From IMG/VR virus record IMGVR_UViG_3300045988_014525: 64,000 bases of DNA. One strand, 5' to 3'. Below the pieces are notes generated by a model that was given only the letters and a program-made list of their open reading frames with translations, had not been told where the DNA came from and searched no databases. Source of the DNA: a virus. Positions 1-64,000 of this stretch are shown piece by piece; position 1 is the stretch's first letter, and each line of letters starts with the position of its first letter. The translations under genes were made by a program, and so were the position numbers.

Positions 1-2328
1 GTTAATACGATTACCATTCTGAGTCATATCACCAGTATTAATCATAAACTCAACATTCTCACTAGCAGCATTAATATGGTTATCTGCAATATTCTTAGCA
101 GCTATTTTCCATACTTGATATTCATCCCAATTGAAACCTTGTTGATCAGATGTTTGTAAGAACGTCCATTTGTTCTGAATATTAACAGCATCTTTAATAG
201 TGAACTTATAAGTAGGACTTTTATAACTAGAATCACTCATACGTTCAATATAGTATTCATAGTCTCCTGCTGACAATTCAGTTAACACAACTTTATGAGA
301 AGTAAAAGGAGTACCATCAGTAGTAATTGCACGAATACGATTATAATACTTACGAACACCAGTTTCATCTTTAAATGATTCAATACCTGTCCAACCATTA
401 GCTCCTACTTTTCTATAATAAAGCATTTCATCATAGTATCCAACAGATACCCAATTAAAGCAACGACTAGCATTAGGAGCTGTACCTCGACGACCTAATG
501 TCATAGTTACTTTATTAGGTTTAGCAGAATCTAACAAAGTCTTGTTGAAGAATATATTCTTATTTTCAAATGAAGCACGAGGAACATACTTATCAACAGT
601 AGGAATAACATTAGCTTCTAGATTAATGAAGTACATATCATTAGCGTTATTTCTAGCACTAAGAGCTTTAGTAGCTTGATTAACAGGATCCATAGTATAA
701 TACTTAGTGAATAAGTAATTACTAGTTAGATAACCATAAGCAGTATTCTCAGCAGCATCTACTTTATCTGCGTCACCAGCATTAAGTATTTGTAAGCCTA
801 CGAGATCAATATATCCTTTAGATACCCTTATGGGGGTGGTCGCATTATTATATGGATTAGCAACACTAGATGGAGTAGTTCCCCAAGTTAAGAAGAATTT
901 AGCTTTACGATTATCAAATTTAATAAGTTTACCATCGCTAGCTATCCACTCCATATCAAAGGTTTTAACTTTAATACGAGTAGTATTAACATCCATAACT
1001 GAACATTGAGCACCACGAATAAGGAATGTAGAACCTGCTTTTATCTCCCCCCATAAAGGAAGTGTTTCCCAATCTCCACCCTCTGTACCATACTGTAATG
1101 ATAATCCTTTTAGAGATACATCTTTACCAGTAAGATTACTAAGTTCAACGAAGTTATGAGAACACGGATTATAACTATATTCATCACTAGTAATACCTCC
1201 GCAATATAAAGAATTTATATATAGTTTTTGAAGATATAAACTAGTAACATAAACCCAACCAGTATTAGGATCTTCTTGACCACCAGTAGGTTCAGCTTGA
1301 TCAGTATCAAGTTCTTTCTTATAAACAACAAGTTGTCCATTGTTGTTTACTTTAACTCGATAGATTTGACCACTAGGAGCAATCAAACCAATAGTATCAA
1401 GTTTATCGAGAGCTTCGTAATCAATGCTACCTCCACCTCCGCTACCTCCACTACCAGTAAGATTAACAGGTTCTCCGTTTATCTTAGTATATAAACGTTT
1501 AACATCTATGGCAAGAAGAAGTTCGTATTCAACAAACTTCTGAAAGTTAGCTTGTATTTCAGCTAATGTACCATAGTGTCCACAAACAGCTTTAGTAGTT
1601 GGTTCAAAGCCCTCAGCAGTCGGTTCTAGACTATTAGCAATACGGTTGACATTACGAAGAACAATGTTCATCTTTTCACTTGGAGCAACACTAGGATCAA
1701 CAGGCTCATACTTACTAAGTAGAGTACTAGTTACAGTATTGCTAACATGTCCTGGAGTAATAATCAAATCTCTTTGACGAACAATAGTATCCAAATAGTT
1801 TTGGATACTTTGTATTGCTTCTATAACAGAAGCAAGATCATCATTACCAACAACACCTGCTTCTTTGCCAGACGTATCTATCCAAAGAGCATCTTTATTA
1901 ATAGGAGGAGTATCTTGTGCGATAACAGCTTCTACAGTTTTATTAATAACTTCGTCACGTAGATCACTAACTTCTTTGTTAGTATTTTCAATAGTAGTAT
2001 TTACTTCTTCGAATTTATCATCTACGTCTACGAATTTATCATCTATTTCTTTCTTATTATAATAATCAGAAAGATCAGCACTTAATTGTTTAAGTACTAA
2101 ATGTTTGTTTTCAATACCTCCTTTGAACCAATATTCTTCAATTACATTTCCTTCTTTTCTAATACCTACGGTTAAACCTACCGCACGGGTAGGTTTAGTT
2201 AACGCAGATAATGCTTGACCAATATCGTCATAAGGACCATATTTAGCATCTAAATTAGGATACAAATTGAATTGTTCGTCAGTAGCATTGTTAACAATAA
2301 GTTGTCCAACAACAATTCCTTGTTTCAT
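1..2328 (-). CDS. Tail fibre/spike-like protein, C-terminus cut by window edge (fibre-anchor N-domain, Gly linker, lamin-tail-domain-like segment, start of metallophosphoesterase-like domain)
   Basis: Absent from the ORF track because no stop lies in the window. My translation from ATG 2328-2326 (MKQGIVVGQLIVNNATDEQFNLYPNLDAKYGPY...) stays open to position 1 (776 codons). The N-terminal ~78 aa align with the 2947..5769 product. NFVELSNLTGKDVSLKGLSLQY...GEIKAGSTFLIRG is LTD-like. FMINTGDMTQNGN at the edge resembles phosphoesterase motifs. Confidence 0.7.
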   Translation of the reverse strand, partial: MKQGIVVGQLIVNNATDEQFNLYPNLDAKYGPYDDIGQALSALTKPTRAVGLTVGIRKEGNVIEEYWFKGGIENKHLVLKQLSADLSDYYNKKEIDDKFVDVDDKFEEVNTTIENTNKEVSDLRDEVINKTVEAVIAQDTPPINKDALWIDTSGKEAGVVGNDDLASVIEAIQSIQNYLDTIVRQRDLIITPGHVSNTVTSTLLSKYEPVDPSVAPSEKMNIVLRNVNRIANSLEPTAEGFEPTTKAVCGHYGTLAEIQANFQKFVEYELLLAIDVKRLYTKINGEPVNLTGSGGSGGGGSIDYEALDKLDTIGLIAPSGQIYRVKVNNNGQLVVYKKELDTDQAEPTGGQEDPNTGWVYVTSLYLQKLYINSLYCGGITSDEYSYNPCSHNFVELSNLTGKDVSLKGLSLQYGTEGGDWETLPLWGEIKAGSTFLIRGAQCSVMDVNTTRIKVKTFDMEWIASDGKLIKFDNRKAKFFLTWGTTPSSVANPYNNATTPIRVSKGYIDLVGLQILNAGDADKVDAAENTAYGYLTSNYLFTKYYTMDPVNQATKALSARNNANDMYFINLEANVIPTVDKYVPRASFENKNIFFNKTLLDSAKPNKVTMTLGRRGTAPNASRCFNWVSVGYYDEMLYYRKVGANGWTGIESFKDETGVRKYYNRIRAITTDGTPFTSHKVVLTELSAGDYEYYIERMSDSSYKSPTYKFTIKDAVNIQNKWTFLQTSDQQGFNWDEYQVWKIAAKNIADNHINAASENVEFMINTGDMTQNGNRIN
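825..839 (-). repeat. GC motif, degenerate copy
   Basis: cccttatgggggtgg (TAT in place of TAC). Translated as TTPIR. Confidence 0.35.
1045..1062 (+). repeat. GC motif, degenerate copy
   Basis: ctccccccataaaggaag (CAT in place of CGT). Antisense to the gene; translated as LPLWGE. Confidence 0.4.
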
Positions 2329-2349
2329 ATTTATTCGTCATTCATTATT

Positions 2350-2889
2350 TTAACCATTGTAAACGGTAGGATCGCCATAAAAATCATTAGTCAATTGCCA
2401 TATGCAATTAACAATATCTATTCCATTATCGAAACCCACTAATTTAAGACATCCATGTCCCAAACCTGTTATAATATAAGATAACACTGCTCCATAAGTA
2501 GTAATTTTAAGTTTATCACTATCCATTGAGTCTTTGAAAAGTATCCTATCTCTGTCTCCATTTACATGGAACTTTAAAACAGGAGCAGACCTAGTTGTTA
2601 AGTATGGAATCAATATTGTCTTAGTATAACCATATGGAACTTGTGGAAGATAGATATTAGTACTATTAGTAAGATAGGCTTTATCCAATTGATTAGACAT
2701 TATATCTCCATTAGCTTGAATTATGATATTCTTATCAGCTAACCAACCACTTCCATCTTTGTTGAAGTGATGTTTACCACCACCGAACCAAGCGTTACCA
2801 TTAGCGAAATCAATACAGATATTAGGCTTGAAAGCATTACTTTCTGCATACGGGTCATTCGGATTAAAATCTTCATAATTAGTAGCCAT
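2350..2889 (-). CDS. Hypothetical tail-associated protein (179 aa)
   Basis: ORF track; ATG verified at 2889-2887. Lies between two fibre genes and is preceded by a G8 tract on its sense strand. Confidence 0.6.
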   Translation of the reverse strand: MATNYEDFNPNDPYAESNAFKPNICIDFANGNAWFGGGKHHFNKDGSGWLADKNIIIQANGDIMSNQLDKAYLTNSTNIYLPQVPYGYTKTILIPYLTTRSAPVLKFHVNGDRDRILFKDSMDSDKLKITTYGAVLSYIITGLGHGCLKLVGFDNGIDIVNCIWQLTNDFYGDPTVYNG

Positions 2890-2946
2890 AGCTTACCCCC
2901 CCCACAAATATAAATATTCATAATAGTATTCATAATAGTATTCGTT

Positions 2947-5769
2947 TTACATTAATTCTAAATGTTTACTTTGTAATCTATAACCACCGGGAGGATAAGG
3001 CATTGTATTAACTGTACGTTTTTCAAATGCAGCTATATTTTCAATAATATAACAATATGCCGTTTCATCAGTAACACCACCATTACCTGAATTAAAATTT
3101 TCAATAGAAAATATAGATAAATCTAAAGTAGCAGCAGAACCAAGAATAACTCCCTCAGAAGTTGCCATTCCCCAATTACTTGGGTCTTTAATAGCTTGAT
3201 CTTCTGTTTCACCGGAAAGATAAAGACCTGTATAATAGAAATGATTAATAAAAGATTCTTCTCCAAGATAAACAGCTATTGGATTCAAAGACATATTTAC
3301 TATTTTAATCTTTCCCCAATACTTAGTACTAGTATCTTCTCCATATATTGGAAGATGAATATTAATACTACATTTATTTTGATCAGATAAATCAGAACCA
3401 GTTATAACAATATAAGTATTTTCAGAAGGATCTAATTGATAAATATAATTAGTATCTGTTCTTAAATCTACAAAAAGATATTTATTAAGTACTTGTTGAG
3501 ATACTTCTCCTTTTACCATTTTAACATCACCAGTAGCAAAGTTAACTTGATAATTAGGTGTAAAATTCTCAGTACCAAAGTTTTCATATGCAGTAGTAGC
3601 TACACCATTAGCATCAACTCCTTGTTGACTAAACATATAGTCACCATTGAATACAGCACTACCAATAAGACCATTAGCTATGATACCGATCTTAGTATAT
3701 ATAGCTTCGTAACCTTCGAACTTAATCCAAAATCTTTGATTATTAGCAACAGAAGCACTAGGAGTACTATAAACTTGATCAGTACCTTTCCATGGGCCTT
3801 CATAATTAAGAACATAGAAATTACCATCAGCAGGGTCATATACATAAGGAGCTTTATATTCATCAGAAGTATAAGACTTAGTAGAATCGTAAATACCCTG
3901 AGGATAGATAATCTGATTATGTCCATCAGAACCCGGAAGTCCATTTGTTCCAGTAAGTTTAAAAGGAGTACTCCAATCTAATTCAAGAGAACCAACTTTA
4001 TCTTCATTATCTGAATAATGAATACGAGTTTGAATACACCATATATAAAGTTTCTCTTCCGTAGGAACAGGAACTTCTAATGACCAACCAGTAGGAGTAC
4101 GTTGTTTAGCAATAGTTGAATTAAACGTAGCATCCGGATTAATATCAGTTCCTAGAGAATATCTAGCTTCAATAGAAATTCCCGGAAGTCCATCAATACC
4201 ATTACTACCATTTACTCCATCTCTACCAGCAGGACCGGTATCACCTTTCTTACCAGCTTCGCCAGTAATACATACAGGATCTTCCCAATATCCTTCAATA
4301 GCATTACTAGGAAGAATAGTTGCTTTAGTCATCCACATATAAGGGGATTCAGTAGTAAGAGTTGGAAACTCAACAGTCCAAGCAGCACCCGGATTTCTAT
4401 CTGATCTAGCAATACTAGGATGTTCTGTTGCACTAGAAGAACTAGCAAATCTAAACTCAGTATGTTTACCATCTTGAGCATCTCCATCTCTACCATTGAC
4501 TGGAATGACATCAGACCAACTAACTACTTTATTAGAAGAACCATCAACAGTACCAATACATTGCCACCATTGTCCATCATTAGAATCCGGACTATCTTTC
4601 CAACCAGCAGGAATTAATTCTTGACTAGTAGGTTTAGCAGGAATAGTAGCAGACTTAGCATAGATATAAGTTTTCCAATTAGGAACTGTACCATCTGTAC
4701 CATTAGTACCATCAGCTCCCGGTTTTCCACTCATAAGTACAGGACCTGCCCAATTACTTGCAAGAGTTCCATCAATATTAATCTGAGCAAATATTCCCCA
4801 AACAGCACCGCTACCACTAGGAATAGTAGTAGACCAAGCAGAACCGGGATTAATATTATCTTCATCAAACGGAGGAGCGTTAACATAATCAATAGTTTTT
4901 TGGTACATCATACGAACTCCAACACCTGATTGTCCATCTTCTGCATTAATACGAATAGGAGCACTCCATTGACCTTCGAGTTTACCGTCATTAAACATTC
5001 CAATAGTCATCCAAAGATATTGTCCTTTATCCATTGTAGGAACAATATCAGACCACTCTGAACCGGGATCGTTAGCATTACGATTAATAGCAGGTGCATC
5101 ACTAGGAGATGTATTAACTGCATATTTGAAATTATAATATTTTCCAGCAACACCATCTTCACCAGTGCATTTAATAGGAGTAGACCAACTTGTTACTTTA
5201 CCTGTTGCACCACGTACTTCACCAACTGACATCCACCAAATACCAACAGCTGTTGGAACATCTGACCATCCTGTTGGAACGATATCTTCCCCCGTAGGAG
5301 GGTCTGGTTGTGTAGCAGATTGTTTAAAAACAAATGTCTTCCAATTAGGAACAGTACCTGCTTCACCTGCTGGAATACCAAACTCTAAATCATATAACGG
5401 AGTACCGGATTCATCAGCTCCTTTATATACTACTTCAGCAGTAGGAGCTGCACCTTCGGGAAGAGCTAAAGCAATAGCTTTATCAAACTTTGGAGTCTTA
5501 CCTGCTTCTCCACCTCCACCGCCACTTCCGTTATTCTTAACGACAAGATCAGCATCTCTTACACCACCGTTGAACCAAAATTCTTGTATCGTACTATTCA
5601 CTCGAATACCTACTGTTAGACCAATAGCACGTAATTCATTAGGAATATTAGAAAGAGCTTCGGCAATAGAACTGTAAGGGCCATACTTAAAGTCAAGATT
5701 AGGATACGGTTTAAAATCTTTATCAGTTGCATTGTTATTAATCAACTGACCAACAGTAATTACATTCAT
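2947..5769 (-). CDS. Tail fibre protein with six tandem ~70-80 aa repeats joined by collagen-like G-x-x stretches (940 aa)
   Basis: ORF track; ATG verified. Collagen-like GPAGRDGVNGSNGIDGLPG. Recurring module ...P.GW.D.P....W.......G....WS.PI...G.DG. N-terminus shared with the 1..2328 product. Confidence 0.8.
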   Translation of the reverse strand: MNVITVGQLINNNATDKDFKPYPNLDFKYGPYSSIAEALSNIPNELRAIGLTVGIRVNSTIQEFWFNGGVRDADLVVKNNGSGGGGGEAGKTPKFDKAIALALPEGAAPTAEVVYKGADESGTPLYDLEFGIPAGEAGTVPNWKTFVFKQSATQPDPPTGEDIVPTGWSDVPTAVGIWWMSVGEVRGATGKVTSWSTPIKCTGEDGVAGKYYNFKYAVNTSPSDAPAINRNANDPGSEWSDIVPTMDKGQYLWMTIGMFNDGKLEGQWSAPIRINAEDGQSGVGVRMMYQKTIDYVNAPPFDEDNINPGSAWSTTIPSGSGAVWGIFAQINIDGTLASNWAGPVLMSGKPGADGTNGTDGTVPNWKTYIYAKSATIPAKPTSQELIPAGWKDSPDSNDGQWWQCIGTVDGSSNKVVSWSDVIPVNGRDGDAQDGKHTEFRFASSSSATEHPSIARSDRNPGAAWTVEFPTLTTESPYMWMTKATILPSNAIEGYWEDPVCITGEAGKKGDTGPAGRDGVNGSNGIDGLPGISIEARYSLGTDINPDATFNSTIAKQRTPTGWSLEVPVPTEEKLYIWCIQTRIHYSDNEDKVGSLELDWSTPFKLTGTNGLPGSDGHNQIIYPQGIYDSTKSYTSDEYKAPYVYDPADGNFYVLNYEGPWKGTDQVYSTPSASVANNQRFWIKFEGYEAIYTKIGIIANGLIGSAVFNGDYMFSQQGVDANGVATTAYENFGTENFTPNYQVNFATGDVKMVKGEVSQQVLNKYLFVDLRTDTNYIYQLDPSENTYIVITGSDLSDQNKCSINIHLPIYGEDTSTKYWGKIKIVNMSLNPIAVYLGEESFINHFYYTGLYLSGETEDQAIKDPSNWGMATSEGVILGSAATLDLSIFSIENFNSGNGGVTDETAYCYIIENIAAFEKRTVNTMPYPPGGYRLQSKHLELM
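5286..5302 (+). repeat. GC motif copy
   Basis: cttcccccgtaggaggg. The gene reads PPTGED. Confidence 0.8.
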
Positions 5770-5770
5770 A

Positions 5771-6424
5771 TTATCTTATACTAAAATTAAGTTTAATATC
5801 TTCTTTAAAACTTCCCATAGGAGAATAGAAAAAGTAAACAGTATAATGAATACCATCGACTACTTCATTATTAATCATTCTACGATAAGCACCATCAGCA
5901 GGAGCAACTTCTTTCCATAATGTGGTAGTTAGAACATCTCCAAATTCAGAGTTATCAAGAGAAACACTATCGGGAACAATAACAAAATGAATACTTTGTT
6001 CTTGTTTAATAATGACACTTTGATTTTCTTCATCTCGAATATCTAAAGCAACATGAGGAAGAGCAATAATATCTGCAACACTCATCTCTTTAAATGTAAG
6101 AGGTGGAATATTAGTATGACCAATATATACATTAATTGGTTTAGCTTCAATTGCTTCTTTACATTCTAATCGTAGCTGAGCTATAATATAATTAATAAGA
6201 AGATCAGCTTTCTTCTCTTCTCCTAATTGATAAGCAGCACAAGCAGCTTGAAACATATTCCAACAATTAATAACTTGACGATTAACTCCTTTACAAGTAG
6301 AAGTACAATCTTTGATCAAGTCAATACCTAAGTCGGAAACCATAATCAACAACTTAGTATATACACAGTTGTATTTAAAAGGAACAGTAAGATACACATA
6401 AGTACCATCTTCGTTTTGTATCAT
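5771..6424 (-). CDS. Hypothetical virion/tail protein (217 aa)
   Basis: The track ORF 5771..6430 starts at TTG. The ATG two codons downstream (6424) forms an ATGA overlap with the stop of the upstream ORF. Confidence 0.6.
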   Translation of the reverse strand: MIQNEDGTYVYLTVPFKYNCVYTKLLIMVSDLGIDLIKDCTSTCKGVNRQVINCWNMFQAACAAYQLGEEKKADLLINYIIAQLRLECKEAIEAKPINVYIGHTNIPPLTFKEMSVADIIALPHVALDIRDEENQSVIIKQEQSIHFVIVPDSVSLDNSEFGDVLTTTLWKEVAPADGAYRRMINNEVVDGIHYTVYFFYSPMGSFKEDIKLNFSIR

Positions 6425-6636
6425 AAGCAAACTAATTTAGAATACATTTCATTTACGTTTTCTTTTTGTTCTTTGGATAAATCCTCGTACACATTTTGCA
6501 TATGCTGTAAAACAATGCAGCAGTAGTATATACAAATATCGTCATTATTAACGACATATCCAAGAGAACTGAGATGTGCCATTTGCACACCTCGTTCTAT
6601 TGATTCATCAATAACTCTTTCAAAATTAACTTTCAT
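6421..6636 (-). CDS. Hypothetical small protein (71 aa)
   Basis: ORF track; ATG verified. Start and stop are coupled to the neighbouring genes. Confidence 0.5.
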   Translation of the reverse strand: MKVNFERVIDESIERGVQMAHLSSLGYVVNNDDICIYYCCIVLQHMQNVYEDLSKEQKENVNEMYSKLVCL

Positions 6637-7226
6637 TATTTTAATGTGTTATTCGTTATATAAGTAATGTAAGACTGAAATTTAATGTTCAACTTGTTAC
6701 TAAAACTAAGTATCTTATCTTCTTTGCTAAGACTAGCATTATAAATAATCTCAATAATTGATTTTTCAATAACAGCCATCCATTGCTTTTGCATAAAGTC
6801 AGAAGGTTTAGCGCCATTGATCTTATACATAGATAAAGTAGAAAATACCGTATAATATTCAGCATTTATAATGTTATGAATATTAGACAGTATATTATCT
6901 TTATTAGTATCAATATGATTATTAATAATAGTAGTAGAAACAAAAGAAATAATTCGCATAGCAGAAGCATACATTGAATCTTCAATAGCAGCCTTACACT
7001 TATCCTTATCTTTATTGACTATATTCTTCGTAATATCAGTTACGAACGTAGATAACTCAAGTAGCGACAACGATAGTTTATCAAGTGTTGTACTTACTTT
7101 AATTACAAACTTTTCTGAATCAGACTTCTTACGATTGTCTAGCCATTTATAGAGAAGTAAGAATATAGCAACTACGACTACGGATGCTATACCTTGACTA
7201 AGCGCAGATTCTAATATTTCTTTCAT
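6636..7226 (-). CDS. Hypothetical protein with N-terminal transmembrane helix (196 aa)
   Basis: The track ORF starts at GTG 7250. The first ATG is at 7226 (MKEILESALSQGIASVVVVAIFLLLYKWL...), giving a hydrophobic N-terminal segment. Confidence 0.55.
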   Translation of the reverse strand: MKEILESALSQGIASVVVVAIFLLLYKWLDNRKKSDSEKFVIKVSTTLDKLSLSLLELSTFVTDITKNIVNKDKDKCKAAIEDSMYASAMRIISFVSTTIINNHIDTNKDNILSNIHNIINAEYYTVFSTLSMYKINGAKPSDFMQKQWMAVIEKSIIEIIYNASLSKEDKILSFSNKLNIKFQSYITYITNNTLK

Positions 7227-7239
7227 GATGTAAATGAAT

Positions 7240-7281
7240 AAAGGGATCACTATTAGTAATTAGACCAATAGCAATCCCTTT
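7240..7281 (-). terminator. Long hairpin downstream of the 298-aa gene (terminator/attenuator candidate)
   Basis: Minus strand reads AAAGGGAT-TG-CTATT...AATAG-TG-ATCCCTTT followed by ATTCATTT. The outer stem is 8 bp and the inner stem 5 bp. Confidence 0.45.
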
Positions 7282-7322
7282 AATTAATATTTAGCTTTTT
7301 GTTATACTGCTGGGTCTGGAGC

Positions 7323-8219
7323 TTATCCCTCAGAAGTAACAGGTTGACTGTCAACTGAAGAAAGAGCAGTGAAGATTTTATCAAGAGTAGCTATTGATGC
7401 AGAACCAGTAGGAACAGCAAGATAAACAATACTCTTAACGTTTTCAGTATTACCACTTCTAAGATTACGGGAATTGTAGAATGTCAAAGCGTAAGTTGTC
7501 CAGCCTGTCGCACTCGAACGAACAGGAAGTTTGTACAGCTGAATAGCATCACGTTCAGTAGCATTGATACCTTCTGCACCAATACAACGAAGTTGCAATT
7601 CTTTCAAGAATGCATCATCGTTAATAGGAGCAACACCTTTAGTATTAACTGTAACCGTAGCACCAAATAGTTTATCACCTACAACAACATTCCAATTCTG
7701 ATAATCTTTAGCAGTAATAGTAATCTTAGCAGCCGAAGCAGTAGCAGTAAATCCTTCGTTCTTACCAAGAGCTTTAAGTTCATCTGCTAAACGTTTTGCA
7801 ACAGTAGTAGCAGTATCTCCTTCTGTGGCACGAGTAGAAGAACTCCATTTATAACGTTCATTAAGAACAGTTCCCGGTTTTACCATAGTAATGGTATAAT
7901 CCTTATCCTTTACGGGGGTGGGAACAGTAATATCAACACTTAGATTAGTACCTGCTGCATATTCTGTCTTTGCATACTCAAAGCGATAAGTGTCTATATC
8001 GAGAACACTATTGTAATAATCGCTAGCATTAGCAAAAGCTCCGCCACCTATAAATATAGAGAAGCGAGGAATACGTCTAGCAGGAGCATCTGTAATAACC
8101 GCACCAGTATCATCATACAATGCGATTGCACCTTCCGCAATACCAGCTTCACCTATCTCGTTAATACTAGCAGGAGTAGTGGCAAGAGCGACGTTTTTAG
8201 CGAAAAGAAGTCTTTCCAT
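7323..8219 (-). CDS. Abundant virion protein candidate (auxiliary capsid/decoration-type; function unassigned, 298 aa)
   Basis: ORF track; ATG verified. Codon usage is visibly GC-richer than the neighbours, and a hairpin follows. Lies in the capsid module downstream of the MCP candidate. Confidence 0.6.
   Translation of the reverse strand: MERLLFAKNVALATTPASINEIGEAGIAEGAIALYDDTGAVITDAPARRIPRFSIFIGGGAFANASDYYNSVLDIDTYRFEYAKTEYAAGTNLSVDITVPTPVKDKDYTITMVKPGTVLNERYKWSSSTRATEGDTATTVAKRLADELKALGKNEGFTATASAAKITITAKDYQNWNVVVGDKLFGATVTVNTKGVAPINDDAFLKELQLRCIGAEGINATERDAIQLYKLPVRSSATGWTTYALTFYNSRNLRSGNTENVKSIVYLAVPTGSASIATLDKIFTALSSVDSQPVTSEG
7906..7922 (-). repeat. GC motif copy
   Basis: tcctttacgggggtggg. 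The gene reads PTPVKD. Confidence 0.85.
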
Positions 8220-8220
8220 A

Positions 8221-8880
8221 TTATTCTAATTTAGATAATTCATTTGAAACTCTCTCGTAACTATCATTATTAGAGATAGCATTATAAGTATTAACTGCTC
8301 GTTCAATAACTTTCTGCATAGCTATATCGGATAGTTCATTAGTAGTATCTGTTTCAAGATTAACAAGAGTAGGATATTTAATATAAGTTACTACAAACTT
8401 ACTTATATCAAAGTTTCCAATAACTTCAATACCATCTTCTAGTTTATAACAAATAGGACTAACTGCAACTGATTTACTATGATAATCATTTTGAGTTTGA
8501 GGAACATAATCAATTTCAATCAATCGACATTTTGCTAGCACCTCCCCCGTAAGGGAGCTAACAGATATCAAATACATTATCTGTGGAATAAACACAGTAG
8601 TATTAATTCGATAACCTTTACCAAAAGTAATATCTGTTTTTCTAGGACTAACAATAGGACGATTAACTAACAAAGGATCAAGTTCGTTAAGTCTTATAAC
8701 ATTATCAGAGATACCATCGAGTTCGCGATTGCCTTTACGAGAGAATATATCTCTAACATAATTAATACTTTCAGTATTAATCAGTTCATCAATTTGTTCA
8801 GGAAGTATTGCCCGAACAGTTTTCATTCCCATTTGTTGTGCAAGTAGCACGAACCGATCATGTATCTCTGTAATCTTCAT
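8221..8880 (-). CDS. Hypothetical head-module protein (219 aa)
   Basis: ORF track; ATG verified. Tightly packed within the capsid module. Confidence 0.6.
   Translation of the reverse strand: MKITEIHDRFVLLAQQMGMKTVRAILPEQIDELINTESINYVRDIFSRKGNRELDGISDNVIRLNELDPLLVNRPIVSPRKTDITFGKGYRINTTVFIPQIMYLISVSSLTGEVLAKCRLIEIDYVPQTQNDYHSKSVAVSPICYKLEDGIEVIGNFDISKFVVTYIKYPTLVNLETDTTNELSDIAMQKVIERAVNTYNAISNNDSYERVSNELSKLE
8541..8557 (+). repeat. GC motif copy
   Basis: cctcccccgtaagggag. The gene reads SLTGEV. Confidence 0.8.
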
Positions 8881-8888
8881 AACAATAG

Positions 8889-10061
8889 TTATAATTGAAC
8901 CTTGATTTCCAAACCTTTACGGAACTGAGCATTCTCTGGATTATTGAAATAAGCAATTGCTTCTTTCATGTTAGAACCAATAAATGCTGCTTCGGGAGTA
9001 AGTATTGTCTGATTAACATCAGAACGAACAAGTTCACCTTTAGCAATAAGTTCTTCAATAAGAGCTTGGGTAGTAAGGTTATTGTTGTTAAACATTTTGT
9101 TAAATTTCTCCGGTTCACGAATAGCGTAATCATCAAGCATCTTTTCTTTAACGCTTTCATCAAGATTAAGACTTGTGATAACATCTGTTCCAGTAGAAGC
9201 ACAATAACAAACAAACATTGCTTTGAACTTTTCTGCGTCATCGAGAAGATCGAGATAATTTCTACGAGCTTTATTAGATTGAATACGAAGACGTTTAGCT
9301 CTATTCTGTTCTCTCTGTTCATCACGAATATAGAAACGAACACGAGGATTAAAATGAATAACCTGTGTATCCTTTGCTACATCGGGATAGAACAAACAGT
9401 GACGAAAGGCAATGTAGTGTTCAATGTTATCGGGACGTCCATATTGATAACGAGTAGACTCTAAAGCATTAAGTTCAATAACATAGTTATTGATAGCTTC
9501 TTTCAGCAACTTAGCAGTAGACTTATCAGCATTTTCATATGCTTCAATAATAGTCTGTTCTTTAATTGCGTATTTCAGATAATCTTCTTTTCTTCTCCAA
9601 CGAAAATCACAATTAAATTCATAACCGTCCATAGGAACTGGAATAGAGATATTCTGAAACCAACGAGAAACTCGTTCTTGGAATTTAGTATCGTTAGCGG
9701 AGCAACCAACAATAGCAGGCATGTAAGCAGCCATTTCTTCTGCATTACTAGCAAGCATTCTAGCCGAATTGATACTTCCACCGATACTATCATGACGATC
9801 TTGAATATATTGTCTGTTGATTTGTCTATAAACAGAACCAACTGTAATATCGGCAGTAAGACCAATTTTAATCTTTCTTACTTCTTTGAATTCTTTATCT
9901 AAACCATCTTTCTCTTTAAGAGCTTCTGTATAGGTTTCTTTCAAAGTCTTTTCCTTATCGGATTTAGTAGGAGCTTTGGGAACAGGATTAGTAACGGCAG
10001 TATTAACACCGTTACTAGCAATACCTGCTATATTGATCCCTTTTTCTATTTTTCCTTCCAT
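8889..10061 (-). CDS. Hypothetical head-module protein (390 aa)
   Basis: ORF track; ATG verified. Immediately downstream of the MCP candidate. Confidence 0.6.
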   Translation of the reverse strand: MEGKIEKGINIAGIASNGVNTAVTNPVPKAPTKSDKEKTLKETYTEALKEKDGLDKEFKEVRKIKIGLTADITVGSVYRQINRQYIQDRHDSIGGSINSARMLASNAEEMAAYMPAIVGCSANDTKFQERVSRWFQNISIPVPMDGYEFNCDFRWRRKEDYLKYAIKEQTIIEAYENADKSTAKLLKEAINNYVIELNALESTRYQYGRPDNIEHYIAFRHCLFYPDVAKDTQVIHFNPRVRFYIRDEQREQNRAKRLRIQSNKARRNYLDLLDDAEKFKAMFVCYCASTGTDVITSLNLDESVKEKMLDDYAIREPEKFNKMFNNNNLTTQALIEELIAKGELVRSDVNQTILTPEAAFIGSNMKEAIAYFNNPENAQFRKGLEIKVQL

Positions 10062-10080
10062 TATAATATAAGTTTAAATG

Positions 10081-11553
10081 TTACAATGAGCAACGAAGAA
10101 TAAACATCTTCTCAGCACGGTTAACTTGCAGACCACGAGACATCTTAACTTCGTAAGTAGATTTATCAATCTCAGTAGCAATTGCTCTATCTGGAACAGC
10201 ACCCCAAGACGGAGGAATCGGAGTAAGACCTTTAAGAACACCTACAAGATAAGACTGACCTTTCATACGAACCATACGGATATTACGTTCTCCATTGTAA
10301 GTAGAATTGTCAATGAACATCAACTGATGTGAACACATTGGCAAACCAGTACGAGGATGAATATTACCGTTAGCACGGTCAAGTTCTGCAATCGGAGACT
10401 TATCCAAGAAAGGAAGATGAACAGCAGTAATAGTATGTCCGTCAATAGTTTTATATTTACGGAAGTATTTACCATAAGTAAGACCTCCGCCTTCTTCACC
10501 GATCATCTTATCTCCAAGCGGAGTAATGAATCCTTCTGATTTAGCTTCGCCTCTCATTGATTCATCGAAATCTTCAAGACCTCCGCGACCTGCAAACAAA
10601 GTAATTTGCATAGCACCTGTATCAGTATCTTTGTCGAGAACGTCACCAACAGTACGTTTCAACTTAGATAACGGCAAGTATTCGCCATAAGTATCATAGT
10701 TAGATTCTTCGAGGATTTCAAACATACCAGCAGTTTCGGGAATCGGCTGATCATTATCCCAGTCTTTCATATCAATAGTACCGTTAGGAGTACGATTGTA
10801 TTTAGATGTCCAAATATCAATCTCATTAGAGATACGCATCTGTACATCGAACTGTCTCATCTCTTCGTTAATCCAACGAGTATCAGTTCCACCACCACGA
10901 GTTTTAAAGGCATAGTTAACAATAACATTACTAATGTTACCAGCAATTTCTTTAGTATAACGTTTGAAACCAAGTTGAGACTTCATCATACCCGGCCCCA
11001 TAACATTACTCTTATTACCTTTAGAATAAGATTCCGGAATACTTGGAGACAACATACACCAGTACTTACCTTTCTCGAAGTTCTCTGGATCTACATAAGC
11101 TGACTTATCGGGATTCTTAATACGAAGAGCATACTTATGTCCACCATGAGTTCCAGGACCTAGATCACGCATAATACGAACAGTTGTTCCATCAGGTGAC
11201 ATAAGACCGAACTGTTCAATGAATAGACCAGTAGCAAATTCAACTTCAATAGTTTTACCACCAATACCCGGAGTAGTATCTGCCATATTAAACCAAACAA
11301 CATAGTCATTAGTTTTCATACGACCCATAGTCTTCCAAGTCCATTCAACAGTAGAAATATCACGAACACCAGCAGCTCCTTGACCTTCTGTTAAGAAAGT
11401 AAGAGGAAAACGATCATCATCCATACCATAAGTATAGGTAAGGAAGTTATTTATTTCCTCTGGCTTTTGAAGCATTAATGCAGCTAGAGATTGCTCATTA
11501 GAGTAACCTCTATCATCATATCTACCTCTTTCGACTTCTCTTAGTTTATACAT
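10081..11553 (-). CDS. Major capsid protein candidate (490 aa)
   Basis: The call rests on synteny (TerL - portal - scaffold-like - this gene) and on a size typical of crAss-like HK97-fold MCPs. No motif could be verified by eye. Confidence 0.55.
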   Translation of the reverse strand: MYKLREVERGRYDDRGYSNEQSLAALMLQKPEEINNFLTYTYGMDDDRFPLTFLTEGQGAAGVRDISTVEWTWKTMGRMKTNDYVVWFNMADTTPGIGGKTIEVEFATGLFIEQFGLMSPDGTTVRIMRDLGPGTHGGHKYALRIKNPDKSAYVDPENFEKGKYWCMLSPSIPESYSKGNKSNVMGPGMMKSQLGFKRYTKEIAGNISNVIVNYAFKTRGGGTDTRWINEEMRQFDVQMRISNEIDIWTSKYNRTPNGTIDMKDWDNDQPIPETAGMFEILEESNYDTYGEYLPLSKLKRTVGDVLDKDTDTGAMQITLFAGRGGLEDFDESMRGEAKSEGFITPLGDKMIGEEGGGLTYGKYFRKYKTIDGHTITAVHLPFLDKSPIAELDRANGNIHPRTGLPMCSHQLMFIDNSTYNGERNIRMVRMKGQSYLVGVLKGLTPIPPSWGAVPDRAIATEIDKSTYEVKMSRGLQVNRAEKMFILRCSL

Positions 11554-11580
11554 ATCAATTTAATTTAGTTAGTTAACTCG

Positions 11581-12846
11581 TTAAGACAATATTAAATCAT
11601 TGTTATCAACGGGCTTATTACCTTTGTTTCCACTATTCAGAACTAACGTCTTGCGAGTAGCAGCTTGTTGGGCTTGAGTTCTAAGTTTAACAACCTTTTC
11701 TTTATTAACAGCCATATTAACAAGACTAGAATAGTTACCACCTGTAAATCTAAGATACGCTCTAAGTAAATCATCCTGCATACGAGAATTACTATCTACT
11801 TTAGCTTCATCTAACATATAAGCAGTATTTCCTTCATCATCAACAACTTTAGTAAGATACTTCTGAAAATCTGCACGAGTAGCAACAGTAGTCTTACCAT
11901 CAAAAGTACGTTGAATAGTTTCGGGAATCTTATAACCTAGAATTTCACCTTTAGCAATAGTTTCATCTACAGATTTCCAATAAGCATCAATTGCAGCTCT
12001 TTCTTCTGCTTCGGCAGCTTCGCGTTTAGCAGTTTGTTCAGCACGACGATCATTGTAAATCTCAGCAACAGTTTTATTTGATTCAACAGCAGTATCATAA
12101 AGAATACCGGAAGCTTTCAGATAGTCAATATAAGAATTAACGTTTCCTTTCTTTCCTTCGAGTGCCCATTCTTCTTTGATAACAGCAATCTGTTGTTCTT
12201 CATTATCTTTGTCAATAACAACATCTGATCTATCTGGAATTTCATTAAATCCTTCAATAGAACCATTTAGTTTCAAATGAGAATAAGCCTGTTCAAGAAC
12301 AGGATATTGTTTAAACAGATTGTTAATAGCAACTTCTTCACGTTCTTGCATACGAGCTTGAAGTACAGTATTAATATAACTATTAATACCTTCAACAGAA
12401 TCTTCGAATACAATTTGATTACCATTTTCATCTTTGAAATCAGCACCAAAACGTTCTTGCAAAACACTAAGAACAGAAGGCTCTTCTGTTGTATTAGCAG
12501 CAATAAGTGCTTGAAGTTCTTCTGATGTTTTAACGATAGTACCATTAGCATCTACTGCATTGCCTTGTGCATCAACAGTACAAGGAATATCATCAATAGT
12601 AACTTGATCGCCTTCAGCTACTGTTACATTTTGATTATTATTAGCAGTATTGTTATCTGTTTGAGTAGTTGTATCTTCCCCCGTAGAGGGACTTTGCTGA
12701 TTGTTTCCTTCGTTACTACCTTTGTCTTCCGGAGCAGGAGGATTAGTAATAGTAGTAGTATCAGAACCATTATCAACAGTAGTATCAGCAGTACCATTAT
12801 CAATACTGTCAATACTTAAATCAAGTTCTTCATTAATAACTCCCAT
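11581..12846 (-). CDS. Scaffold-like protein (acidic low-complexity N-terminus, helical C-terminus; 421 aa)
   Basis: ORF track; ATG verified. Lies between the portal and the MCP candidate. Has a T/N/D/E-rich N-terminus and an Ala/Glu-rich helical stretch (REAAEAEERAAIDAY). Confidence 0.45.
   Translation of the reverse strand: MGVINEELDLSIDSIDNGTADTTVDNGSDTTTITNPPAPEDKGSNEGNNQQSPSTGEDTTTQTDNNTANNNQNVTVAEGDQVTIDDIPCTVDAQGNAVDANGTIVKTSEELQALIAANTTEEPSVLSVLQERFGADFKDENGNQIVFEDSVEGINSYINTVLQARMQEREEVAINNLFKQYPVLEQAYSHLKLNGSIEGFNEIPDRSDVVIDKDNEEQQIAVIKEEWALEGKKGNVNSYIDYLKASGILYDTAVESNKTVAEIYNDRRAEQTAKREAAEAEERAAIDAYWKSVDETIAKGEILGYKIPETIQRTFDGKTTVATRADFQKYLTKVVDDEGNTAYMLDEAKVDSNSRMQDDLLRAYLRFTGGNYSSLVNMAVNKEKVVKLRTQAQQAATRKTLVLNSGNKGNKPVDNNDLILS
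12675..12690 (+). repeat. GC motif copy
   Basis: cttcccccgtagaggg. The gene reads PSTGED. Confidence 0.8.
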
Positions 12847-12879
12847 ATAAATATGTTTTTGGTTAATATTACTTTGTCA

Positions 12880-12887
12880 CAAATATA
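12880..12887 (-). promoter_or_regulatory. Bacteroidota-type -7 promoter box (TAnnTTTG)
   Basis: Minus strand reads TATATTTG, 34-41 nt upstream of the ATG at 12846. Confidence 0.45.
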
Positions 12888-13141
12888 TTCCATTAGGTTC
12901 AAACATTCAAGTTTCAATTGCTTAAATACCTCGTACAGCAGTAACAGATGGCGAGATTTACGAGATTAAGAGTAATAGAGTCACTAGTATTATCAGACGA
13001 TTTGAACGCTGCATACGTCCTTAAAATGAGCCATTTTAAGCCTCGTAGTGACACGTTAACACGAAATAATACAGTTGTTCATCTAGGTATATAAAATTCA
13101 ACTGTGAAGCTCTAAGTACTGTCTACGTGCATGTTGCATCC

Positions 13142-13176
13142 ATAAAAATACCCCCGATAATCGAATATCGAGGGTA
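13142..13176 (-). terminator. Rho-independent terminator after the portal gene
   Basis: Minus strand reads TACCCTCGATA-ttcgat-TATCGGGGGTA followed by TTTTTAT. The stem pairs 10 of 11 positions. Confidence 0.6.
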
Positions 13177-13235
13177 ACGCTTTCTCATAGAGACGAACTT
13201 AACTAACAAAACAAACACCAATTTAAACAGCACAA

Positions 13236-15686
13236 CTACTTCTTTTTAGTAGAACTAGACTTAGGTCTATCATATCTATTCTTATTCTCTTTAGCAATAG
13301 CTAGATCATTCTGTCTATCAAGAGCGTGATCAATAAAATCAAGATTCTTAGCTCTACGAGTTTCAGCAAGTTCTTGTTCTTTAAGAGATAACTCTCTCTG
13401 TTTCTCTACGGGGGAAGTTCCAGCTTGACTTGAATTACCAATACTAGCCATAGCTGCTTCAACATCCATACCTTTAGCTTGAAGAGCAAAGTATTGTTTA
13501 ACTTCCTCAGTAAGTCTATCTTGTTCTCCTTTAGCAGCTATAAGTTCAAGAGCTTCTCTATGTTTCTGTTCTTCTAATTGTTGGTCTAGTTGACGAAGAG
13601 ATTCTTCGTTCTTCTGACGAAGTTCTTGATAACGTTCAACAGCTATCTTAAGAGCAGGAACATTACCAGAAGTAATAGCAGCAAGAGCCATATCTAAATC
13701 TCCATTCTGAGCAGCACTGAAAGCCCAGTTCTTTAATTGCTCATAATTCTCAGTTTCTTTATCAGAATTCTTAGCTTTAATAAGATATTGACCATAAGAA
13801 TGAGCATTAACATTAAGAGAGATGTATTTACGATTACGAGACTTATCAAAATAAGCAGTATCTAAACCATCAATCCAAGCATACTTAGAATTGTTCAAAT
13901 CAATATCATATTCATCTTCACGGAACTTATCAAACATATAGTTAATAATAACTGTTCCCATAGAGCCACGAGAAATAGCTTCTTCTGTTGTAGACTTACC
14001 TGCACTAGTAGCAATTTGTCCATAACGTTGAGGAGTCATATCAACCATCTCACGAGCACTATTCTTAATAGATTCAATAAGATTAGTCATTTCAGTTATA
14101 TAGCCACTAATATTTGCATCGAGCATACGAATTTGTTGAGCTTTCAAACTATTCATATCTTCGCTATCATCGTAAGCAAGAATACCTTCGGCAGCAAGAT
14201 TATAAATAATTCTATCAGTTTCTTCACCAGCACCAAGAAGAGACTTACCAATAAGAAGAGCAAACATCTTATTTTTAGCAATCATCATCTCTCTATGATA
14301 AGAGAAGATATTAATAAGAATTTGGAAAGGAGTAAGTATTTCAACAACACTAAACTTACCCATCATAGGAATTGGTTCAACAAGACCAGTATAAGGAAGT
14401 TTAGGATCATCGTCATTTTGGAATACAACAGGTTTAGCACCACCGGGATAAATACCATATTGTTTCATTCCAATTCGATAACCTTCATAGATTTGTTTCT
14501 TATAGATAGTTTCAATATTAATATGTCCAAGTTCAGTATTGAATTCAAAGTCATCTGGAACAATCATTTGATCTTCAAATCCAATCTCATTAATATAATG
14601 AAGAACTTTAACTTCTGCATAACCTACCCAACAAGCATGCCAAACTTCTAGAAGATCACCATTCTGTTCACGAACATCAACATTACCAGCAGTAAATAAA
14701 GCTCTATCTTCTTCATCTAGTTCTTTACACTTTTCTGGAAAGAAATAAGTATAAGAATTAAGATTAAACGTTTTGCTAGGAACACCAGTACCATTAACAG
14801 GATTATAATAATTAGTAATAAATTCAAGTTCTGTTTCAGTAAGATCATCTTTGAATTGATCTATTACTTGAGAATAAGACATTTGCAATCTTCTAGCAAC
14901 CATGTCATAACCTGATACAAAGATAGCTCCATTAGGAACAGGAAACATTTCAGTAGTAGGAACTGTTTCTTTAATTACTTTCTTTCCTTTAACAGTATGA
15001 TAACTATAACATTCTCCCGTTGTTATAAAATTGAAATAAGCAATAGGAGCTTGAACATCTGTATTAGTAGTATCATCGATTACATCAATAAGTTGTTGAG
15101 CTTGAACACTAATCTCATCAATATAGTTTTCGATAAACTCTTTCTCAAACTGTTCAGCATCGGCAGCAAGTTCTTGCGGATTGATTTGTTGAGTAGGTTG
15201 ACCTTGAGCAGCAAGTTCTTCATTCTGAGCATTAGCTTCTTGAACTCGTCTTTGAAACTCTTCTTGAAATGCTAAAAGTGCTCGTTTAGTAATATCATTC
15301 TTAATCGCATTATCACGTGCCATAATGATATCGGGATTATTAGCTGTAACTAAGAACTCATGTTGTTCTTTAGTGTACTCAGAAATATATCTACGAACAA
15401 TATCATTAATGATATCAAGATTTCGCATAGTAGCAGGAAAACGAGTATAGATTTCCTTTGTAGCATTAAAAGGATTAAGAGTTTTACGATAGAACTCGTT
15501 AGGAATATTATTATGTAAAATCTCTAATAACTGCTCAGTCTTAGTTCTATCATTAGCACTAAGTCCGGCAGCTATAACATAATCAATACAACGAGAACCC
15601 CAAGTATAATCCTTTTGAGAATTGGGAATCCTTTGTTCGGGGAAATCTCCAACTCGACTATTAATTTTGAGATTGACAGTACTCAT
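13236..15686 (-). CDS. Portal protein candidate (816 aa)
   Basis: Large ORF directly downstream of the TerL candidate. The size and the basic C-terminal tail (KSSSTKKK) fit crAss-like portals. Called from synteny only. Confidence 0.6.
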   Translation of the reverse strand: MSTVNLKINSRVGDFPEQRIPNSQKDYTWGSRCIDYVIAAGLSANDRTKTEQLLEILHNNIPNEFYRKTLNPFNATKEIYTRFPATMRNLDIINDIVRRYISEYTKEQHEFLVTANNPDIIMARDNAIKNDITKRALLAFQEEFQRRVQEANAQNEELAAQGQPTQQINPQELAADAEQFEKEFIENYIDEISVQAQQLIDVIDDTTNTDVQAPIAYFNFITTGECYSYHTVKGKKVIKETVPTTEMFPVPNGAIFVSGYDMVARRLQMSYSQVIDQFKDDLTETELEFITNYYNPVNGTGVPSKTFNLNSYTYFFPEKCKELDEEDRALFTAGNVDVREQNGDLLEVWHACWVGYAEVKVLHYINEIGFEDQMIVPDDFEFNTELGHINIETIYKKQIYEGYRIGMKQYGIYPGGAKPVVFQNDDDPKLPYTGLVEPIPMMGKFSVVEILTPFQILINIFSYHREMMIAKNKMFALLIGKSLLGAGEETDRIIYNLAAEGILAYDDSEDMNSLKAQQIRMLDANISGYITEMTNLIESIKNSAREMVDMTPQRYGQIATSAGKSTTEEAISRGSMGTVIINYMFDKFREDEYDIDLNNSKYAWIDGLDTAYFDKSRNRKYISLNVNAHSYGQYLIKAKNSDKETENYEQLKNWAFSAAQNGDLDMALAAITSGNVPALKIAVERYQELRQKNEESLRQLDQQLEEQKHREALELIAAKGEQDRLTEEVKQYFALQAKGMDVEAAMASIGNSSQAGTSPVEKQRELSLKEQELAETRRAKNLDFIDHALDRQNDLAIAKENKNRYDRPKSSSTKKK
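13404..13417 (-). repeat. GC motif copy
   Basis: ctctacgggggaag. The gene reads TSPVEK. Confidence 0.8.
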
Positions 15687-15922
15687 ACAAATATAAGTTT
15701 TATGATTAGTATTACAACTACTAGAATCACATTGCCTATGATTCCGCCAAGCAATGTAGCAATAATATCTAATATATCAAACTTTCCACCATATAATTTG
15801 TCTTTGTATTCCATACCAACAGCAACACCTAACGTGAATATTATAGTTAGAAAACCTGTTAGTATTCCGTATTTAAAATGTAGCATACGGTTACTTACTT
15901 TCATCCAATTAAACATGAGCAT
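15683..15922 (-). CDS. Small membrane protein (79 aa, 2-3 hydrophobic segments)
   Basis: ORF track; ATG verified. Its stop overlaps the portal start (ATGA). Confidence 0.5.
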   Translation of the reverse strand: MLMFNWMKVSNRMLHFKYGILTGFLTIIFTLGVAVGMEYKDKLYGGKFDILDIIATLLGGIIGNVILVVVILIIKLIFV

Positions 15923-15936
15923 TAATTTTAATAGTT

Positions 15937-18234
15937 TTAATATCTAGGTCTAGTCCAAAAGTTTTCCTCTTGAGTGTCGACCTTTTTACGATGTTTCATT
16001 TCATTCTCAGCAAACTTATCATTAGCAGCCCATTCAATACCACGAACAATCATTTCAGATACACGGTCAAAGTTACCTGTTTCATTCCACTTCTTTAATT
16101 CAAGAACAGAAGGATGATCATATATAGTATGAAGAACTAATAGTTCTCGTCCGTCTGGACGTTTACCAACAACAGTATAAAGCATTTCTTTAAGCATTCG
16201 TAGACCGTCAAGTTTAACTTGATTATTACCTACATTATATCCAATAGTAGTACTAATCTTATTCTTAATAGAAGTATCCCATAACCAAACTGGATGACAA
16301 CCTAAATAACGAAGAGCTTTCCACTTCTTAAAGTTACTAATAGTTTCACCTCGATTGGTTTCAACATTAGTAGTTCCAATACAATTATACATACGAGCTA
16401 AATTATAACAAATTCTATCAGCTTCTTCAAGAGTATTAGGACGACCATAATAAGTAGCACAAAGTTTAGTTTTATAACCATTATAAATACAAGGATTCAT
16501 CCAAACTTTAATACTATTATGAGAGTGTTTATTAGTAATTTCGCCTTTGTCTTTATCAATACCAACAGGGTCATAACTTATACTATAAATTCCGGGAGGA
16601 CAACCTTTGATCGGAGTGTTACTTTTCTTATCAGTATAAACAACACTAATAGGTCTAAAGAATATACGAATACAACCATGTGGATCTTCGTTACTATGAC
16701 GAGGAACGTTTTTAATATAATCAAAATAATCATGATTAAACTTAGCTCCTTCACGAGTAGCAATACGAGCATTAGACATAAACTCAAACTTCTCGTTATC
16801 ATATTCAACAAACGAACCATCAGTATAGAATTTATAGTCATTGCTAATACGAAGTTCTTGTTCCCATTCATCAAGTATTTCACTACTGAATATATTCTCA
16901 GTAACAGAACTAAAAGATTCAGCAGGCATATTAGCATATTGACCACAATAACTAATATACTTAGAGAATGATTTAGAATTCTTCTTCTCAGCAGCACGTT
17001 CTTCTTCTGCAATCTTAAATCCAAGAGCTACATCGGAATTACCGTCTTTATCAAGAGAAGTAAGATTAGCAATAGAAGAATCTTCACTAATCTTATAACC
17101 TTCAAGACCCCAACAATAAGGTTTAAAATAACCACAAACAGAATCTCTACTATCTTTATCCCAAACATTTTCAAAAGGCATGAACGAACCAGATCGAGGA
17201 TCATAGAAGTTTTGCTCGAATACAGCCCAACCTTTATTAGCTTTACCAGCAGTTCCCCAAGCATTTAAGAAACCAGTAAGTACAGAACCTGTTTTAAGTG
17301 TCGGAGTAGTAACGTCCATAAAGTCATCGAAATTCTCGAACTCAGACATTTCCTCACATTTAATCTCTCCGGCATCTTTACCAACAGCAGCAGATGGATT
17401 ATTATTAGTTGATACTGATATACAAGCACTGTTCCAACTACTAGTATCTACAACTCCTGTACTCTGATCTTTAAAACCTAGAATAAAATCACTTGAATCA
17501 ATCTTAGCAATACCTCTAGCAAAAGGAGTATGACTTTCATAAAAGATAATCTGTTTCTTCATAAAGTCAGATAGACCACCAGATTGAATCAAGAACTTAT
17601 TATCGGCAGCCGCATGAATAACAGAACGATTAGGAACTAGATTTATATAATTAGCAGAACCGATAGCTTCCATATAACTAAAACCACCACGACGAGTTTT
17701 ATCATTAATAAGAAAGAAACCATTGTCTTTACAAAACTGTTTAATAATGAAATACCACCATTGACAGTCAATAAAACGAGGAAAGCCTAGAATCTTCTTA
17801 CCAGTAACTTTACCTTTCTCTATTCTAAGAGTTTTAGTATCTAGTTTAAGGATACGTCCATAGTTAATAAAATTATAATGCTCGCCTGTAATATATAAAT
17901 CTTCAACTTCACCAGTTTCGGTATTTAATTTACAAGGAGCTTTATAACCTACCATTCTACGAATAGTTTCCTGCTTACGAAAGTTAATATGAGGAATACT
18001 ATCTTCATTAAATAGTGTGTACTTTCCTCCATTCTTTTCAAACTCATTAGCAGCAGGAGTAAGCAAATGAGTATTAACGAATCTATACTTTGGATTAATA
18101 TTAAGAAGAAATCCTCCCGATTCACCTATAAGGAATGAATCGGTAGGATCATGATAACCATTATCTTTAGCATGTGGATAATGAGATTTATCTTCATTTA
18201 TATAATTCCAAAATGGATACTCGCGTAATTCCAT
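15937..18234 (-). CDS. terL: Terminase large subunit candidate (765 aa)
   Basis: Sits upstream of the portal. DKTRRGGFS resembles the R-x-x-G-K-[ST]-type terminase P-loop. YSISYDPVGIDKD resembles the first acidic strand of the RNaseH-like nuclease domain. Confidence 0.6.
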   Translation of the reverse strand: MELREYPFWNYINEDKSHYPHAKDNGYHDPTDSFLIGESGGFLLNINPKYRFVNTHLLTPAANEFEKNGGKYTLFNEDSIPHINFRKQETIRRMVGYKAPCKLNTETGEVEDLYITGEHYNFINYGRILKLDTKTLRIEKGKVTGKKILGFPRFIDCQWWYFIIKQFCKDNGFFLINDKTRRGGFSYMEAIGSANYINLVPNRSVIHAAADNKFLIQSGGLSDFMKKQIIFYESHTPFARGIAKIDSSDFILGFKDQSTGVVDTSSWNSACISVSTNNNPSAAVGKDAGEIKCEEMSEFENFDDFMDVTTPTLKTGSVLTGFLNAWGTAGKANKGWAVFEQNFYDPRSGSFMPFENVWDKDSRDSVCGYFKPYCWGLEGYKISEDSSIANLTSLDKDGNSDVALGFKIAEEERAAEKKNSKSFSKYISYCGQYANMPAESFSSVTENIFSSEILDEWEQELRISNDYKFYTDGSFVEYDNEKFEFMSNARIATREGAKFNHDYFDYIKNVPRHSNEDPHGCIRIFFRPISVVYTDKKSNTPIKGCPPGIYSISYDPVGIDKDKGEITNKHSHNSIKVWMNPCIYNGYKTKLCATYYGRPNTLEEADRICYNLARMYNCIGTTNVETNRGETISNFKKWKALRYLGCHPVWLWDTSIKNKISTTIGYNVGNNQVKLDGLRMLKEMLYTVVGKRPDGRELLVLHTIYDHPSVLELKKWNETGNFDRVSEMIVRGIEWAANDKFAENEMKHRKKVDTQEENFWTRPRY

Positions 18235-18241
18235 ATTTTAT

Positions 18242-18703
18242 TTATTTTATAAGCATTGCAGCAACAATAGTTATAATAGTTCCAAAACCAATAGCTACAT
18301 TACGTTGCTTTTTATATTTCTTAGATTTCTTTTGTTCATCATTAAGACTATCAATAGCATTATTAGCAACAGTAGATATTCTACGAATCTCAAACTTTTG
18401 TCTAGCTATAATACTATCAGCAAATATACAATCTTGAACTTTAAGTTTATAAGCAGCTTTAAAAGTTTCATATTGAGACCTATATTCATTAGATAGAATT
18501 AGCTTTGCATTAGCTATTTTAATAATATCTTTATTAAGACTTATTGAATCCACCCCCGTAAAGGAATGTGAAACTAGAGAATCTACTTCGTTCTCCATTC
18601 GCTTCAATCTATCTTCCAACTGGCTTTGAGCACAACTCAATGAACTTCCGAACAATAGCAATACTATCACTATCGACAACAGCTTTATGTAGTTCTTCTT
18701 CAT
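18242..18703 (-). CDS. Unimolecular-spanin-like protein (lipoprotein signal plus C-terminal TM; 153 aa)
   Basis: The internal ATG at 18703 gives MKKNYIKLLSIVIVLLLFGSSLSC|AQSQ (signal peptide with lipobox Cys). The C-terminus AIGFGTIITIVAAMLIK is a TM helix. Lies adjacent to the cell-wall enzyme gene. Confidence 0.45.
   Translation of the reverse strand: MKKNYIKLLSIVIVLLLFGSSLSCAQSQLEDRLKRMENEVDSLVSHSFTGVDSISLNKDIIKIANAKLILSNEYRSQYETFKAAYKLKVQDCIFADSIIARQKFEIRRISTVANNAIDSLNDEQKKSKKYKKQRNVAIGFGTIITIVAAMLIK
18550..18570 (+). repeat. GC motif copy (21-mer identical to 27867-27887)
   Basis: ccacccccgtaaaggaatgtg. The gene reads HSFTGVD. Confidence 0.9.
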
Positions 18704-18905
18704 TCTTTGTATTATTAGCATTATTAATAAAGATAGTATCAATAAGTTTAGTAATACTATCACGTTTGTTACTTTCAACGTAAACAGTGTCTACTTTGAT
18801 ATAAGGAATTTCTACACATTTCTTATCGTTATTTAATAATGTCCATAACCATACGGTTAGAACTAGCATTACTATAACTATCAATACTATCTTTAATGTC
18901 TTCAT
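18609..18905 (-). CDS. Small N-terminally membrane-anchored protein (holin or spanin candidate, 98 aa)
   Basis: ORF track; ATG verified. MKTLKIVLIVIVMLVLTVWLWTLL is a TM helix. The gene overlaps both of its neighbours. Confidence 0.45.
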   Translation of the reverse strand: MKTLKIVLIVIVMLVLTVWLWTLLNNDKKCVEIPYIKVDTVYVESNKRDSITKLIDTIFINNANNTKNEEELHKAVVDSDSIAIVRKFIELCSKPVGR

Positions 18906-19513
18906 CTCAACAAGTCTTTTTCTTCAAGTAGAGTATAAGTAAATCTATCTCCCCAAATAGGAGTAGCAAGAGTAACAAGATTCATTAGTTCATTGAAATC
19001 AAAACTACGAGCTAGAACTTGACAACCAGCAGACCAACCATCTACAACAACACTAGAATCTCCGGCTTTATGAATATTAATTCCAAACATTCCTTCTTCA
19101 ATAGTCTCAGGATTAAAATCAAGATAATAATCTTTATTATTATCACGATAGACTTTAACAGGTTTATATTGAACTAGAGCTTTATATTGTCCTTTATGAT
19201 AACCAACTTTCCAAGCACCACGATATTGACCGGGAACTAGAATAGCACAACCTTTAACGTTAACAGGATTAGAAAGACTCTTATATCCGGGATCTGTTGT
19301 ACAAGGAAATATAGGACAGAACTTATTACCTTTCTTATTCCAATATTCAATAATGAAGGCATCGTTGAATTCATTACTGTGATCAGCAGAACGAACACCA
19401 ATAAGATTAAGATTATAATCACCGTTTACAAAATAAGCGTAACCTTTCGCTTCTAATGTCTTTTTCCAATCAGTTTTAAGACATTTATTAATTAGTTTAT
19501 CGTTATATTTCAT
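18902..19513 (-). CDS. Peptidoglycan-acting enzyme candidate (endolysin; 203 aa)
   Basis: GINIHKAGDSSVVVDGWSAGCQVL matches the His...Ser-x-Gly-Cys signature of YkuD-type L,D-peptidase folds. Heads a cluster of membrane proteins. Confidence 0.4.
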   Translation of the reverse strand: MKYNDKLINKCLKTDWKKTLEAKGYAYFVNGDYNLNLIGVRSADHSNEFNDAFIIEYWNKKGNKFCPIFPCTTDPGYKSLSNPVNVKGCAILVPGQYRGAWKVGYHKGQYKALVQYKPVKVYRDNNKDYYLDFNPETIEEGMFGINIHKAGDSSVVVDGWSAGCQVLARSFDFNELMNLVTLATPIWGDRFTYTLLEEKDLLR

Positions 19514-19764
19514 AATTTATTTATTACTTCGTTTACTATTCGTTCTAAGTCTTTTAGTTTAATTGAACTATAAAGATGTTTATAACGATGTGCTTCAATT
19601 CTTTCACAATGTTCTCTATAACTTTTAGATAATAATCGTCTAATGTTTTCATTAATCTTATGTTCAGAGAAATCATTAAACTTATAAATACAACTTCTAT
19701 ATCTTATAAATATAGTATGTTTAGGAAGATCAATAGTACTAATATGTTGAGGTCTAATCATCAT
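19510..19764 (-). CDS. Hypothetical protein (84 aa)
   Basis: ORF track; ATG verified. Overlaps the neighbours at both ends. Confidence 0.5.
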   Translation of the reverse strand: MMIRPQHISTIDLPKHTIFIRYRSCIYKFNDFSEHKINENIRRLLSKSYREHCERIEAHRYKHLYSSIKLKDLERIVNEVINKL

Positions 19765-20762
19765 TATGCAAATAGATTTAATTGTTTCTTTTGAGTACCG
19801 TGAATAGATTGATAACGACTATGAAATATAGCATTAACTTCATTATCCATTCGATTTATCTTATACCATTTAGCAGATTCTTGTTTAGTAGTATCAATAT
19901 GAAATCCGTCACCAAATCTTTGAGGACGACCGTATTTATTAAGAACAAAAGGAATTTCAATATGACAAAGAGCTAAACCTCTACAAGGAAGACCAGTAAT
20001 AAGAGATACCATTCGAGAATAGATATTAAGCTGTAAGCTATAAGTATTTCCATTACAATTAGAGAGATGTCCAAGAGGAGGAAGCATAGTATCATCTTGT
20101 TTACTTACCCATTCATTTGTTTCTTGATTAGGACGAACAGTTTTATCTTTACGATAATAACCTGCTTCAAAACGTAATCCAGTGCGATTAGTTTTCCAAT
20201 CTAGAATAACAAAACCATCTTCACGAATAGGAAGAATATCAATAGTTCCACTAATAAGATAGTCAGGAAGAAAAGCACCGATTTCAGAATATATCTTGTA
20301 ATCTCTATCAGTATAATATTTAAAGACTTCGTATATCTCCGGATATTTATTTTCAGTATGATCTATAAACTCATCAATATCTAATAGTTTAACATGATCG
20401 TCTATAATATCTAAATCAGCAACAGTAGTCATTTGAGTACTAGCAGATTTATTAAGATATTTAATAGCATTAAAGAACTTACTGTTTTTACGTATTCCAT
20501 CTTCAAAGTTATTATGATAGACATTACCCATATCACAAGCATTGTCACGAATAGTATCCCATTCCTTCTTAATTAGCTTAGCAGAAGTACCAAGTTCTTT
20601 GGCTTTATATCTAGCCCAATAATCAGTTTCAAATTTAGGAACATAATCATGAATAAGAGTAGTAACACTTTTATAAGAGTTACCACAACTATCAGTGTAC
20701 TTATGAGTTGGTTCATCGAAGAACAACTTCGTCTGTTTATATTTCGGTGCTATCTGTATCAT
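19764..20762 (-). CDS. PD-(D/E)XK family nuclease (332 aa)
   Basis: ISGTIDILPIREDGFVILDWKTNR matches the D...(D/E)-x-K core (GxID ... LDWKT). Confidence 0.55.
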   Translation of the reverse strand: MIQIAPKYKQTKLFFDEPTHKYTDSCGNSYKSVTTLIHDYVPKFETDYWARYKAKELGTSAKLIKKEWDTIRDNACDMGNVYHNNFEDGIRKNSKFFNAIKYLNKSASTQMTTVADLDIIDDHVKLLDIDEFIDHTENKYPEIYEVFKYYTDRDYKIYSEIGAFLPDYLISGTIDILPIREDGFVILDWKTNRTGLRFEAGYYRKDKTVRPNQETNEWVSKQDDTMLPPLGHLSNCNGNTYSLQLNIYSRMVSLITGLPCRGLALCHIEIPFVLNKYGRPQRFGDGFHIDTTKQESAKWYKINRMDNEVNAIFHSRYQSIHGTQKKQLNLFA

Positions 20763-21481
20763 TACTTTGTTAGTTCATATGTTTGTACTTCCCCCGTAAA
20801 GGAACTTCTAGTATTAGTTTGCGTTAACCCTAATCTAGCTCTTTCAGCTTCGGCTTGAGCTTCAATATCAGCAGCATCAGTAGCTAGCATACTAGTAGTA
20901 ATTGTTTTACCACCACGAGCTTTACGCTGTTGATTATCTAGCATAACAGCTTGCTTAGCTTCATTGAGAGTTTTAAGTTGGTTAGGAAGAAGATTAATAA
21001 TAGTACTTAGTTTATTAATATAATCAATAACGACTAGAGTATCTTCATCTTTAAGACCTCCGTGCATCTTAATAGATAACTGCTCAGATATAAAGTTAGC
21101 TGCGAGATTAGCATTATGAAGAGCACGAGATGCACTATTAAGAGCTTCTTCGGCAGGTGTCCAACCTTTCTTATATTCATCAATAATTCGATTAATAAGT
21201 TCATCCGGTTCCCAGTTAGCATCGAGACCATAATTACTCTTAGCAACAACAAGAGCTTCGGGACGACTATAACCCATTTGATTAGGAGGAGACTTAGGAT
21301 CAGCTACATAATAGATAACTCCAACTTCTTGAATATATCTACTCTTAGTAGGAGTTTTATCTCTAATATAAAGCTCTCTAACATCTTTGTCTTGAATCTG
21401 ACGAATGTTAGGAGCAAATGGAATACCTTGCTCATTAACAGCAAGCATTCGAGTTATATCTAAAGGAGCAACTTCAATCAT
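20762..21481 (-). CDS. Hypothetical protein (239 aa)
   Basis: ORF track; ATG verified. Start and stop are coupled to the neighbouring genes. Confidence 0.6.
   Translation of the reverse strand: MIEVAPLDITRMLAVNEQGIPFAPNIRQIQDKDVRELYIRDKTPTKSRYIQEVGVIYYVADPKSPPNQMGYSRPEALVVAKSNYGLDANWEPDELINRIIDEYKKGWTPAEEALNSASRALHNANLAANFISEQLSIKMHGGLKDEDTLVVIDYINKLSTIINLLPNQLKTLNEAKQAVMLDNQQRKARGGKTITTSMLATDAADIEAQAEAERARLGLTQTNTRSSFTGEVQTYELTK
20788..20805 (+). repeat. GC motif copy
   Basis: cttcccccgtaaaggaac. The gene reads SSFTGEV. Confidence 0.9.
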
Positions 21482-21975
21482 AATTCTACGGTTTGAGAAG
21501 CATAATAATCAAGAGTATCATGAGCACCCATATGAGCATAGAGATAAAAATATAATCTAAACCATCTATCAGAACGAAATCTTTTAAGGATTCTATCAGC
21601 GTGATTTCTATTAAGTCTAATAGTTCTATTAATAATAATAGTACGACTGCGAAAGCCACGTCTAACTTTAAATCTTTCACGAAGAAGATTCTTTTTAAAC
21701 TCCATGTACTCTTCACGACTCATTGTATCTCTATGGACTTTCATCACATGTTGATGTTCAATAGCATCAAGCTTTCCTTCATTAGGAACAAAAGCTCCGA
21801 AGTATGGAATAGAAACACGACCTAATTCAGCACAACGAGCTACAACTTGACGTTCAACACTTTCGATAATATCTTCAAGTATTTCACCATCAGTGATACT
21901 AGTTCGTATAGTAGCAATAATATCTTCTCTACGAACTAGTAAATCACGTTTTTCATTTAGGTCAATAGTAGGCAT
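21478..21975 (-). CDS. HU/IHF-like DNA-binding protein candidate (165 aa)
   Basis: RREDIIATIRTS...VERQVVARCAELGRVSIPYFGAFVP follows the HU/IHF helix-helix-beta pattern (..V.IP.FG.F..). Confidence 0.4.
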   Translation of the reverse strand: MPTIDLNEKRDLLVRREDIIATIRTSITDGEILEDIIESVERQVVARCAELGRVSIPYFGAFVPNEGKLDAIEHQHVMKVHRDTMSREEYMEFKKNLLRERFKVRRGFRSRTIIINRTIRLNRNHADRILKRFRSDRWFRLYFYLYAHMGAHDTLDYYASQTVEL

Positions 21976-22598
21976 TATAATCCGAGCAAATTAGAAGCTA
22001 TAATAAACTTATTAAACGGAGAATTCTCTGGAATACCTTCGTTACTATTATGACCAATAATATCAACAATACGAATGATCTTATAGTCAACACAAGTAAC
22101 AGTTTGAATAATAGTAGTATCTAACTTAGGAAGAGTATGACTAGTAGTATCAAGAGTCTTAATAACAGAAGCAGCTGCACTTTGTCCAACTTTACCAAAG
22201 ATAGTTCCTCGTTTAATACTCATAGAAAGATCTTTATCAGTATTAATAAACTTACGGATATGACCAATGGACAATTCGTTCTTACGAGTATTACAATCAA
22301 TACCGTTAAACAAATCACTAGGAGCAGCAAAAATAAAACGATTAACAGGAGTTTTATCGTTATCGTTCTCATCTGCATAATTAGCTTTAATAAGAACAGC
22401 TTTAGTATTAGCAAGACCTTTGTTATTAGTATCAATAAGGTCTACTAAAGGAGCAGTAGTTATAAGAGCAATAAGAGCATAATGCTTGCGAAGTTCAATA
22501 TGTTCAACACAAGAACTAACATAATCAAATCCAATTTCATGAACTGATTGAGGAAGTCTAAAAGTTTCTTTAGTAGAATTGTTAACTAGATTAAGCAT
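21975..22598 (-). CDS. Hypothetical protein, first gene of the minus-strand block (207 aa)
   Basis: ORF track; ATG verified at 22598-22596. Confidence 0.6.
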   Translation of the reverse strand: MLNLVNNSTKETFRLPQSVHEIGFDYVSSCVEHIELRKHYALIALITTAPLVDLIDTNNKGLANTKAVLIKANYADENDNDKTPVNRFIFAAPSDLFNGIDCNTRKNELSIGHIRKFINTDKDLSMSIKRGTIFGKVGQSAAASVIKTLDTTSHTLPKLDTTIIQTVTCVDYKIIRIVDIIGHNSNEGIPENSPFNKFIIASNLLGL

Positions 22599-22761
22599 AA
22601 CTACAATAGTTTAAATGAATACTAAATTTACCAGTACTAACAGCAGTAGTATTAACACCAGTAGTAACAGTGCAAACATAAGGATTATAATCGGATTTAG
22701 TAGTAGAATTATAGTTAAAAGTAGTTAAGTATAGGTATATTCACTTCCGTACCTTAGTGTA

Positions 22762-22854
22762 AATGCGCATACGTGCGCATGTTCTAGGTGTACGCACACG
22801 TGTACGTGCGTACATTATATACACGCGCGTATATAAGTAATGTACACGTGCGCA
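22762..22854. repeat. GC-rich alternating purine-pyrimidine palindrome cluster
   Basis: ATGCGCAT (22762-22769). ACGTGCGCA at 22770 and 22845, and ACGTGCGTA at 22803. Inverted repeat GTACGCAC-N8-GTGCGTAC (22789-22812). TATATAC-ACGCGC-GTATATA (22815-22834). Palindrome GTGCGCAC (22847-22854). Confidence 0.85.
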
Positions 22855-22862
22855 CAAATAAG

Positions 22863-22893
22863 TATCAATTATTATATGAAATATAATAATTGA
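22863..22893. repeat. Perfect 14-bp AT-only inverted repeat with 3-nt spacer
   Basis: ATCAATTATTATAT-gaa-ATATAATAATTGAT. Confidence 0.9.
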
Positions 22894-23131
22894 TAGATAT
22901 AATATATTTATAATATATTATACTAGTACCCACGCTGCATAGTACAGATGCGGTTGTCGATACTACTGTTGAAGATATTGCAGAAGGTATTGAAGTCTGT
23001 ACTGCAAAATGTATTGAAGTTTGTACTGTTGTAGATATTACTGAAACTACTGTTAGAACTACTAGTCGAGCTATTGTTGTAACTATTGTTGCAACTATTA
23101 CAATTACTATTAGAGGGAGTCTTGCTCATAT

Positions 23132-23151
23132 CCACCCCCGTAAAGGAATGT
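23132..23151 (+). repeat. GC motif copy, intergenic, left arm of an inverted pair
   Basis: ccacccccgtaaaggaatgt. Confidence 0.9.
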
Positions 23152-23220
23152 CAATTGCTTAAACTTCTTGTACTCCTATTGAATCTAGTTCTGATCTACC
23201 TGCCATTGACTGTGCTGAAA

Positions 23221-23268
23221 TTACTACTCAAGTTACTACTCAAGTTACTACTCAAATTACTACTATAT
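23221..23268 (+). repeat. Tandem 12-mer array (TTACTACTCAAG x3.5)
   Basis: Read directly from the sequence. Lies between the inverted motif pair at 23132/23301. Confidence 0.9.
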
Positions 23269-23300
23269 CTACTAGTGGAGTTACTAGCAATTACCTATTC

Positions 23301-23321
23301 ACATTCCTTTACGGGGGGTGG
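23301..23321 (-). repeat. GC motif copy, intergenic, right arm of an inverted pair
   Basis: acattcctttacggggggtgg (one extra G). Confidence 0.9.
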
Positions 23322-23347
23322 TGACAGCTAGGCTCCATCTACTATTA

Positions 23348-23412
23348 CAACTCTTTAAAGAGGTTGTTCTCGTAGAGAATGAACTCTTGCTATTGCAGAG
23401 AGAGTTCTAGAT
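23348..23412 (+). repeat. Dispersed ~65-bp direct repeat, copy 1 (contains TTCTC-GTA-GAGAA)
   Basis: CAACTCTTTAAAGAGGTTGTTCTCGTAGAGAATGAACTCTTGCTATTGCAGAGAGAGTTCTAGAT. Also contains the 12-bp palindrome CTCTTTAAAGAG. Confidence 0.8.
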
Positions 23413-23485
23413 ATTGCAAATTGAATTAAAACTAGTACTGAATTAGATATTGATTATACTGTTGATTATACTATTGCAAGAGGTG

Positions 23486-23551
23486 CTGCTCTTTTTGAAA
23501 GAAGTTTCTCGAAGAGAATTATTCTTTCATTTTGTCAGAGAGGTGCTAGAG
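23486..23551 (+). repeat. Dispersed ~65-bp direct repeat, copy 2
   Basis: CTGCTCTTTTTGAAAGAAGTTTCTCGAAGAGAATTATTCTTTCATTTTGTCAGAGAGGTGCTAGAG. Confidence 0.75.
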
Positions 23552-23635
23552 TTATTAGAGTTGCTATTTGTATAAGGAGTAGAGGAAGTACTAAAATTTA
23601 GCGTAAAGATGATACTAGAGGAATTAATAAAGGAA

Positions 23636-23671
23636 GTAATAGAGTTAGTAATAGAGTTAGTGATAGAGTTG
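23636..23671 (+). repeat. Tandem 12-mer array (GTAATAGAGTTA x3) followed by an A/T tract
   Basis: Read directly from the sequence. Followed by CTAGAAAAAATAAAATAAAATTTTTA (23675-23700). Confidence 0.9.
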
Positions 23672-23760
23672 CTGCTAGAAAAAATAAAATAAAATTTTTA
23701 GCGAGTGTGTTGTTATGATCGCGCAGCTAATGTTACTGAAACAATTTAGAAACAAGTTCA

Positions 23761-23824
23761 TGTTGTTTAAAGATCTGTTCTCGTAGAGAATATATCTTTC
23801 TATTGTAAAAGGAGATTCTAAGAG
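23761..23824 (+). repeat. Dispersed ~65-bp direct repeat, copy 3
   Basis: TGTTGTTTAAAGATCTGTTCTCGTAGAGAATATATCTTTCTATTGTAAAAGGAGATTCTAAGAG. Confidence 0.8.
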
Positions 23825-23825
23825 A

Positions 23826-23873
23826 GATAAAGTTAGTGATAAAGTTAATGATAAAGTTAATGATAAAGTTTCT
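23826..23873 (+). repeat. Tandem 12-mer array (GATAAAGTTAAT x4) followed by the same A/T tract
   Basis: Read directly from the sequence. Followed by CTAGAAAATAAAATAAAATTTTTG (23875-23898). Confidence 0.9.
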
Positions 23874-23972
23874 ACTAGAAAATAAAATAAAATTTTTGTA
23901 GTGCGTAAATTTAAGTGGCTACGGCTCCATACCAATACCCCCGCCCATCCAACTACTTATTGAACTCCCCCT

Positions 23973-24000
23973 GTCAGACCGAATGACCTTAAACATATTG
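23973..24000 (+). promoter_or_regulatory. 28-bp palindrome-containing element, degenerate copy (GTCAGACCGAATGACCTTAAACATATTG)
   Basis: Matches 24 of 28 positions of the 24579 and 24610 copies. Lies 34 nt upstream of the ATG at 24034. Confidence 0.6.
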
Positions 24001-24033
24001 CTGTTAATATTATTAATTAAATTATTAATCATT

Positions 24034-24396
24034 ATGAAAGATGTAAGGTTTATCTTATGGTTATCATTGTTTCTAGTAGGTGCAATGACTGCTATTGTTG
24101 TCTCATGTGTTGATACTAGTGCTGATAGTGCTAGTCCAACTACTGCTAGTAGCTATGTTATTCCTGATTACATAGATGCTACTAGATCATTATCATTGGG
24201 TGAAATACATAGTATTACTACGTATCTTATCAATGGCGATGATTTTGCTACTGTTGTTCTTACTGATGGTACTGAGTGTTATTGCGATCAAGCTATTGCT
24301 CGTGATCTTCGTGATGCTATTGATGGAGCTAATGATAAGGAGTTTGAACTGTGGACGAATAACGATAATGAACATGAGATTGTATGTATTAATTGA
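24034..24396 (+). CDS. Putative secreted lipoprotein (120 aa)
   Basis: The track ORF 23983..24396 begins inside the regulatory repeat. The internal ATG at 24034 gives MKDVRFILWLSLFLVGAMTAIVVSC|VDTSADS (signal peptide, Cys, acidic residues). Confidence 0.5.
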   Translation: MKDVRFILWLSLFLVGAMTAIVVSCVDTSADSASPTTASSYVIPDYIDATRSLSLGEIHSITTYLINGDDFATVVLTDGTECYCDQAIARDLRDAIDGANDKEFELWTNNDNEHEIVCIN

Positions 24397-24400
24397 ACGG

Positions 24401-24431
24401 TTGACATTGTTACGTGGTGTAGCAATGTCAA
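24401..24431. promoter_or_regulatory. Inverted repeat TTGACATTG-N13-CAATGTCAA
   Basis: 9-bp perfect arms just after the stop at 24396. Shares the TTGACATT word with the 28-bp elements. Confidence 0.6.
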
Positions 24432-24578
24432 TCTTATATATACTAATGGGTGTGATCAAATATTCACAAACATACGATTGTTCCGATCTGATACTGTTAC
24501 TAAGAATACTCAAAGGATTCGCTATATTCAAGAGTGATGCAGAGGATTACTTAGGATTGTAAACTTAACAACGATACA

Positions 24579-24606
24579 GTCAAACCGATTGACATTAAAC
24601 ATATTG
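24579..24606 (+). promoter_or_regulatory. 28-bp element GTCAA-ACCGA-TTGAC-ATTAAACATATTG, copy 2
   Basis: Identical to the copy at 24610-24637, with a tandem period of 31 bp. Contains the palindrome GTCAA-N5-TTGAC. Confidence 0.7.
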
Positions 24607-24609
24607 AGT

Positions 24610-24637
24610 GTCAAACCGATTGACATTAAACATATTG
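24610..24637 (+). promoter_or_regulatory. 28-bp element, copy 3
   Basis: Identical to the 24579-24606 copy. Lies 38 nt upstream of the ATG at 24675. Confidence 0.7.
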
Positions 24638-24674
24638 CATTATTTTATTATAAACATTAAAAACATTTGAAACC

Positions 24675-25328
24675 ATGAGTAAAGAAAAAGAAACTGTTGT
24701 TAGTGAAGCCGTAGTAGCTAATAACGCTGTTGAAGCCACTGAAGCCACTGTTACAGAAGCTACTAATGAAACTACTAAAGTAGCTGAAGATGCTCCTACT
24801 GCCGAACTACTACCATTGTCGGCTTATTGGGGTAAGGATGCAGATACTGTTACAGACCTTATGTTAGGTCGTAGCGACGTTACTAATCATGCTAATTGCA
24901 TTATTACTAATGTTGTTGACCGTGATAGTGACAATGGTTTTATGACCATTGTTGTTTCTAAAGGTCTGCCACAGTATGTTCTTAATGCCGATACTGGTGC
25001 TTATGAGATGAGTACTACTCGTAATATCTTTACCAGTCGCATTCAGATTGCAGCCATATTAAAAGGTATGAACGAGACAGTGCTCGCCAAGATTGTCGAG
25101 ACAGCACCGTTCATGGTTGTCGTATCGGTATTGGAAGGTGCTCGTATTTCCGTGATGTCAAGACTGCTCGCTGCTGGTGAGCAATACATCAATCCGTATG
25201 CGTCTAAAGCACCGTCTGAAGTTCGTGTTACCGAACATGATCGTATCGAGTATTTCCCATACGAGCTTAAACTTGGCAACAAGTTCACCGCTTTGGAGAA
25301 GATACAGCTTGCAATGATGTTCAAGTAG
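24675..25328 (+). CDS. Hypothetical early protein, compositional outlier (217 aa)
   Basis: ORF track; ATG verified. It is the first substantial plus-strand gene. Its 3' half is clearly GC-richer than the rest of the window. Confidence 0.65.
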   Translation: MSKEKETVVSEAVVANNAVEATEATVTEATNETTKVAEDAPTAELLPLSAYWGKDADTVTDLMLGRSDVTNHANCIITNVVDRDSDNGFMTIVVSKGLPQYVLNADTGAYEMSTTRNIFTSRIQIAAILKGMNETVLAKIVETAPFMVVVSVLEGARISVMSRLLAAGEQYINPYASKAPSEVRVTEHDRIEYFPYELKLGNKFTALEKIQLAMMFK

Positions 25329-25552
25329 GAGTTAGTAATGCTAGTGGGACAAATAGTCCTGCTAGCATTAAAGCTGTCAGTGCTATTCAGCGTGTTTACA
25401 CAGATACTCTTGCTACGTGTTAGAAAGATACTCTTGCTGTCATCCGACTTATGTTCGTTGTCCGGCAAAGCCATCTGGCAAAGATAATCACGATAGGAAA
25501 CGACCTAGGACAACTGATAAGCTACTTATAACAACTGATAAACTAATTCATC

Positions 25553-26434
25553 ATGTACACTACTAAAGACATCAAGTCGATAACTGTCCAATCAGTCCAT
25601 CTTATAATCATTCGTATGAATGATAATAAGAGCTATATAATAGATGCTCAAGAGCTTGTTGATATAATTAATAAGGAAATATACTTGAAAAAGTGTAGAA
25701 AATCTAGAGTTAGTGCTAGAGTAAGTGACGATCTAAAGGCTAGATTAGATGGCTATGAGAGTGAAATAAGAGGTAGAATGAGTAAATCTAAGAGTAAAAG
25801 TAAGAGTAATAGTGAACTTAGGAGCAAGTTTAGTGCTGATGAACTAGATACTATTGATAAAATTGTAGATGAAATAGAGAAGTTTAAAGAGATTATTGGA
25901 GGTAAGTGTGACAGAGGTAGTGATTTAGGTGCTGCCGAAGCCGCTCAACTTTCCTCTAATCAAGCTACTCAACTTCCTACTCAAGTAGTTAGCGCCCCTT
26001 GTTCTCCCTTAGAGTCTAAAGTCTCCGACTTTATCTCTAACTCTCTTTTATCCAATCCTATCAACAGTCCCAGTCCAACTGATAACTCAATTGACAAGCC
26101 TATTGTCATTAATACTCCTATTGATACTCCTATTGATACTCCTATTGATACTCCTACTATCTCTGATTGTATTAACACTATTAACACTGACGTTAACACT
26201 ATTAACACTGGCAACAATAGTTCTAATAGTTATTATTGTAAGATTGATAATAGTATTAGTAGCTCTCGTTGCAATAATGATAATCCTAGTATCTCCGATA
26301 CTACTCATATCAAAACAGCCAACAGTAGTTCTAAGATAGTCAACAGTAGTTCTAATAGTACTAATAGGTTTAATAGGTTTAAGAGATTCATTAAGACAAT
26401 TAAGTCTATATTTAAAACTACTCGTTACAACTGA
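25553..26434 (+). CDS. Low-complexity S/N/T/I-rich protein with PIDT and KS repeats (293 aa)
   Basis: ORF track; ATG verified. Contains the DNA 12-mer CCTATTGATACT x3.5 (PIDTPIDTPIDTP) and KSKSKSKS. That it is coding is plausible but not secure. Confidence 0.45.
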   Translation: MYTTKDIKSITVQSVHLIIIRMNDNKSYIIDAQELVDIINKEIYLKKCRKSRVSARVSDDLKARLDGYESEIRGRMSKSKSKSKSNSELRSKFSADELDTIDKIVDEIEKFKEIIGGKCDRGSDLGAAEAAQLSSNQATQLPTQVVSAPCSPLESKVSDFISNSLLSNPINSPSPTDNSIDKPIVINTPIDTPIDTPIDTPTISDCINTINTDVNTINTGNNSSNSYYCKIDNSISSSRCNNDNPSISDTTHIKTANSSSKIVNSSSNSTNRFNRFKRFIKTIKSIFKTTRYN

Positions 26435-26463
26435 TAAATTTAATTCTTAACAATTTACAATTT

Positions 26464-27282
26464 ATGGAAGATATTACAATTACTCAAGACCAACTATTCG
26501 ATGTTATTAAGAGAACAATGTCTTTTAGCAAGGAATATGCTATTGAAAAGCTAGATAATGATGGAAACTTTATTGTTTTCATTAACGAAGACTTTACTAA
26601 TTTCTTTATTCTACGTAAGTCTCTAGTTGATTATATAGCTACTAAATCTAGTGTTTATGCTAATCTTCAAAATTCTTATAATAAGTTAGTTAAAACTGCT
26701 AAAAAACGTGCTAAAGAACTAATTAATCGTGAAGATGAGATTAAGTCATTAAGAGAAGAACTTAAAGTATTAAGAGAAGAAAAGAAGTGCAAGTCTTATG
26801 TAGTTGCTAAAGCTAACTATGATGAACTTTATAAAACTCATGAAGAACTTCTTAGTGATCATAATAAACTTATTGATGAATATAAAGGTCTTCAAGTAAA
26901 TTATACTGATCTTAAGAACACTTATGATGAGCTTCAACATATTTCCGATTCTTATAAGAATGATATAGAAATTCTTAGAACTGCTAATAAGAATCTTCGA
27001 GCAGCTAATAATAATTATGATCTTATTAAATCTCAAAACGATCAATTTGTTATTAGTTATAATCAACTTGAATCTGCTTATAAACATGTTCTTAGTCGAA
27101 ATGAAGAACTTAATAGTATAGTTAAACATAATAACACTGAGATTACAGTTCTAAGAGATACTGTTGAACAACTGCGTGCTAAGATTAAAACTCAGGATGC
27201 TATAATTGAGATAAATAAGGAGAAGATTGAAAAGAAAGATAAAGAACTTCAATCATATAAGAATAGCAATAAACAAGATTAA
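26464..27282 (+). CDS. Coiled-coil protein (272 aa)
   Basis: ORF track; ATG verified. The C-terminal 190 aa are long, heptad-like and K/E/N/L-rich. Confidence 0.6.
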   Translation: MEDITITQDQLFDVIKRTMSFSKEYAIEKLDNDGNFIVFINEDFTNFFILRKSLVDYIATKSSVYANLQNSYNKLVKTAKKRAKELINREDEIKSLREELKVLREEKKCKSYVVAKANYDELYKTHEELLSDHNKLIDEYKGLQVNYTDLKNTYDELQHISDSYKNDIEILRTANKNLRAANNNYDLIKSQNDQFVISYNQLESAYKHVLSRNEELNSIVKHNNTEITVLRDTVEQLRAKIKTQDAIIEINKEKIEKKDKELQSYKNSNKQD

Positions 27283-27290
27283 TTTGATTT

Positions 27291-27473
27291 ATGACAAGTT
27301 TCGATAATTACTTTATAAAAGTAATGCTAATGTTCATTGCTTTTATTACTATCTGGAATATGTTGCGATCTCATACTAAACATAGTAATATCATTTGTTT
27401 TATTATAGCTATTATAGCTGTTACTTTTACTTCTATTTGTTCAATTATTACTTATAACATTATTCTATTATGA
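27291..27473 (+). CDS. Small membrane protein (60 aa)
   Basis: ORF track; ATG verified. Has two hydrophobic segments and an ATGA overlap with the next gene. Confidence 0.45.
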   Translation: MTSFDNYFIKVMLMFIAFITIWNMLRSHTKHSNIICFIIAIIAVTFTSICSIITYNIILL

Positions 27474-27928
27474 AGATATTACAAAATTCTGATAAGCAAC
27501 TAGTTGTTGCTGCAAAAGATTCTATTATTATATTATCTGATGATAAAACTCTTGTTTCTGTTGACAAAGAGATTGTTTGTGCTGCTGCTGATACTCTTGG
27601 TATTCTTGACGAACTTAAAGAACAAATTCGTTATTATAATGACGAACTTAATAAGATTTATGAAGATGGTCGAAATTTAAATGTTCAACTAGAAACCTAT
27701 AAAGTTGAAATTAGAAATCTTAAAGACAATCTTGATCAAGTAAATAATCTATGTGAAGAAAGAGAGCGTATTATCAATGAGTGTAATCAAAAGATTATTG
27801 ATTATGAAGAGATTATTAAAGACTTAACGAAGGCGAATGAGTATTATATTCGTAAAAAGGATTGTGCCACCCCCGTAAAGGAATGTGATGATAACGATAG
27901 CTCTTATCCACCTACTAAAGTTAAGTAA
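27470..27928 (+). CDS. Coiled-coil protein (152 aa)
   Basis: ORF track; ATG verified. Heptad-like central region. Carries a 21-nt copy of the GC motif near the 3' end. Confidence 0.6.
   Translation: MKILQNSDKQLVVAAKDSIIILSDDKTLVSVDKEIVCAAADTLGILDELKEQIRYYNDELNKIYEDGRNLNVQLETYKVEIRNLKDNLDQVNNLCEERERIINECNQKIIDYEEIIKDLTKANEYYIRKKDCATPVKECDDNDSSYPPTKVK
27867..27887 (+). repeat. GC motif copy (21-mer identical to 18550-18570)
   Basis: ccacccccgtaaaggaatgtg. The gene reads CATPVKEC. Confidence 0.9.
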
Positions 27929-28004
27929 TCTTAATAAAGCTCTTAATCTTTAGTATTATCTAAATATTATTCATATACTTGTGCATTATTAAATACTACG
28001 AGTT

Positions 28005-28166
28005 ATGGAAGATTATTTAGATGGTGCTATTGGATTTCCTATTTGTGCATTAGGTACTGATGTTGATTATCTCGATTGTGAGATAGCCGACAGATGGAAT
28101 CGTGGTGAAACTTTATCTGAATCTAATCAAGATTTAGATTTAGATATAGAAACTATTGAAGATTAA
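28005..28166 (+). CDS. Small acidic protein (53 aa), below the ORF-track cutoff
   Basis: My own reading: ATG at 28005 (MEDYLDGAIGFPICALGTDVDYLDCEIADRWNRGETLSESNQDLDLDIETIED), stop at 28164-28166. It fills an otherwise empty gap. Confidence 0.3.
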   Translation: MEDYLDGAIGFPICALGTDVDYLDCEIADRWNRGETLSESNQDLDLDIETIED

Positions 28167-28184
28167 CTATTAAATAATAATATT

Positions 28185-28505
28185 ATGGCAGATATTTTAG
28201 AAGCTAAACGTCCAACTATTGCTCAGTGTAAAGCTGAGATTATTATTCTTCGTAACCGTAACTCTGAATTGAATACTACTCTTAATAGTGCTAAAATAAC
28301 AAGTGAACAGTTACGTATGTCTAATCAATCTTACGAATGTCGTATTCGTAATCTTGAAGAAGATATTAACAGACTTCGTAATCGTAATGCTGACCTCGGT
28401 AATAAACTAGGAATGAAAGATGCTAAAAGGCTTTATACTACTGTTGGTATTGTAGGTTTTGCTTTCATTCTTGGATTTGTACTTGGTATTCTCATTAAAC
28501 TCTAA
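28185..28505 (+). CDS. Tail-anchored coiled-coil membrane protein (106 aa)
   Basis: ORF track; ATG verified. Coiled coil followed by the C-terminal TM segment TTVGIVGFAFILGFVLGILIKL. Confidence 0.55.
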   Translation: MADILEAKRPTIAQCKAEIIILRNRNSELNTTLNSAKITSEQLRMSNQSYECRIRNLEEDINRLRNRNADLGNKLGMKDAKRLYTTVGIVGFAFILGFVLGILIKL

Positions 28506-28669
28506 CCAGTTTGTTTTATTTATACGCTAGTTAATGCAATTGAAAATACGTCTTGTCAAAGGGTTTTGAAATCTTTTAATTTATGAATTAATTAGCCAAT
28601 GCTATTAATATTGATAGACTGTGAAGTTAGTCAGTATTGATAGCATTTTTTAATTTAAAACTTTATAAT

Positions 28670-28927
28670 ATGGAATTAAATATACTTGAAGGTCTTATTG
28701 TTACTTCTAAGAATCTTCTAAATGGTTATATAGTAGCTAATGGAGGGTATGAAAGTATCAATATTACAACTCTTCGTAAAGCTGTTGATAATATGAGTTC
28801 TAATCCTCATTATAATAATCCTAAAGATCATAGGATGATATTTAGTAATTATCTATTTATTATCAGTAAAATTGCTAATATTATAAATGAAGATATTACT
28901 GAATATCTCAAAAGTAAATTAGTATAA
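28670..28927 (+). CDS. Hypothetical protein (85 aa)
   Basis: The track ORF starts at TTG 28637. The first ATG is at 28670 (MELNILEG...). Confidence 0.45.
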   Translation: MELNILEGLIVTSKNLLNGYIVANGGYESINITTLRKAVDNMSSNPHYNNPKDHRMIFSNYLFIISKIANIINEDITEYLKSKLV

Positions 28928-29184
28928 TTTCTGTTCTATTAATTATGTATGTGTATTATACACTAAGATTCAGTCATAGTAACACGGTCTGCGAAGATAG
29001 TGTTATTTTAAATGAACATACTGATGATGACTTATTAAGTTGAAACATTGTTCGAGTAATCGTTGAAGTAAGGGAAATCCTCTTCGTAAAATGTCTATGT
29101 TTAGTTATATTTTCCTTAGATTAAACTGTTTAAGGTTACTAGTAATACAGTTCGTGAGAATAGTATTGTCTATTTTATCCCATC

Positions 29185-29210
29185 GGAGTAGAAGCGTCTA
29201 CTCCTTTTTT
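29185..29210 (+). terminator. Rho-independent terminator inside the annotated N-terminus of track ORF 29091
   Basis: GGAGTAGA-agcg-TCTACTCC followed by TTTTTT. Confidence 0.65.
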
Positions 29211-29240
29211 ATTGATTATTCATTTAAATCATTATTATAT

Positions 29241-29570
29241 ATGAAAACAACTCATAAACAAATGTTGGAGTTTCTATTAATCATTCAAAGATTAGTTAGG
29301 AAACATTGTACTGATCTTTACTTTTTAGTTTCTACTCAATTTAAAGAATCTGAAAAAGTTCTTAGTTATATTAGTGTTTATATTACTATATATAATTTTA
29401 ATAGTGATACTATTAAATATAGTAGATTCTTTTCATTCTATATTGTTAATGATATTGAGGAAAATAATATTGTTCTTGATAATTTAAGGAACTATATTCA
29501 TATGGAAGTAGCAACTATTAATAATCTAAGAGAGAAAGTCAAACGAGATTCTCTTACGGGGGAAGTATAA
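29241..29570 (+). CDS. Hypothetical protein (109 aa)
   Basis: The internal ATG at 29241 (MKTTHKQMLEF...) lies just after the terminator. The upstream 50 codons of the track ORF span that terminator and look non-coding. Confidence 0.45.
   Translation: MKTTHKQMLEFLLIIQRLVRKHCTDLYFLVSTQFKESEKVLSYISVYITIYNFNSDTIKYSRFFSFYIVNDIEENNIVLDNLRNYIHMEVATINNLREKVKRDSLTGEV
29551..29565 (-). repeat. GC motif copy
   Basis: ctcttacgggggaag. The gene reads SLTGEV, then stop. Confidence 0.8.
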
Positions 29571-29731
29571 ACAATCTATTATTATTAATTATTTAAAACA
29601 AACTGGTATGATTAAAAAAAGAATTAGAATTGGTCGTAGTGAAAGACTTTATAGTCTAGTAGCTTTTACACTTAACACTGTTAATACTGTTAAGTTGTTG
29701 CAAATTGAATCACGTAGAAGAATATCGACTT

Positions 29732-30049
29732 ATGGCAAATCAGATAGAGTTTAACGTAGATAGCGAAGGTAGAATAGAAACTACTTTCGCTAATTGTATT
29801 ATATGTGGTAATAAATCTATTAGTATAGGTTCTACTAACTATAATATATGTCCTGAATGTACTGAAGTTCTAGAATCTGGTAAAAACTGTCTTGTTATTG
29901 AAGATCTTTATCATGATGAACAAAAGGTAATAGGTGGTAGAGCTATGATTCTTGAATCTGCTGCTATTAACGCTAAATCTTCTGTTGTTGTAATGTCTAA
30001 GAAGGAATTCGAACAATTATATAAAATCTATGTATCTAAAATGAATTAG
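29732..30049 (+). CDS. Zinc-ribbon protein (105 aa)
   Basis: The track ORF starts at TTG 29705. The first ATG is at 29732 (MANQIEF...). Contains CIICGN...(15 aa)...CPEC. Confidence 0.5.
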   Translation: MANQIEFNVDSEGRIETTFANCIICGNKSISIGSTNYNICPECTEVLESGKNCLVIEDLYHDEQKVIGGRAMILESAAINAKSSVVVMSKKEFEQLYKIYVSKMN

Positions 30050-30051
30050 TT

Positions 30052-30324
30052 ATGGAAATAGATCTTTATGATTATATTTATCCAGATGGAGTAGTAGATG
30101 TTCGAGTAGGTGAATACAAAGCTGTTATTAGTAATGATTTTGCTAATAACAGCTTTATTGTTATATTTACTGAACCTATTCCTAATTTAGTAGCTAGAAA
30201 GTTTGAAATACCACGTATTATCGATCCTTCTGCTGTTGATATTAAAGGATATAAAATAGTTAGTATTTATCCTCGTGTTGGAACATTTATTATTAATTGG
30301 AATAAACTTAAAAAGATAAAATAA
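30052..30324 (+). CDS. Hypothetical protein (90 aa)
   Basis: ORF track; ATG verified. Confidence 0.5.
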   Translation: MEIDLYDYIYPDGVVDVRVGEYKAVISNDFANNSFIVIFTEPIPNLVARKFEIPRIIDPSAVDIKGYKIVSIYPRVGTFIINWNKLKKIK

Positions 30325-30677
30325 TGAAATTCAATTTTACTCCTGTTAATGAAAAGAATAAAGTTGCTCGTGAACGAGTTGTTGAGAAACTTGTTGATGG
30401 TACTATTATTCTTGATGGTAATACTTACAGATTTAAAAATGTAGGTAATACTATGGTTCTCCCACTAACAAGACGCTCGTATTCTTGCGAAGGATTTCGT
30501 ACTATATTTGCTAAGTTCTTAGATAAGAATGGCAAGAATATTAAAATAATACGTAGTAATGGTTTTAGTGCTCCTAAATGTTATATTCCATTTAAGCCGG
30601 GAATTAAAGTTCGTGGTTATATTCGTATTGAAGATAATATCCAAAAATTTGATTTAAGAGATAATGGATTTAACTAA
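30324..30677 (+). CDS. Hypothetical protein (117 aa)
   Basis: ORF track; ATG verified. Overlaps the helicase start. Confidence 0.5.
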   Translation: MKFNFTPVNEKNKVARERVVEKLVDGTIILDGNTYRFKNVGNTMVLPLTRRSYSCEGFRTIFAKFLDKNGKNIKIIRSNGFSAPKCYIPFKPGIKVRGYIRIEDNIQKFDLRDNGFN

Positions 30678-32115
30678 ATATACTGATGCTAATAAAAGCA
30701 GTAGTGTAATAGCTTCCTTTACCAAAGATCAACTTAACGCCTATACTCATTTAATTGATTTCATTAATCGTGGATTCGATGAAAATGATTATAGGCGTGC
30801 TCTTATTGGTAGTGCTGGAACAGGTAAAACTTATATGATTAAAGAGGTTATTAATAAATGTAACCTCTCTAATTCTACAATAGGTTTAGCTGCTCCAACA
30901 CATAAAGCTGCTAGAGTTTTAAGTAATTCTACTAATATTAAAACTTCTACTATTGCTAGTGATTTAGGTTTTAGATTAAATACTGATCTAGAAGATTTCG
31001 ACATTAATAATCCTCCTTTTGACCCACTAGGTGAAAAGAAGATTAAAGGTTATCGTCTTTATATTATTGATGAAGCATCTATGATTGGTAGAAGTCTTAA
31101 AACTTATATTGAGAAAGAATGCAAAGAAAACGGATGTATGATTATCTATATGGGAGATAGTTCTCAACTTCCTCCTGTTAAAGAAACAATCAGTCCTTGT
31201 CTACGTGGTATTAAATACTATGAACTTAATCAAATTGTTAGACAAGAAGAAGACAATCCTGTTAGTTATTTGTTAAAGCTACTTAGATATGATATTCAAC
31301 ATAAGACTTGGAAGTTCTTAGAACATATTAATGCTAATAGATTTAAATTCGATTTAAGTGAATCAAAAGGTTATTATACTTGTGGTTTAAGTGAATTTCA
31401 ATCATTGGTTATTGATGGTTTTAATAATGAAGAGTTTACAACTAATGTTGATACTTGTCGTCTTGTGGCTTATACGAATAAAGCAGTTAGTGATTGGAAT
31501 AAGTTTATTAGAACTAATATAATTCAAGATTCAGAACGTGCGGCACTTACTCGTAATGATCTGATATTGTCTTATGTTACATTAGTAAATGAATTCAATG
31601 AGGCTGTTATTACTAATTCTGAAGATTATATAATTAAGAATATTGCTAATTTCACAAATAAAGATGGTATTAAAGGATTTACTGTTAAGTTCGTTAAAAT
31701 CAATGGTGGAGAATCTACTAAACCTTTGTTTGTTGTAGATCATAATGATAGAGCAAATATTCTTCTTTATTATAAACTTTGTAATGAATATATAGATGCT
31801 GCTAAATCTGCTCCTGCAAGTTCTCGTCGTGCTCGTTGGAAACTATATTATGAATTTAAAGAACGTAATCTTCTTCTTGCCAATATACTTGATAAGTATG
31901 GTAAGATTAAGTTCTATCGTGATTTAGATTATGGTTTCGCTATTACTTCTCACAAAGCTCAAGGTAGTACTTTCAAAGATGTCTATGTAGATATTAATGA
32001 TATTGTCTTTATGGCTAATGGTAGTCCATATGGTGATATTGATAATACTCTTCGTAGATTATATACTGCTTGTAGTCGTTGTAAAAATAGATTATTCTTA
32101 TGTTATGGGCGGTAG
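30664..32115 (+). CDS. SF1 DNA helicase (Dda/RecD/Pif1-like; 483 aa)
   Basis: Walker A GSAGTGKTYM, Walker B LYIIDEASMIG, and C-terminal AITSHKAQGSTFKDVYVD. Confidence 0.85.
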   Translation: MDLTKYTDANKSSSVIASFTKDQLNAYTHLIDFINRGFDENDYRRALIGSAGTGKTYMIKEVINKCNLSNSTIGLAAPTHKAARVLSNSTNIKTSTIASDLGFRLNTDLEDFDINNPPFDPLGEKKIKGYRLYIIDEASMIGRSLKTYIEKECKENGCMIIYMGDSSQLPPVKETISPCLRGIKYYELNQIVRQEEDNPVSYLLKLLRYDIQHKTWKFLEHINANRFKFDLSESKGYYTCGLSEFQSLVIDGFNNEEFTTNVDTCRLVAYTNKAVSDWNKFIRTNIIQDSERAALTRNDLILSYVTLVNEFNEAVITNSEDYIIKNIANFTNKDGIKGFTVKFVKINGGESTKPLFVVDHNDRANILLYYKLCNEYIDAAKSAPASSRRARWKLYYEFKERNLLLANILDKYGKIKFYRDLDYGFAITSHKAQGSTFKDVYVDINDIVFMANGSPYGDIDNTLRRLYTACSRCKNRLFLCYGR

Positions 32116-32650
32116 ATATTGTGAAGATTGTGCTTATCAAGTAATTAATGAGAAGAACCATTATATAAAAGGAATAGGTAATAAACAAAGTAATAAGATA
32201 ATTGTATTTCCTCATCTTGGTTTTAACGATAGAACTATTATTAATAGCGAAGCATTCAAACAAATTAGTGAGTTATATGATACTCTCTTTGATAGAAATA
32301 TCTTAGATGATTATTATATAACTTGCTTTGTTAAATGTCCTATTAGTATCAAACATCCTATTGATGTTATGACTAAAGCAAGATGTTATAATTATCTTCG
32401 TGAAGAATTTACTAGTAACAATTATAATGTTCTTATTCTTCTAGGTAATGCTTGTTCTTTAATTAATGTTCGTCCTCATTCGACTAATAACGTATATCGT
32501 AATTGCACAGGTCATTATGTCTTTGTTAATTATAGTCCTTTTGTTATTCGTTATGATCTTCTTAAAGATTCTTATATATCAAAATTTACTAGTATCTTTA
32601 AAGCTATCGCATATAACAACTTAAAAGAATTTATAATTAAAGACTTATGA
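32105..32650 (+). CDS. Uracil-DNA glycosylase-like protein (family 4-like; 181 aa)
   Basis: The internal ATG at 32105 (MGGRYCEDC...) overlaps the helicase stop. YYITCFVKCPI resembles the Y-x-T-N-x-V-K-C-x-P motif. The gene is adjacent to polB, as in crAss-like phages. The other UDG motifs are weak. Confidence 0.45.
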   Translation: MGGRYCEDCAYQVINEKNHYIKGIGNKQSNKIIVFPHLGFNDRTIINSEAFKQISELYDTLFDRNILDDYYITCFVKCPISIKHPIDVMTKARCYNYLREEFTSNNYNVLILLGNACSLINVRPHSTNNVYRNCTGHYVFVNYSPFVIRYDLLKDSYISKFTSIFKAIAYNNLKEFIIKDL

Positions 32651-34839
32651 AAGCCCTTGCTTATGATATTGAAGTTACTCGTAATTACTTCGGTGTTTGT
32701 TTCGTTGACTTAAATCATTATCTCGAAGTATTTAAAGATTGTGTTGATGATAAACAAGAAGCAATTCCTCTTATAGATAAGTTATCTGTTACTGAAATCA
32801 AGAACCGATTAGCTACTGTCAAACGTTATAGATTTAGTATTTTTGAAGATGATGATTCAGAATTATATCCTTTATTAAACTGGCTACAATACGAAGCTGA
32901 TTACTTTGGTTATAATAATAATAAGTATGACCGTCTTATGTTAAGTGCTCTTCTTATGTATTATAATCAGTTTGATAAACCTAGTAAACTTATTGAGTTT
33001 CTATATGATACATCACAAAGAATTATTCGTAATTCAGATAATGATGTTCTATGGCAAGATAGCTTTACTAATATGTTAATGAAGAATCGTCTTAACTTTC
33101 GTGATTTAGATCTTTTCCAAATCTTTAGATTAGATCATTTTCATAAAAGTCTTAAGCAAACTTCTATTAATATTAAATGGTATAATCTTCTTGAATATCA
33201 TATGCCTCCTATTAGTGAACTTGATGTTAACTATTACTATCGGTTAACAGAGAATAGAGGTCTTTCTATTGAACAACTAAATAGATTATATCGTAATTCT
33301 TTTGAGCGTTATCTTCATCCTGCTTGGAAAAAAGAAATGGAAGAGTATAACGATAATGATGTATTCATTTGTTGTGAGCTAGTTCGTATGAATCAAGAAG
33401 AGATTCGTTTAAGATATATGATTAGTAAGGAATATGAAATTAACGTTCTTTCTGCTAGTCGTAGTACAATTGCTGATAAAGTTATTGTTAAACTATATAG
33501 TAAGTTTACTGGTCTTCATCCTAAACGATTCATTGATACTAAAACTATCCGGAGAAAAATAGAAGTTTCCGAAATCTTGTCAGATAAGATTCAATTTTTA
33601 AGCCCGCAGTTGAACGATCTACTTCAATCCTTACGTTCCCTTGTCCTTAGGGGAGAAAAGGGCGAATTCGAGCGCACATTCACTTATGCAGGCACTTCCT
33701 ACACCCTCGCAACTGGCGGTTTGCATTCTAATGAAATACCTGCTATTTATGTTGCAGATGATAAACAAACTATTGTTGATAGGGATGTAACTAGTTATTA
33801 TCCGAATCTTATTCGTAGTCTTAAAGTATGTCAGAAACACCTTAATCCTAAAGCATGGTTTCGTATTGCTGATACTATTGTTGATGAAAGAACTGAACAC
33901 AAGCATCTTGCAAAAGATAAAAGTCTTAGTCTTATTCAACAAATTAAGCATTTTACTGCTGCTGCTTGTCTAAAGATTGTAGCTAATGCTGGAATCTTTG
34001 GCAAAATGGGTAGTGAGAAATCATTTCTTTGTGATAAGAAAGCAATGTATAAAGTTACTATTAATGGACAATTGTTTCTATTAATGCTAATTGAAAGACT
34101 AGAAGATGCCGGAATTCATGTTATAAGTGCTAATACAGATGGTATCGTAACTATTGTTCCTAAAGGTCTTGAAGAAACTGCTGATAATATTTGTCATTGG
34201 TGGGAAAAACATCTTGGTCTTGAACTTGAATTTACTAGTTATAGCAAATATATTACTGAAGGTGTTAATAGTTATCTAACTGTTAAAACTGATGGTAAGA
34301 AGAAGTTTAAAGGTAGAATGAATCCTAAGATGTATCTAGAAGATTTATCTAAAGGTTATAATTCTCCTATTGTAGCTAAAGCTGTAACTGAGTATTTTAT
34401 TAATGGAACACCTGTTATGGAAACTCTTCGTAATAGTAAATCTATTCTTGATTTTTGTCGTACTCAAAACGTTAATCGTAAGTATTATATTGAATATACT
34501 CATGTCGTAGATCATAAAATGGTTGTCGAAGAAGTTCAAAGAAATACTAGATTCTACGTTTCTCTTACGGGGGGGTCGCTCATGAAGGTAGAAGTATTAG
34601 GTTGGGATGAAAATAATCAACCTAAACTTAAAAAGAGTTCTCTCTGTGCTGGTCAACGAGTTACTGTATGTAATCTTGTTGAAGATAAGGATATATCTGA
34701 ACTAAATATTAATTATCTATATTATTATAATGAATGTATGGCTATTATTGAACCTATTGAACAATCACGTAATAATAAAGGTAAAGGCAAACGTTTAGTA
34801 AAGAAATATTATGGAATGCGAAATACATTATTTGATTAA
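32647..34839 (+). CDS. polB: Family B DNA polymerase with 3'-5' exonuclease domain (730 aa)
   Basis: Exo I LAYDIEV, Exo II NNNKYDRLML, Exo III EYNDNDV. Motif A DVTSYYPNL, motif B KIVANAGIFGKMG, motif C ANTDGIV. Confidence 0.9.
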   Translation: MKALAYDIEVTRNYFGVCFVDLNHYLEVFKDCVDDKQEAIPLIDKLSVTEIKNRLATVKRYRFSIFEDDDSELYPLLNWLQYEADYFGYNNNKYDRLMLSALLMYYNQFDKPSKLIEFLYDTSQRIIRNSDNDVLWQDSFTNMLMKNRLNFRDLDLFQIFRLDHFHKSLKQTSINIKWYNLLEYHMPPISELDVNYYYRLTENRGLSIEQLNRLYRNSFERYLHPAWKKEMEEYNDNDVFICCELVRMNQEEIRLRYMISKEYEINVLSASRSTIADKVIVKLYSKFTGLHPKRFIDTKTIRRKIEVSEILSDKIQFLSPQLNDLLQSLRSLVLRGEKGEFERTFTYAGTSYTLATGGLHSNEIPAIYVADDKQTIVDRDVTSYYPNLIRSLKVCQKHLNPKAWFRIADTIVDERTEHKHLAKDKSLSLIQQIKHFTAAACLKIVANAGIFGKMGSEKSFLCDKKAMYKVTINGQLFLLMLIERLEDAGIHVISANTDGIVTIVPKGLEETADNICHWWEKHLGLELEFTSYSKYITEGVNSYLTVKTDGKKKFKGRMNPKMYLEDLSKGYNSPIVAKAVTEYFINGTPVMETLRNSKSILDFCRTQNVNRKYYIEYTHVVDHKMVVEEVQRNTRFYVSLTGGSLMKVEVLGWDENNQPKLKKSSLCAGQRVTVCNLVEDKDISELNINYLYYYNECMAIIEPIEQSRNNKGKGKRLVKKYYGMRNTLFD
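34561..34577 (-). repeat. GC motif copy (G7 run) inside polB
   Basis: tctcttacgggggggtc. The gene reads SLTGGS. Confidence 0.8.
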
Positions 34840-34841
34840 TT

Positions 34842-35114
34842 ATGGAAAGTAATAAACTAACTGTTGAAGAATTTGCTCGTAATAATCTTGGTAAATCTTT
34901 TAAAACATTTGATAAAGATCATATTATTCCTTTTGAAACAGAAGCTATGATTGTAGGTTATAGTTCTTTTAAACAACTTCTTATTTGTTCTGTTACAGAA
35001 TATGGTGGTTGGAGACGTTTTGATGAAGATGATATACTTCTTGTTCATAGTCCTCTAAGTTATAGTTATTTTTATATAGTTCATACTGAACTTATTGCTA
35101 AAAATTTATTATGA
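34842..35114 (+). CDS. Small protein, paralog A of a tandem pair (90 aa)
   Basis: NLGKSF...AMIVGYSSFKQLLICSVTEYGGWRRFDEDDILLVHSPLSYSYFYI aligns with the next ORF. Confidence 0.6.
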   Translation: MESNKLTVEEFARNNLGKSFKTFDKDHIIPFETEAMIVGYSSFKQLLICSVTEYGGWRRFDEDDILLVHSPLSYSYFYIVHTELIAKNLL

Positions 35115-35356
35115 TAAATGTTGAACAAATATGTAGTCTTAATCTTGGTAAAGAGATTGACTATGGAGATTATAAAGCTATAATTGTAGGTTATAATACA
35201 GAATATAATTTTATTATATGTTCTTCTACTAAAGATGATGGTTGGAATGAATTAATAGATTCAGATATTATTCTTATTCAAAGTCCTCTTAACGTTTCGT
35301 TTTTCTATATTGCACCTAATTATGAATATTATCGAATGCAACTACAATTACCATGA
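35111..35356 (+). CDS. Small protein, paralog B of a tandem pair (81 aa)
   Basis: NLGKEI...AIIVGYNTEYNFIICSSTKDDGWNELIDSDIILIQSPLNVSFFYI. Confidence 0.6.
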   Translation: MINVEQICSLNLGKEIDYGDYKAIIVGYNTEYNFIICSSTKDDGWNELIDSDIILIQSPLNVSFFYIAPNYEYYRMQLQLP

Positions 35357-36822
35357 AAAACAATGTAGAAGAAATATATAATGAAGCTGCTGATAAATGG
35401 CGTAATGCTTCTGGTATTGGAAGTATTATTCTAACGCAGCCATTAGATATTATTAAACTTGCTGTTCATATCTTAGATAAGATGATTATAAAATCACCTA
35501 ATCTATTGGTTATGATAATATGTGAAAACCTAACTGATCGAGCTAATATTCTTTATGCTATTGAAAATACTTCTGTTAATAGTGAAACTTATAAGAAGCT
35601 AATTGCTGAGAAATACATTAACGTATTCACTAGAGATTATATTGAAAAGTCTACTTATCGAGGAATTAATAAGAAAGATCTTCTTATTACTATTAATGTT
35701 ACTAAATTTAAAGGTATCATTGAGAGATATGAAGGTGCTAGTTGTTTTAAATATAAATTAGTTCTAACTAATGAAATAGATAAAGTTGCTAGTAATGCTG
35801 TTCTTATGTATCAATTTGCTCCGAAAGTTTATTCGTTAAACTATTCGTCTTTGTTGAGCAAGTCGATTAATTCCCCCGTAAAGGAATACCAAATCGGATG
35901 TACTCTTAGTCAACCTGATCAAGAACATTATGATAAATGTACTAATTACATTAATGATAGTGTTAATATATTCGGTGATTTTAATAAGATAGAAGAATGT
36001 CGTGTAGGTAATCGTGAACTTAATTTATCTGCTGAGGCATGTCGTACTCTTGTTGCTGAATATAATGGTTGGCGTCCTGTTATGGATATGTCCGATATAA
36101 TGGCTAAACGTCTTGATGATCTTTATAATCCTATTGCTCTTGGTGAACGTGTTAATCAAGTTTATAACATTATGCGTGAAAGACGTAATCTTGTTACTGA
36201 TAACATTGTTAAACTAGAGAAGATACTAGAGATCGTTAAGTCTAATCTAGGCAAGAAGATTCTTATAGTCTCAATGCGTGGAGAATTTGCTAGTAAAGTT
36301 ACTGACTACATCAATAGCAATGTTGAATGTACTGGTAAATCAGTTCCTACTAATGGAGAAATATTTGATACTAATATCAAGTTTCTTCAATACGACTATT
36401 GCGGTAATTACCATAATGATATGGAAGGTATTCCAGCTTATGATAAATTTGGTAAACCTAAGGTTTATAAGAGTGGAAAGAAAATAGGTCAACCTATTAT
36501 AATGCAGGCAAAAGCACAGCGTTCACAAAATTTAACATTGTTCAACGATGACTGCATACGGGTGCTATCTGCTAATAATTCGATAGATACTGATTTCAAT
36601 GCTATCGTAGACCTTGTTATTTTCACTTCTCCGATGTGTTATTCTCTAAGAGATATAAAGTATCGGATACCGAACTTATCGTTTAGTACTGAACCTAATA
36701 TTATATATAAGGTATATGTGATAAATTCAATCGAAGAAAAGAAACTTAATGAGACGAAAGGAGGAAAGAACTATGAAATAGTTAAAGATTGTGAAAACGA
36801 TGATATAGCTATTGATTTTTAA
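35353..36822 (+). CDS. Hypothetical replication-module protein, possible SF2 ATPase/helicase (489 aa)
   Basis: ORF track; ATG verified. Only weak helicase-like strands were seen (KLVLTNEIDK, KILIVSMRGEFASKV). Function is not secure. Confidence 0.3.
   Translation: MKNNVEEIYNEAADKWRNASGIGSIILTQPLDIIKLAVHILDKMIIKSPNLLVMIICENLTDRANILYAIENTSVNSETYKKLIAEKYINVFTRDYIEKSTYRGINKKDLLITINVTKFKGIIERYEGASCFKYKLVLTNEIDKVASNAVLMYQFAPKVYSLNYSSLLSKSINSPVKEYQIGCTLSQPDQEHYDKCTNYINDSVNIFGDFNKIEECRVGNRELNLSAEACRTLVAEYNGWRPVMDMSDIMAKRLDDLYNPIALGERVNQVYNIMRERRNLVTDNIVKLEKILEIVKSNLGKKILIVSMRGEFASKVTDYINSNVECTGKSVPTNGEIFDTNIKFLQYDYCGNYHNDMEGIPAYDKFGKPKVYKSGKKIGQPIIMQAKAQRSQNLTLFNDDCIRVLSANNSIDTDFNAIVDLVIFTSPMCYSLRDIKYRIPNLSFSTEPNIIYKVYVINSIEEKKLNETKGGKNYEIVKDCENDDIAIDF
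35871..35886 (+). repeat. GC motif copy
   Basis: ttcccccgtaaaggaa. The gene reads NSPVKEY. Confidence 0.9.
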
Positions 36823-36854
36823 AGTGATACTATTGTTATTCAAACAAAAAGTAT

Positions 36855-36862
36855 TATCTTTG
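36855..36862 (+). promoter_or_regulatory. Bacteroidota-type -7 box TATCTTTG
   Basis: Matches TAnnTTTG. Lies 31 nt upstream of the ATG at 36893. Confidence 0.45.
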
Positions 36863-36892
36863 TAATGTAATAATAAAGCGAACCTTGAAATA

Positions 36893-37783
36893 ATGGAAGA
36901 AGTAGAAAAAGAACGTAGTGTTCAAGTTTCTAGTAGAACTAATGAAATAGTTAGTCCTACTGTTAATAATCTCAATCTTTTAAATCCCGAAGAAAGAGGA
37001 AAACTTGAACTGTATCTTAAATCTATTATGGGAAGTGAAAAGTGCGGTATTAAATCAATGGCTGATGGTTTAGCTATATTTAGTAGAGCACAAGACTTAG
37101 GTTTACCTTTTACTAGTAGTATTGAACATATTAGCGCTATCAATGGTAAAACCGTAATAGATGTTCATTTAATCAAAGCATTGTTACTAAAGGCAGCTAT
37201 AACATGGGAGTGTACAAAAGATTATATAGCTCAGTATGAATGTACTGATGGTAATAATGTTTATATTGATGGAAAGATACCCGATTACTGTAAGCGTTTT
37301 ACCACTAAGAAAGAAGCTCTTAAATACACTGCTGAACAAGATGGCGATAGTATAGGTGTTTATCCTGTTAGATATTATCAAGACTATAAAGGAAACATTT
37401 ATAAAGAGTATCAAATGAATGCTAGTTTTGGTATTTCAGTTAATGCTGAAAGTGCTGCTAAAATTCAAGCAGAAGGCAAAACTCCTGTGTTTCGTATAGC
37501 TCATATTCCAGTAGATTATATCACCGAATATAAATTTACTAGAGTCATCGACAATCGTGTTATTGAAGCTACTAGTCATTTCAGTTACAGTGAAGCTGTT
37601 ACTGCTGGACTTTTAGGTAAAGATACATATAGTAAATATGCTCGAATCTTAATAGGACATAGAGCATTTACTTATGGTGCTAGAGATATTGCTGCTGATG
37701 CTCTTCTTGGATGTCAAGAAATGACAGAGGCAAAGATCATGAATAACATTCCGCTAGAAGAAGCGGACGTTATACCAATTTAA
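36893..37783 (+). CDS. Hypothetical protein, possible RecT-like annealing protein (296 aa)
   Basis: LAIFSRAQDLGLPFTSSIEHISAINGKTVIDV loosely resembles the RecT GL-P...i..ing core. This is a weak call. Confidence 0.3.
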   Translation: MEEVEKERSVQVSSRTNEIVSPTVNNLNLLNPEERGKLELYLKSIMGSEKCGIKSMADGLAIFSRAQDLGLPFTSSIEHISAINGKTVIDVHLIKALLLKAAITWECTKDYIAQYECTDGNNVYIDGKIPDYCKRFTTKKEALKYTAEQDGDSIGVYPVRYYQDYKGNIYKEYQMNASFGISVNAESAAKIQAEGKTPVFRIAHIPVDYITEYKFTRVIDNRVIEATSHFSYSEAVTAGLLGKDTYSKYARILIGHRAFTYGARDIAADALLGCQEMTEAKIMNNIPLEEADVIPI

Positions 37784-37814
37784 TTACTATTAGATGTCTT
37801 ACTAATAGTGATTA

Positions 37815-37822
37815 TAGATTTG
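37815..37822 (+). promoter_or_regulatory. Bacteroidota-type -7 box TAGATTTG
   Basis: Matches TAnnTTTG. Lies 76 nt upstream of the ATG at 37898. Confidence 0.4.
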
Positions 37823-37897
37823 AAATTAGACAAGATAAACCAATGAGCGTAATGCTCAATAATTAATTAATTATATAACTTTTAAAATTTTAAAATT

Positions 37898-38647
37898 ATG
37901 GGACTTCAATTTGGAATGAAAGCAATTCAGAGTGGTAAAAGAATAGCAACTGGTAACAATGAACCGACATTGGTTGCTAACAGTACTAAAGCTCGTTTTA
38001 CTATTGCAGGTATCGTAAGCCGTACTATGGGACTTGTTTCCGGTGATTATGTACAGTTTATCAGTAACATTCCGTCTATTGACATGGCTATTGCAGAACG
38101 TGATTCTGAAATTGTTGCATGGTGCGAAGAAAACGGTGTTGAACTTGGTACTGATGCAGCCCGTGCAGCTCTTATCAAAGAATTCGGTTCTTACGCTATT
38201 TGTAAAGGTGTTCCAATGTACGAGAAAGACGGCAAACGCAAAATGGTTGGTGTTCGTATGACTGACGAACAGAAGCAAGTATCTTTCGACATGAACAAAG
38301 CCGCTATTGCTGAAGCGGTTGGTAAAGATATTGACGAAGTTACTATCGAAGATTACAATCCAGTTACAGAAGGTTTCACAGGTGCTAAAGCAACTTCTAC
38401 TTCTTCTCTTACTGGTATCGGTCTTCCTCTTGGTTTCTCCGACATCAATATGTGGAACGAACTGAAAGAAGATCTTGGCGATGCCGCAGAAGATTACAAT
38501 CGTGTTTATAAAGTTAATCTTAACGAACCGATTGAATGTGAAGTTGAGAACGGTAAAGAAGGTGAAGGAAGTGTTACTGTTGTAACTGCTTATCCATTCA
38601 CTTTTGAATCTGACGAAGAACCTACTCGCAAGAACGTTAAGAAATAA
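37898..38647 (+). CDS. Highly expressed-looking monocistronic protein, possible AbrB/SpoVT-like N-domain (249 aa)
   Basis: Has its own -7 box and a strong terminator, and GC-richer codons. ARFTIAGIVSRTMGLVSGDYVQF resembles the swapped-hairpin pattern. Confidence 0.3.
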   Translation: MGLQFGMKAIQSGKRIATGNNEPTLVANSTKARFTIAGIVSRTMGLVSGDYVQFISNIPSIDMAIAERDSEIVAWCEENGVELGTDAARAALIKEFGSYAICKGVPMYEKDGKRKMVGVRMTDEQKQVSFDMNKAAIAEAVGKDIDEVTIEDYNPVTEGFTGAKATSTSSLTGIGLPLGFSDINMWNELKEDLGDAAEDYNRVYKVNLNEPIECEVENGKEGEGSVTVVTAYPFTFESDEEPTRKNVKK

Positions 38648-38680
38648 TCTACTTATTCTATTCGCTCGTTACATTATAAA

Positions 38681-38716
38681 AAGACTGCTAAGTGTAAAAA
38701 CTTAGTAGTCTTTTTT
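38681..38716 (+). terminator. Rho-independent terminator
   Basis: AAGACTGCTAAGT-gtaaaa-ACTTAGTAGTCTT followed by TTTT. The 13-bp stem includes one G-U pair. Confidence 0.75.
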
Positions 38717-38740
38717 ATTGTTTGCAATTTTTCTTTTTAT

Positions 38741-38748
38741 TATATTTG
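38741..38748 (+). promoter_or_regulatory. Bacteroidota-type -7 box TATATTTG
   Basis: Matches TAnnTTTG. Lies 75 nt upstream of the ATG at 38823. Confidence 0.45.
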
Positions 38749-38764
38749 AACACTTTTGACAACA

Positions 38765-38793
38765 TACTGCTAAGCCTGTACAACTTAGTAGTA
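38765..38793 (+). promoter_or_regulatory. 5'-leader hairpin reusing the arms of the upstream terminator
   Basis: TACTGCTAAG-cctgtacaa-CTTAGTAGTA. The arms are the same words as in the 38681-38712 stem. Confidence 0.5.
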
Positions 38794-38822
38794 TTATTAT
38801 TAATCTTTAAATAATTAATTTT

Positions 38823-39842
38823 ATGAGTACTCAAAAAGAAACTGTTGAAGAAGTAAAAACTGGTGTTGAACAAGCTGCTAATGCAGGAACTCCTAAGAAA
38901 CGTCGTAGAGGTATTAGTAATGATACTCGTTCTACTTCTCGTTTGAAGTTTTCTCACAAAGACGTCAGAGTTAATGGCGTATTCTTAGGTCATTTAAAAG
39001 TCTACATGAAGTGGGTAACTTTTGGAGAAGATGCTAAAGGTTCTCCTTCTTTTATTGGTAAAGCTGTTCCTCAGCTAGTTATTGAATTCTCTTCTACTCA
39101 CACTAAAGAATCGGATAAGCGTTACAATACTCACACTATCTTTGCTCGTGAGTCTAATGCAGATAATATTCCGGGTGGTGCTAAATACCGATTCATTGAG
39201 AATGATTTCCAAATGATCAAGCATGTTCTTGATGTTATCGTTCTTAAAGGTCGTGAACTTACCGAAGCAGAAGAAGATGCTCTTGAACTCGGTTATGAAG
39301 ACTTCGATGAAAATGGTGCTTATGAACCTGTTGAAACAGACGAAGTTATTAAGGCTTGGGCTGTTCTTTTCGAGAACATTGTTAACATGATTGAAACAGG
39401 TGGTAAAGACGGTAAGTCTGCATTGCTTAATGAAAAGGGTGAACCTCGTTTATTCTGGGCTAAGATGTATCGTTATTATAAACAGAACGGCGAATGGGTT
39501 CCTGCTGCTTATGGTAGTAGTGTTGAAGGAGATCTTGTATTTCCTACTTATGTTAAGGAAGGAATCTTTGAAGAAGCATTCCTTGACGCAAATAAACAAG
39601 TGATTCCTTCTAAACGAGTTAAACTCGATGAAATCCGTGAATCTATTATTCCTATGGAAAACGTTACTCGTAAGAAACCTAACATGGCAGGTGCTCCTTC
39701 TATTGGTAATATTCCTGTTGGTGGTGGTATTATTCCCGGTGCTCCTATGATGCCGGGTGCTCCTATGGCTGCTCCTTCTGCTCCTTCTCAATTTGATGGA
39801 GTATTCAATGGTGATGGCAATGGAGATGATCTTCCGTTCTAA
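38823..39842 (+). CDS. ssDNA-binding protein candidate (339 aa)
   Basis: The C-terminus GGGIIPGAPMMPGAPMAAPSAPSQFDGVFNGDGNGDDLPF is a Gly/Pro/Met-rich disordered linker plus an acidic tip ending in DDLPF (compare bacterial SSB DDDIPF). The gene is a monocistronic, high-expression-style cassette. Confidence 0.5.
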   Translation: MSTQKETVEEVKTGVEQAANAGTPKKRRRGISNDTRSTSRLKFSHKDVRVNGVFLGHLKVYMKWVTFGEDAKGSPSFIGKAVPQLVIEFSSTHTKESDKRYNTHTIFARESNADNIPGGAKYRFIENDFQMIKHVLDVIVLKGRELTEAEEDALELGYEDFDENGAYEPVETDEVIKAWAVLFENIVNMIETGGKDGKSALLNEKGEPRLFWAKMYRYYKQNGEWVPAAYGSSVEGDLVFPTYVKEGIFEEAFLDANKQVIPSKRVKLDEIRESIIPMENVTRKKPNMAGAPSIGNIPVGGGIIPGAPMMPGAPMAAPSAPSQFDGVFNGDGNGDDLPF

Positions 39843-39868
39843 TCTAATTATTTAATCGTTAATAATTA

Positions 39869-39901
39869 ATCCCTAGATACTTTGATTTCTAGGGATTTTT
39901 T
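39869..39901 (+). terminator. Rho-independent terminator
   Basis: ATCCCTAGA-tactttgatt-TCTAGGGAT followed by TTTTT. Confidence 0.75.
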
Positions 39902-39936
39902 ATTATCTTTATGATACTAAAAATAAATTATTTATT

Positions 39937-40524
39937 ATGGAATTGAAAGATATTATAAAAGACGATTGGAAAGTTATAGATGATTTTCCTCGTTATCTAA
40001 TTAGTAATAGAGGTGAAGTATTTAGTATTACTTCTAATAAAGTTTTAAGAGTTGGCATAAATAAAGGATATGCCAAAGTAGTATTATGTAATAGTGCTAC
40101 TGGAAACAATAAAACTATTGAAGTACATAGGTTAGTAGCTAAAGCCTTTGTTAATAATCCTAATCCTAATGAATTTGTTCAAGTAAATCATAAAGATGAA
40201 AACACTTTAAATAATAATGCTAATAATTTAGAATGGTGTACTACTAAATATAATTCTAATTATGGAAATAGAAACAAAAAGTTAGCTAATTATTTTGCTC
40301 CGATTGTTCAAGTTGATTGTTTTAATAATAGACTTCGAATATTTAAAAACAATCAATGTGCTGCTAATTACTGTAATTGTTCACATAGCGCAATATCTAA
40401 ATGTCGTACTGGTCGTAATAGTACTTGTGCAGGATATAAATGGAAATCTCCTACTTTTGTTGAAGCTGCTAAACTAAGAGAAGTTATACAAAAAGATGAA
40501 GATGTGTTATATATTAATTTATGA
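39937..40524 (+). CDS. Free-standing HNH homing endonuclease (NUMOD4 plus HNH_3-like; 195 aa)
   Basis: DDFPRYLISNRGEVFS (NUMOD4-like). VHRLVAKAFVNNPNP...VNHKDENTLNNNANNLEW (HNH). C-terminal AISKCRTGRNSTCAGYKWK (DNA-binding module). Confidence 0.8.
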   Translation: MELKDIIKDDWKVIDDFPRYLISNRGEVFSITSNKVLRVGINKGYAKVVLCNSATGNNKTIEVHRLVAKAFVNNPNPNEFVQVNHKDENTLNNNANNLEWCTTKYNSNYGNRNKKLANYFAPIVQVDCFNNRLRIFKNNQCAANYCNCSHSAISKCRTGRNSTCAGYKWKSPTFVEAAKLREVIQKDEDVLYINL

Positions 40525-41657
40525 GAAGAGGAATAAAAAATAACTTATCTAAGACTTTTATATTGTCTAAAGTAAGTCAAGAACTAATATTTTCTAAATA
40601 TACTGGTATTCCTATTGAAATAATAAATAAATGTGTAACTGAAAATTCTCTTATATGTTCTCCTTTTAGAAATGATAGACATCCTACTGTTGGTTTTGCT
40701 TATAACGATAAACATAAACTAAAAATTAGAGATTTTGCAGGATATGGAATGTGGGGTGATTGTTTTGATGTTGTTGCGTATGTTCTAAGTTTTACTACTG
40801 GTCGTCAAATCAATGTAAATGTTAAAGCAGATTTTTATTATGTTCTCAAACATATTGCTTATACTTTCCGTAATATTATATATAACGGTGAAGTAGTTGA
40901 AGAAAATGAAGTGCTGCTTAAAGAAACTATTACTCGTATTAAAAATAGTAAAGCTGTTATAGAACTAGTAATTAGAGAATGGAACGAAAATGATAAGAAG
41001 ATATGGTCTAAATGGGGAATATCTTTGCATTGGCTAAATACTCATTTTGTTGTTCCTGTTGATCAAATGTATATTAATAGATTTTGTCAGCCAGAGCCAA
41101 AATATAATTATCGTACTAATGACCCTTGTTATGGTTATATTACTGGTCTTGATAGCAAAGGAATATATAATATTGAGTGTTATTTTCCTTTGCGAGATAG
41201 AACTAAAGGAGACGTTAAGTTCATTACTAATCATAATGGCTTAGTTGGTCTTCTTAATCTTAATAAGCCTAAGTACGATATAATTATTGTTACGAAGTCA
41301 TATAAAGATAATCTTGCGTTAGATAGTTGGCTACACTCTTCTCCTTTACGGGGGAAGTTGTCAGATGCCCTAATAGGAGTTATTAATGTTACTTCTGAAA
41401 GTTATGTTCTTAAACCATTTGAATATGAGTATCTCCAATCTAAACTTAATGATAATGGAATTATTATTAGTTTCTTTGATATGGATTTAACTGGTGTTCG
41501 TGGTGCTCGTCGTCTTAGAAAAGAATATGGTATTATTCCTATTCTCATTCCTAGAATTTATGATGCTAAAGACTTTTCAGAACTAATAGAAAAGTATTCA
41601 AAGGAAACAATTAACAGGTTTATAGAAGAAACCGAAAAACTATTCGATTATGAATAA
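40521..41657 (+). CDS. DnaG-like primase (zinc-binding-like N-domain plus Toprim-like domain; 378 aa)
   Basis: CSPFRNDRHPTVGF...WGDCFDVVAYV parallels DnaG CPFH.EKTPSF...GD.I.F. IIIVTKSYKDNLAL and FFDMDLTGVRGA parallel Toprim vvlvEGymD and DgDeAG, with the E position read as K. Confidence 0.5.
   Translation: MRRGIKNNLSKTFILSKVSQELIFSKYTGIPIEIINKCVTENSLICSPFRNDRHPTVGFAYNDKHKLKIRDFAGYGMWGDCFDVVAYVLSFTTGRQINVNVKADFYYVLKHIAYTFRNIIYNGEVVEENEVLLKETITRIKNSKAVIELVIREWNENDKKIWSKWGISLHWLNTHFVVPVDQMYINRFCQPEPKYNYRTNDPCYGYITGLDSKGIYNIECYFPLRDRTKGDVKFITNHNGLVGLLNLNKPKYDIIIVTKSYKDNLALDSWLHSSPLRGKLSDALIGVINVTSESYVLKPFEYEYLQSKLNDNGIIISFFDMDLTGVRGARRLRKEYGIIPILIPRIYDAKDFSELIEKYSKETINRFIEETEKLFDYE
41341..41357 (-). 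repeat. GC motif copy inside the primase gene
   Basis: ctcctttacgggggaag. The gene reads SPLRGK. Confidence 0.9.
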
Positions 41658-42144
41658 TGAAGAAATTATTATAGACTTGAATAAAGTCAAAACTCTTAAT
41701 AGGATAGTTGTAAATAGATATGGTCGTAATGAAGCTATTTACAGCTATCTTTATATGTATCCTCTTAGTGATATAGAAGAAAGTTTTATTGATGAGATTA
41801 AACGTAAACTTAAAGAAAATGATAATACGAATACTCGTATTAAACTTGCGGATGGTATTATTATAAGCATTTCTGATATTAAAGTTTATGGTGAAGTTGA
41901 TCTTAATGATGCTAGTGATTGCCAAGCAATTAAAGAATTGCTTTCTAAAGAAATCTATGAATGTCATCGTATTCCTAAAGCATTCGATTATAAGAATAAT
42001 ACTTGTACATCTAAAGGAAACTTTATTCAATGGACAGAAACAACTGATTATATAAAAGCGTTTCAGTATTATCATTCTCGAATTGGTAAACCTAAGAAGA
42101 TATTAATCGTAAGACTAAGTAAAGATGGCGCTAGACGGTCGTAA
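41650..42144 (+). CDS. Hypothetical protein (164 aa)
   Basis: ORF track; ATG verified. Confidence 0.55.
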   Translation: MNNEEIIIDLNKVKTLNRIVVNRYGRNEAIYSYLYMYPLSDIEESFIDEIKRKLKENDNTNTRIKLADGIIISISDIKVYGEVDLNDASDCQAIKELLSKEIYECHRIPKAFDYKNNTCTSKGNFIQWTETTDYIKAFQYYHSRIGKPKKILIVRLSKDGARRS

Positions 42145-42604
42145 TGCTTTCAGTTATAAACTAGATGCTAGCGATATTCGTATGATTGAATATAATGCTA
42201 ATAGTAAAGGTAGAGTTAATTATATGCGAGAACTTCTTGCTGAGATTGATCTACCTAATTATCGTTATCTTCAAACTATTCATTTTGGATATAAGTATAA
42301 TATGGCTGCTCTTGTTTATCTTGGTTATGATAAGAAACTGCTTCAAAAAGTACATGAAGCTAATCTCGAATACGAAATAACTAATCCTCCTATTATATAT
42401 GATAAAACTAAGCCAAAGCCAGTTAAACTTAAACGTACTAAGGGAGAAGGTAAGCGTGTTTGTGCCACCCCCGTAAGGAAAGGAGATAGTGATATTGTTC
42501 GTCTTATAAAGATAGAAGATAACACTGCTCTTAACGTTTCTCGTGAAACTGCTGTTGCTTTGTTTAATCAATTTAATGGTAAATATAGAATTGAAGAATT
42601 ATGA
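42125..42604 (+). CDS. Hypothetical protein (159 aa)
   Basis: ORF track; ATG verified. Overlaps the neighbours at both ends. Confidence 0.55.
   Translation: MALDGRNAFSYKLDASDIRMIEYNANSKGRVNYMRELLAEIDLPNYRYLQTIHFGYKYNMAALVYLGYDKKLLQKVHEANLEYEITNPPIIYDKTKPKPVKLKRTKGEGKRVCATPVRKGDSDIVRLIKIEDNTALNVSRETAVALFNQFNGKYRIEEL
42465..42483 (+). repeat. GC motif copy
   Basis: ccacccccgtaaggaaagg. The gene reads CATPVRKG. Confidence 0.85.
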
Positions 42605-43812
42605 TTGATACTAAAGAAATTACTCTTTATAAGCGTAACGCCAAAGGACAACCAATCTTTTGGACTGCTAAAGTTATCGGAAATAAGATACAACTTAATT
42701 TCGGTATTGTTGGCAAACAAGGAACTACTTGTGATTATATTCCTCCTAGAGGTATTGAGAAAGAATGGAAAACTATTGTTGCCGCTAAACGTAGAGAAGG
42801 TGGTATAGAATTATCAGAAGTTAGAGATGAAACTCCTAATATAATTAATGTTCAATTATATTCTTATCTTGATACTTATCTTCCTAAGTACAATACTACT
42901 AATGAAGGTTTTGTTCTTCCTCAACTTGCTAAAATCTATGAATTTGATCATGAAGAAAGATTCTTTGGTCAAACTAAAATAGATGGTGTTCGTGCTAATG
43001 TCTCTGCTTATATGACAGAAGACGGAATGTTCTCTCAACCGAAGTTGAGATTTCGTAGTAGAAAAGGTCTTGAATATAAATGTCCAAACTTAGAGATTTA
43101 TTTGTTGCAAATGTTGCCAAAGCAAGTATTGCAGAAAATGTTAGACGAAGATTATGTTCTTGATGGAGAATTGTATATTCCGAATCAAGGACTTAATAAT
43201 GTTCTTAGTGCCGCAGAGAATCTTACTAATCCTCTTAATCAACTTCTTCAATTTTGGTGCTATGATTTAGCTATTGAAGATATGCCTCAACATGCTAGAT
43301 TGGAATTTCTTAATAAACACTTTAATCGTTATAAAGTTCCTAATTATGCTCGTTCTACACTTCTTCGTAGCTATCATCTTAACAATAAGTCTCGTTTTGT
43401 TCTTTGCAATAATTACGAAACTAGTAATGATGAGCAAATTATTCAATATCGTAATCTATTTGTTGAAGCAGGTTTTGAAGGAATCATTCTTCGTAATCCT
43501 AATTCTTTCTATCAATTTGGTAAGCGTAATACTGCAATGTTTAAGTGTAAACCAATTCTTGATGGAAAGTTTAGGATTATTGATATTGTTCCCGAAGGAG
43601 CTAAACGTCCAGAATTCTCTAAGTTTATTCTTCAAAATGATATTAACGAAGAGACATTTGAATGTATGCCAGTAGGTGTTTCCGACATTCGTAAAATGTA
43701 TCTTAGTAATCGTGAATCTTATATAGGTAAGATTGCTTTTGTTGAATATCGTACTAGATCGGGAGTTAAACAAGTTCCTGCTCATGCTAATGTGATTAGA
43801 ATTGAAATATAA
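42601..43812 (+). CDS. ATP-dependent DNA ligase (403 aa)
   Basis: Motif I GQTKIDGVRA (KxDG), motif III VLDGELY, motif IV FEGIILRN, motif V MFKCKP. Confidence 0.85.
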   Translation: MIDTKEITLYKRNAKGQPIFWTAKVIGNKIQLNFGIVGKQGTTCDYIPPRGIEKEWKTIVAAKRREGGIELSEVRDETPNIINVQLYSYLDTYLPKYNTTNEGFVLPQLAKIYEFDHEERFFGQTKIDGVRANVSAYMTEDGMFSQPKLRFRSRKGLEYKCPNLEIYLLQMLPKQVLQKMLDEDYVLDGELYIPNQGLNNVLSAAENLTNPLNQLLQFWCYDLAIEDMPQHARLEFLNKHFNRYKVPNYARSTLLRSYHLNNKSRFVLCNNYETSNDEQIIQYRNLFVEAGFEGIILRNPNSFYQFGKRNTAMFKCKPILDGKFRIIDIVPEGAKRPEFSKFILQNDINEETFECMPVGVSDIRKMYLSNRESYIGKIAFVEYRTRSGVKQVPAHANVIRIEI

Positions 43813-43823
43813 TAACTATTAAT

Positions 43824-44174
43824 ATGATATACAATTATGAAGTAATAAGTAGTTCTAAATTAGATCGTTCTAAATCTTATATTGATTTTAAGAAACGACA
43901 ACTTTTTATTAAAGGTATTAGATTACCTACTCGAAAGTATTATATGTATCTTAGGAAACTAGATGTAATGTCTAATCGTAATATAATTTATATTGCTTTC
44001 GTTAAAGACAAAGTAAATTCTGCTTGTAGACTAATTACTCGTTCTGATTTCGGTTATTATAGAGTTGACTTCTCAGAAGTATTTGATGAATTTAATATTA
44101 AAGCTGATGTTAATGTTAACTTTAAACTCGAAGAATCAGATGATATGATAGAAGTCTATGAAATTATTATTTAA
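43824..44174 (+). CDS. Hypothetical protein (116 aa)
   Basis: ORF track; ATG verified. Followed by a terminator. Confidence 0.55.
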   Translation: MIYNYEVISSSKLDRSKSYIDFKKRQLFIKGIRLPTRKYYMYLRKLDVMSNRNIIYIAFVKDKVNSACRLITRSDFGYYRVDFSEVFDEFNIKADVNVNFKLEESDDMIEVYEIII

Positions 44175-44198
44175 GGGTTGATTTAATTAAAGTTTGCT

Positions 44199-44236
44199 GC
44201 TCGGTATTTGTTGTGAAACAAGTATCGAGCTTTTTT
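44199..44236 (+). terminator. Rho-independent terminator
   Basis: GCTCGGTATTTGTT-gtga-AACAAGTATCGAGC followed by TTTTTT. The 14-bp stem includes two G-U pairs. Confidence 0.7.
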
Positions 44237-44247
44237 CTTGATGTGTG

Positions 44248-44264
44248 CTTACCCTCGTAAAGAC
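44248..44264 (+). repeat. GC motif, degenerate intergenic copy (partner of 44360)
   Basis: cttaccctcgtaaagac. Confidence 0.35.
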
Positions 44265-44359
44265 TAGGTATTGAATTAAGTGTTGTTATTAGTAGTGAAA
44301 TAAATACTAACTCGAACGAAAATCTCACAGATAATAGTAGCACGAGTTTTCAGTATCTA

Positions 44360-44380
44360 CATTCCTTTACGGGGGAAGTC
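44360..44380 (-). repeat. GC motif copy, intergenic
   Basis: cattcctttacgggggaagtc. Confidence 0.9.
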
Positions 44381-44563
44381 TCACATAGACCCGCTTTTCT
44401 TCGTCTCTGTACGATTTTATATAGCGAGATTAACAACTATATTATTTTCGCATTGCGTTCAACAGAGAGGCTAGAATTGCGTCAATCCATAAATAAAATA
44501 ATTAAGATTTTACTATGTGCTGAACTAATTATTGATTATATTAGTATAAACATTCATTAAATC

Positions 44564-44830
44564 ATGGAACAGAATAGAAAAGATTATATTGTAATTAGAC
44601 GTCCTGCTAACAATCTTGGCAAACCTATTTGTCCTATTTATCTTGTTATTAGTAGAGAACATCTTAGTAAATACGTTGATAAATATCTTGATGGTAAGAT
44701 AAAACGTAATCCTCATCTCAGTGCTTTTGAAGATTTATTCAATTATATTGCAAGTCGTAGACGTAAATACAATTTTGTATCTGCTGCTAGACGTGCTCGT
44801 TATCTTAATACTAAAACTAATTATTACTAA
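44564..44830 (+). CDS. Hypothetical basic protein (88 aa)
   Basis: ORF track; ATG verified. TAATG junction with the next gene. Confidence 0.5.
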   Translation: MEQNRKDYIVIRRPANNLGKPICPIYLVISREHLSKYVDKYLDGKIKRNPHLSAFEDLFNYIASRRRKYNFVSAARRARYLNTKTNYY

Positions 44831-45165
44831 TGTCGCAAGTACAAACTGTAAAAGTCTACGCTGAAATAAAAGGTTTTCCTAATTATAGCGTAGCTCCAGA
44901 TGGAGAAGTATTCTCTATTAATAGAGGAAGACCTCTTAAATGGTATCGTGGAAAAGGTTGTGAAAGACCTCATGTTACACTGTTTAATAATGGTGTAAGT
45001 TCTAAGCTATTCGTAGCTACTCTCGTTGCTAAAGCATTTGTTCCTAATCCTAAACCTAATGTATATAAATATGTTAGATATAAAGATGGTAATAGTGCTA
45101 ATAATCATTGGTCTAATCTTGAATGGTGTCGTAATCAAACTGGAAGTAAATATGGGAAAAGCTGA
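44830..45165 (+). CDS. Truncated, probably inactive HNH endonuclease paralog (111 aa)
   Basis: GFPNYSVAPDGEVFS...ATLVAKAFVPNPKPN...VRYKDGNSANNHWSNLEW aligns with the 39937 product. However, both His positions (HRLV, NHKD) read as T and Y, and the C-terminal DNA-binding module is missing. Confidence 0.6.
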   Translation: MSQVQTVKVYAEIKGFPNYSVAPDGEVFSINRGRPLKWYRGKGCERPHVTLFNNGVSSKLFVATLVAKAFVPNPKPNVYKYVRYKDGNSANNHWSNLEWCRNQTGSKYGKS

Positions 45166-45451
45166 GATATTTCAAAGTGTAGTTAAAGGAAGTAATTTCT
45201 TTACTCCTATTGTTGATAGTTATTATACTGTTGGCAATCATATCGTAGAACTTAGTTGTTTTGAAAAAGATGACCAACATGGACTATTCAATAAAGAAGT
45301 TAACGGTATTACCTTTAAAGGTACATATGGTGTTACTGTTATTACTAATAACGGTAATGGATGGGAACGTACTATCGAACTAGATAAACTGTGTGATTCT
45401 CATGATGAAGCTATTAAATATATTAAATCATTAGATAATGCAAAACGGTGA
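45152..45451 (+). CDS. Hypothetical protein (99 aa)
   Basis: The internal ATG at 45152 (MGKAEIFQSV...) is preferred. The upstream part of track ORF 45026 overlaps the HNH paralog in another frame. Confidence 0.5.
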   Translation: MGKAEIFQSVVKGSNFFTPIVDSYYTVGNHIVELSCFEKDDQHGLFNKEVNGITFKGTYGVTVITNNGNGWERTIELDKLCDSHDEAIKYIKSLDNAKR

Positions 45452-45773
45452 AATAATTCCTGCTCTTATTGCTAGAATAAGACAGAATAATACAGATAAT
45501 GTAGTTATTCGTAGTAAACTATATAATCTTTTGAATGATGTTACTAAAAAGTTTGACGATGTTATGATAGCTTGTCCTTATATTGTAGACTTTCAAAATA
45601 TGTCTAATGAACAAGTACTTGAACATTACTATTTAAGTATCGGTGCTGATAGTCTTTGGAATGCTCGTGAACTTATTATGAAAGCTATTAATGAACAGAA
45701 TAAATTAATTAACGAAGACTATAATGAAAAATTTAAAGAAACTAGCAAAGAAACTATTAAATATAAAAAATAA
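45438..45773 (+). CDS. Hypothetical protein (111 aa)
   Basis: ORF track; ATG verified. Confidence 0.55.
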   Translation: MQNGEIIPALIARIRQNNTDNVVIRSKLYNLLNDVTKKFDDVMIACPYIVDFQNMSNEQVLEHYYLSIGADSLWNARELIMKAINEQNKLINEDYNEKFKETSKETIKYKK

Positions 45774-45891
45774 AGAAGTTGTTCCTAAATGTTCTAATTG
45801 TGAACACTGGGGAACTATGAAATGTCCTAATAGTCTTTATTGTTATTCTACTGAAACAAAACCATTTTTTAAACTAAAACAACATGAGTAA
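45724..45891 (+). CDS. Small Cys-rich protein (55 aa), below the ORF-track cutoff
   Basis: My own reading: MKNLKKLAKKLLNIKNKEVVPKCSNCEHWGTMKCPNSLYCYSTETKPFFKLKQHE. The stop at 45889-45891 overlaps the next ATG. Confidence 0.3.
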   Translation: MKNLKKLAKKLLNIKNKEVVPKCSNCEHWGTMKCPNSLYCYSTETKPFFKLKQHE

Positions 45892-46669
45892 TAATCTATT
45901 TGAAATTAGTTCTGAATTGCAGGATATTATTTTGCAACTCGAAGAAGGTGAAGCAACTGATGAACTTATTGAAAAACTAAGAATCTCAGAAGATCATCTT
46001 AAAGAGAAGTTAGACAGTTACGTAAAAATTATTAGACGTTACAGTAATGATGTTAATGAATGTAAGGCTGAGAAAGATCGAGTTAATCAGATTCAAAAGA
46101 CTCGTAGCAATACTGTTGAAAGACTTAAGAATCTAGTTCTTGATGCAGTTCTTATGTTTGGTACTACTGGTAAGTCTGGAAACAAAGTAATTGAAGCTCC
46201 TACTTATAAACTATTTAGCCGTAATACTAATAGTTATAGTCCTAAAGATTTTCTTATTGCTGATATAATTAAAGAATTTTATTATTGTATTGGTGAATAT
46301 CTAGACGAAGTTTCTACTCTTGATAGTCTTGATTTAGAATTCTTAGCTCAAGTAATTTCCGCTCAATTAACTGCATATAAGATTGCTGATTTAGAAGCTG
46401 CTAATCAAAGTTTTGATAGAGACGAAATAGGTGTTAGCGTATCTAAAGACGATCTTCTTGCTATTCCTACAGAAATTACTATTAGTATTTCTTTAAGTGA
46501 ACTTGCTGACGAAGAAAATCTTCCTCTTGTTAAATGGATTAATGAACATCAACATAAAGTAGATACTGTTCATAAAGTTACTTCATCTCTTATTAAAACT
46601 CATCTTGATATGAATGCTAACTTACATATTTATAATATTGAAACAAAAACAAGTTTAACTATTAAATAA
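45884..46669 (+). CDS. Hypothetical protein, possibly Gp157-like (261 aa)
   Basis: The N-terminal acidic and coiled-coil pattern LFEISSELQDIILQLEEGEATDELIEKL... resembles siphovirus Gp157-type proteins. This is a weak call. Confidence 0.3.
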   Translation: MSNNLFEISSELQDIILQLEEGEATDELIEKLRISEDHLKEKLDSYVKIIRRYSNDVNECKAEKDRVNQIQKTRSNTVERLKNLVLDAVLMFGTTGKSGNKVIEAPTYKLFSRNTNSYSPKDFLIADIIKEFYYCIGEYLDEVSTLDSLDLEFLAQVISAQLTAYKIADLEAANQSFDRDEIGVSVSKDDLLAIPTEITISISLSELADEENLPLVKWINEHQHKVDTVHKVTSSLIKTHLDMNANLHIYNIETKTSLTIK

Positions 46670-46805
46670 AGTACTATGCTAGAAGTAGAAGATTGGATTG
46701 AAGAACTTATTAAAAAGATTATGGATACTTATGGCTGTAATCGTCGTGAAGCAATGGAAGCGATAAAAGAATACATATATTAAACAACTTATTAAATAAT
46801 TTATT

Positions 46806-47891
46806 ATGAACTTTAATTATAGAAACACTGCTTATAAATATAAGACTGGTGGTATTCCATGGAGAGGAAAGATTGGAATAGATATTTCCGATTGTACTAC
46901 AATGAGTGAAGCTATTCAGAAAGCTAAACTTAATTACACAGTTGCTAAATGTCCTATTGCTGCGCAGATGGAAGCTCTTCCTAATGGAGTTAATCGTGAC
47001 GGTTCTCTTATTCCTAATATCGTTAATGGATATGAATTCGTTACTATTCCTACTGAGTTTGCTACTTATCGTACCGATGCTAACATTCCTCTTGGGAAAG
47101 TTAAAAGTCGCTACGAAGTAGTTCAAAACGAAGTAGCTTTTAACTTCTTCAATGATGCTATTGGAAAAGATGTTCAACTAGATAGAGCTGGATACTTTGG
47201 ATATGGTCAGAAGATATTCTTATCAGCTAAGATAAATCAAGAAATGCAAATCGGTAATATCAAAGATAGTATTGATCATTACTTTGTATTTACTAACAGT
47301 CATGATGGAGGTTCTGCTGTCCAAATGATGATAACGCCTATTCGAGTTGCTTGTATGAATGCTCTACATTCTGCTCGATTAAGTGCTAATATGTATCTAT
47401 CATTTAGACATAATCAAGGCGTTAATGCTAAAATACTAACTGTTCCCGAAATACTTGGTATTGCAGACAAGCGCGTTGAAGAAGAAAAAGAAATGTATGC
47501 TGTTATGTTTAATACTAAAGTATCAGACACAGATGTTAAGAAATATCTATCAATGACTTTCCTTACGGGGGAGGAATTTGAAATTGTAGACGAGAACAAC
47601 TTGTACGAACCATTATTCAAGAAAGACTTCGTAACGTTTGAACAAGTTGGTCTTAGTAAACAAAAACTTGGTATTCTTTGTGACATTAATGAATATTATC
47701 ATTCGGGTATTGCTCAAAGTCAAATTGCCGGAACTGCTTACGGTGCTTACAATGCTGTTACTGGATATTTCAGTAATGTTAAGCAATACAAGAATGAAGA
47801 GATTCGTCTGAAGAATACTGTATTTGAAGGTGATTTCAATATTGGTGTTAAAGCTCTTAATTATGCGCTTGATGCTGTTTGGGATTACTAG
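46806..47891 (+). CDS. DUF932-like phage/plasmid protein (361 aa)
   Basis: FATYRTD...LGKVKSRYEVVQNEVAFNFF...GYFGYGQKIFL...YFVFTNSHDGGSAVQMMITPIRVACMNAL fits the DUF932/TIGR03299 pattern as I recall it. Confidence 0.5.
   Translation: MNFNYRNTAYKYKTGGIPWRGKIGIDISDCTTMSEAIQKAKLNYTVAKCPIAAQMEALPNGVNRDGSLIPNIVNGYEFVTIPTEFATYRTDANIPLGKVKSRYEVVQNEVAFNFFNDAIGKDVQLDRAGYFGYGQKIFLSAKINQEMQIGNIKDSIDHYFVFTNSHDGGSAVQMMITPIRVACMNALHSARLSANMYLSFRHNQGVNAKILTVPEILGIADKRVEEEKEMYAVMFNTKVSDTDVKKYLSMTFLTGEEFEIVDENNLYEPLFKKDFVTFEQVGLSKQKLGILCDINEYYHSGIAQSQIAGTAYGAYNAVTGYFSNVKQYKNEEIRLKNTVFEGDFNIGVKALNYALDAVWDY
47558..47574 (-). repeat. GC motif copy
   Basis: tttccttacgggggagg. The gene reads FLTGEE. Confidence 0.85.
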
Positions 47892-47895
47892 CCAA

Positions 47896-48105
47896 ATGTT
47901 CTTTATACAGCTTCCAATGTTATTCATAGCATTGGAAGCTATTATGCAATTTATTATATTTAATAGCAGAAGAACAGTTCCTAGTGAAACAACATTATTA
48001 ATGTTACTAACTATATTCTTGTTATATTATGTTCCAGTTATTAATATAATAATGTTTGTATGTAGTGTTATTATGTTTATTAAATATATAAATGGCGAGA
48101 TATGA
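47896..48105 (+). CDS. Small membrane protein (69 aa)
   Basis: The internal ATG at 47896 lies just after the upstream stop. MFFIQLPMLFIALEAIMQFIIF... plus a second hydrophobic segment. Confidence 0.45.
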   Translation: MFFIQLPMLFIALEAIMQFIIFNSRRTVPSETTLLMLLTIFLLYYVPVINIIMFVCSVIMFIKYINGEI

Positions 48106-48296
48106 AGAATAAAAAGAAAGTAAGAACTTGTGGTAATTGTATTCATTTAGTAAAGAGAGAAAAAGGTTGTTTCTATAAACATTATACGTGCTTAGAAAGA
48201 AGTAGTGATACTATTATTACTTCTTGTTATAGAAAACCTAGTACTCCAACTGATTGTCCTTATCATAAATTTAAAAACAATAATTATAATGAGTAA
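48102..48296 (+). CDS. Small Cys-rich protein (64 aa)
   Basis: ORF track; ATG verified. Contains CGNC...C...C...C...C. Confidence 0.45.
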   Translation: MKNKKKVRTCGNCIHLVKREKGCFYKHYTCLERSSDTIITSCYRKPSTPTDCPYHKFKNNNYNE

Positions 48297-48945
48297 ATTA
48301 AGTAAAGCAATAGCTAATGCTATTATTGAATTTAACGCTGGTTTATTAACTCAAGATGAACTTTATCAAAAACTAGAACGAGACATTGATAATGTTAATG
48401 TTAAAGTATGGCGTGAAGATAAATCTGTTCCATTACCTACTTATGGTAAAGAAGGAGATGCTTGTTGTGATGTCTATGCTAAGAGTATAGAATATGATTC
48501 AGACAAAGATAGATTTATTATTCATACAGGATTACATTTTGCTCTTCCCGATGAATATGAAATGGAACTTCGTCCACGTAGTAGCAATACTAAAACAGAT
48601 TATTATCTGCCTAATAGTCCCGGTACTCTTGATTGGGGTTATAGAGGAGAACTTCTTGTTATTTTCAAGAATCGTAGTAACATTCATTTATGTCGTTGTG
48701 TAGAAGATAGTCTTATGGCTATTAATCAATTGAAACACGTTACTAATAGAATTGAAGAAATAACAAATGATTGCATGAAAGAACTTGAACAAGTTATGAA
48801 TGGTTTTCCTTATAAAGAAGGCGATCGTGTTTGTCAACTTCTTGTTCGTCGTCGTGAGAAGATTACTTGGGATGAAGTTGAAACTCTTGAAGAACTTGGT
48901 AATACTGAAAGAGGTGAAGGTGGATTTGGTAGTACTGGAAAGTAA
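48289..48945 (+). CDS. dut: dUTPase with N-terminal extension and internal insertion (218 aa)
   Basis: The internal ATG at 48289 (MSKLSKAI...) is used. Motifs seen: GDACCDVYA, RPRSS, GTLDWGYRGEL, GDRVCQLLV, and C-terminal RGEGGFGSTGK. Confidence 0.8.
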   Translation: MSKLSKAIANAIIEFNAGLLTQDELYQKLERDIDNVNVKVWREDKSVPLPTYGKEGDACCDVYAKSIEYDSDKDRFIIHTGLHFALPDEYEMELRPRSSNTKTDYYLPNSPGTLDWGYRGELLVIFKNRSNIHLCRCVEDSLMAINQLKHVTNRIEEITNDCMKELEQVMNGFPYKEGDRVCQLLVRRREKITWDEVETLEELGNTERGEGGFGSTGK

Positions 48946-49184
48946 TGGAAGAGATTGAATTAAAGTCATTTGTTCAAGCCTTAATACTTAGAAATAAAGG
49001 GTATAAATTCAAACATATCAGAACTGGTAATATTTATACTCTTATTACTAAGATTAAGAGTAGGCATCCTATAAACGGAGATTGGTATGATGTCTTTCTT
49101 TATGTTAATGATAAGCGACAAAAGTTTTGTCGTAGCTGTGAAAGTTTTATTCTTAACTTTAAAGCTGTAAAAGATGGAGATTGA
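48945..49184 (+). CDS. Hypothetical protein (79 aa)
   Basis: ORF track; ATG verified (TAATG junction). Confidence 0.5.
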   Translation: MEEIELKSFVQALILRNKGYKFKHIRTGNIYTLITKIKSRHPINGDWYDVFLYVNDKRQKFCRSCESFILNFKAVKDGD

Positions 49185-49344
49185 GGCTTATCTTAAAGAT
49201 AATGATTTGGTCTATGAATGTCCTGATTGTTGTTCTGAAATTACTATAAGTGATAAAGATAAAGAATTAGCACTAACATTTGGAGATATTATTACTGATA
49301 CTTGTCCTGAATGCGGTGTAGTATTAACTATAAAAATGGATTAA
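49174..49344 (+). CDS. Zinc-ribbon protein (56 aa), below the ORF-track cutoff
   Basis: My own reading: MEIEAYLKDNDLVYECPDCCSEITISDKDKELALTFGDIITDTCPECGVVLTIKMD. The stop at 49342-49344 abuts the next ATG. Confidence 0.4.
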   Translation: MEIEAYLKDNDLVYECPDCCSEITISDKDKELALTFGDIITDTCPECGVVLTIKMD

Positions 49345-49602
49345 ATGAAAGAAATCAAATACAAAGAGTTTGATTTTAAAAGTGTTAGATATAATTCTAC
49401 TCTTACTTATGCTAAAGCTACCAATAAAGAGTACGAACAATATTATAAAGAACGCTTTGATTACGATATGGAACTTAGTGATGATGATTCTCTAACTTAT
49501 GATGGTTATATTGTATTTGTTGGCGGTATTGATACAGGTAATGCACCTGAATGGTATTCGGAAAAAGAATTTAATAATGTATTTAAAATTGAAGTTAAAT
49601 GA
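49345..49602 (+). CDS. Hypothetical protein (85 aa)
   Basis: ORF track; ATG verified. Confidence 0.5.
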   Translation: MKEIKYKEFDFKSVRYNSTLTYAKATNKEYEQYYKERFDYDMELSDDDSLTYDGYIVFVGGIDTGNAPEWYSEKEFNNVFKIEVK

Positions 49603-50282
49603 AAGCAATTGGAATTAAAATGGTTGAACTTCAACCAATGAGAGCTAGTATGGCTCTATCAACTGGTTATAAAATAGGTAATGCTCATCCTGATGATATG
49701 GCTTATGAAGTTACTTATCCAGATGGATATAAAAGTTGGACACCTAAAGATGTAGCTGACAATGCTTATTTTCCTCTTTCAGAGAATAACAATGGTACTA
49801 AGATTCTTAAAGAAGATGTTGAGAAGTTTATTACTGATGTAGAAGTAATGACAGTTGGTGAAAAGACTACTGTTGTTAATGCTCATACTCTTACTGGCTT
49901 TGATACAGTTCGTCATTCTTCTTGTGTTGACCCAAAGAATTACAGCGAAGAACTTGGAAAACAATACGCTATGGAAGAAGTTGTTAATAGTCTTTGGAGT
50001 CATCTTGGATTTGTTCTTCAATGGGCTAAATACGGTATTAATGTTAAACCTAAAGAAAGTAAATATCCTCCTCATATTCAAAGAGTAATTACAGAATATG
50101 AAGAGCTTAACGATAAGATTGGTAAACTTAATAAATTTATTAATGGCAATCCTTTCTTTAAGAAACTTGATGCAGAAGAGAGAAATGATATGGCTTGTCA
50201 GCTTACTTCTATGAGAAATTATTCTGATACTCTTCTTTCTCGTCTTACTAGAGCTGGTGTTAGTTTTGAAGAACTTATTTAA
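49599..50282 (+). CDS. N4 gp49 / Sf6 gp66-like protein (227 aa)
   Basis: KTTVVNAHTLTGFDTVRHSSCVDPKNYSEELGKQYAMEEVVNSLWSHLGFVLQ fits the pattern of that family as I recall it. Confidence 0.4.
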   Translation: MKAIGIKMVELQPMRASMALSTGYKIGNAHPDDMAYEVTYPDGYKSWTPKDVADNAYFPLSENNNGTKILKEDVEKFITDVEVMTVGEKTTVVNAHTLTGFDTVRHSSCVDPKNYSEELGKQYAMEEVVNSLWSHLGFVLQWAKYGINVKPKESKYPPHIQRVITEYEELNDKIGKLNKFINGNPFFKKLDAEERNDMACQLTSMRNYSDTLLSRLTRAGVSFEELI

Positions 50283-50294
50283 TTATAAGAAATT

Positions 50295-50576
50295 ATGTTT
50301 AAACAATATCGTAGAAAACAAATTGCAGAACTTCGTTCTGTTACACAGAAAGATATAGATTTATATAAAGCTAGAACTGATAATAAAAACATATCTAATG
50401 TTTCAAATATATGTTATGAAGATGAAAATCATAATTGCATATCTATATCTAGTGAAGATATTAAAGCCGGTTCTCCAAAACTAGGAGATATGATTGCTCG
50501 TAATCCTAAAAATCATAAAGACCAATGGCTTGTTGCTAAAGCGTATTTTAATGATAATTTTGAAGAACTTATTTAA
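50295..50576 (+). CDS. Hypothetical protein (93 aa)
   Basis: ORF track; ATG verified. Confidence 0.5.
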   Translation: MFKQYRRKQIAELRSVTQKDIDLYKARTDNKNISNVSNICYEDENHNCISISSEDIKAGSPKLGDMIARNPKNHKDQWLVAKAYFNDNFEELI

Positions 50577-50586
50577 TTAAGTAATT

Positions 50587-50859
50587 ATGCTAAAAATAAA
50601 AGATTTATTATCTATTGATACTTGGAATACATGTTCCAAAGTAGTTGATCCTAGAAATCCTAATAAGGTTTATCAATGTGATTCTTTGTGTCGTATGCAA
50701 GACAAAAATGGCGGTAATACTCTCCATGTAATTCTCAAAGAAATTACTGATAATGAATATGATGGAGATAAAACCGTAGTTGAACTTAATCAGTTCATGA
50801 ATACTTGGAATCCTTATGTTGAACCTGAAAAAGAAGAAGATCATGAAATCACAGAATAA
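50587..50859 (+). CDS. Hypothetical protein (90 aa)
   Basis: ORF track; ATG verified. Confidence 0.5.
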   Translation: MLKIKDLLSIDTWNTCSKVVDPRNPNKVYQCDSLCRMQDKNGGNTLHVILKEITDNEYDGDKTVVELNQFMNTWNPYVEPEKEEDHEITE

Positions 50860-50980
50860 GTTTATGCGTAGTCAAATTCGTAAAACTATGAGACGTGTTG
50901 CATCACTTCCTAAACTTAAAGCTCGTAATAATATCTATCTGAAACTACAAGAAGTAGAGAAGAGTTATAAGAACGAATAA
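50843..50980 (+). CDS. Small basic protein (45 aa), below the ORF-track cutoff
   Basis: My own reading: MKSQNKFMRSQIRKTMRRVASLPKLKARNNIYLKLQEVEKSYKNE. Followed by a terminator. Confidence 0.3.
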   Translation: MKSQNKFMRSQIRKTMRRVASLPKLKARNNIYLKLQEVEKSYKNE

Positions 50981-51010
50981 GTATTAATCATTTTAGTTAT
51001 ACATTTAGAA

Positions 51011-51046
51011 AGTACTAGTAATAGAAGTATTGCTAGTACTTTTATT
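51011..51046 (+). terminator. Rho-independent terminator
   Basis: AGTACTAGTA-atagaagtat-TGCTAGTACT followed by TTTATT. Confidence 0.6.
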
Positions 51047-51061
51047 CAAAATAAATTAGAT

Positions 51062-51415
51062 ATGAATATTCAGGATTTAAAAATAGGTATGATAGTTTAT
51101 CATAAGGATGTATATAAACACCGTGAAGCTCTAAAAATAGTAGCCATAAAAGAAGATGAAATAGAGGTAGAAGGAGACTTTTCTGGTGGTACACATAACG
51201 TTATTCAAAGAAGTTGGTTGCCACTAAAAGGGACATCGGTGATTTATAACTATGATTACAAGAAATACTGTAGAGAACAGGCAGTATGTATATACGAACT
51301 ATCTAAGAATCATAAGCCATATAATGAATTAAATAATACTCAAAAAACTATGCTTGATTTATTAAATATGGTTTTTAATCTTACCACAGATGTACAATTA
51401 AACAAAGAATTTTAA
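51062..51415 (+). CDS. Hypothetical protein (117 aa)
   Basis: ORF track; ATG verified. Flanked by terminators on both sides. Confidence 0.55.
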   Translation: MNIQDLKIGMIVYHKDVYKHREALKIVAIKEDEIEVEGDFSGGTHNVIQRSWLPLKGTSVIYNYDYKKYCREQAVCIYELSKNHKPYNELNNTQKTMLDLLNMVFNLTTDVQLNKEF

Positions 51416-51460
51416 TTCAATACAAAATAAGTAATAAACAATTTGTTATACATTATATGT

Positions 51461-51494
51461 AAGGAGTGCTAGAGATAGTACTCCTTATTTTTTT
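51461..51494 (+). terminator. Rho-independent terminator
   Basis: AAGGAGTGCT-agagat-AGTACTCCTT followed by ATTTTTTT. Confidence 0.7.
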
Positions 51495-51567
51495 AAACTA
51501 TACTTGGATCAATTATTTATATTAGTGTTAAAGTAGTAGTTACTGATAAGATGGAAATATGTTATGA

Positions 51568-51587
51568 CCACCCCCGTAAAGGAATGG
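51568..51587 (+). repeat. GC motif copy, intergenic, left arm of a hairpin
   Basis: ccacccccgtaaaggaatgg. Confidence 0.9.
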
Positions 51588-51606
51588 AATTAGCTATTAA
51601 CTACTT

Positions 51607-51626
51607 CTCTTACGGGGGTGGCACAA
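51607..51626 (-). repeat. GC motif copy, intergenic, right arm of a hairpin
   Basis: ctcttacgggggtggcacaa. Confidence 0.9.
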
Positions 51627-51795
51627 ATTGTTTATAAAATTATTGATTATAGTTTTGGTATTATCGAATATATTATTATATTTTATAGGAATTCATTTTC
51701 TATTGATTATGTAAGGATTTTATGCAAGTCGTTGATAATTAAGTAGTTACATGACAGCTAATTTCATAGAAAACGGCAAAATCATTCAGTATATT

Positions 51796-51810
51796 ATGCA
51801 AAATTTGCAT
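51796..51810. promoter_or_regulatory. Operator-like palindrome ATGCAAA-A-TTTGCAT
   Basis: 7-bp perfect arms. Lies 32-46 nt upstream of the -7 box. Confidence 0.55.
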
Positions 51811-51817
51811 GATTTTT

Positions 51818-51832
51818 ATGTAAAGTTTGCAT
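51818..51832. promoter_or_regulatory. Second operator-like palindrome ATGTAAA-G-TTTGCAT
   Basis: One arm mismatch. Its centre is 22 bp from the first palindrome. Confidence 0.5.
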
Positions 51833-51841
51833 ATTAATATG

Positions 51842-51849
51842 TATATTTG
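51842..51849 (+). promoter_or_regulatory. Bacteroidota-type -7 box TATATTTG
   Basis: Matches TAnnTTTG. Lies 27 nt upstream of the ATG at 51876. Confidence 0.5.
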
Positions 51850-51875
51850 TGGTAAATATATTTTTAATTTAATGT

Positions 51876-52376
51876 ATGGAAGAAATAAGTCTTATTGGTC
51901 GTCCTGTTCTTACTGTTCCTAATGTAAGAGTTGTTGCTAGTGATACTTTCTTCACTAATAGAGCTAAAGATGGAACTATTGTTGAAGTTGTTGGTAGAAC
52001 ATTTGGAACAGCTGCTAATATTCGTAGAAACGAATTTAATAAAAGAATAGTATATAGTCTTAGTAAAGCTAGTTGTAAAGTCTATTACTATATTTGTTTT
52101 AATCTTAATTATAATTATAATATAATTGAATTAAAGCATTTAAATATAGCAAAAGAAACTTCTTTAAGTATAAGAAGTGTACCAACAGCTATTGAAGAGT
52201 TATTAACAAAAGAAGTTATATTTAAAACATCTCGTACTAGTCTTTATGTAGTAAATCCTAAATGTATTACTAATTGTTCTGTTGCTGATTTTGAGAAAGC
52301 ATATAATGATTTTAGTAATAAATATGATGTTAGATTTAATGATAATAATGAATTAATTTATACTAAGAAGCTATGA
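51876..52376 (+). CDS. Putative winged-helix DNA-binding protein (166 aa)
   Basis: LNIAKETSLSIRSVPTAIEELLTKEVIFKTSRTSLYVVNP looks like a helix-turn-helix plus beta wing. The operator-like palindromes lie upstream. Confidence 0.3.
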   Translation: MEEISLIGRPVLTVPNVRVVASDTFFTNRAKDGTIVEVVGRTFGTAANIRRNEFNKRIVYSLSKASCKVYYYICFNLNYNYNIIELKHLNIAKETSLSIRSVPTAIEELLTKEVIFKTSRTSLYVVNPKCITNCSVADFEKAYNDFSNKYDVRFNDNNELIYTKKL

Positions 52377-52594
52377 GAATATTTGGAACAGATTATATGA
52401 AACTAAAGATAGTTCGTAATAATACTCGTAAAGAAACTATTATTTGTCAGTCTTTAACTGATAGTTCAGTTGATTATGTGTATGAATCTGAATTTAATAA
52501 AAGAAAATGGAGTTTAAACGATGATATAGAAGTATTAGTCGATAATAGAGATATTGAAATAGGAGGTGATCTTTCTTTGTCTTTACAAAGCTAA
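52373..52594 (+). CDS. Hypothetical protein (73 aa)
   Basis: ORF track; ATG verified (ATGA junction). Confidence 0.5.
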   Translation: MRIFGTDYMKLKIVRNNTRKETIICQSLTDSSVDYVYESEFNKRKWSLNDDIEVLVDNRDIEIGGDLSLSLQS

Positions 52595-52612
52595 AATTAT
52601 AAGAATAAATTT

Positions 52613-52648
52613 AGCCCGTACTACTTTCACAAGCAATACGGGCTTTTT
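52613..52648. terminator. Hairpin between convergent genes (bidirectional terminator candidate)
   Basis: AGCCCGTA-N16-TACGGGCT followed by TTTT on the plus strand, with A/T-rich sequence on the other side. Confidence 0.6.
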
Positions 52649-52667
52649 CATGAGTTGTATTGTTATA

Positions 52668-55600
52668 TTAATCTTCTTCGCCAGTAATCTTATTAGCAAT
52701 GAATTGACCAAGACCACTAAACGGAGATTGACGTACTTTATAATAACTATTATTAGCACCTAAACGTTCATGTTTTCTAATTTGATTAACAACAGGAACT
52801 TGTTTAAGTAGATTAACTTTAAGTTTATTCTCTCCCGAATAAGTTCCAGATTGATATAGAAGATCATCAGCGTCACCAGTGAATATATAAGAACAACAAG
52901 CACCTAGAAGTTTAAGATTGTCATTAGCAATACTAAATGCTGCAACAGGTTGACTATATAGTTTCTGTCCTTCATTCATCATACCCCACGGATTATATTG
53001 AATAGTTTCAGACATAAGTCTATCTGCACTATAAAGAACATAATCTGCAATTTGAGTAGATTCATCATCATCGTCTAGCATTAGTTTACCAACTACAAAT
53101 AAAGCAACTGCTTTAGTAATAGCAATCCATTCTCCTAAACATCTACGAAGATTAGCTTTATCATATTCGGGAAGAACATTGTAATAAGTTACAAAGTTTC
53201 CGAAAAAGTCAACGTAGCCTTTAGCAATACCTTGAAGAGTACGAACGGCTTCTAGTTCATTGGAGTTATTTAACTCGTAGTACTTCCTTACGGGGAAAGT
53301 TATAAACTCTGCTAATGATACATAACTACCTTTATTAATAGTTTCACGAGTTTCATTATAAACTCCATCAAAATGTCCAAGACGATAACCAAAACGTTTT
53401 TGGAATCCCGGAACAAGATGTTTATGGAATTGCATTAATAAAGCTCCCCACCAAGATTGTTGAAGAGTGTTAGCACCGATTTTATCATAGATACCATGAA
53501 TATGATGATTAACAGTTAGAACTTTGTTACGGAAGTCAGCAATATCTGCATTAGTAAGAGGACTATCTTCTTTAAGTATTGCAACTCCATTACTTAATGT
53601 AAGTTGACTACGGAAAGTAGGAAGTTTGTCAAACTTAGAACGTTGTTCTTTACTATCTTCTTTATATTGTGCTACAAACTTATCTCGAACTTCTTTAGAT
53701 TGAGTACGTAAGAAGTTAGTTACCATATCTTGTTTGAATCTATTAAACTGTTCTTTAACAGCAAATGATTCTTTAATCTTATTACGATATTCATTATAAG
53801 TATTAACAAGATCGGGATTAACTTCATTAAGAACTTTGATCAAAGAGTTCTCACGAAGATTCTGAGTAAATGTTTCATATGATATAACAGCAGCTTTACC
53901 ATTTTCATCAACAGAAACTCTATGAGAGTTTAACATTGCTAACAAAGTAGTATTCTGCATATAATGTTCACCAGCACTTTGTTGAATAAACAATAAATCT
54001 TCTAGTTTACCAAGAGGATTACTACCTTTACCATAAGTTTCAGTAGCCATATCAGATTCTAGAATATTGAACAATCTAATAATAGCATTAGTTTCGCTAT
54101 TAGTAGTTTCGCTATAAGCATCTGCAAAATAACTACCAATAGACAAAGCATATTCGTTTTCAGCTTTACGGAAATCACTATATTTAAAGTATTGTCCGGC
54201 TGCCATCTCCATCTGAATCTGAGTCTTACCATAAAGAACATTAGCAATACCACCAGTAAGATTTAACATCATAAATTTACTAGATACCATATTACGAAGA
54301 ACACGAGATACTTTAGAACGAGTACCTTCATCTAATTCAAACTCATTGAATATAAGTTTGCGAACTTGACTTTCAAAGTGTTTAGTAATATTAGCATTCT
54401 CATTTTTAAAAGTACGAAGTTCTTCTTTACCTGTAATACGACTAAGAAGTCTATTGCTAGATATTTCGTTATTAGGAGCACGTTTGATGAAATCCATATT
54501 ACGAAGTTGATTGATAGTAATCTTAGCTAGACGAGAAGCATCATTACGAGAATTAAATAGATACATTTGATCTATAAAACTATTAAGTCTTTCGAGAACA
54601 TTAGGATTATTTCTTTCCTTAGTCTCTTCCATTCTTTGTCTATGAAGTTCTCTATTAGTAGCTAATGTTTCTTCTACATACTTAATATATTCTTCTTTAG
54701 TTTCACCTTCTTGTTTATCACGAATAGGTAAAGGTTTAACTTGTGAAAGACTATGTAACATAGGAGCATTACTGAATCTCTTATATAGATTAAATTCTAT
54801 ATCAGATTTATTAGGAGCATCATACCAACCATGACTACGTTTAAAGTCTTGCCAGTAATCTTTAAAACCTTTATCTTCTTTCTCGATTGCTTGATTAGGA
54901 AGATAGCCTTTATTGATATAAGCACGACTACGTTTATCTTTAACTAAACCATCAAGTAAGTTACTTACAGAAGAATATAATTGTTGCTGATAATTATTCA
55001 TTGCATAATACTTATCATTAGTATAACGATCAGTACTAGGTTGAAGTTTATTATCAACAAACTTAGGATTATAATATTTATCTTTTACTTTAGTTTCTAA
55101 CCATTTAGATTTAGGACTATATTCCATATAACGAGCTTCATCCTTAACAACTCGTTGTCTCCATATCATTAATGGTTCATATTCATTAGTAAGAGGATTG
55201 AATACATGATTTTCATTATACCATTTCTCAAAACCTTCTTTACCTAATTGATTAGCTTTAACATACTCGTTTTCATAATAAGGAGTATTACGCCATTCAA
55301 TACGTTCATTTATCCAAGCTTGTGATTCACGATCTTTTTCAACTAAACGATTTTTAGCAGCAAGAAGCATTTGCTCTTCGTGCTTTTTAATATTCTCAAT
55401 TTGAGTAGGATTAAAACGAGTACCATCTATAATACCGTTCTTATCGTACTTACCTCTAGACATAGTTAAGATATATCCAGTAATAGGATTACCACGTTTA
55501 GTTTGCTTATATACATTATTAAGTTCTCGAATAAATTCTGGACTAAGACGATAGTTAGTATTAGCATCTAACCAAGCAACTGCTTCACGATAAGTCTCAG

Positions 55601-58600
55601 AATCACTAGGATATTGTAGATTAGCAATAGCTTGCTTATATCGTTCTTCAAATGCTTGTTTTGGCTTAGTCTCTTTATATTTAGTATTAAGCTGCTTCCT
55701 ACGAGTAAAATAGTTATTAACTGCATTAGCTTCATGATAGTTTTCACGATAATTACCAAGTTCATCAATAGTAGATCTCATATCTTGTATTTCAGAAAGA
55801 ATCTCTTCAAGACGTGCAGCATTCTGAGGAGTAAGAGTACTATAATCATTATCAGTCATAGTACTAAGTATTTCTCCTTCTTCTTGCATTAACTTCTTTA
55901 ATTTAATATAAGTTTTAGGATATTTATCTAATATCTTATTTAAATAAAAGTAATCTTGATACATGTCTTTAACATATTGACGTTCTACATTATCAATTAA
56001 GAACTTTTCAAGAGCATCGGCAGCTTTCTTATATTCAATACCATTACGACCGTTTTCATCTTTAATCTGAGCAAGTTTAAGATTATCTTTTAAAGTTTGC
56101 AAAGTATCTAAGAATGTCTGATTATAAGGAAGCAATAAGTTTCCGTTTTCATCTAATATATCATTAAGAGATACATTAACACCATTCTTATTTGCTTCTT
56201 CAATAATCTTAGATACTTCAGCAGTAAATGCAATCTTCTTATCACGAGCATCTATCTCAGCTTTACGAAGTTCTTGCATCATCTTCTTTAATACTATTTG
56301 CACAATAGGAATATGAGTTTCTTGACTATCGGCTAAATAATACTGGAAGAAATTCTCATCTTCAATAGCAGCAGTAATTTCTAACATTCCTGATTTAATA
56401 CGAGGATCGTTAGTAAGACTACTAATATAAGTATCGAAGTACATTTTAGTACTACGTTTAAGAGTATTATCTAAAGCACTAATACGAGTAAACTTGTCTT
56501 TAAGTTGCTTCAATACTTCATTAGTTCTACGCATTCCATCTATCTCTTCTTGTGATTCAGCAATAGCCATTGCTTCATCTATATTATAAGGTTGAAGAGA
56601 TTCAATTATAGAGTAGTCACTAATGAAACGATTAATATCATCGAGAAACATTTCATAACGAGTACGAAGTGATTCATCTTTCAACATCATATCGAATAAC
56701 TTCTTATTAGTAATACTAATGTTCTCAAGAATCTTTCCATCTTTATTTTCAATACGAACAAAGTTATGAACATCAAACAAGAAATCATCAATACGACGAT
56801 TAGTATAACCATTGATAATTTTAAGAGCTTGCTCTCTCATATTATCGTTAAGTTTACTAGCATTATTAGCTCGAAGATCAAGAGTGTTGAAAGAACGAAA
56901 AGCATCGGTAAGAGCATCTTCTTGAATATTAGCATTATTACGTTCAATAGATTCAATTACTTTAGCTATATAATCATTAATCTCTTTATCGTTATCAATA
57001 AGAGCAGATTCGAGGACATCTTCATTTTGGAATGCTTCTTCTGTTTGAACACGAAGTATATTATTGTTAGAGAACTTATCTAATAACTGATTTTGCTTAA
57101 CAACTTGTTCAAGTACAGATCGTCTAGGATAAACAAGTTTAAGCATTCCATTCTCATTGATTTCTTTATTAACAAGATAATCATGAGTCGTTCTAATACT
57201 TTTAGAAGTTACTCTTCCTAAATTAGTTACTACATAATTAGTTCCTTCTTTATTATAACGAAACATTCCTCCCGAACGTAAACCAGTATTATCTATCACA
57301 GATTGAAGAACAGGAACAAATGCAATACCATTAGTCTTAACATCTGATAGAGTTTGATTAATACTAGTTTTAAGTTGAGTGTAATAAGGCGATTCAGAAT
57401 TATCACTACGTTTAGTTCTAAGTTGAACTTCATTAGCTTCTATCTTAGCATTAGCAATACGTTCACGTTCAGCAACTAAATCTGCATTATTACGGTTAGA
57501 AATAGCAACGCGAATATTCTCGAAGTTGGTATTAGGAACAACAACAGTATAATCTTTTATTCCTGCCTCTTCTAGTTGATTCATAGTATCTATAATAGTT
57601 TTATTATCAGAACTAGAGATAACATATTTATTAGCAGGTGATAAGTTAGATGATTCCTTTACGGGGGAAGTCAAAACTATCGCATTAAGAACATCTGCTA
57701 TTCCTAAACTAGAACCTTCATTAGTTATACTAGGAATAATTAAGAACTTACGAGATTTACTATTAATACCTTTGCTTACTTGTGTAATGGCAGGAATAGA
57801 ATTATAATAAAAATCTAATGATTTATTAATAGCATCAACAGGAAGAAAACGATTATTTTCTAGATTAATACTAACATCAGCAATCTCATTATCTTCTAGC
57901 TTATTAAGAGGAATAAGATCAACAGTCGAACCATGATTAATAACTTTAAACAAAGTAGATTCATTACTATTTTGATACATATTAGTTTTAATATAGCTTT
58001 TAGTAACTGGGTCTTTTTCACTACCAGTAACTATTCTTCTAAGTCTAGCTTCTTTAATACTAATAGTTGCTGCGCCTAATTGATTAAAAGTAATTCTAGG
58101 AGAATTCTTATACTTCTTGTTTTCAAACGAATAAACATCAGGAAGATTAGGATTACTTCTAAAGAATATATCTTTTAATTCATCTATTGCTTGTCCTCTA
58201 TCTAACGTATCATAAGAACTAGTTTCTTCAATTGTATTCTTTATAAGGTTATCAATAGCTTTCTCAGAATCTAATATAATTCCAGTTCCAGTAGACAATC
58301 CATTATTAGAATCAATACCGTTATCTTCTGTATAAAGAAGTTCAGCAGGAATAATTTTACTAACGCTACCTCCTTTAAAAGAATAACCTTCTACTACAAT
58401 ACCATAACGAACTAAATCCATAGCTGTTAATTTAACAAATGGATTATCACTATTCCAAGCATTACGAAACATTTGATATTGAGCTTCGGTAGATATAGTA
58501 CTATCAATAATAGTTATTTGATCTTTACTATTACGACGACCACGATATTCAACATTAAGATTCTTAAATAGATTATTATCAGAAGTAACATTTTGCATAA

Positions 58601-61600
58601 TAGCAACTTTATTAGCAGGAGATAACTTCATGAACTTTTCTACATTAGCTTCGGATAAATCAGAAACATCAAACTTACCTACAATATCTACATAACCGTA
58701 TAGTCTTGCACGAATATCTTCTTGACTAGAAAGAAGATTAAGATTATAACTAGGAATAAACTCGTTAGTGCTTTTAGTCATAAAACGGTTAGTGTTGACA
58801 AAAGTAGACTGAGCTTGTCCTAAGTTGATAATGAAGCTTTCTAGTTTTTGAATAGTCTTTAATGAGTTAACATCAAACGCATTAATAAGAGATTTAAAAG
58901 CAGGCGTTTGAGTTTTAAATATACCGCTATCTTGAATAATCATTTTAGTTGCTATACAACTATATTTTAGTTGATAGTATAAAGAAGGATATGCAGATTC
59001 TGATTTATCGCTATTTACTTCATTGATATTTCTAAATGAAGTTTTAGGATAAATAGCACCTATTAGATAACTTCCATAATCAGAAGTAAGAACAGGATTA
59101 GTAGATGTTTTACCAGAATTAAAATTCTTATCTTTTAGTTCTCGAATTCTTTTAAGAACTTGATCGATTTCATTAACTGATTTTCCAGCACCAAACTTAT
59201 CACTAGTAATAACTCTCATGTTACTATTGACTTGATCAGCTATATTCTTATAATGTTCAAATACATTAAGAACTTTAAGTTGAGCGATTAAATCTTCAAC
59301 GTTTTCAACTTTATCTATTCCATTTTTAAATGAATCATTAGAGTATTTCTTTAATACTTCAACTGGCATTCCTTTATCAAGAAACTCATTCTCATTTATT
59401 CCAATTGATTCAATATATTTTTTTAAACTATCTAGAGTATCTGTCTTCTTAGCAGTTCGTCCATTTGCTTTAGCAATTGCCATATATAAATCTCGACGAA
59501 CAGTAGTAATAGGACTAAAACCTTGTTCGCCGAATACATTATCATTGGCATTTTGTCTATTTATTAACTCAGTAACAATAGGCTGATTAACAAATCGAAT
59601 AGAAGTTTCATAATTAGCACCACAGTTAACGATAGACTTATAGACATCAAATGTATATAAATCTACATTAGGAACACCACCTTCTTTAACACCGTCAAGA
59701 ATCAAAGCAGTAGTTTCAGAAGAATAAGGAGTAAGTAAACGATCATCTATATTAAGATTGTCATAACTCCATCCTAACATATTATGATTAACAGTAATAG
59801 TATTATCTTCTCGTTTAACATTCTTCTTACCAAATCGTTTATTTAATACAGTAAGTTTCTTCTTAGCTTCTGCTTCATTAGCATAACTATAAGTAAATTT
59901 AAAACCACCATATAAACCTTCAATAGTAGTCTTAGCTTTATTACTAATAGAAACAAAATTATCGTGATTAACTGAAATAGCTTTAAGACGAGCACCGGAC
60001 ATATTGGCATCACGATACCAATTCTGAGCAATAACAGAATTGATGTTACGATAGACTTCACTAAGATTACCGAATACAGTAGTCTTAGCATTCTTAATAT
60101 CTTCAAAGTTACTAGAAGATAAATTCTCACCAATAGATACTGGAAGATTCATTATATTAATAAATGTATCTACTATTTTATTGTTACGAGCATCACGAGT
60201 ATTTTGTTGAGCTACTGTTAATTGACTAAATTCTTCAAGAGACATAGCTCCTACTATTTCAGCTCTTGCTTGAATAGTTTGTTCTAATCTAGCTCTACGA
60301 GTTTCATCAGCATAATCAATAGCTAGTTGTTCAGCGTTATCTTTTACATTTTGATAAAATTCTCTTTGTTCATTAATAACAGATTGAATATTACGATACT
60401 GTTGTGCAAACTTAGCAACATATTCATCATTAGCATATTCACTTTCATAAAAGTTCATCTTACTTACAATAGCATCTACTCTTTCACCAAACTTTAATTC
60501 TTTTGATTTAAAAGTAATAGTAAGATTATCTTTTACTTCTCTTGGAAGTACCGCCCATGTTTCGTCTGTTTCAGCTATTAAATCTCTAACTTGGTCAGTT
60601 AAGAATTTATCATATTCTTCATTAGCTTTACGAACAGTTTCTCTCGCAGCTTTACGAGCTTCTTTAAATTCTTCTTTAGTAAATTCAGAACTAGTAGCTT
60701 TACGAGTTTCTTTATCTATTAAAGAATTTATATAACCAATATATCTGCGATAAGTACTTACTTCATCTTCTCCATCTATATATTCGACCTTATTAGGTTT
60801 ACCATTTCTATCGAAATAAGCAGCATGATAAATACCATAAATACTATCAATATCAAAGTCAGCACCAGTTTGCAATACCCAATCATCTGGAACAACAATA
60901 GTAGAACCTTGAGTTTCATCAAGAAGTCCTACTACTTTCATTATACCAATAGATTGTTTACCTTCTGTTGGAATACGATAACCAATCATAGTATCGAGTC
61001 CTGCTTTCTGTAAATCTTCAAGTGTTACTTCTTTAATAAGATTACCTTCTGCATCATAAGTATTATATGCTTTTACTTGCCATTTAGGAAGAAGTATTTC
61101 TATTATCTGAGAACCGTCTTTATGGAAATTAAGTTTACGACCTAACTTATAACCATGCTTATCTTCAAATTTAGATTGAGTAAAGTCTCCTATCTTACCT
61201 TTAAGAGATTCTCCTAATTCAGTCATACCAATATTAACAACTTGACTAGCGTGGAATCCTTTAAGAGTTTGACGAGTAATATTATTAGTAAATATACTAT
61301 TAACAATACTTTCTAATTTAGAACGAACTAGATTACTCCAAGCAGGCATATAAGGAAGACCTGTCTCTGGATTAATCTCAGCATATTTACGATAATTACT
61401 ATCAAGTCCTCTACGAGTAAGTTCGTCTTTAATAAGTGCAATAAACTTATTATTATCAATAGCTACTGTTTCACCATCATAAGTTATTTCACCTTTGTTA
61501 TTTATTTCAACTCCAATACGAGAAGCAGCATCATTAAAACTTTCTTGAATATTAGCAGTAAAACAATCAAAGAAATCTTTAATAAGACTTTGACCTTCCG

Positions 61601-64000
61601 GAGTATTACTAATATTATCAATTAGTTTCTTAACAATTTGAAGACCTGCTTTATTCTCACCGTCCATATGTTGAGGAACATCTTGTTGAGTATAAAGATT
61701 AGAATAATAACCAGTCTTATAATGAGTTTGAAGAGATGAACTAAAGCTAGCTAACTCTTCTCCCTTACGGGGGAAGTTACCTTCTGAATCCCATAACTTT
61801 AATACCTTACTAGTAGTAGCTTTTTCGGTAGTAGTAAAATTAGCTTGAGAAATACCATTATCATTCATCATCTTAGCAAGAGCGCCAAGTTCAGTATTAC
61901 CTAAGAATCTAGGAATAAGAACAAATTCTGCATTCTTAATTTGAATAGGATTAACTAATCCATCTTCTATTTCTAGATCATAATAGAAGTTCTTTTGAAC
62001 TTGAATAAACTTACTAATACCTTCTAAAGCAGCACCATCAATAGGTTTAGATTCATCATAAAGAGCTTCAATAACATCTTTATAATTATCATATTCACCA
62101 CGAAGATATATACGACGAACAAATTCATCTAGAGTAATAAATGATTGAGCATCGGTAACTTCACTACGATCTTTAGAGAATTGCTTAAGAATAAACTCAG
62201 CACTTTCTTTAGAAACACCTGCTTCTTTAAGTTGTTTCTTAATATCAGATAAAGTAGAACCGCTACTCTGAACATCTTCAAGAGTAATATATTTAAACGT
62301 ACTAGTAATAGGAATAGTTTTGTTACCTACTTTAATTCCATCGTTAAGAACGAAATCTTTATTATAAAGATTATAAGCAGCATAACTAAGACCGCCTGCT
62401 TGATATTCTTTATTACGTTTAATAGTATCACGAGAATCTTTATAGAATGCTTCGTCTCCAAAGAACATATCATTAAGATTAGCATATTGAATCTCATAAT
62501 TAAGAACCATCTCAGATATGAACTTATTGAATTCTTGATCACTAGCATTCTTATATCTATCAACATATTGTTTCTTATCTCCGTACTGAGCAATACCTTC
62601 ACGAACTCTATATTTAATATAACCATCTATATAATTATAGACTTTAGCAAGAGTATCATTATCAAGAACTATTTCTAGTTCATTGTTTTCATTGCGTCTC
62701 ATAAAAGTCTTGCTTTCACTTCCCCCGTAAAGGAGTGACATCAAGCCATCTTCTCCGAATACACTGTTTAGATTACGAGATTCAGAACTATCATTCTTAT
62801 CAATAAGAAGACTTCTAAATTGAAAGACATTACCAGTAGGTTTACCGTTCTTAAGAATAGTACCTTTCTTATAATGATAATTCAACTTAGCATTACTAGA
62901 ACGAAGATCTTTAAACTCATCTTTAACTACTAGTTTATCTCCAAGAGTAACAATACCATCAACATCATTTGTAACAAACAAATAGTCAATAGCTTGTGCC
63001 ATAGCATTAAGTTCTTTCTGAAACGAGTTTAAGAAAGACTTATAAATAGCATGATTACGATTTACATTACCATTAAGAGAAAGACCTTCAATACTAAGTT
63101 TATAACTATTAAATACAAAAGTCTTAGGAGCATCAGAAGGAGTTTGAGTAAAATACTTAGCACGACGAACTCCTTTGGTTATTTCAAATAAATCTCCTGT
63201 ATTTGCGAATTCATTAAGAGTAACAATATCCCATTCAAGAGCATTAATGTCTTTATAGGACTTAGATTTATTAGTTACTTCATTACGAATACCATTGAAT
63301 AATTCAGAACCGAATTCTCTATAATAAGGAGTAAGTTCGTAACCAGTTTCAGTAATACGAAGGAAACCGGGAATTATTTGACCATTACTAAGTTTTTGTT
63401 CAATAAGAATATTAGTATTACGATAAGCAGGAACATCTAGAAACTTAAGTAGATATTCTTTAAACTCTTCGTTAGCCATAGGATTATCATTATAATCTTT
63501 ATTGTTAACACGTTCAAAGAATCTACCAATATAATTGTTCTTTAGTATATCACTAACAAGATTATTCTCAGCATTAATACTATTGAATTCATTTTCTACA
63601 ATTTGATAATCTTTAAAACGATTAGCAATTCTATCTGCAATCTTATTAGCAGAACCATCAATAGAAGTAAGAGAAGATCTATCAAAATTAACTATCTTAT
63701 AGTCGGGATTAACGCTTTGTTTCTTATATTCTTCTTTATACCAAGCACGTTCAATTGCATTATTACGAGTAATAGTTTCACTAGCATTACTTACAACTTT
63801 AATAAATTCTTCTAAGTCAGAAATAATACTATTGATATTACTAACAGTATCAGCGCTATCCCTAGAGATATAATTAAGAACGCCTTCACGAGTGATACCA
63901 AAATTGTATCTATTAATAATGGCAGACAACTCCTCAGATATCTGTTGTATCTCAGAGTTTTTAATAGATTCATCAGAAACATTTTTAATTGAATTAATTC
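52668..64000 (-). CDS. Giant virion RNA polymerase-containing protein (crAss-type vRNAP), N-terminus beyond the window edge
   Basis: The track ORF 52668..63929 starts at an in-frame TTG. My reading of 63930-64000 (…INSIKNVSDESIKNSEIQQISEEL) shows no stop, so the ORF exceeds 3776 codons. GADFDIDS at 60846-60860 resembles the NADFDGD metal-binding motif of double-psi beta-barrel RNAPs. Confidence 0.75.
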   Translation of the reverse strand, partial: INSIKNVSDESIKNSEIQQISEELSAIINRYNFGITREGVLNYISRDSADTVSNINSIISDLEEFIKVVSNASETITRNNAIERAWYKEEYKKQSVNPDYKIVNFDRSSLTSIDGSANKIADRIANRFKDYQIVENEFNSINAENNLVSDILKNNYIGRFFERVNNKDYNDNPMANEEFKEYLLKFLDVPAYRNTNILIEQKLSNGQIIPGFLRITETGYELTPYYREFGSELFNGIRNEVTNKSKSYKDINALEWDIVTLNEFANTGDLFEITKGVRRAKYFTQTPSDAPKTFVFNSYKLSIEGLSLNGNVNRNHAIYKSFLNSFQKELNAMAQAIDYLFVTNDVDGIVTLGDKLVVKDEFKDLRSSNAKLNYHYKKGTILKNGKPTGNVFQFRSLLIDKNDSSESRNLNSVFGEDGLMSLLYGGSESKTFMRRNENNELEIVLDNDTLAKVYNYIDGYIKYRVREGIAQYGDKKQYVDRYKNASDQEFNKFISEMVLNYEIQYANLNDMFFGDEAFYKDSRDTIKRNKEYQAGGLSYAAYNLYNKDFVLNDGIKVGNKTIPITSTFKYITLEDVQSSGSTLSDIKKQLKEAGVSKESAEFILKQFSKDRSEVTDAQSFITLDEFVRRIYLRGEYDNYKDVIEALYDESKPIDGAALEGISKFIQVQKNFYYDLEIEDGLVNPIQIKNAEFVLIPRFLGNTELGALAKMMNDNGISQANFTTTEKATTSKVLKLWDSEGNFPRKGEELASFSSSLQTHYKTGYYSNLYTQQDVPQHMDGENKAGLQIVKKLIDNISNTPEGQSLIKDFFDCFTANIQESFNDAASRIGVEINNKGEITYDGETVAIDNNKFIALIKDELTRRGLDSNYRKYAEINPETGLPYMPAWSNLVRSKLESIVNSIFTNNITRQTLKGFHASQVVNIGMTELGESLKGKIGDFTQSKFEDKHGYKLGRKLNFHKDGSQIIEILLPKWQVKAYNTYDAEGNLIKEVTLEDLQKAGLDTMIGYRIPTEGKQSIGIMKVVGLLDETQGSTIVVPDDWVLQTGADFDIDSIYGIYHAAYFDRNGKPNKVEYIDGEDEVSTYRRYIGYINSLIDKETRKATSSEFTKEEFKEARKAARETVRKANEEYDKFLTDQVRDLIAETDETWAVLPREVKDNLTITFKSKELKFGERVDAIVSKMNFYESEYANDEYVAKFAQQYRNIQSVINEQREFYQNVKDNAEQLAIDYADETRRARLEQTIQARAEIVGAMSLEEFSQLTVAQQNTRDARNNKIVDTFINIMNLPVSIGENLSSSNFEDIKNAKTTVFGNLSEVYRNINSVIAQNWYRDANMSGARLKAISVNHDNFVSISNKAKTTIEGLYGGFKFTYSYANEAEAKKKLTVLNKRFGKKNVKREDNTITVNHNMLGWSYDNLNIDDRLLTPYSSETTALILDGVKEGGVPNVDLYTFDVYKSIVNCGANYETSIRFVNQPIVTELINRQNANDNVFGEQGFSPITTVRRDLYMAIAKANGRTAKKTDTLDSLKKYIESIGINENEFLDKGMPVEVLKKYSNDSFKNGIDKVENVEDLIAQLKVLNVFEHYKNIADQVNSNMRVITSDKFGAGKSVNEIDQVLKRIRELKDKNFNSGKTSTNPVLTSDYGSYLIGAIYPKTSFRNINEVNSDKSESAYPSLYYQLKYSCIATKMIIQDSGIFKTQTPAFKSLINAFDVNSLKTIQKLESFIINLGQAQSTFVNTNRFMTKSTNEFIPSYNLNLLSSQEDIRARLYGYVDIVGKFDVSDLSEANVEKFMKLSPANKVAIMQNVTSDNNLFKNLNVEYRGRRNSKDQITIIDSTISTEAQYQMFRNAWNSDNPFVKLTAMDLVRYGIVVEGYSFKGGSVSKIIPAELLYTEDNGIDSNNGLSTGTGIILDSEKAIDNLIKNTIEETSSYDTLDRGQAIDELKDIFFRSNPNLPDVYSFENKKYKNSPRITFNQLGAATISIKEARLRRIVTGSEKDPVTKSYIKTNMYQNSNESTLFKVINHGSTVDLIPLNKLEDNEIADVSINLENNRFLPVDAINKSLDFYYNSIPAITQVSKGINSKSRKFLIIPSITNEGSSLGIADVLNAIVLTSPVKESSNLSPANKYVISSSDNKTIIDTMNQLEEAGIKDYTVVVPNTNFENIRVAISNRNNADLVAERERIANAKIEANEVQLRTKRSDNSESPYYTQLKTSINQTLSDVKTNGIAFVPVLQSVIDNTGLRSGGMFRYNKEGTNYVVTNLGRVTSKSIRTTHDYLVNKEINENGMLKLVYPRRSVLEQVVKQNQLLDKFSNNNILRVQTEEAFQNEDVLESALIDNDKEINDYIAKVIESIERNNANIQEDALTDAFRSFNTLDLRANNASKLNDNMREQALKIINGYTNRRIDDFLFDVHNFVRIENKDGKILENISITNKKLFDMMLKDESLRTRYEMFLDDINRFISDYSIIESLQPYNIDEAMAIAESQEEIDGMRRTNEVLKQLKDKFTRISALDNTLKRSTKMYFDTYISSLTNDPRIKSGMLEITAAIEDENFFQYYLADSQETHIPIVQIVLKKMMQELRKAEIDARDKKIAFTAEVSKIIEEANKNGVNVSLNDILDENGNLLLPYNQTFLDTLQTLKDNLKLAQIKDENGRNGIEYKKAADALEKFLIDNVERQYVKDMYQDYFYLNKILDKYPKTYIKLKKLMQEEGEILSTMTDNDYSTLTPQNAARLEEILSEIQDMRSTIDELGNYRENYHEANAVNNYFTRRKQLNTKYKETKPKQAFEERYKQAIANLQYPSDSETYREAVAWLDANTNYRLSPEFIRELNNVYKQTKRGNPITGYILTMSRGKYDKNGIIDGTRFNPTQIENIKKHEEQMLLAAKNRLVEKDRESQAWINERIEWRNTPYYENEYVKANQLGKEGFEKWYNENHVFNPLTNEYEPLMIWRQRVVKDEARYMEYSPKSKWLETKVKDKYYNPKFVDNKLQPSTDRYTNDKYYAMNNYQQQLYSSVSNLLDGLVKDKRSRAYINKGYLPNQAIEKEDKGFKDYWQDFKRSHGWYDAPNKSDIEFNLYKRFSNAPMLHSLSQVKPLPIRDKQEGETKEEYIKYVEETLATNRELHRQRMEETKERNNPNVLERLNSFIDQMYLFNSRNDASRLAKITINQLRNMDFIKRAPNNEISSNRLLSRITGKEELRTFKNENANITKHFESQVRKLIFNEFELDEGTRSKVSRVLRNMVSSKFMMLNLTGGIANVLYGKTQIQMEMAAGQYFKYSDFRKAENEYALSIGSYFADAYSETTNSETNAIIRLFNILESDMATETYGKGSNPLGKLEDLLFIQQSAGEHYMQNTTLLAMLNSHRVSVDENGKAAVISYETFTQNLRENSLIKVLNEVNPDLVNTYNEYRNKIKESFAVKEQFNRFKQDMVTNFLRTQSKEVRDKFVAQYKEDSKEQRSKFDKLPTFRSQLTLSNGVAILKEDSPLTNADIADFRNKVLTVNHHIHGIYDKIGANTLQQSWWGALLMQFHKHLVPGFQKRFGYRLGHFDGVYNETRETINKGSYVSLAEFITFPVRKYYELNNSNELEAVRTLQGIAKGYVDFFGNFVTYYNVLPEYDKANLRRCLGEWIAITKAVALFVVGKLMLDDDDESTQIADYVLYSADRLMSETIQYNPWGMMNEGQKLYSQPVAAFSIANDNLKLLGACCSYIFTGDADDLLYQSGTYSGENKLKVNLLKQVPVVNQIRKHERLGANNSYYKVRQSPFSGLGQFIANKITGEED
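53283..53299 (-). repeat. GC motif, weaker copy (G4)
   Basis: cttccttacggggaaag. The gene reads FPVRK. Confidence 0.4.
57654..57672 (-). repeat. GC motif copy inside the giant gene
   Basis: ttcctttacgggggaagtc. The gene reads TSPVKES. Confidence 0.9.
60846..60860 (-). other. DFDID catalytic-type DxDxD motif of the giant protein
   Basis: Plus strand atcaatatcaaagtc is the reverse complement of GAC TTT GAT ATT GAT. Confidence 0.7.
61760..61776 (-). repeat. GC motif copy inside the giant gene
   Basis: ctcccttacgggggaag. The gene reads NFPRKGE. Confidence 0.85.
62719..62735 (+). repeat. GC motif copy inside the giant gene
   Basis: cttcccccgtaaaggag. The gene reads SLLYGGSE. Confidence 0.9.

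What the first reader, a model, noticed from the sequence alone, without database searches (positions are those of the whole stretch)
825..62735. Dispersed GC-rich word (core CCCCCGTA; consensus C[CT][AT]CCCCCGTAAAGGAA) present at least 22 times on both strands, conserved at nucleotide rather than protein level
The window is visibly AT-rich, roughly one-third GC by eye. Assuming G=C~0.15 and A=T~0.35, the octamer CCCCCGTA is expected about 0.2 times on both strands of 64 kb. That figure is my rough estimate, not a computed statistic. I read 22 exact octamers, nearly all extended to 13-21 nt. Plus-strand copies start at 5286, 8541, 12675, 18550, 20788, 23132, 27867, 35871, 42465, 51568 and 62719. 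Minus-strand copies start at 7906, 13404, 23301, 29551, 34561, 41341, 44360, 47558, 51607, 57654 and 61760. Degenerate copies lie at 825, 1045, 44248 and 53283. Two copies in unrelated genes on opposite strands are identical over 21 nt (CCACCCCCGTAAAGGAATGTG, 18550-18570 and 27867-27887). Three copies share TTGTGCCACCCCCGTAA (27862-27878, 42460-42476, and 51610-51626 in reverse complement). Inside genes the word is translated in five of the six possible orientation/phase combinations. These are CCC-GTA-AAG (TPVKD, SPVEK, TPVKE, SPVKE, TPVRK), CCC-CGT-AAG (FPRKG), NNT-ACG-GGG-GAx (PTGED, LTGEV, STGED, FTGVD, FTGEV, LTGGS, LTGEE), TTA-CGG-GGG (PLRGK) and TAC-GGG-GGA (LYGGS). The DNA/RNA word is therefore conserved, not a peptide. 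It occurs in late, early and vRNAP genes with no bias for strand or transcription direction. That argues against a simple promoter or terminator. It favours either a duplex-DNA site (protein binding, nicking, modification, or a packaging or recombination landmark) or a tiny in-frame mobile insertion. I know of no described element of this kind in crAss-like phages, but I cannot search the literature here.
Basis: partly seen in the sequence, partly recalled or inferred. Interest (0 to 1): 0.9.

Follow-up and report, generated by a model that had tools for sequence, protein, structure and literature searches.

The report
Evenly spaced strand-specific crAss-phage DNA signal
A 17-26 base GC-rich DNA word is written about every 5-6 kb on each strand of this gut phage and of its whole family, including the prototype crAssphage. 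It is kept at the DNA level, not the protein level, and looks like an undescribed punctuation signal for the phage's own DNA-handling machinery.

Summary
CCCCCGTA occurs 22 times (0.10 expected). With proteins and codon usage held fixed, 17 coding copies compare with 0.17 expected. A weight matrix finds 25 discrete sites (consensus C-Y-W-CCCCCGTA-R-R-G-G-A-R).

The window is an Intestiviridae crAss-like phage near crAss002. Lineage-specific versions of the word occur 19-34 times in crAss002, R. jaberico, cr271_1 and p-crAssphage. Many sit at the same protein-alignment columns, sometimes in a different reading phase.

The word follows phage lineage, not host. Two Steigviridae that infect jaberico's host strain have none. 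A 17-mer form is at chance level in 596 Gb of cellular genomes.

The new result is spacing. Same-strand copies are never under 1.7 kb apart (0 of 37 close neighbour pairs) and are under-dispersed (CV 0.28-0.60). Opposite-strand copies are independent of each other, apart from an excess of tight inverted pairs in intergenic regions.

This implies strand-polar reading. Simple promoter, terminator, peptide, hairpin, host Chi and mobile-insertion readings are not supported.

My best guess (about 0.3) is preferred primer-start or initiation sites for the phage replication-recombination machinery. Rivals are a phage-private Chi-like signal, nick sites and an operator-like binding site. I found no prior description.

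The parts
823..839 (-). Degenerate motif copy (CCACCCCCATAAGGGTA) in the gp19-like tail gene, which runs off the window's left edge; sense orientation
   Evidence: PWM 27.1 bits. Orthologous site in crAss002 at 18658. gp19 homology.
1045..1061 (+). Degenerate motif copy (CTCCCCCCATAAAGGAA) in the gp19-like gene; antisense orientation
   Evidence: PWM 26.8 bits. Orthologous site in crAss002 at 18446.
5286..5302 (+). Motif copy in the tail-fibre-like ORF 2947-5769(-); antisense
   Evidence: Exact core. PWM 26.6. Pfam PB4_spike/collagen hits for the ORF.
7905..7921 (-). Motif copy in the gp15-like ORF 7323-8219(-) (crAss002 gp15, annotated 'putative tail sheath protein'); sense; encodes PTPVKD
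   Evidence: Exact core. Same alignment column in crAss002 and jaberico.
8541..8557 (+). Motif copy in the gp14-like ORF 8221-8880(-); antisense
   Evidence: Exact core. PWM 33.0. Degenerate orthologue in crAss002 at 14245.
12675..12691 (+). Motif copy in the gp11-like ORF 11581-12846(-); antisense; encodes STGED
   Evidence: Exact core. A site lies in the same low-complexity linker in all five Intestiviridae genomes.
13401..13417 (-). Motif copy near the 3' end of the portal gene 13236-15686(-); sense. Specific to this lineage.
   Evidence: Exact core. Relatives at about 67% identity align without a gap at the site (in three of five) but lack the word.
18550..18566 (+). Motif copy in the gp7-like ORF 18242-18778(-); antisense
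   Evidence: Exact core. PWM 35.0. Orthologue in crAss002 at 4221.
20788..20804 (+). Motif copy at the 3' end of the gp3-like ORF, 26 nt before the start of the PD-(D/E)XK exonuclease gene; antisense
   Evidence: Exact core. Orthologue in crAss002 at 2214 and in many IMG/VR relatives.
23132..23148 (+). Left member of a convergent pair in the divergent intergenic, origin-like region
   Evidence: Exact core. Lies inside 51-nt inverted arms that flank 12-nt tandem repeats.
23304..23320 (-). Right member of the same convergent pair
   Evidence: Exact core. Inverted repeat I1.
27867..27883 (+). Motif copy in ORF 27470-27928(+); sense
   Evidence: Exact core. PWM 36.5, the best in the window.
29549..29565 (-). 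Motif copy at the very 3' end of ORF 29091-29570(+); antisense
   Evidence: Exact core. PWM 30.8.
34560..34576 (-). Motif copy in the DNA polymerase gene 32647-34839(+); antisense; encodes SLTGGS
   Evidence: Exact core. Same column in crAss002 polymerase. Kept in relatives at about 76% identity that were not selected for this site.
35870..35886 (+). Motif copy in the helicase gene 35353-36822(+); sense; encodes NSPVKE
   Evidence: Exact core. Same alignment column in all five genomes.
41341..41357 (-). Motif copy in the primase gene 40521-41657(+); antisense; encodes SPLRGK
   Evidence: Exact core. Same column in all five genomes but in differing reading phases.
42465..42481 (+). Motif copy in the gp55-like ORF 42125-42604(+); sense
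   Evidence: Exact core. PWM 31.7.
44362..44378 (-). Single intergenic copy, 135 nt after an intrinsic terminator and about 190 nt before the next gene
   Evidence: Exact core. Terminator at 44199-44230. Orthologous intergenic site in crAss002 at 71227.
47558..47574 (-). Motif copy in the DUF932 gene 46806-47891(+); antisense
   Evidence: Exact core. Orthologue in crAss002 at 67659. Pfam DUF932.
51568..51584 (+). Left member of a tight convergent intergenic pair (cores 47 nt apart)
   Evidence: Exact core. The pair folds as an ssDNA hairpin at -14.6 kcal/mol, z -3.9. A corresponding tight convergent pair lies in crAss002 at 64740/64787, by position in the collinear gene order.
51605..51621 (-). 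Right member of the tight convergent pair
   Evidence: Exact core.
53283..53299 (-). Degenerate copy (CTTTCCCCGTAAGGAAG) in the giant virion RNA polymerase gene; sense
   Evidence: PWM 20.0. No site at the aligned place in crAss002 or jaberico.
57654..57670 (-). Motif copy in the virion RNA polymerase gene; sense
   Evidence: Exact core. Orthologue in crAss002 at 58947.
61760..61776 (-). Motif copy in the virion RNA polymerase gene; sense
   Evidence: Exact core. Relatives carry a decayed or proto-site, TTCCCCTCTAAAG, at the same place.
62719..62735 (+). Motif copy in the virion RNA polymerase gene; antisense; encodes LLYGGS
   Evidence: Exact core. Same column, an LYGG island, in all five genomes.

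Best explanation
The word is a cis-acting DNA signal private to the phage family Intestiviridae. It is read in a strand-polar way by a phage-encoded enzyme of DNA replication or recombination, not by the translation or ordinary transcription apparatus.

The specific mechanism I commit to is preferred initiation (primer-start) sites. When the motif-bearing strand is exposed as a template, synthesis starts opposite the invariant T of 5'-CCCCC-G-T-A-3'. This follows the logic of the T7 and T4 primases: a 'GT' plus a cryptic 3' base, giving primers that start pppAC. The product would be a G-rich primer, pppACGGGGG, which would hold firmly in a 30%-GC genome. The purine-rich 3' flank would serve as the docking site.

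Each strand keeps one such site about every 5-7 kb, so forks moving in either direction can prime. Forks in both directions are expected for a circularly permuted, headful-packaged genome that replicates through recombination. Tight convergent pairs in intergenic regions would act as outward-firing start points.

Shown: the site is real, selected at the DNA level, family-wide, co-evolving by lineage, independent of host, and evenly spaced per strand.

For: 1. DNA-level selection. 22 copies against 0.10 expected. 17 coding copies against 0.17 in codon-preserving shuffles. Five reading phases are used. In the primase gene the word occupies one alignment column in differing phases.

2. A discrete site class. 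PWM scores are at least 17 for almost every site against under 10 for background; the only intermediates are five calls of 10.6-16.9 bits in crAss002, jaberico and cr271_1.

3. Family-wide, with concerted lineage variants. CG occurs in the window, cr271_1 and p-crAssphage, CA/CG in crAss002, and TG in jaberico. This implies a co-evolving reader.

4. Deep positional conservation. 12 of 15 alignable window sites have a site at the orthologous place in crAss002. The helicase, primase, gp11-like and vRNAP sites are shared by all five genomes.

5. Population level. Between two p-crAssphage strains the core columns show 4 mismatches in 310 positions, against 4.8% in the flanks. Several 2-nt changes restore the consensus.

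6. Not set by the host. Jaberico has 24 sites; K. frurule and K. tikkala, which infect the same strain, have 0. The 17-mer gives 62 scattered single hits in 596 Gb of cellular genomes, against about 70 expected by my arithmetic.

7. Strand polarity.
- 0 of 37 neighbour pairs under 1.6 kb apart are same-strand (P = 7e-12).
- Same-strand spacing has CV 0.28-0.60 and a minimum of 1.7-7.1 kb (1.7-3.5 kb in nine of the ten genome-strand sets); spacing CV is below random in all ten sets.
- Cross-strand proximity is as expected under independence, 36 observed against 34.
- Strand alternation is fully explained by two independent arrays, 98 changes against 98.4 expected.

8. Geometry at the origin-like region (iterons, AT-rich palindrome). 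The two copies face each other, so synthesis templated on the motif strand runs outward. The same arrangement occurs in jaberico and p-crAssphage. Tight pairs under 150 nt are enriched, 12 against 3.3.

9. Context. The family's primase is DnaG/TOPRIM-like with a Cys-less zinc-ribbon-like N-terminus. crAss002 is predicted to be headful-packaged and circularly permuted. RecT, SSB and a neighbouring unknown gene are found only in Intestiviridae by BLAST.
Against: - Nothing here shows a primer or any other product starting at the site.
- Known DnaG-type primases need only trinucleotides. I know of no precedent for 17-26-nt primase sites dispersed through a genome.
- The per-strand spacing of 5-7 kb is longer than typical 1-3 kb Okazaki fragments.
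- There is no orientation bias by replichore around the putative origin. My hand count from the positions for crAss002 is 19 to 15.
- Plasmid and phage single-strand initiation sites are hairpins. Here single sites fold weakly (MFE -2 to -5 kcal/mol, z -0.2 to -1.2) and show no covariation beyond column composition.
- About a quarter of sites are intergenic (33 of 129), often between a terminator and the next gene. Single intergenic copies mostly put the G-rich strand in the mRNA sense; my hand tally is 16 to 4. These points fit a transcription-linked role as well or better.
- Conserved flanks on both sides of the proposed start, including an extra 5' CGCTTCGCTCCGCT module in a subset, are not explained.
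Confidence: 0.3

Rival explanations
1. A phage-private, Chi-like polar signal. A phage-encoded helicase or exonuclease that resects DNA ends (PD-(D/E)XK exonuclease, RecD/Dda-like helicase, RecT) is stopped or switched when it meets the word in the right orientation. This would protect and recombine the randomly placed ends of a circularly permuted genome, and would mark phage DNA as 'self' against host DNA that lacks the word.
For: - The orientation-specific even spacing on both strands is what a signal for enzymes entering from either side needs.
- The word is essentially absent from cellular genomes, so it could discriminate self from host.
- crAss002 is predicted to be headful-packaged and permuted, whereas crAss001, which lacks the word, has terminal repeats.
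- RecT and SSB are Intestiviridae-specific by BLAST. The window encodes a RecD-like SF1 helicase and has a weak, sub-threshold PD-(D/E)XK nuclease match.
Against: - Known Chi sites are 5-8 nt and are read by the host RecBCD or AddAB. This word is 17-26 nt and follows phage lineage, not host.
- No phage-encoded Chi reader is known.
- It does not explain the excess of tight inverted pairs in intergenic regions or the orientation bias of single intergenic copies.
- These phages also carry a Gam-like (Gp157) gene.
Confidence: 0.17
2. Recognition sites of a sequence-specific DNA-binding protein (regulatory or architectural). This would resemble mycobacteriophage stoperators or the dispersed, asymmetric C1 operators of phage P1. 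The protein would bind single sites as a monomer and inverted pairs cooperatively.
For: - The site is long, asymmetric and information-rich, with lineage-specific variants.
- Sites are about 3-fold enriched in intergenic DNA (33 of 129 sites against roughly 5-11% non-coding).
- Tight inverted pairs lie in the divergent control region and between terminators and gene starts.
- Hairpin and covariation tests give no support for a folded nucleic acid.
Against: - A static duplex binder should not care about orientation. Yet exclusion applies only to same-strand copies, and opposite-strand copies are placed independently.
- Stoperators are co-oriented with transcription; these are 42 sense to 54 antisense.
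- The phages are virulent and no repressor is known.
- Most sites lie deep inside genes, at positions conserved across the family.
Confidence: 0.15
3. Sites of strand-specific nicks in virion DNA. A phage nickase (for example one of the HNH endonucleases) would cut one strand at each word, as in phages T5, phiKMV and the tf/Rembedalsseter group.
For: - This is the closest documented class. Short motifs are conserved across only distantly similar relatives, sit mostly inside genes, and have unknown function (PMC11780129).
- The phiKMV nick consensus is of similar length (my knowledge).
- The strand specificity of the spacing fits.
- The window encodes a NUMOD4-HNH endonuclease; a DNA ligase gene (42601-43812) is inferred from crAss002 gp54 homology.
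Against: - Tight opposite-strand pairs 21-130 nt apart are enriched, not avoided. If both copies were nicked, the genome would be held there by only a few dozen AT-rich base pairs.
- T5 nicks lie on one strand (my knowledge) and the tf-type nick motif mostly on the coding strand; here the strands are equal.
- There is no read-level evidence.
Confidence: 0.13
4. Compact promoters for a phage-encoded RNA polymerase, like the 23-bp promoters of T7-type phages. Transcription would start at the A opposite the invariant T and run toward the C-rich side. Copies in the 'wrong' orientation would make antisense or primer RNAs.
For: - Information content, copy density (about 1 per 3 kb) and lineage-specific drift resemble T7, T3 and SP6 promoters.
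- Single intergenic copies lie after terminators and 20-260 nt before start codons, mostly oriented to give sense RNA (hand tally 16 to 4).
- Both copies in the divergent region point outward.
- The crAss-like virion RNA polymerase transcribes single-stranded DNA and has no known promoter (10.1101/2020.03.07.982082).
Against: - Inside genes, 42 copies would drive antisense RNA against 54 driving sense RNA.
- Sites occur in early, late and polymerase genes alike.
- The phi14:2 study found no common motif upstream of early transcripts. It assigned middle and late transcription to the host polymerase.
Confidence: 0.1
5. An RNA-level element. On transcripts that carry the G-rich complement (YUCCYYUACGGGGGRR), a small hairpin with G-U pairs, or the long hairpins formed by tight pairs, would act in processing, stability or termination.
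For: - The complement strand folds somewhat better than shuffles (z -0.7 to -2.5).
- Positions opposite the C-run are purine-only. This is what G-C and G-U tolerance on the complement would give.
- Tight pairs form strong hairpins, -12 to -25 kcal/mol.
Against: - Nearly half of the coding copies put the C-rich strand in the mRNA, where the helix would contain C-A mismatches.
- There is no covariation beyond column composition.
- crAss002 and jaberico change the loop and the closing pair.
- No T-run follows the pairs.
- There are no Rfam matches.
- Per-strand spacing on the untranscribed strand has no RNA rationale.
Confidence: 0.06
6. A miniature mobile insertion, or a by-product of conserved peptides or composition.
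For: Some sites lie in lineage-specific loops or low-complexity linkers, such as the primase loop and the gp11-like linker.
Against: - Gain and loss occur by substitutions without indels at 13414 and 53296, and with a single-base gap at 61773.
- There are no target duplications or flanking repeats.
- Codon-preserving shuffles give 0.17 against 17.
- The same word appears in unrelated genes, in five phases and in intergenic DNA.
Confidence: 0.02

Closest known systems
Primase recognition sites of T7 (5'-GTC-3', strong sites GGGTC/TGGTC) and T4 (5'-GTT-3'), and plasmid single-strand initiation sites (RSF1010 ssiA/ssiB on opposite strands of oriV)
   Same: All are strand-specific and read on the template strand. 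All have a 'GT' followed by a 3' base that need not be copied. The 5' flank sets the primer sequence. The ssiA/ssiB sites form an inverted pair at an origin, like the convergent pairs here. (These comparisons rest on my knowledge of those systems. The geometry here comes.)
   Different: Those primase sites are 3-5 nt and very frequent. The ssi sites are about 40-nt hairpins present once per strand at an origin. This word is 17-26 nt, is not a stable hairpin, is dispersed about every 5-7 kb per strand, and has no demonstrated priming.
Chi sites (RecBCD/AddAB crossover hotspot instigators)
   Same: Both are over-represented, lie inside genes in any reading frame, are polar in action, and occur at a density of roughly one per 5 kb.
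   Different: Chi is 5-8 nt, is defined by the host enzyme and is abundant in the host genome. This word is 17-26 nt, follows phage lineage, is absent from cellular genomes, and shows no replichore skew.
DNA uptake signal sequences (USS of Pasteurellaceae, DUS of Neisseriaceae)
   Same: USS and DUS are 'self' tags with lineage dialects. They occur in both orientations equally, and 35-65% lie inside ORFs. Karlin noted significantly even spacing. Some occur as inverted pairs, and they are enriched in non-coding DNA (PMC1939737).
   Different: Uptake is independent of orientation, and these sequences belong to competent bacteria. Here the exclusion is orientation-specific, the bearer is a virulent phage, and the density is far lower.
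Nick-associated motifs of phages T5, phiKMV and tf/Rembedalsseter (WACTRTGAC)
   Same: All are dispersed short words conserved across related phages with little nucleotide similarity. They lie about 88% inside genes and their function is unknown (PMC11780129).
   Different: Those motifs sit mostly or wholly on one strand and are clustered toward one genome end. Here the strands are equal, the spacing is even, and close opposite-strand pairs are favoured. No nick has been shown.
Mycobacteriophage L5 stoperators and phage P1 C1 operators
   Same: Dozens of asymmetric 13-17-bp sites are dispersed through a phage genome, including inside genes.
   Different: Those bind a lysogeny repressor, and stoperators are co-oriented with transcription (my knowledge). 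Here the phages are virulent and orientation is balanced.
T7-type phage RNA polymerase promoters
   Same: About 20 bp, high information content, 1 per 2-3 kb, lineage-specific drift matched to the polymerase, and a G-rich start.
   Different: All T7 promoters point the way the genes run. Here nearly half would point against the genes.

Membership tests
Chi site | Specified by the host RecBCD/AddAB, hence shared by phages of one host and abundant in the host genome | tested here: not met
   Jaberico has 24 sites; K. frurule and K. tikkala on the same host strain have 0. The 17-mer gives 62 scattered single hits in 596 Gb, with no named Bacteroides or Phocaeicola genome (five hits are unclassified Bacteroidota MAG contigs, not examined).
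Chi site | Short (5-8 nt) recognition sequence | tested here: not met
   Informative positions span 17 nt in the window and up to about 26 nt in p-crAssphage and jaberico.
Chi site | Polar action on a translocating helicase-nuclease | not testable with these tools
   Only indirect evidence: exclusion is specific to same-strand copies.
DNA uptake sequence (USS/DUS) | Over-represented self tag, both orientations, inside ORFs in several frames, evenly spaced | tested here: met
   For the USS properties see PMC1939737.
DNA uptake sequence (USS/DUS) | Orientation-independent recognition of duplex DNA by a competence receptor | tested here: not met
   Exclusion applies only to same-orientation copies (0 of 37 close pairs). 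The bearer is a phage with no competence system.
Nick-associated phage motif (T5, tf, phiKMV) | A physical single-strand break at the motif in virion DNA | not testable with these tools
   This needs native long-read or end-mapping data.
Nick-associated phage motif (T5, tf, phiKMV) | Motif conserved across related phages beyond the general level of sequence similarity | tested here: met
Nick-associated phage motif (T5, tf, phiKMV) | Nicks confined to, or strongly biased toward, one strand | tested here: not met
   The window has 12 plus-strand and 13 minus-strand sites, and four of the five genomes are near-balanced (cr271_1 is 6 plus to 13 minus). Close opposite-strand pairs are enriched.
Primase recognition / single-strand initiation site | Strand-specific template signal containing the initiating bases | tested here: inconclusive
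   Per-strand spacing and an R-T-R centre with a near-invariant T, preceded by a C-run, are compatible. No product has been mapped.
Primase recognition / single-strand initiation site | Stable hairpin in single-stranded DNA (G4-type and RSF1010-type ssi) | tested here: not met
   Single sites have MFE -2 to -5 kcal/mol, z -0.2 to -1.2, and no covariation. Only the tight pairs fold strongly.
Promoter (host sigma-type or phage RNA polymerase) | Co-orientation with the genes downstream | tested here: not met
   42 sense to 54 antisense inside genes. Only single intergenic copies show a bias (hand tally 16 to 4).
Intrinsic terminator | GC-rich hairpin followed by a T-run, placed at gene ends | tested here: not met
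   In the one region scanned (40-56 kb), the terminator hits lie elsewhere (44199-44230, 51459-51488, 52644-52613). The motif pair at 51568-51621 is not followed by a T-run.
Miniature mobile element / in-frame insertion | Presence or absence as an indel with defined boundaries | tested here: not met
   Sites absent in relatives align without gaps (13414, 53296) or with a single-base gap (61773), and differ by substitutions.
Stoperator / dispersed operator | Fixed orientation relative to transcription, and a cognate repressor | tested here: not met
   Orientation is balanced. No lysogeny genes are reported for crAss002. Binding was not tested.
Curated RNA family (Rfam) | Match to a covariance model | tested here: not met
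   0 matches in the window at gathering thresholds.

The most novel reading that the evidence does not exclude
Intestiviridae genomes, including the prototype crAssphage, may carry a hard-wired, strand-specific punctuation code: one private 17-26-nt signal about every 5-7 kb on each strand. This code would tell the phage's own replication-recombination machinery where to start (defined primer or Okazaki start sites) or where to stop (a phage-encoded Chi analogue). It would also mark the DNA as phage rather than host. Either reading would be a kind of genome organisation not described for any virus.
Probability: 0.4. Interest if true: 0.9.

Novelty: new variant of a known kind. Interest (0 to 1): 0.8.

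Why it matters
CrAss-like phages are the most abundant viruses of the human gut. The 2023 Crassvirales review I read says their mode of replication is unknown (PMC10136315). It describes no promoter motif, origin of replication or DNA nick.

This word gives a concrete, testable handle. It defines about 20-35 precisely placed sites per genome that are under clear DNA-level selection, co-evolve with the phage lineage, and are laid out separately on each strand.

If the sites are primer starts, nick sites or Chi-like signals, they would expose how these genomes are copied, recombined or protected.

The word also has practical uses:
- as a sequence signature for recognising Intestiviridae contigs;
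- as an explanation for islands of frozen codons inside their genes;
- as a warning for codon-level evolutionary analyses and synthetic recoding.

More generally, orientation-specific even spacing is a simple statistic. It separates signals read by tracking enzymes from static binding sites.

Tried and rejected
- Chance or composition: rejected.
- Peptide-level conservation: rejected. See the codon shuffles, the five phases and the phase shift at the primase site.
- Hairpin in single sites: folding is weak and inconsistent. Outer pairs show no covariation beyond column composition.
- Functional pairing of neighbouring opposite-strand sites, suggested by the striking alternation in crAss002 (30 of 33): rejected as the primary pattern. 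Circularly shifting one strand's array reproduces the alternation, 98 against 98.4. The apparent 3.6-kb convergent units in crAss002 are not seen in the other genomes.
- Inversion or recombination at the sites: gene order is collinear in all five genomes. Identity profiles against 95-97% relatives show no breakpoints at the sites.
- Host-determined signal: rejected.
- Direct-repeat deletion hazard as the cause of same-strand exclusion: judged implausible by inference. Copies share only about 11-14 identical bases and the exclusion reaches 2-3 kb.
PHROGs, Pfam and NCBIfam say nothing useful about the candidates, so no reader was identified.
- Simple identity comparison of motif against flanks between the window and crAss002 is uninformative (78% against 75%), because the consensus itself differs between lineages.
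- Literature searches for the word and for crAss motifs, nicks or promoters found nothing relevant.
- A weak pyrimidine patch 30-45 nt 3' of the sites was seen; it may be the remains of decayed partner copies. Complementarity to the purine arm is present in 24% of sites against 13% of controls. It remains unexplained.

Full report
**1. The observation**

Dinucleotide-preserving shuffles give a mean of 0.10 and never more than 1. The window has 31.8% G+C.

Aligning the copies gives a 17-nt asymmetric consensus, C-Y-W-CCCCCGTA-R-R-G-G-A-R. There are no pyrimidines at the six positions after GTA in 21 of 22 copies.

A weight matrix built from the copies separates sites cleanly. In the window, 25 sites score 20-36.5 bits, nothing scores 10-20 bits, and mononucleotide shuffles give at most two hits at 10 bits or more. 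The fourth (44248) does not reach the threshold.

I shuffled synonymous codons within each gene, so that every protein and each gene's codon usage stay fixed. This gives 0.17 coding copies on average (maximum 2 in 1000 shuffles) against 17 observed. Five of the six orientation/phase combinations are used inside genes. The sixth would place TAA or TAG in frame.

**2. What the window is, and where else the word occurs**

The window is a crAss-like phage. Its nearest named relative is Bacteroides phage crAss002 (Intestiviridae), at about 73-77% nucleotide identity in conserved genes, with collinear gene order.

crAss002 carries the same word as its most enriched octamer: 14 CCCCCGTA, 15 CCCCCATA and 4 CCCCTGTA. 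Whole genomes from the other Intestiviridae subfamilies carry lineage-specific versions:

| Genome | Consensus | Sites |
|---|---|---|
| R. jaberico | ATTGnTGTAAnnT-CCCCTGTA-RAGGAG | 29 |
| cr271_1 | aGCT-CCCCCGTA-GAAGAR | 19 |
| p-crAssphage (ZA) | GAC[C/T]-CCCCGT[A/G]-GAGGATGGAG | 31 |
| crAss002 | TT-CCCCC[G/A]TA-AAGGAG | 34 |

Other families lack the word. These are crAss001, K. tikkala and K. frurule (Steigviridae) and cr127_1 (Crevaviridae). Some of them have different enriched words of their own.

**3. Phage lineage, not host**

R. jaberico, K. tikkala and K. frurule were isolated on the same strain, B. cellulosilyticus WH2 (PMC10569736). Jaberico has 24 regex-defined sites and the two Steigviridae have none.

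The 17-mer CTTCCCCCGTAAAGGAA occurs three times in this window. It gives only 62 single, taxonomically scattered hits in one genome for each of 185,579 bacterial and archaeal species (596 Gb). My arithmetic gives about 70 expected by chance. No named Bacteroides or Phocaeicola genome is among the hits (five are unclassified Bacteroidota MAG contigs, which I did not examine).

So the word is not a host Chi site, not a host repeat and not a host restriction-related feature. The concerted shift of the central CpG also points to a co-evolving, phage-encoded reader. It becomes TG in 21 of 26 exact-core copies in jaberico and CA in about half of the crAss002 sites.

**4. Conservation in place**

Of 15 window sites that can be aligned to crAss002 through flanks that are 66-85% identical, 12 have a matrix-positive site at the orthologous position. 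This includes sites in relatives that were not selected for that site.

In protein alignments, the sites in the helicase, primase, gp11-like protein and giant virion RNA polymerase fall on the same columns in all five genomes. They form islands (SPVKE, LYGG, STGE) in otherwise unconserved stretches. In the primase the same column holds the word in different reading phases, giving PLRG in three genomes and PLYGG/ILYGG in two.

Sites that differ between relatives do so by point substitutions, without indels (13414, 53296) or with a single-base gap (61773). This removes the mobile-insertion idea.

Between two p-crAssphage strains that are 96.5% identical:
- the core columns (CCCCGT, GAGG) show 4 mismatches in 310 positions, against 4.8% in 100-nt flanks;
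- the known degenerate columns toggle freely;
- several two-base differences take a deviant copy back to the consensus.

**5. The layout: each strand has its own evenly spaced array**

Across 138 sites in five genomes, 37 neighbouring pairs lie less than 1.6 kb apart. None of them is a same-strand pair (P = 7e-12 if strands were assigned at random).

Same-strand spacing averages 5-7 kb (7-11 kb in cr271_1), is never below 1.7 kb, and has a coefficient of variation of 0.28-0.60. Spacing CV is lower than for random placement in all ten genome-strand sets (P at most 0.04, mostly at most 0.001).

Opposite-strand copies ignore each other. 36 plus-strand sites have a minus-strand site within 1.6 kb, against 34 expected. 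The exception is an excess of tight pairs under 150 nt (12 against 3.3, P = 0.0005). Most of these are convergent and most are in intergenic DNA.

crAss002 shows striking strand alternation (30 of 33 neighbours). This is fully accounted for by two independent regular arrays (98 changes observed, 98.4 expected).

The genomes share ancestry, so these tests are not independent replicates. Even so, the pattern holds in subfamilies that share only a minority of sites.

Copies share only about 11-14 identical bases, so I consider a deletion hazard between direct repeats too weak to explain a 2-3-kb exclusion zone (inference). The simplest reading is that the word is read directionally, either by something that tracks along DNA or on one exposed strand. 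A second copy in the same orientation close by would then be redundant.

**6. What it is not**

- Not a simple promoter. Inside genes, 42 copies are in the sense orientation and 54 in the antisense.
- Not an intrinsic terminator. In the 40-56 kb region I scanned, the canonical terminators lie elsewhere: 44199-44230, 51459-51488 and 52644-52613.
- Not a known RNA family.
- Not a stable hairpin. Single sites fold at -2 to -5 kcal/mol, with z-scores of -0.2 to -1.2 on the motif strand and -0.7 to -2.5 on the complement. Predicted structures are inconsistent, and the variable outer positions pair no more often than shuffled columns.
- Not a site of inversion. Gene order is collinear across the family.

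Only the tight pairs fold strongly, at -12 to -25 kcal/mol as single-stranded DNA.

**7. Clues to function**

About a quarter of sites are intergenic (33 of 129) in genomes that are 89-95% coding. USS elements show a similar enrichment, so this need not mean transcription.

In the window, the single intergenic copy at 44362-44378 and the pair at 51568-51621 lie just after canonical terminators and 190-260 nt before the next gene.

The pair at 23132-23148 and 23304-23320 sits inside 51-nt inverted arms that flank 12-nt tandem repeats. Next to it lie an AT-rich perfect palindrome and a cluster of GC-rich words. Together these look like an origin of replication. The two copies face each other there. 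Synthesis that used the motif-bearing strand as template would therefore run outward on both sides. The divergent regions of jaberico and p-crAssphage have the same arrangement.

The centre of the word is R-T-R with a near-invariant T, preceded by a C-run. From my knowledge of T7 and T4 primases, those enzymes read 5'-GTC/GTT-3', leave the 3' base uncopied and start primers with pppAC. By analogy, 5'-CCCCCGTA-3' would template pppACGGGGG. That is an unusually stable primer for a 30%-GC genome.

The family's primase is DnaG/TOPRIM-like, with an N-terminal segment that resembles the zinc ribbon but lacks the cysteines. The PDB profile hit is weak (2au3_A, E = 0.038).

crAss002 is predicted to package by the headful mechanism and to be circularly permuted, whereas crAss001, which lacks the word, has terminal repeats (PMC8042965, PMC10136315). 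RecT, SSB and an adjacent unknown gene are detectable only in Intestiviridae by BLAST. A permuted genome that replicates through recombination would see forks and ends in both directions everywhere. That would explain why both strands need signals throughout.

**8. Best explanation and rivals**

I commit to strand-specific initiation (primer-start) sites for the phage replication-recombination machinery, at about 0.3. What is shown is the existence, selection, lineage specificity, host independence and per-strand layout of the sites.

Against this explanation:
- known primases need only trinucleotides;
- the spacing exceeds typical Okazaki lengths;
- there is no replichore bias;
- the intergenic placement would suit a transcription-linked role equally well.

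Rivals, with my confidence in each:
- A phage-private Chi-like stop or switch signal for end-resecting enzymes (0.17). It fits the layout and the 'absent from host' property, but has no precedent at this length.
- An operator-like binding site (0.15). It fits the intergenic pairs, but not the orientation-specific exclusion.
- Strand-specific nick sites as in T5, phiKMV and tf-like phages (0.13). This is the closest documented class (PMC11780129), but the enrichment of close opposite-strand pairs argues against it.
- Promoters of a phage RNA polymerase (0.10).
- An RNA hairpin on G-rich transcripts (0.06).
- Mobile insertion, peptide or chance (0.02).

**9. Comparison with known systems, and novelty**

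In genome statistics the closest analogue is the DNA uptake sequence of Haemophilus and Neisseria. These are over-represented self tags with lineage dialects, found in both orientations, mostly inside genes, with noted even spacing, some inverted pairs and enrichment in non-coding DNA (PMC1939737). Uptake is orientation-blind, however, and belongs to competent bacteria.

Chi shares polarity and density, but fails on length and host specificity. Nick motifs share the phage context and conservation, but fail on strand balance. Primase and ssi sites share strand specificity and the origin geometry, but fail on length, hairpin and dispersion.

I therefore file the word as a new variant of the known kind 'dispersed genome-wide cis signals', not as a member of any one family.

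I found no description of it in the crAss002 paper, the phi14:2 polymerase paper, a 2023 Crassvirales review, or full-text searches for the sequence itself. The library does not cover all journals.

Noticed in passing
window 22740-22900: A dense cluster of GC-rich words (GTGCGCA, ACGTGCGTAC, ACACGTG) lies in the AT-rich divergent intergenic region. It is immediately followed by a perfect AT-rich palindrome (arms 22858-22877 and 22881-22900). The combination looks like part of a replication origin or packaging site.
   Followed up: partly
window 23203-23286, 23627-23677, 23827-23877: Three arrays of 12-nt tandem repeats (for example CTCAAGTTACTA x5; ATAGAGTTAGTR; ATAAAGTTAATG), iteron-like, lie between the divergent gene blocks. 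The first array is flanked by the 51-nt inverted arms that contain two motif copies.
   Followed up: partly
window 23365-23380, 23504-23519, 23776-23791: Three copies of a small perfect hairpin, TGTTCTC-G(T/A)A-GAGAAT, with extended palindromic flanks, lie upstream of the first rightward genes. Two copies occur in the close relative L084 and none in crAss002. They resemble the hairpin promoters of the phage N4 virion RNA polymerase. Untested.
   Followed up: partly
window 19511-19760: A 250-bp segment (ORF 19510-19764, 84 aa) is absent from all three IMG/VR relatives that are 95-97% identical (L084, L105, L004). This is a recent gene-sized insertion or deletion.
   Followed up: no
L129+L130 (crAss001) and L135+L136 (K. 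tikkala): Kehishuvirus genomes carry 35-38 copies of CTTCTGGA(G) on both strands, in several phases. K. frurule, which is in the same family and shares a host with K. tikkala, shows no enrichment (8 CTTCTGGA, 0 CTTCTGGAG). Close same-orientation pairs occur, so this word behaves differently from the Intestiviridae word.
   Followed up: partly
L131+L132 (cr127_1, Crevaviridae): A GC-rich element of about 45 nt (ACGAATTTCGGAACACCTCTCGCCCTTGTGGCCATTAAAC) occurs 10 times in a 26%-GC genome. Most copies are intergenic and co-oriented with the downstream genes, which is promoter-like. There are two convergent pairs.
   Followed up: no
L001/L002 (crAss002: 4221, 47851, 86211, 89659, 64740/64787) and L127/L128 (ZA: 5971, 28208, 28314, 45084, 58612, 94408, 96615): A subset of motif copies carries an extra GC-rich module of the type CGCTTCGCTCCGCT directly 5' of the C-run. 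The module is shared by two subfamilies and is commoner at intergenic copies.
   Followed up: no
all five Intestiviridae genomes, +30 to +45 relative to the first C of the core: A pyrimidine-rich patch (purine fraction 0.25-0.43 against about 0.48) lies 3' of the sites even when no partner copy is present. It is complementary to the purine arm over at least 5 nt in 24% of sites, against 13% of controls. It may be the remains of decayed partner copies.
   Followed up: partly
window 44199-44230 (+), 51459-51488 (+), 52644-52613 (-): Three strong canonical intrinsic terminators (13-14-bp stems with a GAAA-type tetraloop; the two plus-strand ones are followed by a T-run, the minus-strand one only by a weaker T-rich tail) mark the ends of transcription units. 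The last sits at the convergence of the replication block and the virion RNA polymerase gene.
   Followed up: no
window 40521-41657 and alignment A1: The Crassvirales primase keeps a DnaG-like 'SPFRxDxHPSxGF ... RDFAG..GD.FD' segment where bacterial DnaG has its CHC2 zinc ribbon, but without the cysteine ligands. Intestiviridae have an extra loop in the TOPRIM region, and that loop holds the motif copy.
   Followed up: partly

What the first reader, a model, noticed from the sequence alone, without database searches (positions are those of the whole stretch)
22599..24033. A 1.4-kb gene-free, repeat-dense zone between the divergent late and early blocks: candidate replication origin or early-transcription hub
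No credible ORF exists here. The track ORFs are low-complexity Leu- or Ser/Asn-rich shadows, and one 48-codon open frame lacks a start. The zone stacks several elements: a GC-rich palindrome island, a perfect AT inverted repeat, the GC-motif inverted pair, three ~65-bp dispersed repeats, three 12-mer tandem arrays each followed by an A/T tract, and a palindrome-containing 28-bp element. Iteron-like repeats, an AT-rich unwinding element and bent A-tracts together form the classical architecture of an origin. The position between divergent transcription units also suits early promoters. An alternative reading is a decayed repetitive coding gene. The 12-nt periodicity equals four codons, and the neighbouring 25553..26434 ORF has similar 12-mer repeats.
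Basis: partly seen in the sequence, partly recalled or inferred. Interest (0 to 1): 0.7.

Follow-up and report, generated by a model that had tools for sequence, protein, structure and literature searches.

The report
Non-coding control zone of a crAss-like phage
The 1.4-kb gap is a real gene-free control region between the two divergent gene blocks of a gut crAss-like phage. It has two highly conserved ends, likely promoters plus an unusual structure-prone DNA core, and a fast-changing repeat-filled middle that looks like decayed gene material, not the binding repeats of a replication origin.

Summary
The window is a crAss-like phage related to crAss002. The zone separates the leftward structural block from the rightward early and replication block.

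About 25 close and 42 distant relatives split the zone into three layers.

- **L (22599-22913)** is the least variable stretch (pi 0.012). It holds an exact Bacteroides-type -7 box for the leftward operon, 94 bp of four perfect alternating purine-pyrimidine tracts, and two AT-only hairpins.
- **M (22914-23927)** is hypervariable (pi up to 0.15). Its arrays gain and lose 12-nt units, and one roughly 195-bp unit is present or absent. It has the codon periodicity of the rightward genes but no start codon, and stops or a frameshift in 14 of 22 haplotypes. I read it as decayed repeat-rich early genes, not iterons.
- **R (23928-24033)** is conserved. Its 28-bp element recurs in tandem before the next gene and is nearly invariant across the clade, so it is a candidate early promoter or operator.

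GC skew follows the coding strand and says nothing about an origin. No DnaA boxes are present. An origin in the L core cannot be excluded. The "GC-motif pair" belongs to a genome-wide 22-copy phage-specific motif of unknown function.

The parts
22591..22740 (-). Start-less 49-codon open frame plus its stop. Codon usage is gene-like. The frame overlaps the ATG of the 207-aa gene and spans the candidate leftward promoter, so it is probably not translated.
   Evidence: Six-frame translation. Codon log-odds 0.78 against a gene mean of 0.76. No ATG, GTG or TTG start. Nearly invariant in relatives.
22673..22680 (-). Exact Bacteroides-type -7 promoter box (TATGTTTG on the minus strand), about 75 nt upstream of the ATG of the first leftward gene.
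   Evidence: Pattern scan. The homologous position in crAss002 reads TATACTTG, a 7 of 8 match, inside the only stretch of L that aligns between the two clades. Its function is inferred.
22763..22856 (.). Alternating purine-pyrimidine (RY) island: four perfect tracts of 20, 28, 20 and 17 nt made of CG, CA/TG and TA steps. It is prone to Z-DNA and cruciform formation.
   Evidence: single-stranded DNA fold z = -5.8. Same tracts at the same offset in about 25 relatives. All substitutions seen are transitions, which keep the alternation. A homologous island sits in a different gene-free gap in the crAss002 clade.
22858..22921 (.). Two AT-only hairpin palindromes, with stems of 15 bp and 11 bp and 3-nt loops. 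This is among the lowest-GC stretches of the zone.
   Evidence: Invariant in relatives. Three independent contigs end at 22895-22901.
22914..23324 (+). M1: a start-less rightward open frame of about 136 codons. Codon usage is gene-like ((NNT)n) and it contains 12- and 24-nt arrays. I read it as a decayed ORF.
   Evidence: Codon score 0.3-0.9. One TAA in the window. Stops or a frameshift in 14 of 22 haplotypes, at three sites, and no start codon in any haplotype. No homologues outside this lineage among 5.8 billion proteins or in INPHARED.
23105..23347 (.). Inverted pair of the dispersed GC motif (cores 23135-23148 on + and 23304-23317 on -), flanking the ACTACTCAAGTT array.
   Evidence: Same orientation in all relatives, with no inversion seen.
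23341..23927 (+). M2: three tandem units, A 23341-23500, B 23501-23728 and C 23729-23927. Each has a 5-bp hairpin box (TTCTCGWAGAGAAT) and a 12-mer array. B and C end in an A/T tract, and A ends only in a weak T5/A3 stretch. Hypervariable.
   Evidence: pi = 0.154. Unit C is absent from most relatives, and arrays are replaced or resized by 12-nt steps. RNA fold z = +0.15, so not a structured RNA. Rightward codon-like frame with four stops.
23928..24033 (+). R: conserved promoter-proximal block. It has a C-rich, G-poor stretch, the 28-bp element at 23973-24000, and a 33-nt AT-rich leader up to the ATG at 24034.
   Evidence: pi = 0.018. This is the part of the zone that aligns consistently with the crAss002 clade.
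24579..24637 (+). Two exact tandem copies of the 28-bp element, 37 nt upstream of the ATG at 24675. They lie outside the reported interval but belong to the same system.
   Evidence: Same arrangement in crAss002 and about 50 IMG/VR contigs.

Best explanation
The zone is the non-coding control region between the leftward structural/late block and the rightward early and replication block of a crAss-like phage near Jahgtovirus (crAss002). It works in three layers.

**L (22599-22913)** is a strongly constrained cis-acting core.
- It carries the promoter of the leftward operon, a host-type -7 box.
- It also carries a compact structure-prone module: 94 bp of alternating purine-pyrimidine DNA and two AT-only hairpins.
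- Between divergent transcription units this module would absorb negative supercoiling by flipping to Z-DNA or extruding cruciforms. That step is inferred from the twin-domain supercoiling model and is not shown here.
- L is the only credible site in the zone for unwinding-dependent initiation, whether of transcription or of replication.

**M (22914-23927)** is evolutionary debris.
- It consists of repeat-rich early ORFs that lost their start and now drift as minisatellites.
- It keeps the codon periodicity and strand composition of the rightward genes.
- It is probably still transcribed rightward as a leader or non-coding RNA (inferred).

**R (23928-24033)** carries the start signals of the early genes. 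The 28-bp element GTCARACCGAWTGACNTTAAACATATTG is a candidate early promoter or operator, and it is repeated in tandem before the second gene.

Shown here: the anatomy, the conservation pattern and the loss of coding. Inferred: promoter activity, supercoil-driven transitions and transcription of M.
For: - **Context.** Synteny with crAss002 places terminase and portal to the left, and small early genes followed by helicase, polymerase and primase to the right.
- **Diversity across 18 haplotypes**: left gene 0.027, L 0.012, M1 0.050, M2 0.154, R 0.018.
- **L.** It stays about 98% identical in a relative whose flanking protein is only 80% identical. The RY island is statistically extreme, and the L core containing it is strongly structure-prone (z = -5.8).
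- **A relocatable module.** An island built on the same plan, and probably homologous, next to a (TA)n tract, recurs in another gene-free gap of the crAss002 clade. This argues for a functional module that can move.
- **Leftward promoter.** An exact -7 box lies at 22673-22680 on the minus strand, at a position conserved in crAss002.
- **28-bp element.** There are 3 copies where 0 are expected. All are on the + strand and end 33-37 nt before the ATGs. The core TAAACATATTG is invariant in 133 distinct contexts from genomes whose flanking protein is only 45% identical.
- **M is not coding now.** It has a gene-like codon score, no start codon, and stops or a frameshift in 14 of 22 haplotypes. No protein family matches it. 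The A/T tracts carry indels that are not multiples of 3.
- **Control.** The neighbouring repeat-rich 293-aa gene stays intact in relatives.
- **M varies.** Indels come in 12-nt steps and a whole unit is gained or lost.
Against: - There are no transcription data, so no start site is mapped.
- The 28-bp element matches neither the Bacteroides -33/-7 consensus nor sigma-70. It could be a 5'-UTR RNA element or an operator and not a promoter.
- In phi14:2 the virion-polymerase early promoters showed no common motif (10.1101/2020.03.07.982082).
- If M were pure debris, deletion should have removed it. Yet an array-rich middle persists in both clades, which hints at a sequence-independent function.
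- No intact homologue of the presumed ancestral ORF was found.
- Z-DNA or cruciform formation is only predicted from sequence.
- Substitutions in the whole L part are transitions, so preservation of the alternation is not by itself evidence of selection.
Confidence: 0.55

Rival explanations
1. Replication origin of the classical type. The 12-mer arrays would be iterons bound by a phage initiator, the AT palindromes would be the unwinding element, and the A-tracts would bend the DNA.
For: An AT-rich, palindromic, easily melted segment lies next to repeats. The cumulative GC-skew minimum falls at the zone. A preprint predicted origins by Ori-Finder at the start of the forward strand in the prototypic crAssphage (PMC10983915).
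Against: - The arrays are five or more unrelated 12-mers. They are shorter than typical 17-22-bp iterons.
- They are replaced by other sequences in relatives that are 87-96% identical, and they vary in copy number.
- All array periods are multiples of 3 and sit in codon-like frames.
- No initiator gene is adjacent. The replication genes start more than 6 kb away.
- There are no DnaA boxes.
- The skew flips again at 52.6 kb, together with gene orientation, and coding-strand skew is equal in all three blocks.
Confidence: 0.07
2. The origin, or a structure-dependent initiation site, lies in the conserved L core only (RY island plus AT hairpins). The arrays are irrelevant filler. Supercoil-driven Z-DNA or cruciform formation next to the AT tract opens the duplex for the replisome or for the virion RNA polymerase.
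For: - L is the most conserved stretch.
- The RY plus AT module is conserved as a unit but lies at different places in the two clades, always in gene-free DNA.
- Five hairpin-forming palindromes fall within 176 nt.
- The crAss virion polymerase was assayed on denatured DNA in phi14:2 (10.1101/2020.03.07.982082).
- N4 virion polymerase uses supercoil-extruded hairpin promoters. This is my own knowledge; N4 is reviewed in PMC4496689.
Against: There is no direct evidence. The module is not next to replication genes. The crAss002 clade lacks it in the equivalent zone and has 10-nt phased TTCACA repeats there instead. The conservation could equally reflect ordinary promoter or operator function.
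Confidence: 0.2
3. The middle part is a functional long non-coding early RNA, like the highly transcribed gene-free regions next to the early genes of phi14:2. It would act through bulk properties (a purine-rich, repetitive sponge or decoy) and not through a fixed fold.
For: - phi14:2 has a 1.7-kb gene-free region transcribed rightward from the earliest time point (10.1101/2020.03.07.982082).
- M has the strand composition of rightward transcripts, with GC skew up to +0.7.
- An array-rich middle persists in both clades despite complete sequence turnover.
Against: There is no predicted structure (z = +0.15) and no conserved sequence. There is no similarity to the phi14:2 region, which lacks 12-mer arrays. 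No expression data exist for this clade.
Confidence: 0.3
4. Packaging initiation (pac) site of a headful-packaging phage, located at the boundary between L and M.
For: - crAss002 packages by the headful mechanism from a pac site (PMC8042965).
- Its record starts 366 nt upstream of gp1, at the equivalent L/M boundary.
- Three independent contigs of the window's lineage end at 22895-22901.
- pac regions of other phages contain repeats and bent DNA (own knowledge).
Against: Contig ends at an AT-only palindrome are a common assembly artefact. The paper does not give the pac position. The terminase genes are more than 4 kb away.
Confidence: 0.1
5. The open frames in M encode real small repeat proteins that are started by a non-canonical mechanism.
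For: Codon scores are as high as in real genes. Eight of 22 haplotypes keep the 22914 frame fully open. The array peptides (SNRV, TTQV) resemble segments of the intact 293-aa early protein.
Against: No start codon exists in any haplotype. There are three independent nonsense sites and a frameshift. Frames differ between relatives, and the hairpin boxes contain in-frame stops. There are no homologues.
Confidence: 0.04

Closest known systems
Gene-free zone between gp81 and gp1 of Bacteroides phage crAss002 (MN917146, spanning the record origin) and of cr107_1
   Same: Same position between the same divergent blocks. Same three-layer plan of a conserved left part, variable arrays and a conserved right part. 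The right part has an A/T tract, a GCTCC motif, a C-rich stretch and the 28-bp element, followed by a tandem pair of elements before the second gene.
   Different: Only about 150-250 nt on the right and about 70 nt on the left can be aligned. The crAss002 clade has no RY island here. It has 10-nt phased TTCACA repeats instead, and its RY island sits 1.7-2.0 kb further right in a second gene-free gap. Nothing is annotated in either record.
Long intergenic regions of Cellulophaga phage phi14:2 that are transcribed as abundant early non-coding RNAs (Drobysheva et al., 10.1101/2020.03.07.982082)
   Same: A crAss-like phage with a gene-free stretch longer than 1 kb beside the early genes, where small ORF calls were withdrawn.
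   Different: No sequence similarity, no 12-mer arrays and no RY island. Transcription of the present zone is untested.
Iteron-type origins (phage lambda ori; plasmids P1, pSC101 and R6K)
   Same: Direct repeats lie next to an AT-rich, easily melted segment.
   Different: The repeats here are heterogeneous 12-mers, hypervariable, with a period that is a multiple of 3. They are not linked to an initiator gene, and no DnaA boxes are present.
Supercoil-dependent hairpin promoters of coliphage N4 virion RNA polymerase (reviewed in PMC4496689)
   Same: A phage that injects a virion RNA polymerase. Short inverted repeats sit in or near candidate early promoters: GTCAA-N5-TTGAC inside the 28-bp element, and a cluster of palindromes in L.
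   Different: The N4 enzyme is T7-like, whereas the crAss enzyme is a two-barrel polymerase. The N4 hairpins have 5-7-bp stems with 3-nt loops at defined promoter positions. Here the stems are 4-5 bp with 5-8-nt loops, and no start sites are known.
Uptake-signal-type dispersed motifs (Haemophilus USS, Neisseria DUS), as an analogy for the GC motif only
   Same: A motif of 14-20 nt at about 1 per 3 kb, on both strands, mostly inside genes in preferred reading frames, with occasional inverted pairs between genes.
   Different: It is phage-specific and absent from bacterial genomes beyond chance. No uptake system is implied, and the function is unknown.

Membership tests
Iteron-type replication origin | Three or more direct repeats of one 17-22-bp sequence that serve as initiator binding sites | tested here: not met
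   The arrays are 12-mers of five or more different sequences.
Iteron-type replication origin | Iteron sequence conserved among close relatives, since it must co-evolve with its initiator | tested here: not met
   Arrays are replaced or resized in relatives that are 87-96% identical. M2 has pi = 0.154, the highest of any segment.
Iteron-type replication origin | Adjacent AT-rich unwinding element | tested here: met
   AT-only palindromes at 22858-22921, with 23% GC.
Iteron-type replication origin | Initiator gene in cis, and/or DnaA boxes | tested here: not met
   The flanking genes are small proteins with no PHROG family match. The replication genes are more than 6 kb away by synteny. No DnaA box lies in the zone.
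Iteron-type replication origin | Replication starts here (marker frequency, autonomous replication) | not testable with these tools
   GC skew is confounded with gene orientation: -0.133, +0.143 and -0.127 in the three blocks.
Divergent promoter / control region | Lies between the first genes of two divergently oriented blocks | tested here: met
Divergent promoter / control region | Conserved motifs at a fixed distance upstream of the first genes | tested here: met
   The 28-bp element ends 33-37 nt before the ATGs at 24034 and 24675, and the same pattern holds in relatives (30-34 or about 76 nt). An exact -7 box lies about 75 nt before the leftward ATG.
Divergent promoter / control region | Mapped transcription start sites | not testable with these tools
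   No transcript data exist for this clade in the searched literature.
Bacteroides primary-sigma promoter (-33 TTTG / -7 TAnnTTTG) | Match of the 28-bp element to the -7 and -33 consensus | tested here: not met
   No exact -7 box occurs on the + strand in the zone, only 7 of 8 matches at the ends of the A/T tracts (sequence inspection).
Pseudogene / decayed ORF | Codon periodicity of the genome's genes, but disrupted by stops or frameshifts that differ between strains | tested here: met
   The control gene stays intact.
Pseudogene / decayed ORF | An intact homologue exists elsewhere | tested here: not met
   Only three same-lineage singleton gene calls with forced starts were found. There is no INPHARED hit. 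Array similarity to the 293-aa gene is weak.
Structured non-coding RNA | Folding energy beyond shuffles, covariation, or an Rfam match | tested here: not met
   z = +0.15 for 23340-23935. There is no credible Rfam match; the only hits were far below gathering scores. Only arm A of the GC-pair stem varies, without compensation.
Z-DNA-forming sequence | Alternating purine-pyrimidine tracts of about 12 bp or more that contain CG and CA/TG steps | tested here: met
   Four tracts of 17-28 bp.
Z-DNA-forming sequence | Demonstrated B-to-Z transition under supercoiling | not testable with these tools
   This needs chemical or antibody probing.
Minisatellite / VNTR | Tandem arrays with copy-number polymorphism between strains | tested here: met
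   Indels of 12, 24, 36 and 48 nt dominate, and a unit of about 190-209 bp is gained or lost.

The most novel reading that the evidence does not exclude
The RY-plus-AT hairpin module and the 28-bp element together form the long-sought recognition system for early initiation in this crAss clade. The module would be a relocatable, supercoil-triggered DNA-melting device that gives the injected virion RNA polymerase (or the replisome) a single-stranded entry point. The 28-bp element, with its internal GTCA-N7-TGAC repeat, would be the specific early promoter. The codon-like minisatellites downstream would be transcribed as an abundant early non-coding RNA.
Probability: 0.15. Interest if true: 0.8.

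Novelty: new variant of a known kind. Interest (0 to 1): 0.5.

Why it matters
crAss-like phages are the most abundant viruses of the human gut. Their cis-acting signals (early promoters for the injected giant RNA polymerase, origins and pac sites) are essentially unknown. In phi14:2 no common early-promoter motif could be found.

This analysis supplies concrete sequences that can be tested in a cultured relative, crAss002:
- a 28-bp element conserved across the clade in front of the first two early genes;
- an ultra-conserved structure-prone purine-pyrimidine/AT module that has moved between gene-free gaps;
- a hypervariable repeat region that could serve as a strain marker.

It also warns against reading GC skew or short tandem repeats as evidence of an origin in genomes whose skew follows gene orientation.

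Tried and rejected
- **Known RNAs.** The tRNA search found nothing, and Rfam returned only five sub-threshold hits (four microRNA families on the purine-pyrimidine tracts and RsaA).
- **Direct terminal repeat or physical end.** Rejected, because crAss002 is a headful packager. A pac site remains a weak rival.
- **Alternative genetic code** (TGA or TAG read through) to rescue the frames. Rejected: neighbouring genes end in TGA, the in-frame stops include TAA, TAG and TGA, and they are polymorphic.
- **Invertible segment between the GC-motif pair.** No inversion was found in about 25 relatives.
- **Conserved GC-clamped hairpin around the A/T tracts.** By inspection of relatives' sequences, variants break the pairs without compensation, so I dropped it.
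- **Structured RNA for the units.** z = +0.15.
- **DGR-like diversification** (the third codon position is the most conserved: 23, 28 and 5 variable sites by position). This is explained by the (NNT)n composition together with register shifts of the arrays. I looked for no template repeat or reverse transcriptase.
- **Homology of the start-less frame to known proteins.** None found.
- **phi14:2 non-coding regions as homologues.** No shared architecture.
- **Host origin of the GC motif.** The 19-mer occurs only 3 times in 185,579 genomes, which is the chance level.
- **Literature.** Searches for the motifs, and for origin or start-site data in Crassvirales, found nothing relevant.
Full report
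**What the window is.** Megablast of 20000-27000 hits only Bacteroides phage crAss002 and cr107_1 (Crassvirales, Intestiviridae, Jahgtovirus) at about 75% identity.
- By synteny, the minus-strand block ending at 22598 corresponds to crAss002 gp1-gp8 and onward. These are hypothetical proteins, a PD-(D/E)XK exonuclease, terminase and the structural genes.
- The plus-strand block starting at 24034 corresponds to gp81 through gp34. These are about a dozen small proteins, then helicase, DNA polymerase, RecT, SSB, primase and ligase.
- The 3753-codon minus-strand ORF at 52668-63929 is the giant virion RNA polymerase region.
- crAss002 has an equivalent unannotated gap of about 1.1 kb that spans its record origin.

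**Check of the observation.** Every listed element is present.
- Nothing in the zone matches a tRNA, and no Rfam family scores near its gathering threshold.
- ORFs that have a start codon are short shadow frames.
- The "GC-rich palindrome island" at 22763-22856 is more specific than described. It is four perfect alternating purine-pyrimidine tracts of 20, 28, 20 and 17 nt. These are the only such runs of 16 nt or more in 64 kb, and the local alternation is 7 sd above the window mean.
- As single-stranded DNA, 22750-22925 folds into five hairpins with z = -5.8. Two of them are AT-only hairpins with 15- and 11-bp stems.
- The "GC-motif inverted pair" forms a long stem with z = -4.05. Its core, CCCCCGTAAAGGAA, occurs 22 times in the window at two mismatches or fewer, against 0.06 expected. 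The copies lie on both strands and mostly inside genes. It is therefore not a zone-specific element.
- The three "65-bp repeats" are the heads of three tandem units of roughly 160-230 bp, A to C.

**Relatives.** I collected three sets.
- Eight IMG/VR loci came from a search with the flanking 207-aa protein.
- Seventy-one loci came from the pattern ATGACNTTAAACATATTG.
- Twenty metagenome loci came from the same protein.

Together they give about 25 genomes of the window's own lineage, with flanking protein 80-100% identical. They also give 42 distinct zones of a crAss002-like clade, with flanking protein about 45% identical.

**Layer L, 22599-22913.**
- Among 18 distinct haplotypes, nucleotide diversity is 0.012. 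That is lower than in the adjacent gene (0.027) and far lower than in the first rightward gene (0.10).
- L stays about 98% identical even in a contig whose flanking protein is only 80% identical.
- The four purine-pyrimidine tracts sit at the same offset in all relatives. Every substitution in them is a transition that keeps the alternation. However, all substitutions in L are transitions, so this alone is not proof of selection.
- The minus strand carries an exact Bacteroides -7 box (TATGTTTG) at 22673-22680, about 75 nt before the ATG of the leftward gene. crAss002 has TATACTTG at the matching place, inside the only alignable stretch of L.
- A 49-codon start-less minus frame at 22594-22740 has gene-like codon usage. 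It spans this presumed promoter and has no start codon.
- The crAss002 clade lacks the island in this zone. It carries TTCACAnnnn repeated 3-4 times at 10-nt spacing instead.
- That clade does have an island of the same plan, and probably homologous (for example ATATACGTGCGTGTACGCGTGCGTATA and GTACACGTGCG), next to a (TA)15 tract. It sits 1.7-2.0 kb to the right, in a second gene-free gap between gp79 and gp78.
- The purine-pyrimidine plus AT module is therefore a conserved unit that can relocate and always lies in gene-free, array-rich DNA.

**Layer M, 22914-23927.**
- Diversity rises to 0.050 in M1 and 0.154 in M2.
- Indels are mostly 12, 24, 36 or 48 nt. Unit C (23729-23927) is present only in the window and about six of the roughly 25 relatives. 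Arrays are replaced outright: AGTAATAGAGTT in the window, AGAAAGTATTAG or GTGCTAGAG in others.
- A codon-usage log-odds model trained on 20 long genes of the window scores one rightward frame as gene-like. It gives 0.3-0.9 over 22914-23324 and 0.2-0.6 over 23360-23720. True genes average 0.76 with a 5th percentile of 0.29, and off-frame windows average -1.76.
- The 22914 frame nevertheless has no ATG, GTG or TTG start in any of 22 haplotypes. It carries premature stops at three different sites, or a frameshift, in 14 of them.
- The hairpin boxes contain in-frame stops, the frames differ between units, and the A/T tracts carry indels that are not multiples of 3.
- A search of 5.8 billion proteins found only three singleton gene calls from the same lineage, with forced starts. 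INPHARED gave nothing.
- As a control, the neighbouring repeat-rich 293-aa gene (25553-26434) stays intact in relatives at 70-86% identity. Only one relative has a stop and one has a split alignment.
- Its peptide repeats (SRVSARVSD, TQLPTQVV) weakly resemble the array frames of the zone (SNRVSNRVSD, TTQVTTQV).
- As RNA, 23340-23935 is no more structured than shuffled sequence (z = +0.15).
- The best reading is decayed, repeat-rich early coding sequence that now behaves as minisatellites.
- The crAss002 clade also keeps a variable, purine-rich, array-filled middle with unrelated sequence (periods 9, 12, 13, 27-36). Some sequence-independent role, such as a spacer, leader or non-coding RNA, therefore cannot be dismissed.

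**Layer R, 23928-24033, and beyond.**
- Diversity falls back to 0.018.
- This is the part of the zone that aligns consistently with the distant clade. It comprises the A/T tract, a GCTCC motif, a C-rich stretch and the 28-bp element.
- The element occurs three times in the window, against zero expected. All three copies are on the + strand. Their ends lie 33 nt before the ATG at 24034 and 68 and 37 nt before the ATG at 24675.
- The same one-plus-tandem-pair arrangement holds in crAss002 and about 50 contigs. The core TGACnTTAAACATATTG is nearly invariant over 133 distinct contexts.
- In INPHARED the element is found only in crAss002 and cr107_1, and it is unannotated there.
- It fits neither the Bacteroides -33/-7 consensus nor sigma-70. 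It contains a short inverted repeat, GTCA-N7-TGAC.
- I treat it as a candidate early promoter or operator. A 5'-UTR RNA element is an alternative.

**Origin hypothesis.**
- The skew minimum at the zone coincides with the switch of gene orientation. A second flip at 52.6 kb also coincides with a switch. Mean skew is -0.133, +0.143 and -0.127 in the three blocks, so the coding-strand skew is the same everywhere. Skew therefore gives no independent information.
- There are no DnaA boxes, and no initiator gene is adjacent.
- The arrays fail the tests for iterons: uniform sequence, typical length and conservation.
- What remains possible is an unwinding or initiation function of the conserved L core.
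- A pac function is also conceivable. crAss002 packages by headful from a pac site, and its record starts at the equivalent L/M boundary. Three independent contigs end at 22895-22901. Breaks at AT palindromes are, however, a common assembly artefact.

**Comparison with known systems.**
- The nearest described parallel is the pair of long intergenic regions of phi14:2 that are transcribed early and abundantly as RNAs of unknown function. The 1.7-kb gene-free stretch exists in the record but shares no architecture with this zone.
- The searchable literature held no origin, start-site or motif data for this clade.

**Novelty.** The zone is a new variant of a known kind, a phage intergenic control region. 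It has three features that seem worth experiments:
- the 28-bp element conserved across the clade;
- the relocatable purine-pyrimidine/AT module;
- the genome-wide GC motif.

Noticed in passing
window, 22 sites (for example 18553+, 20791+, 23135+, 23304-, 27870+, 35873+, 44362-, 51571+, 57654-): The dispersed motif [cca/ctt]CCCCCGTAAAGGAAtg occurs 22 times at two mismatches or fewer, against 0.06 expected. It lies on both strands regardless of gene orientation and mostly inside genes, with a frame preference: [ST]PVKE on the sense strand and S[FL]TGE on the antisense strand. crAss002 has 14 copies in 55 kb, as CCCCC[GA]TAAAGGAG. The 19-mer is at chance level in 185,579 bacterial genomes, so the motif is phage-specific. 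Its function is unknown, and its distribution resembles uptake-signal-type motifs.
   Followed up: partly
window 51571-51618; crAss002 MN917146 64740-64787: A second inverted pair of the GC motif lies 20 nt apart in an intergenic stretch near the end of the rightward block. An equivalent pair exists in crAss002 between gp34 and gp35. It may be a bidirectional terminator-like hairpin at the convergent junction.
   Followed up: partly
L002 3899-4842 (MN917146 89898-90841): crAss002 has a second unannotated gene-free gap of 944 nt between gp79 and gp78. It contains (TA)15, a purine-pyrimidine island similar to and probably homologous with the one in the window's zone, a GCTAAGGCTCC motif, and 9- and 12-mer arrays (TAGATAATAGAG). 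In the window the corresponding position is occupied by the repeat-rich 293-aa ORF.
   Followed up: partly
distant-clade zones, positions about 160-200 from the leftward ATG (for example L049 170-208): TTCACAnnnn is repeated 3-4 times at exact 10-nt spacing inside a left part that is more than 90% conserved. This looks more like phased protein-binding sites than anything in the window's own zone.
   Followed up: no
window 22895-22901: Three independent contigs (L005, L008, L100) end within 7 nt of each other at the AT palindrome. The crAss002 record starts at the equivalent boundary. This is either an assembly artefact at a hairpin or a hint of a physical end or pac site.
   Followed up: partly
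window 24034-24396: The first rightward gene encodes a 120-aa protein with a lipoprotein-like signal peptide (MKDVRFILWLSLFLVGAMTAIVVSC). It is the most variable gene nearby (pi 0.10), with two clearly different N-terminal alleles among relatives.
   Followed up: no
window 25553-26434: This 293-aa early ORF is full of 6-, 9- and 12-nt arrays (SKSKSKSK, IDTP x4, INT repeats). It is kept intact but evolves fast, at 70-86% identity with length changes. It shows that real early genes of this phage are built from the same kind of repeats as the zone.
   Followed up: partly
window 23147-24627: Five of the seven TTGACATT octamers in the 64-kb window fall in this 1.5-kb stretch. One is next to GC-motif arm A, two form the 16-bp-stem terminator-like hairpin at 24399-24433 after the first gene, and one lies in each of the tandem 28-bp elements. 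This may be a shared operator half-site.
   Followed up: no
distant-clade loci, just downstream of the tandem 28-bp elements (for example L002 rc 1400-1470): A conserved leader of about 76 nt lies before the second early gene. It has a (TG)n run and an inverted repeat (CCATTGTG...CACATTGG). The window's lineage, whose leader is 37 nt, lacks it.
   Followed up: no
L096 and L099, between the first and second purine-pyrimidine tracts: A 12-nt tandem duplication (AGGTGTACCCGC) lies inside the otherwise invariant island. Even here the indel is 12 nt long.
   Followed up: no
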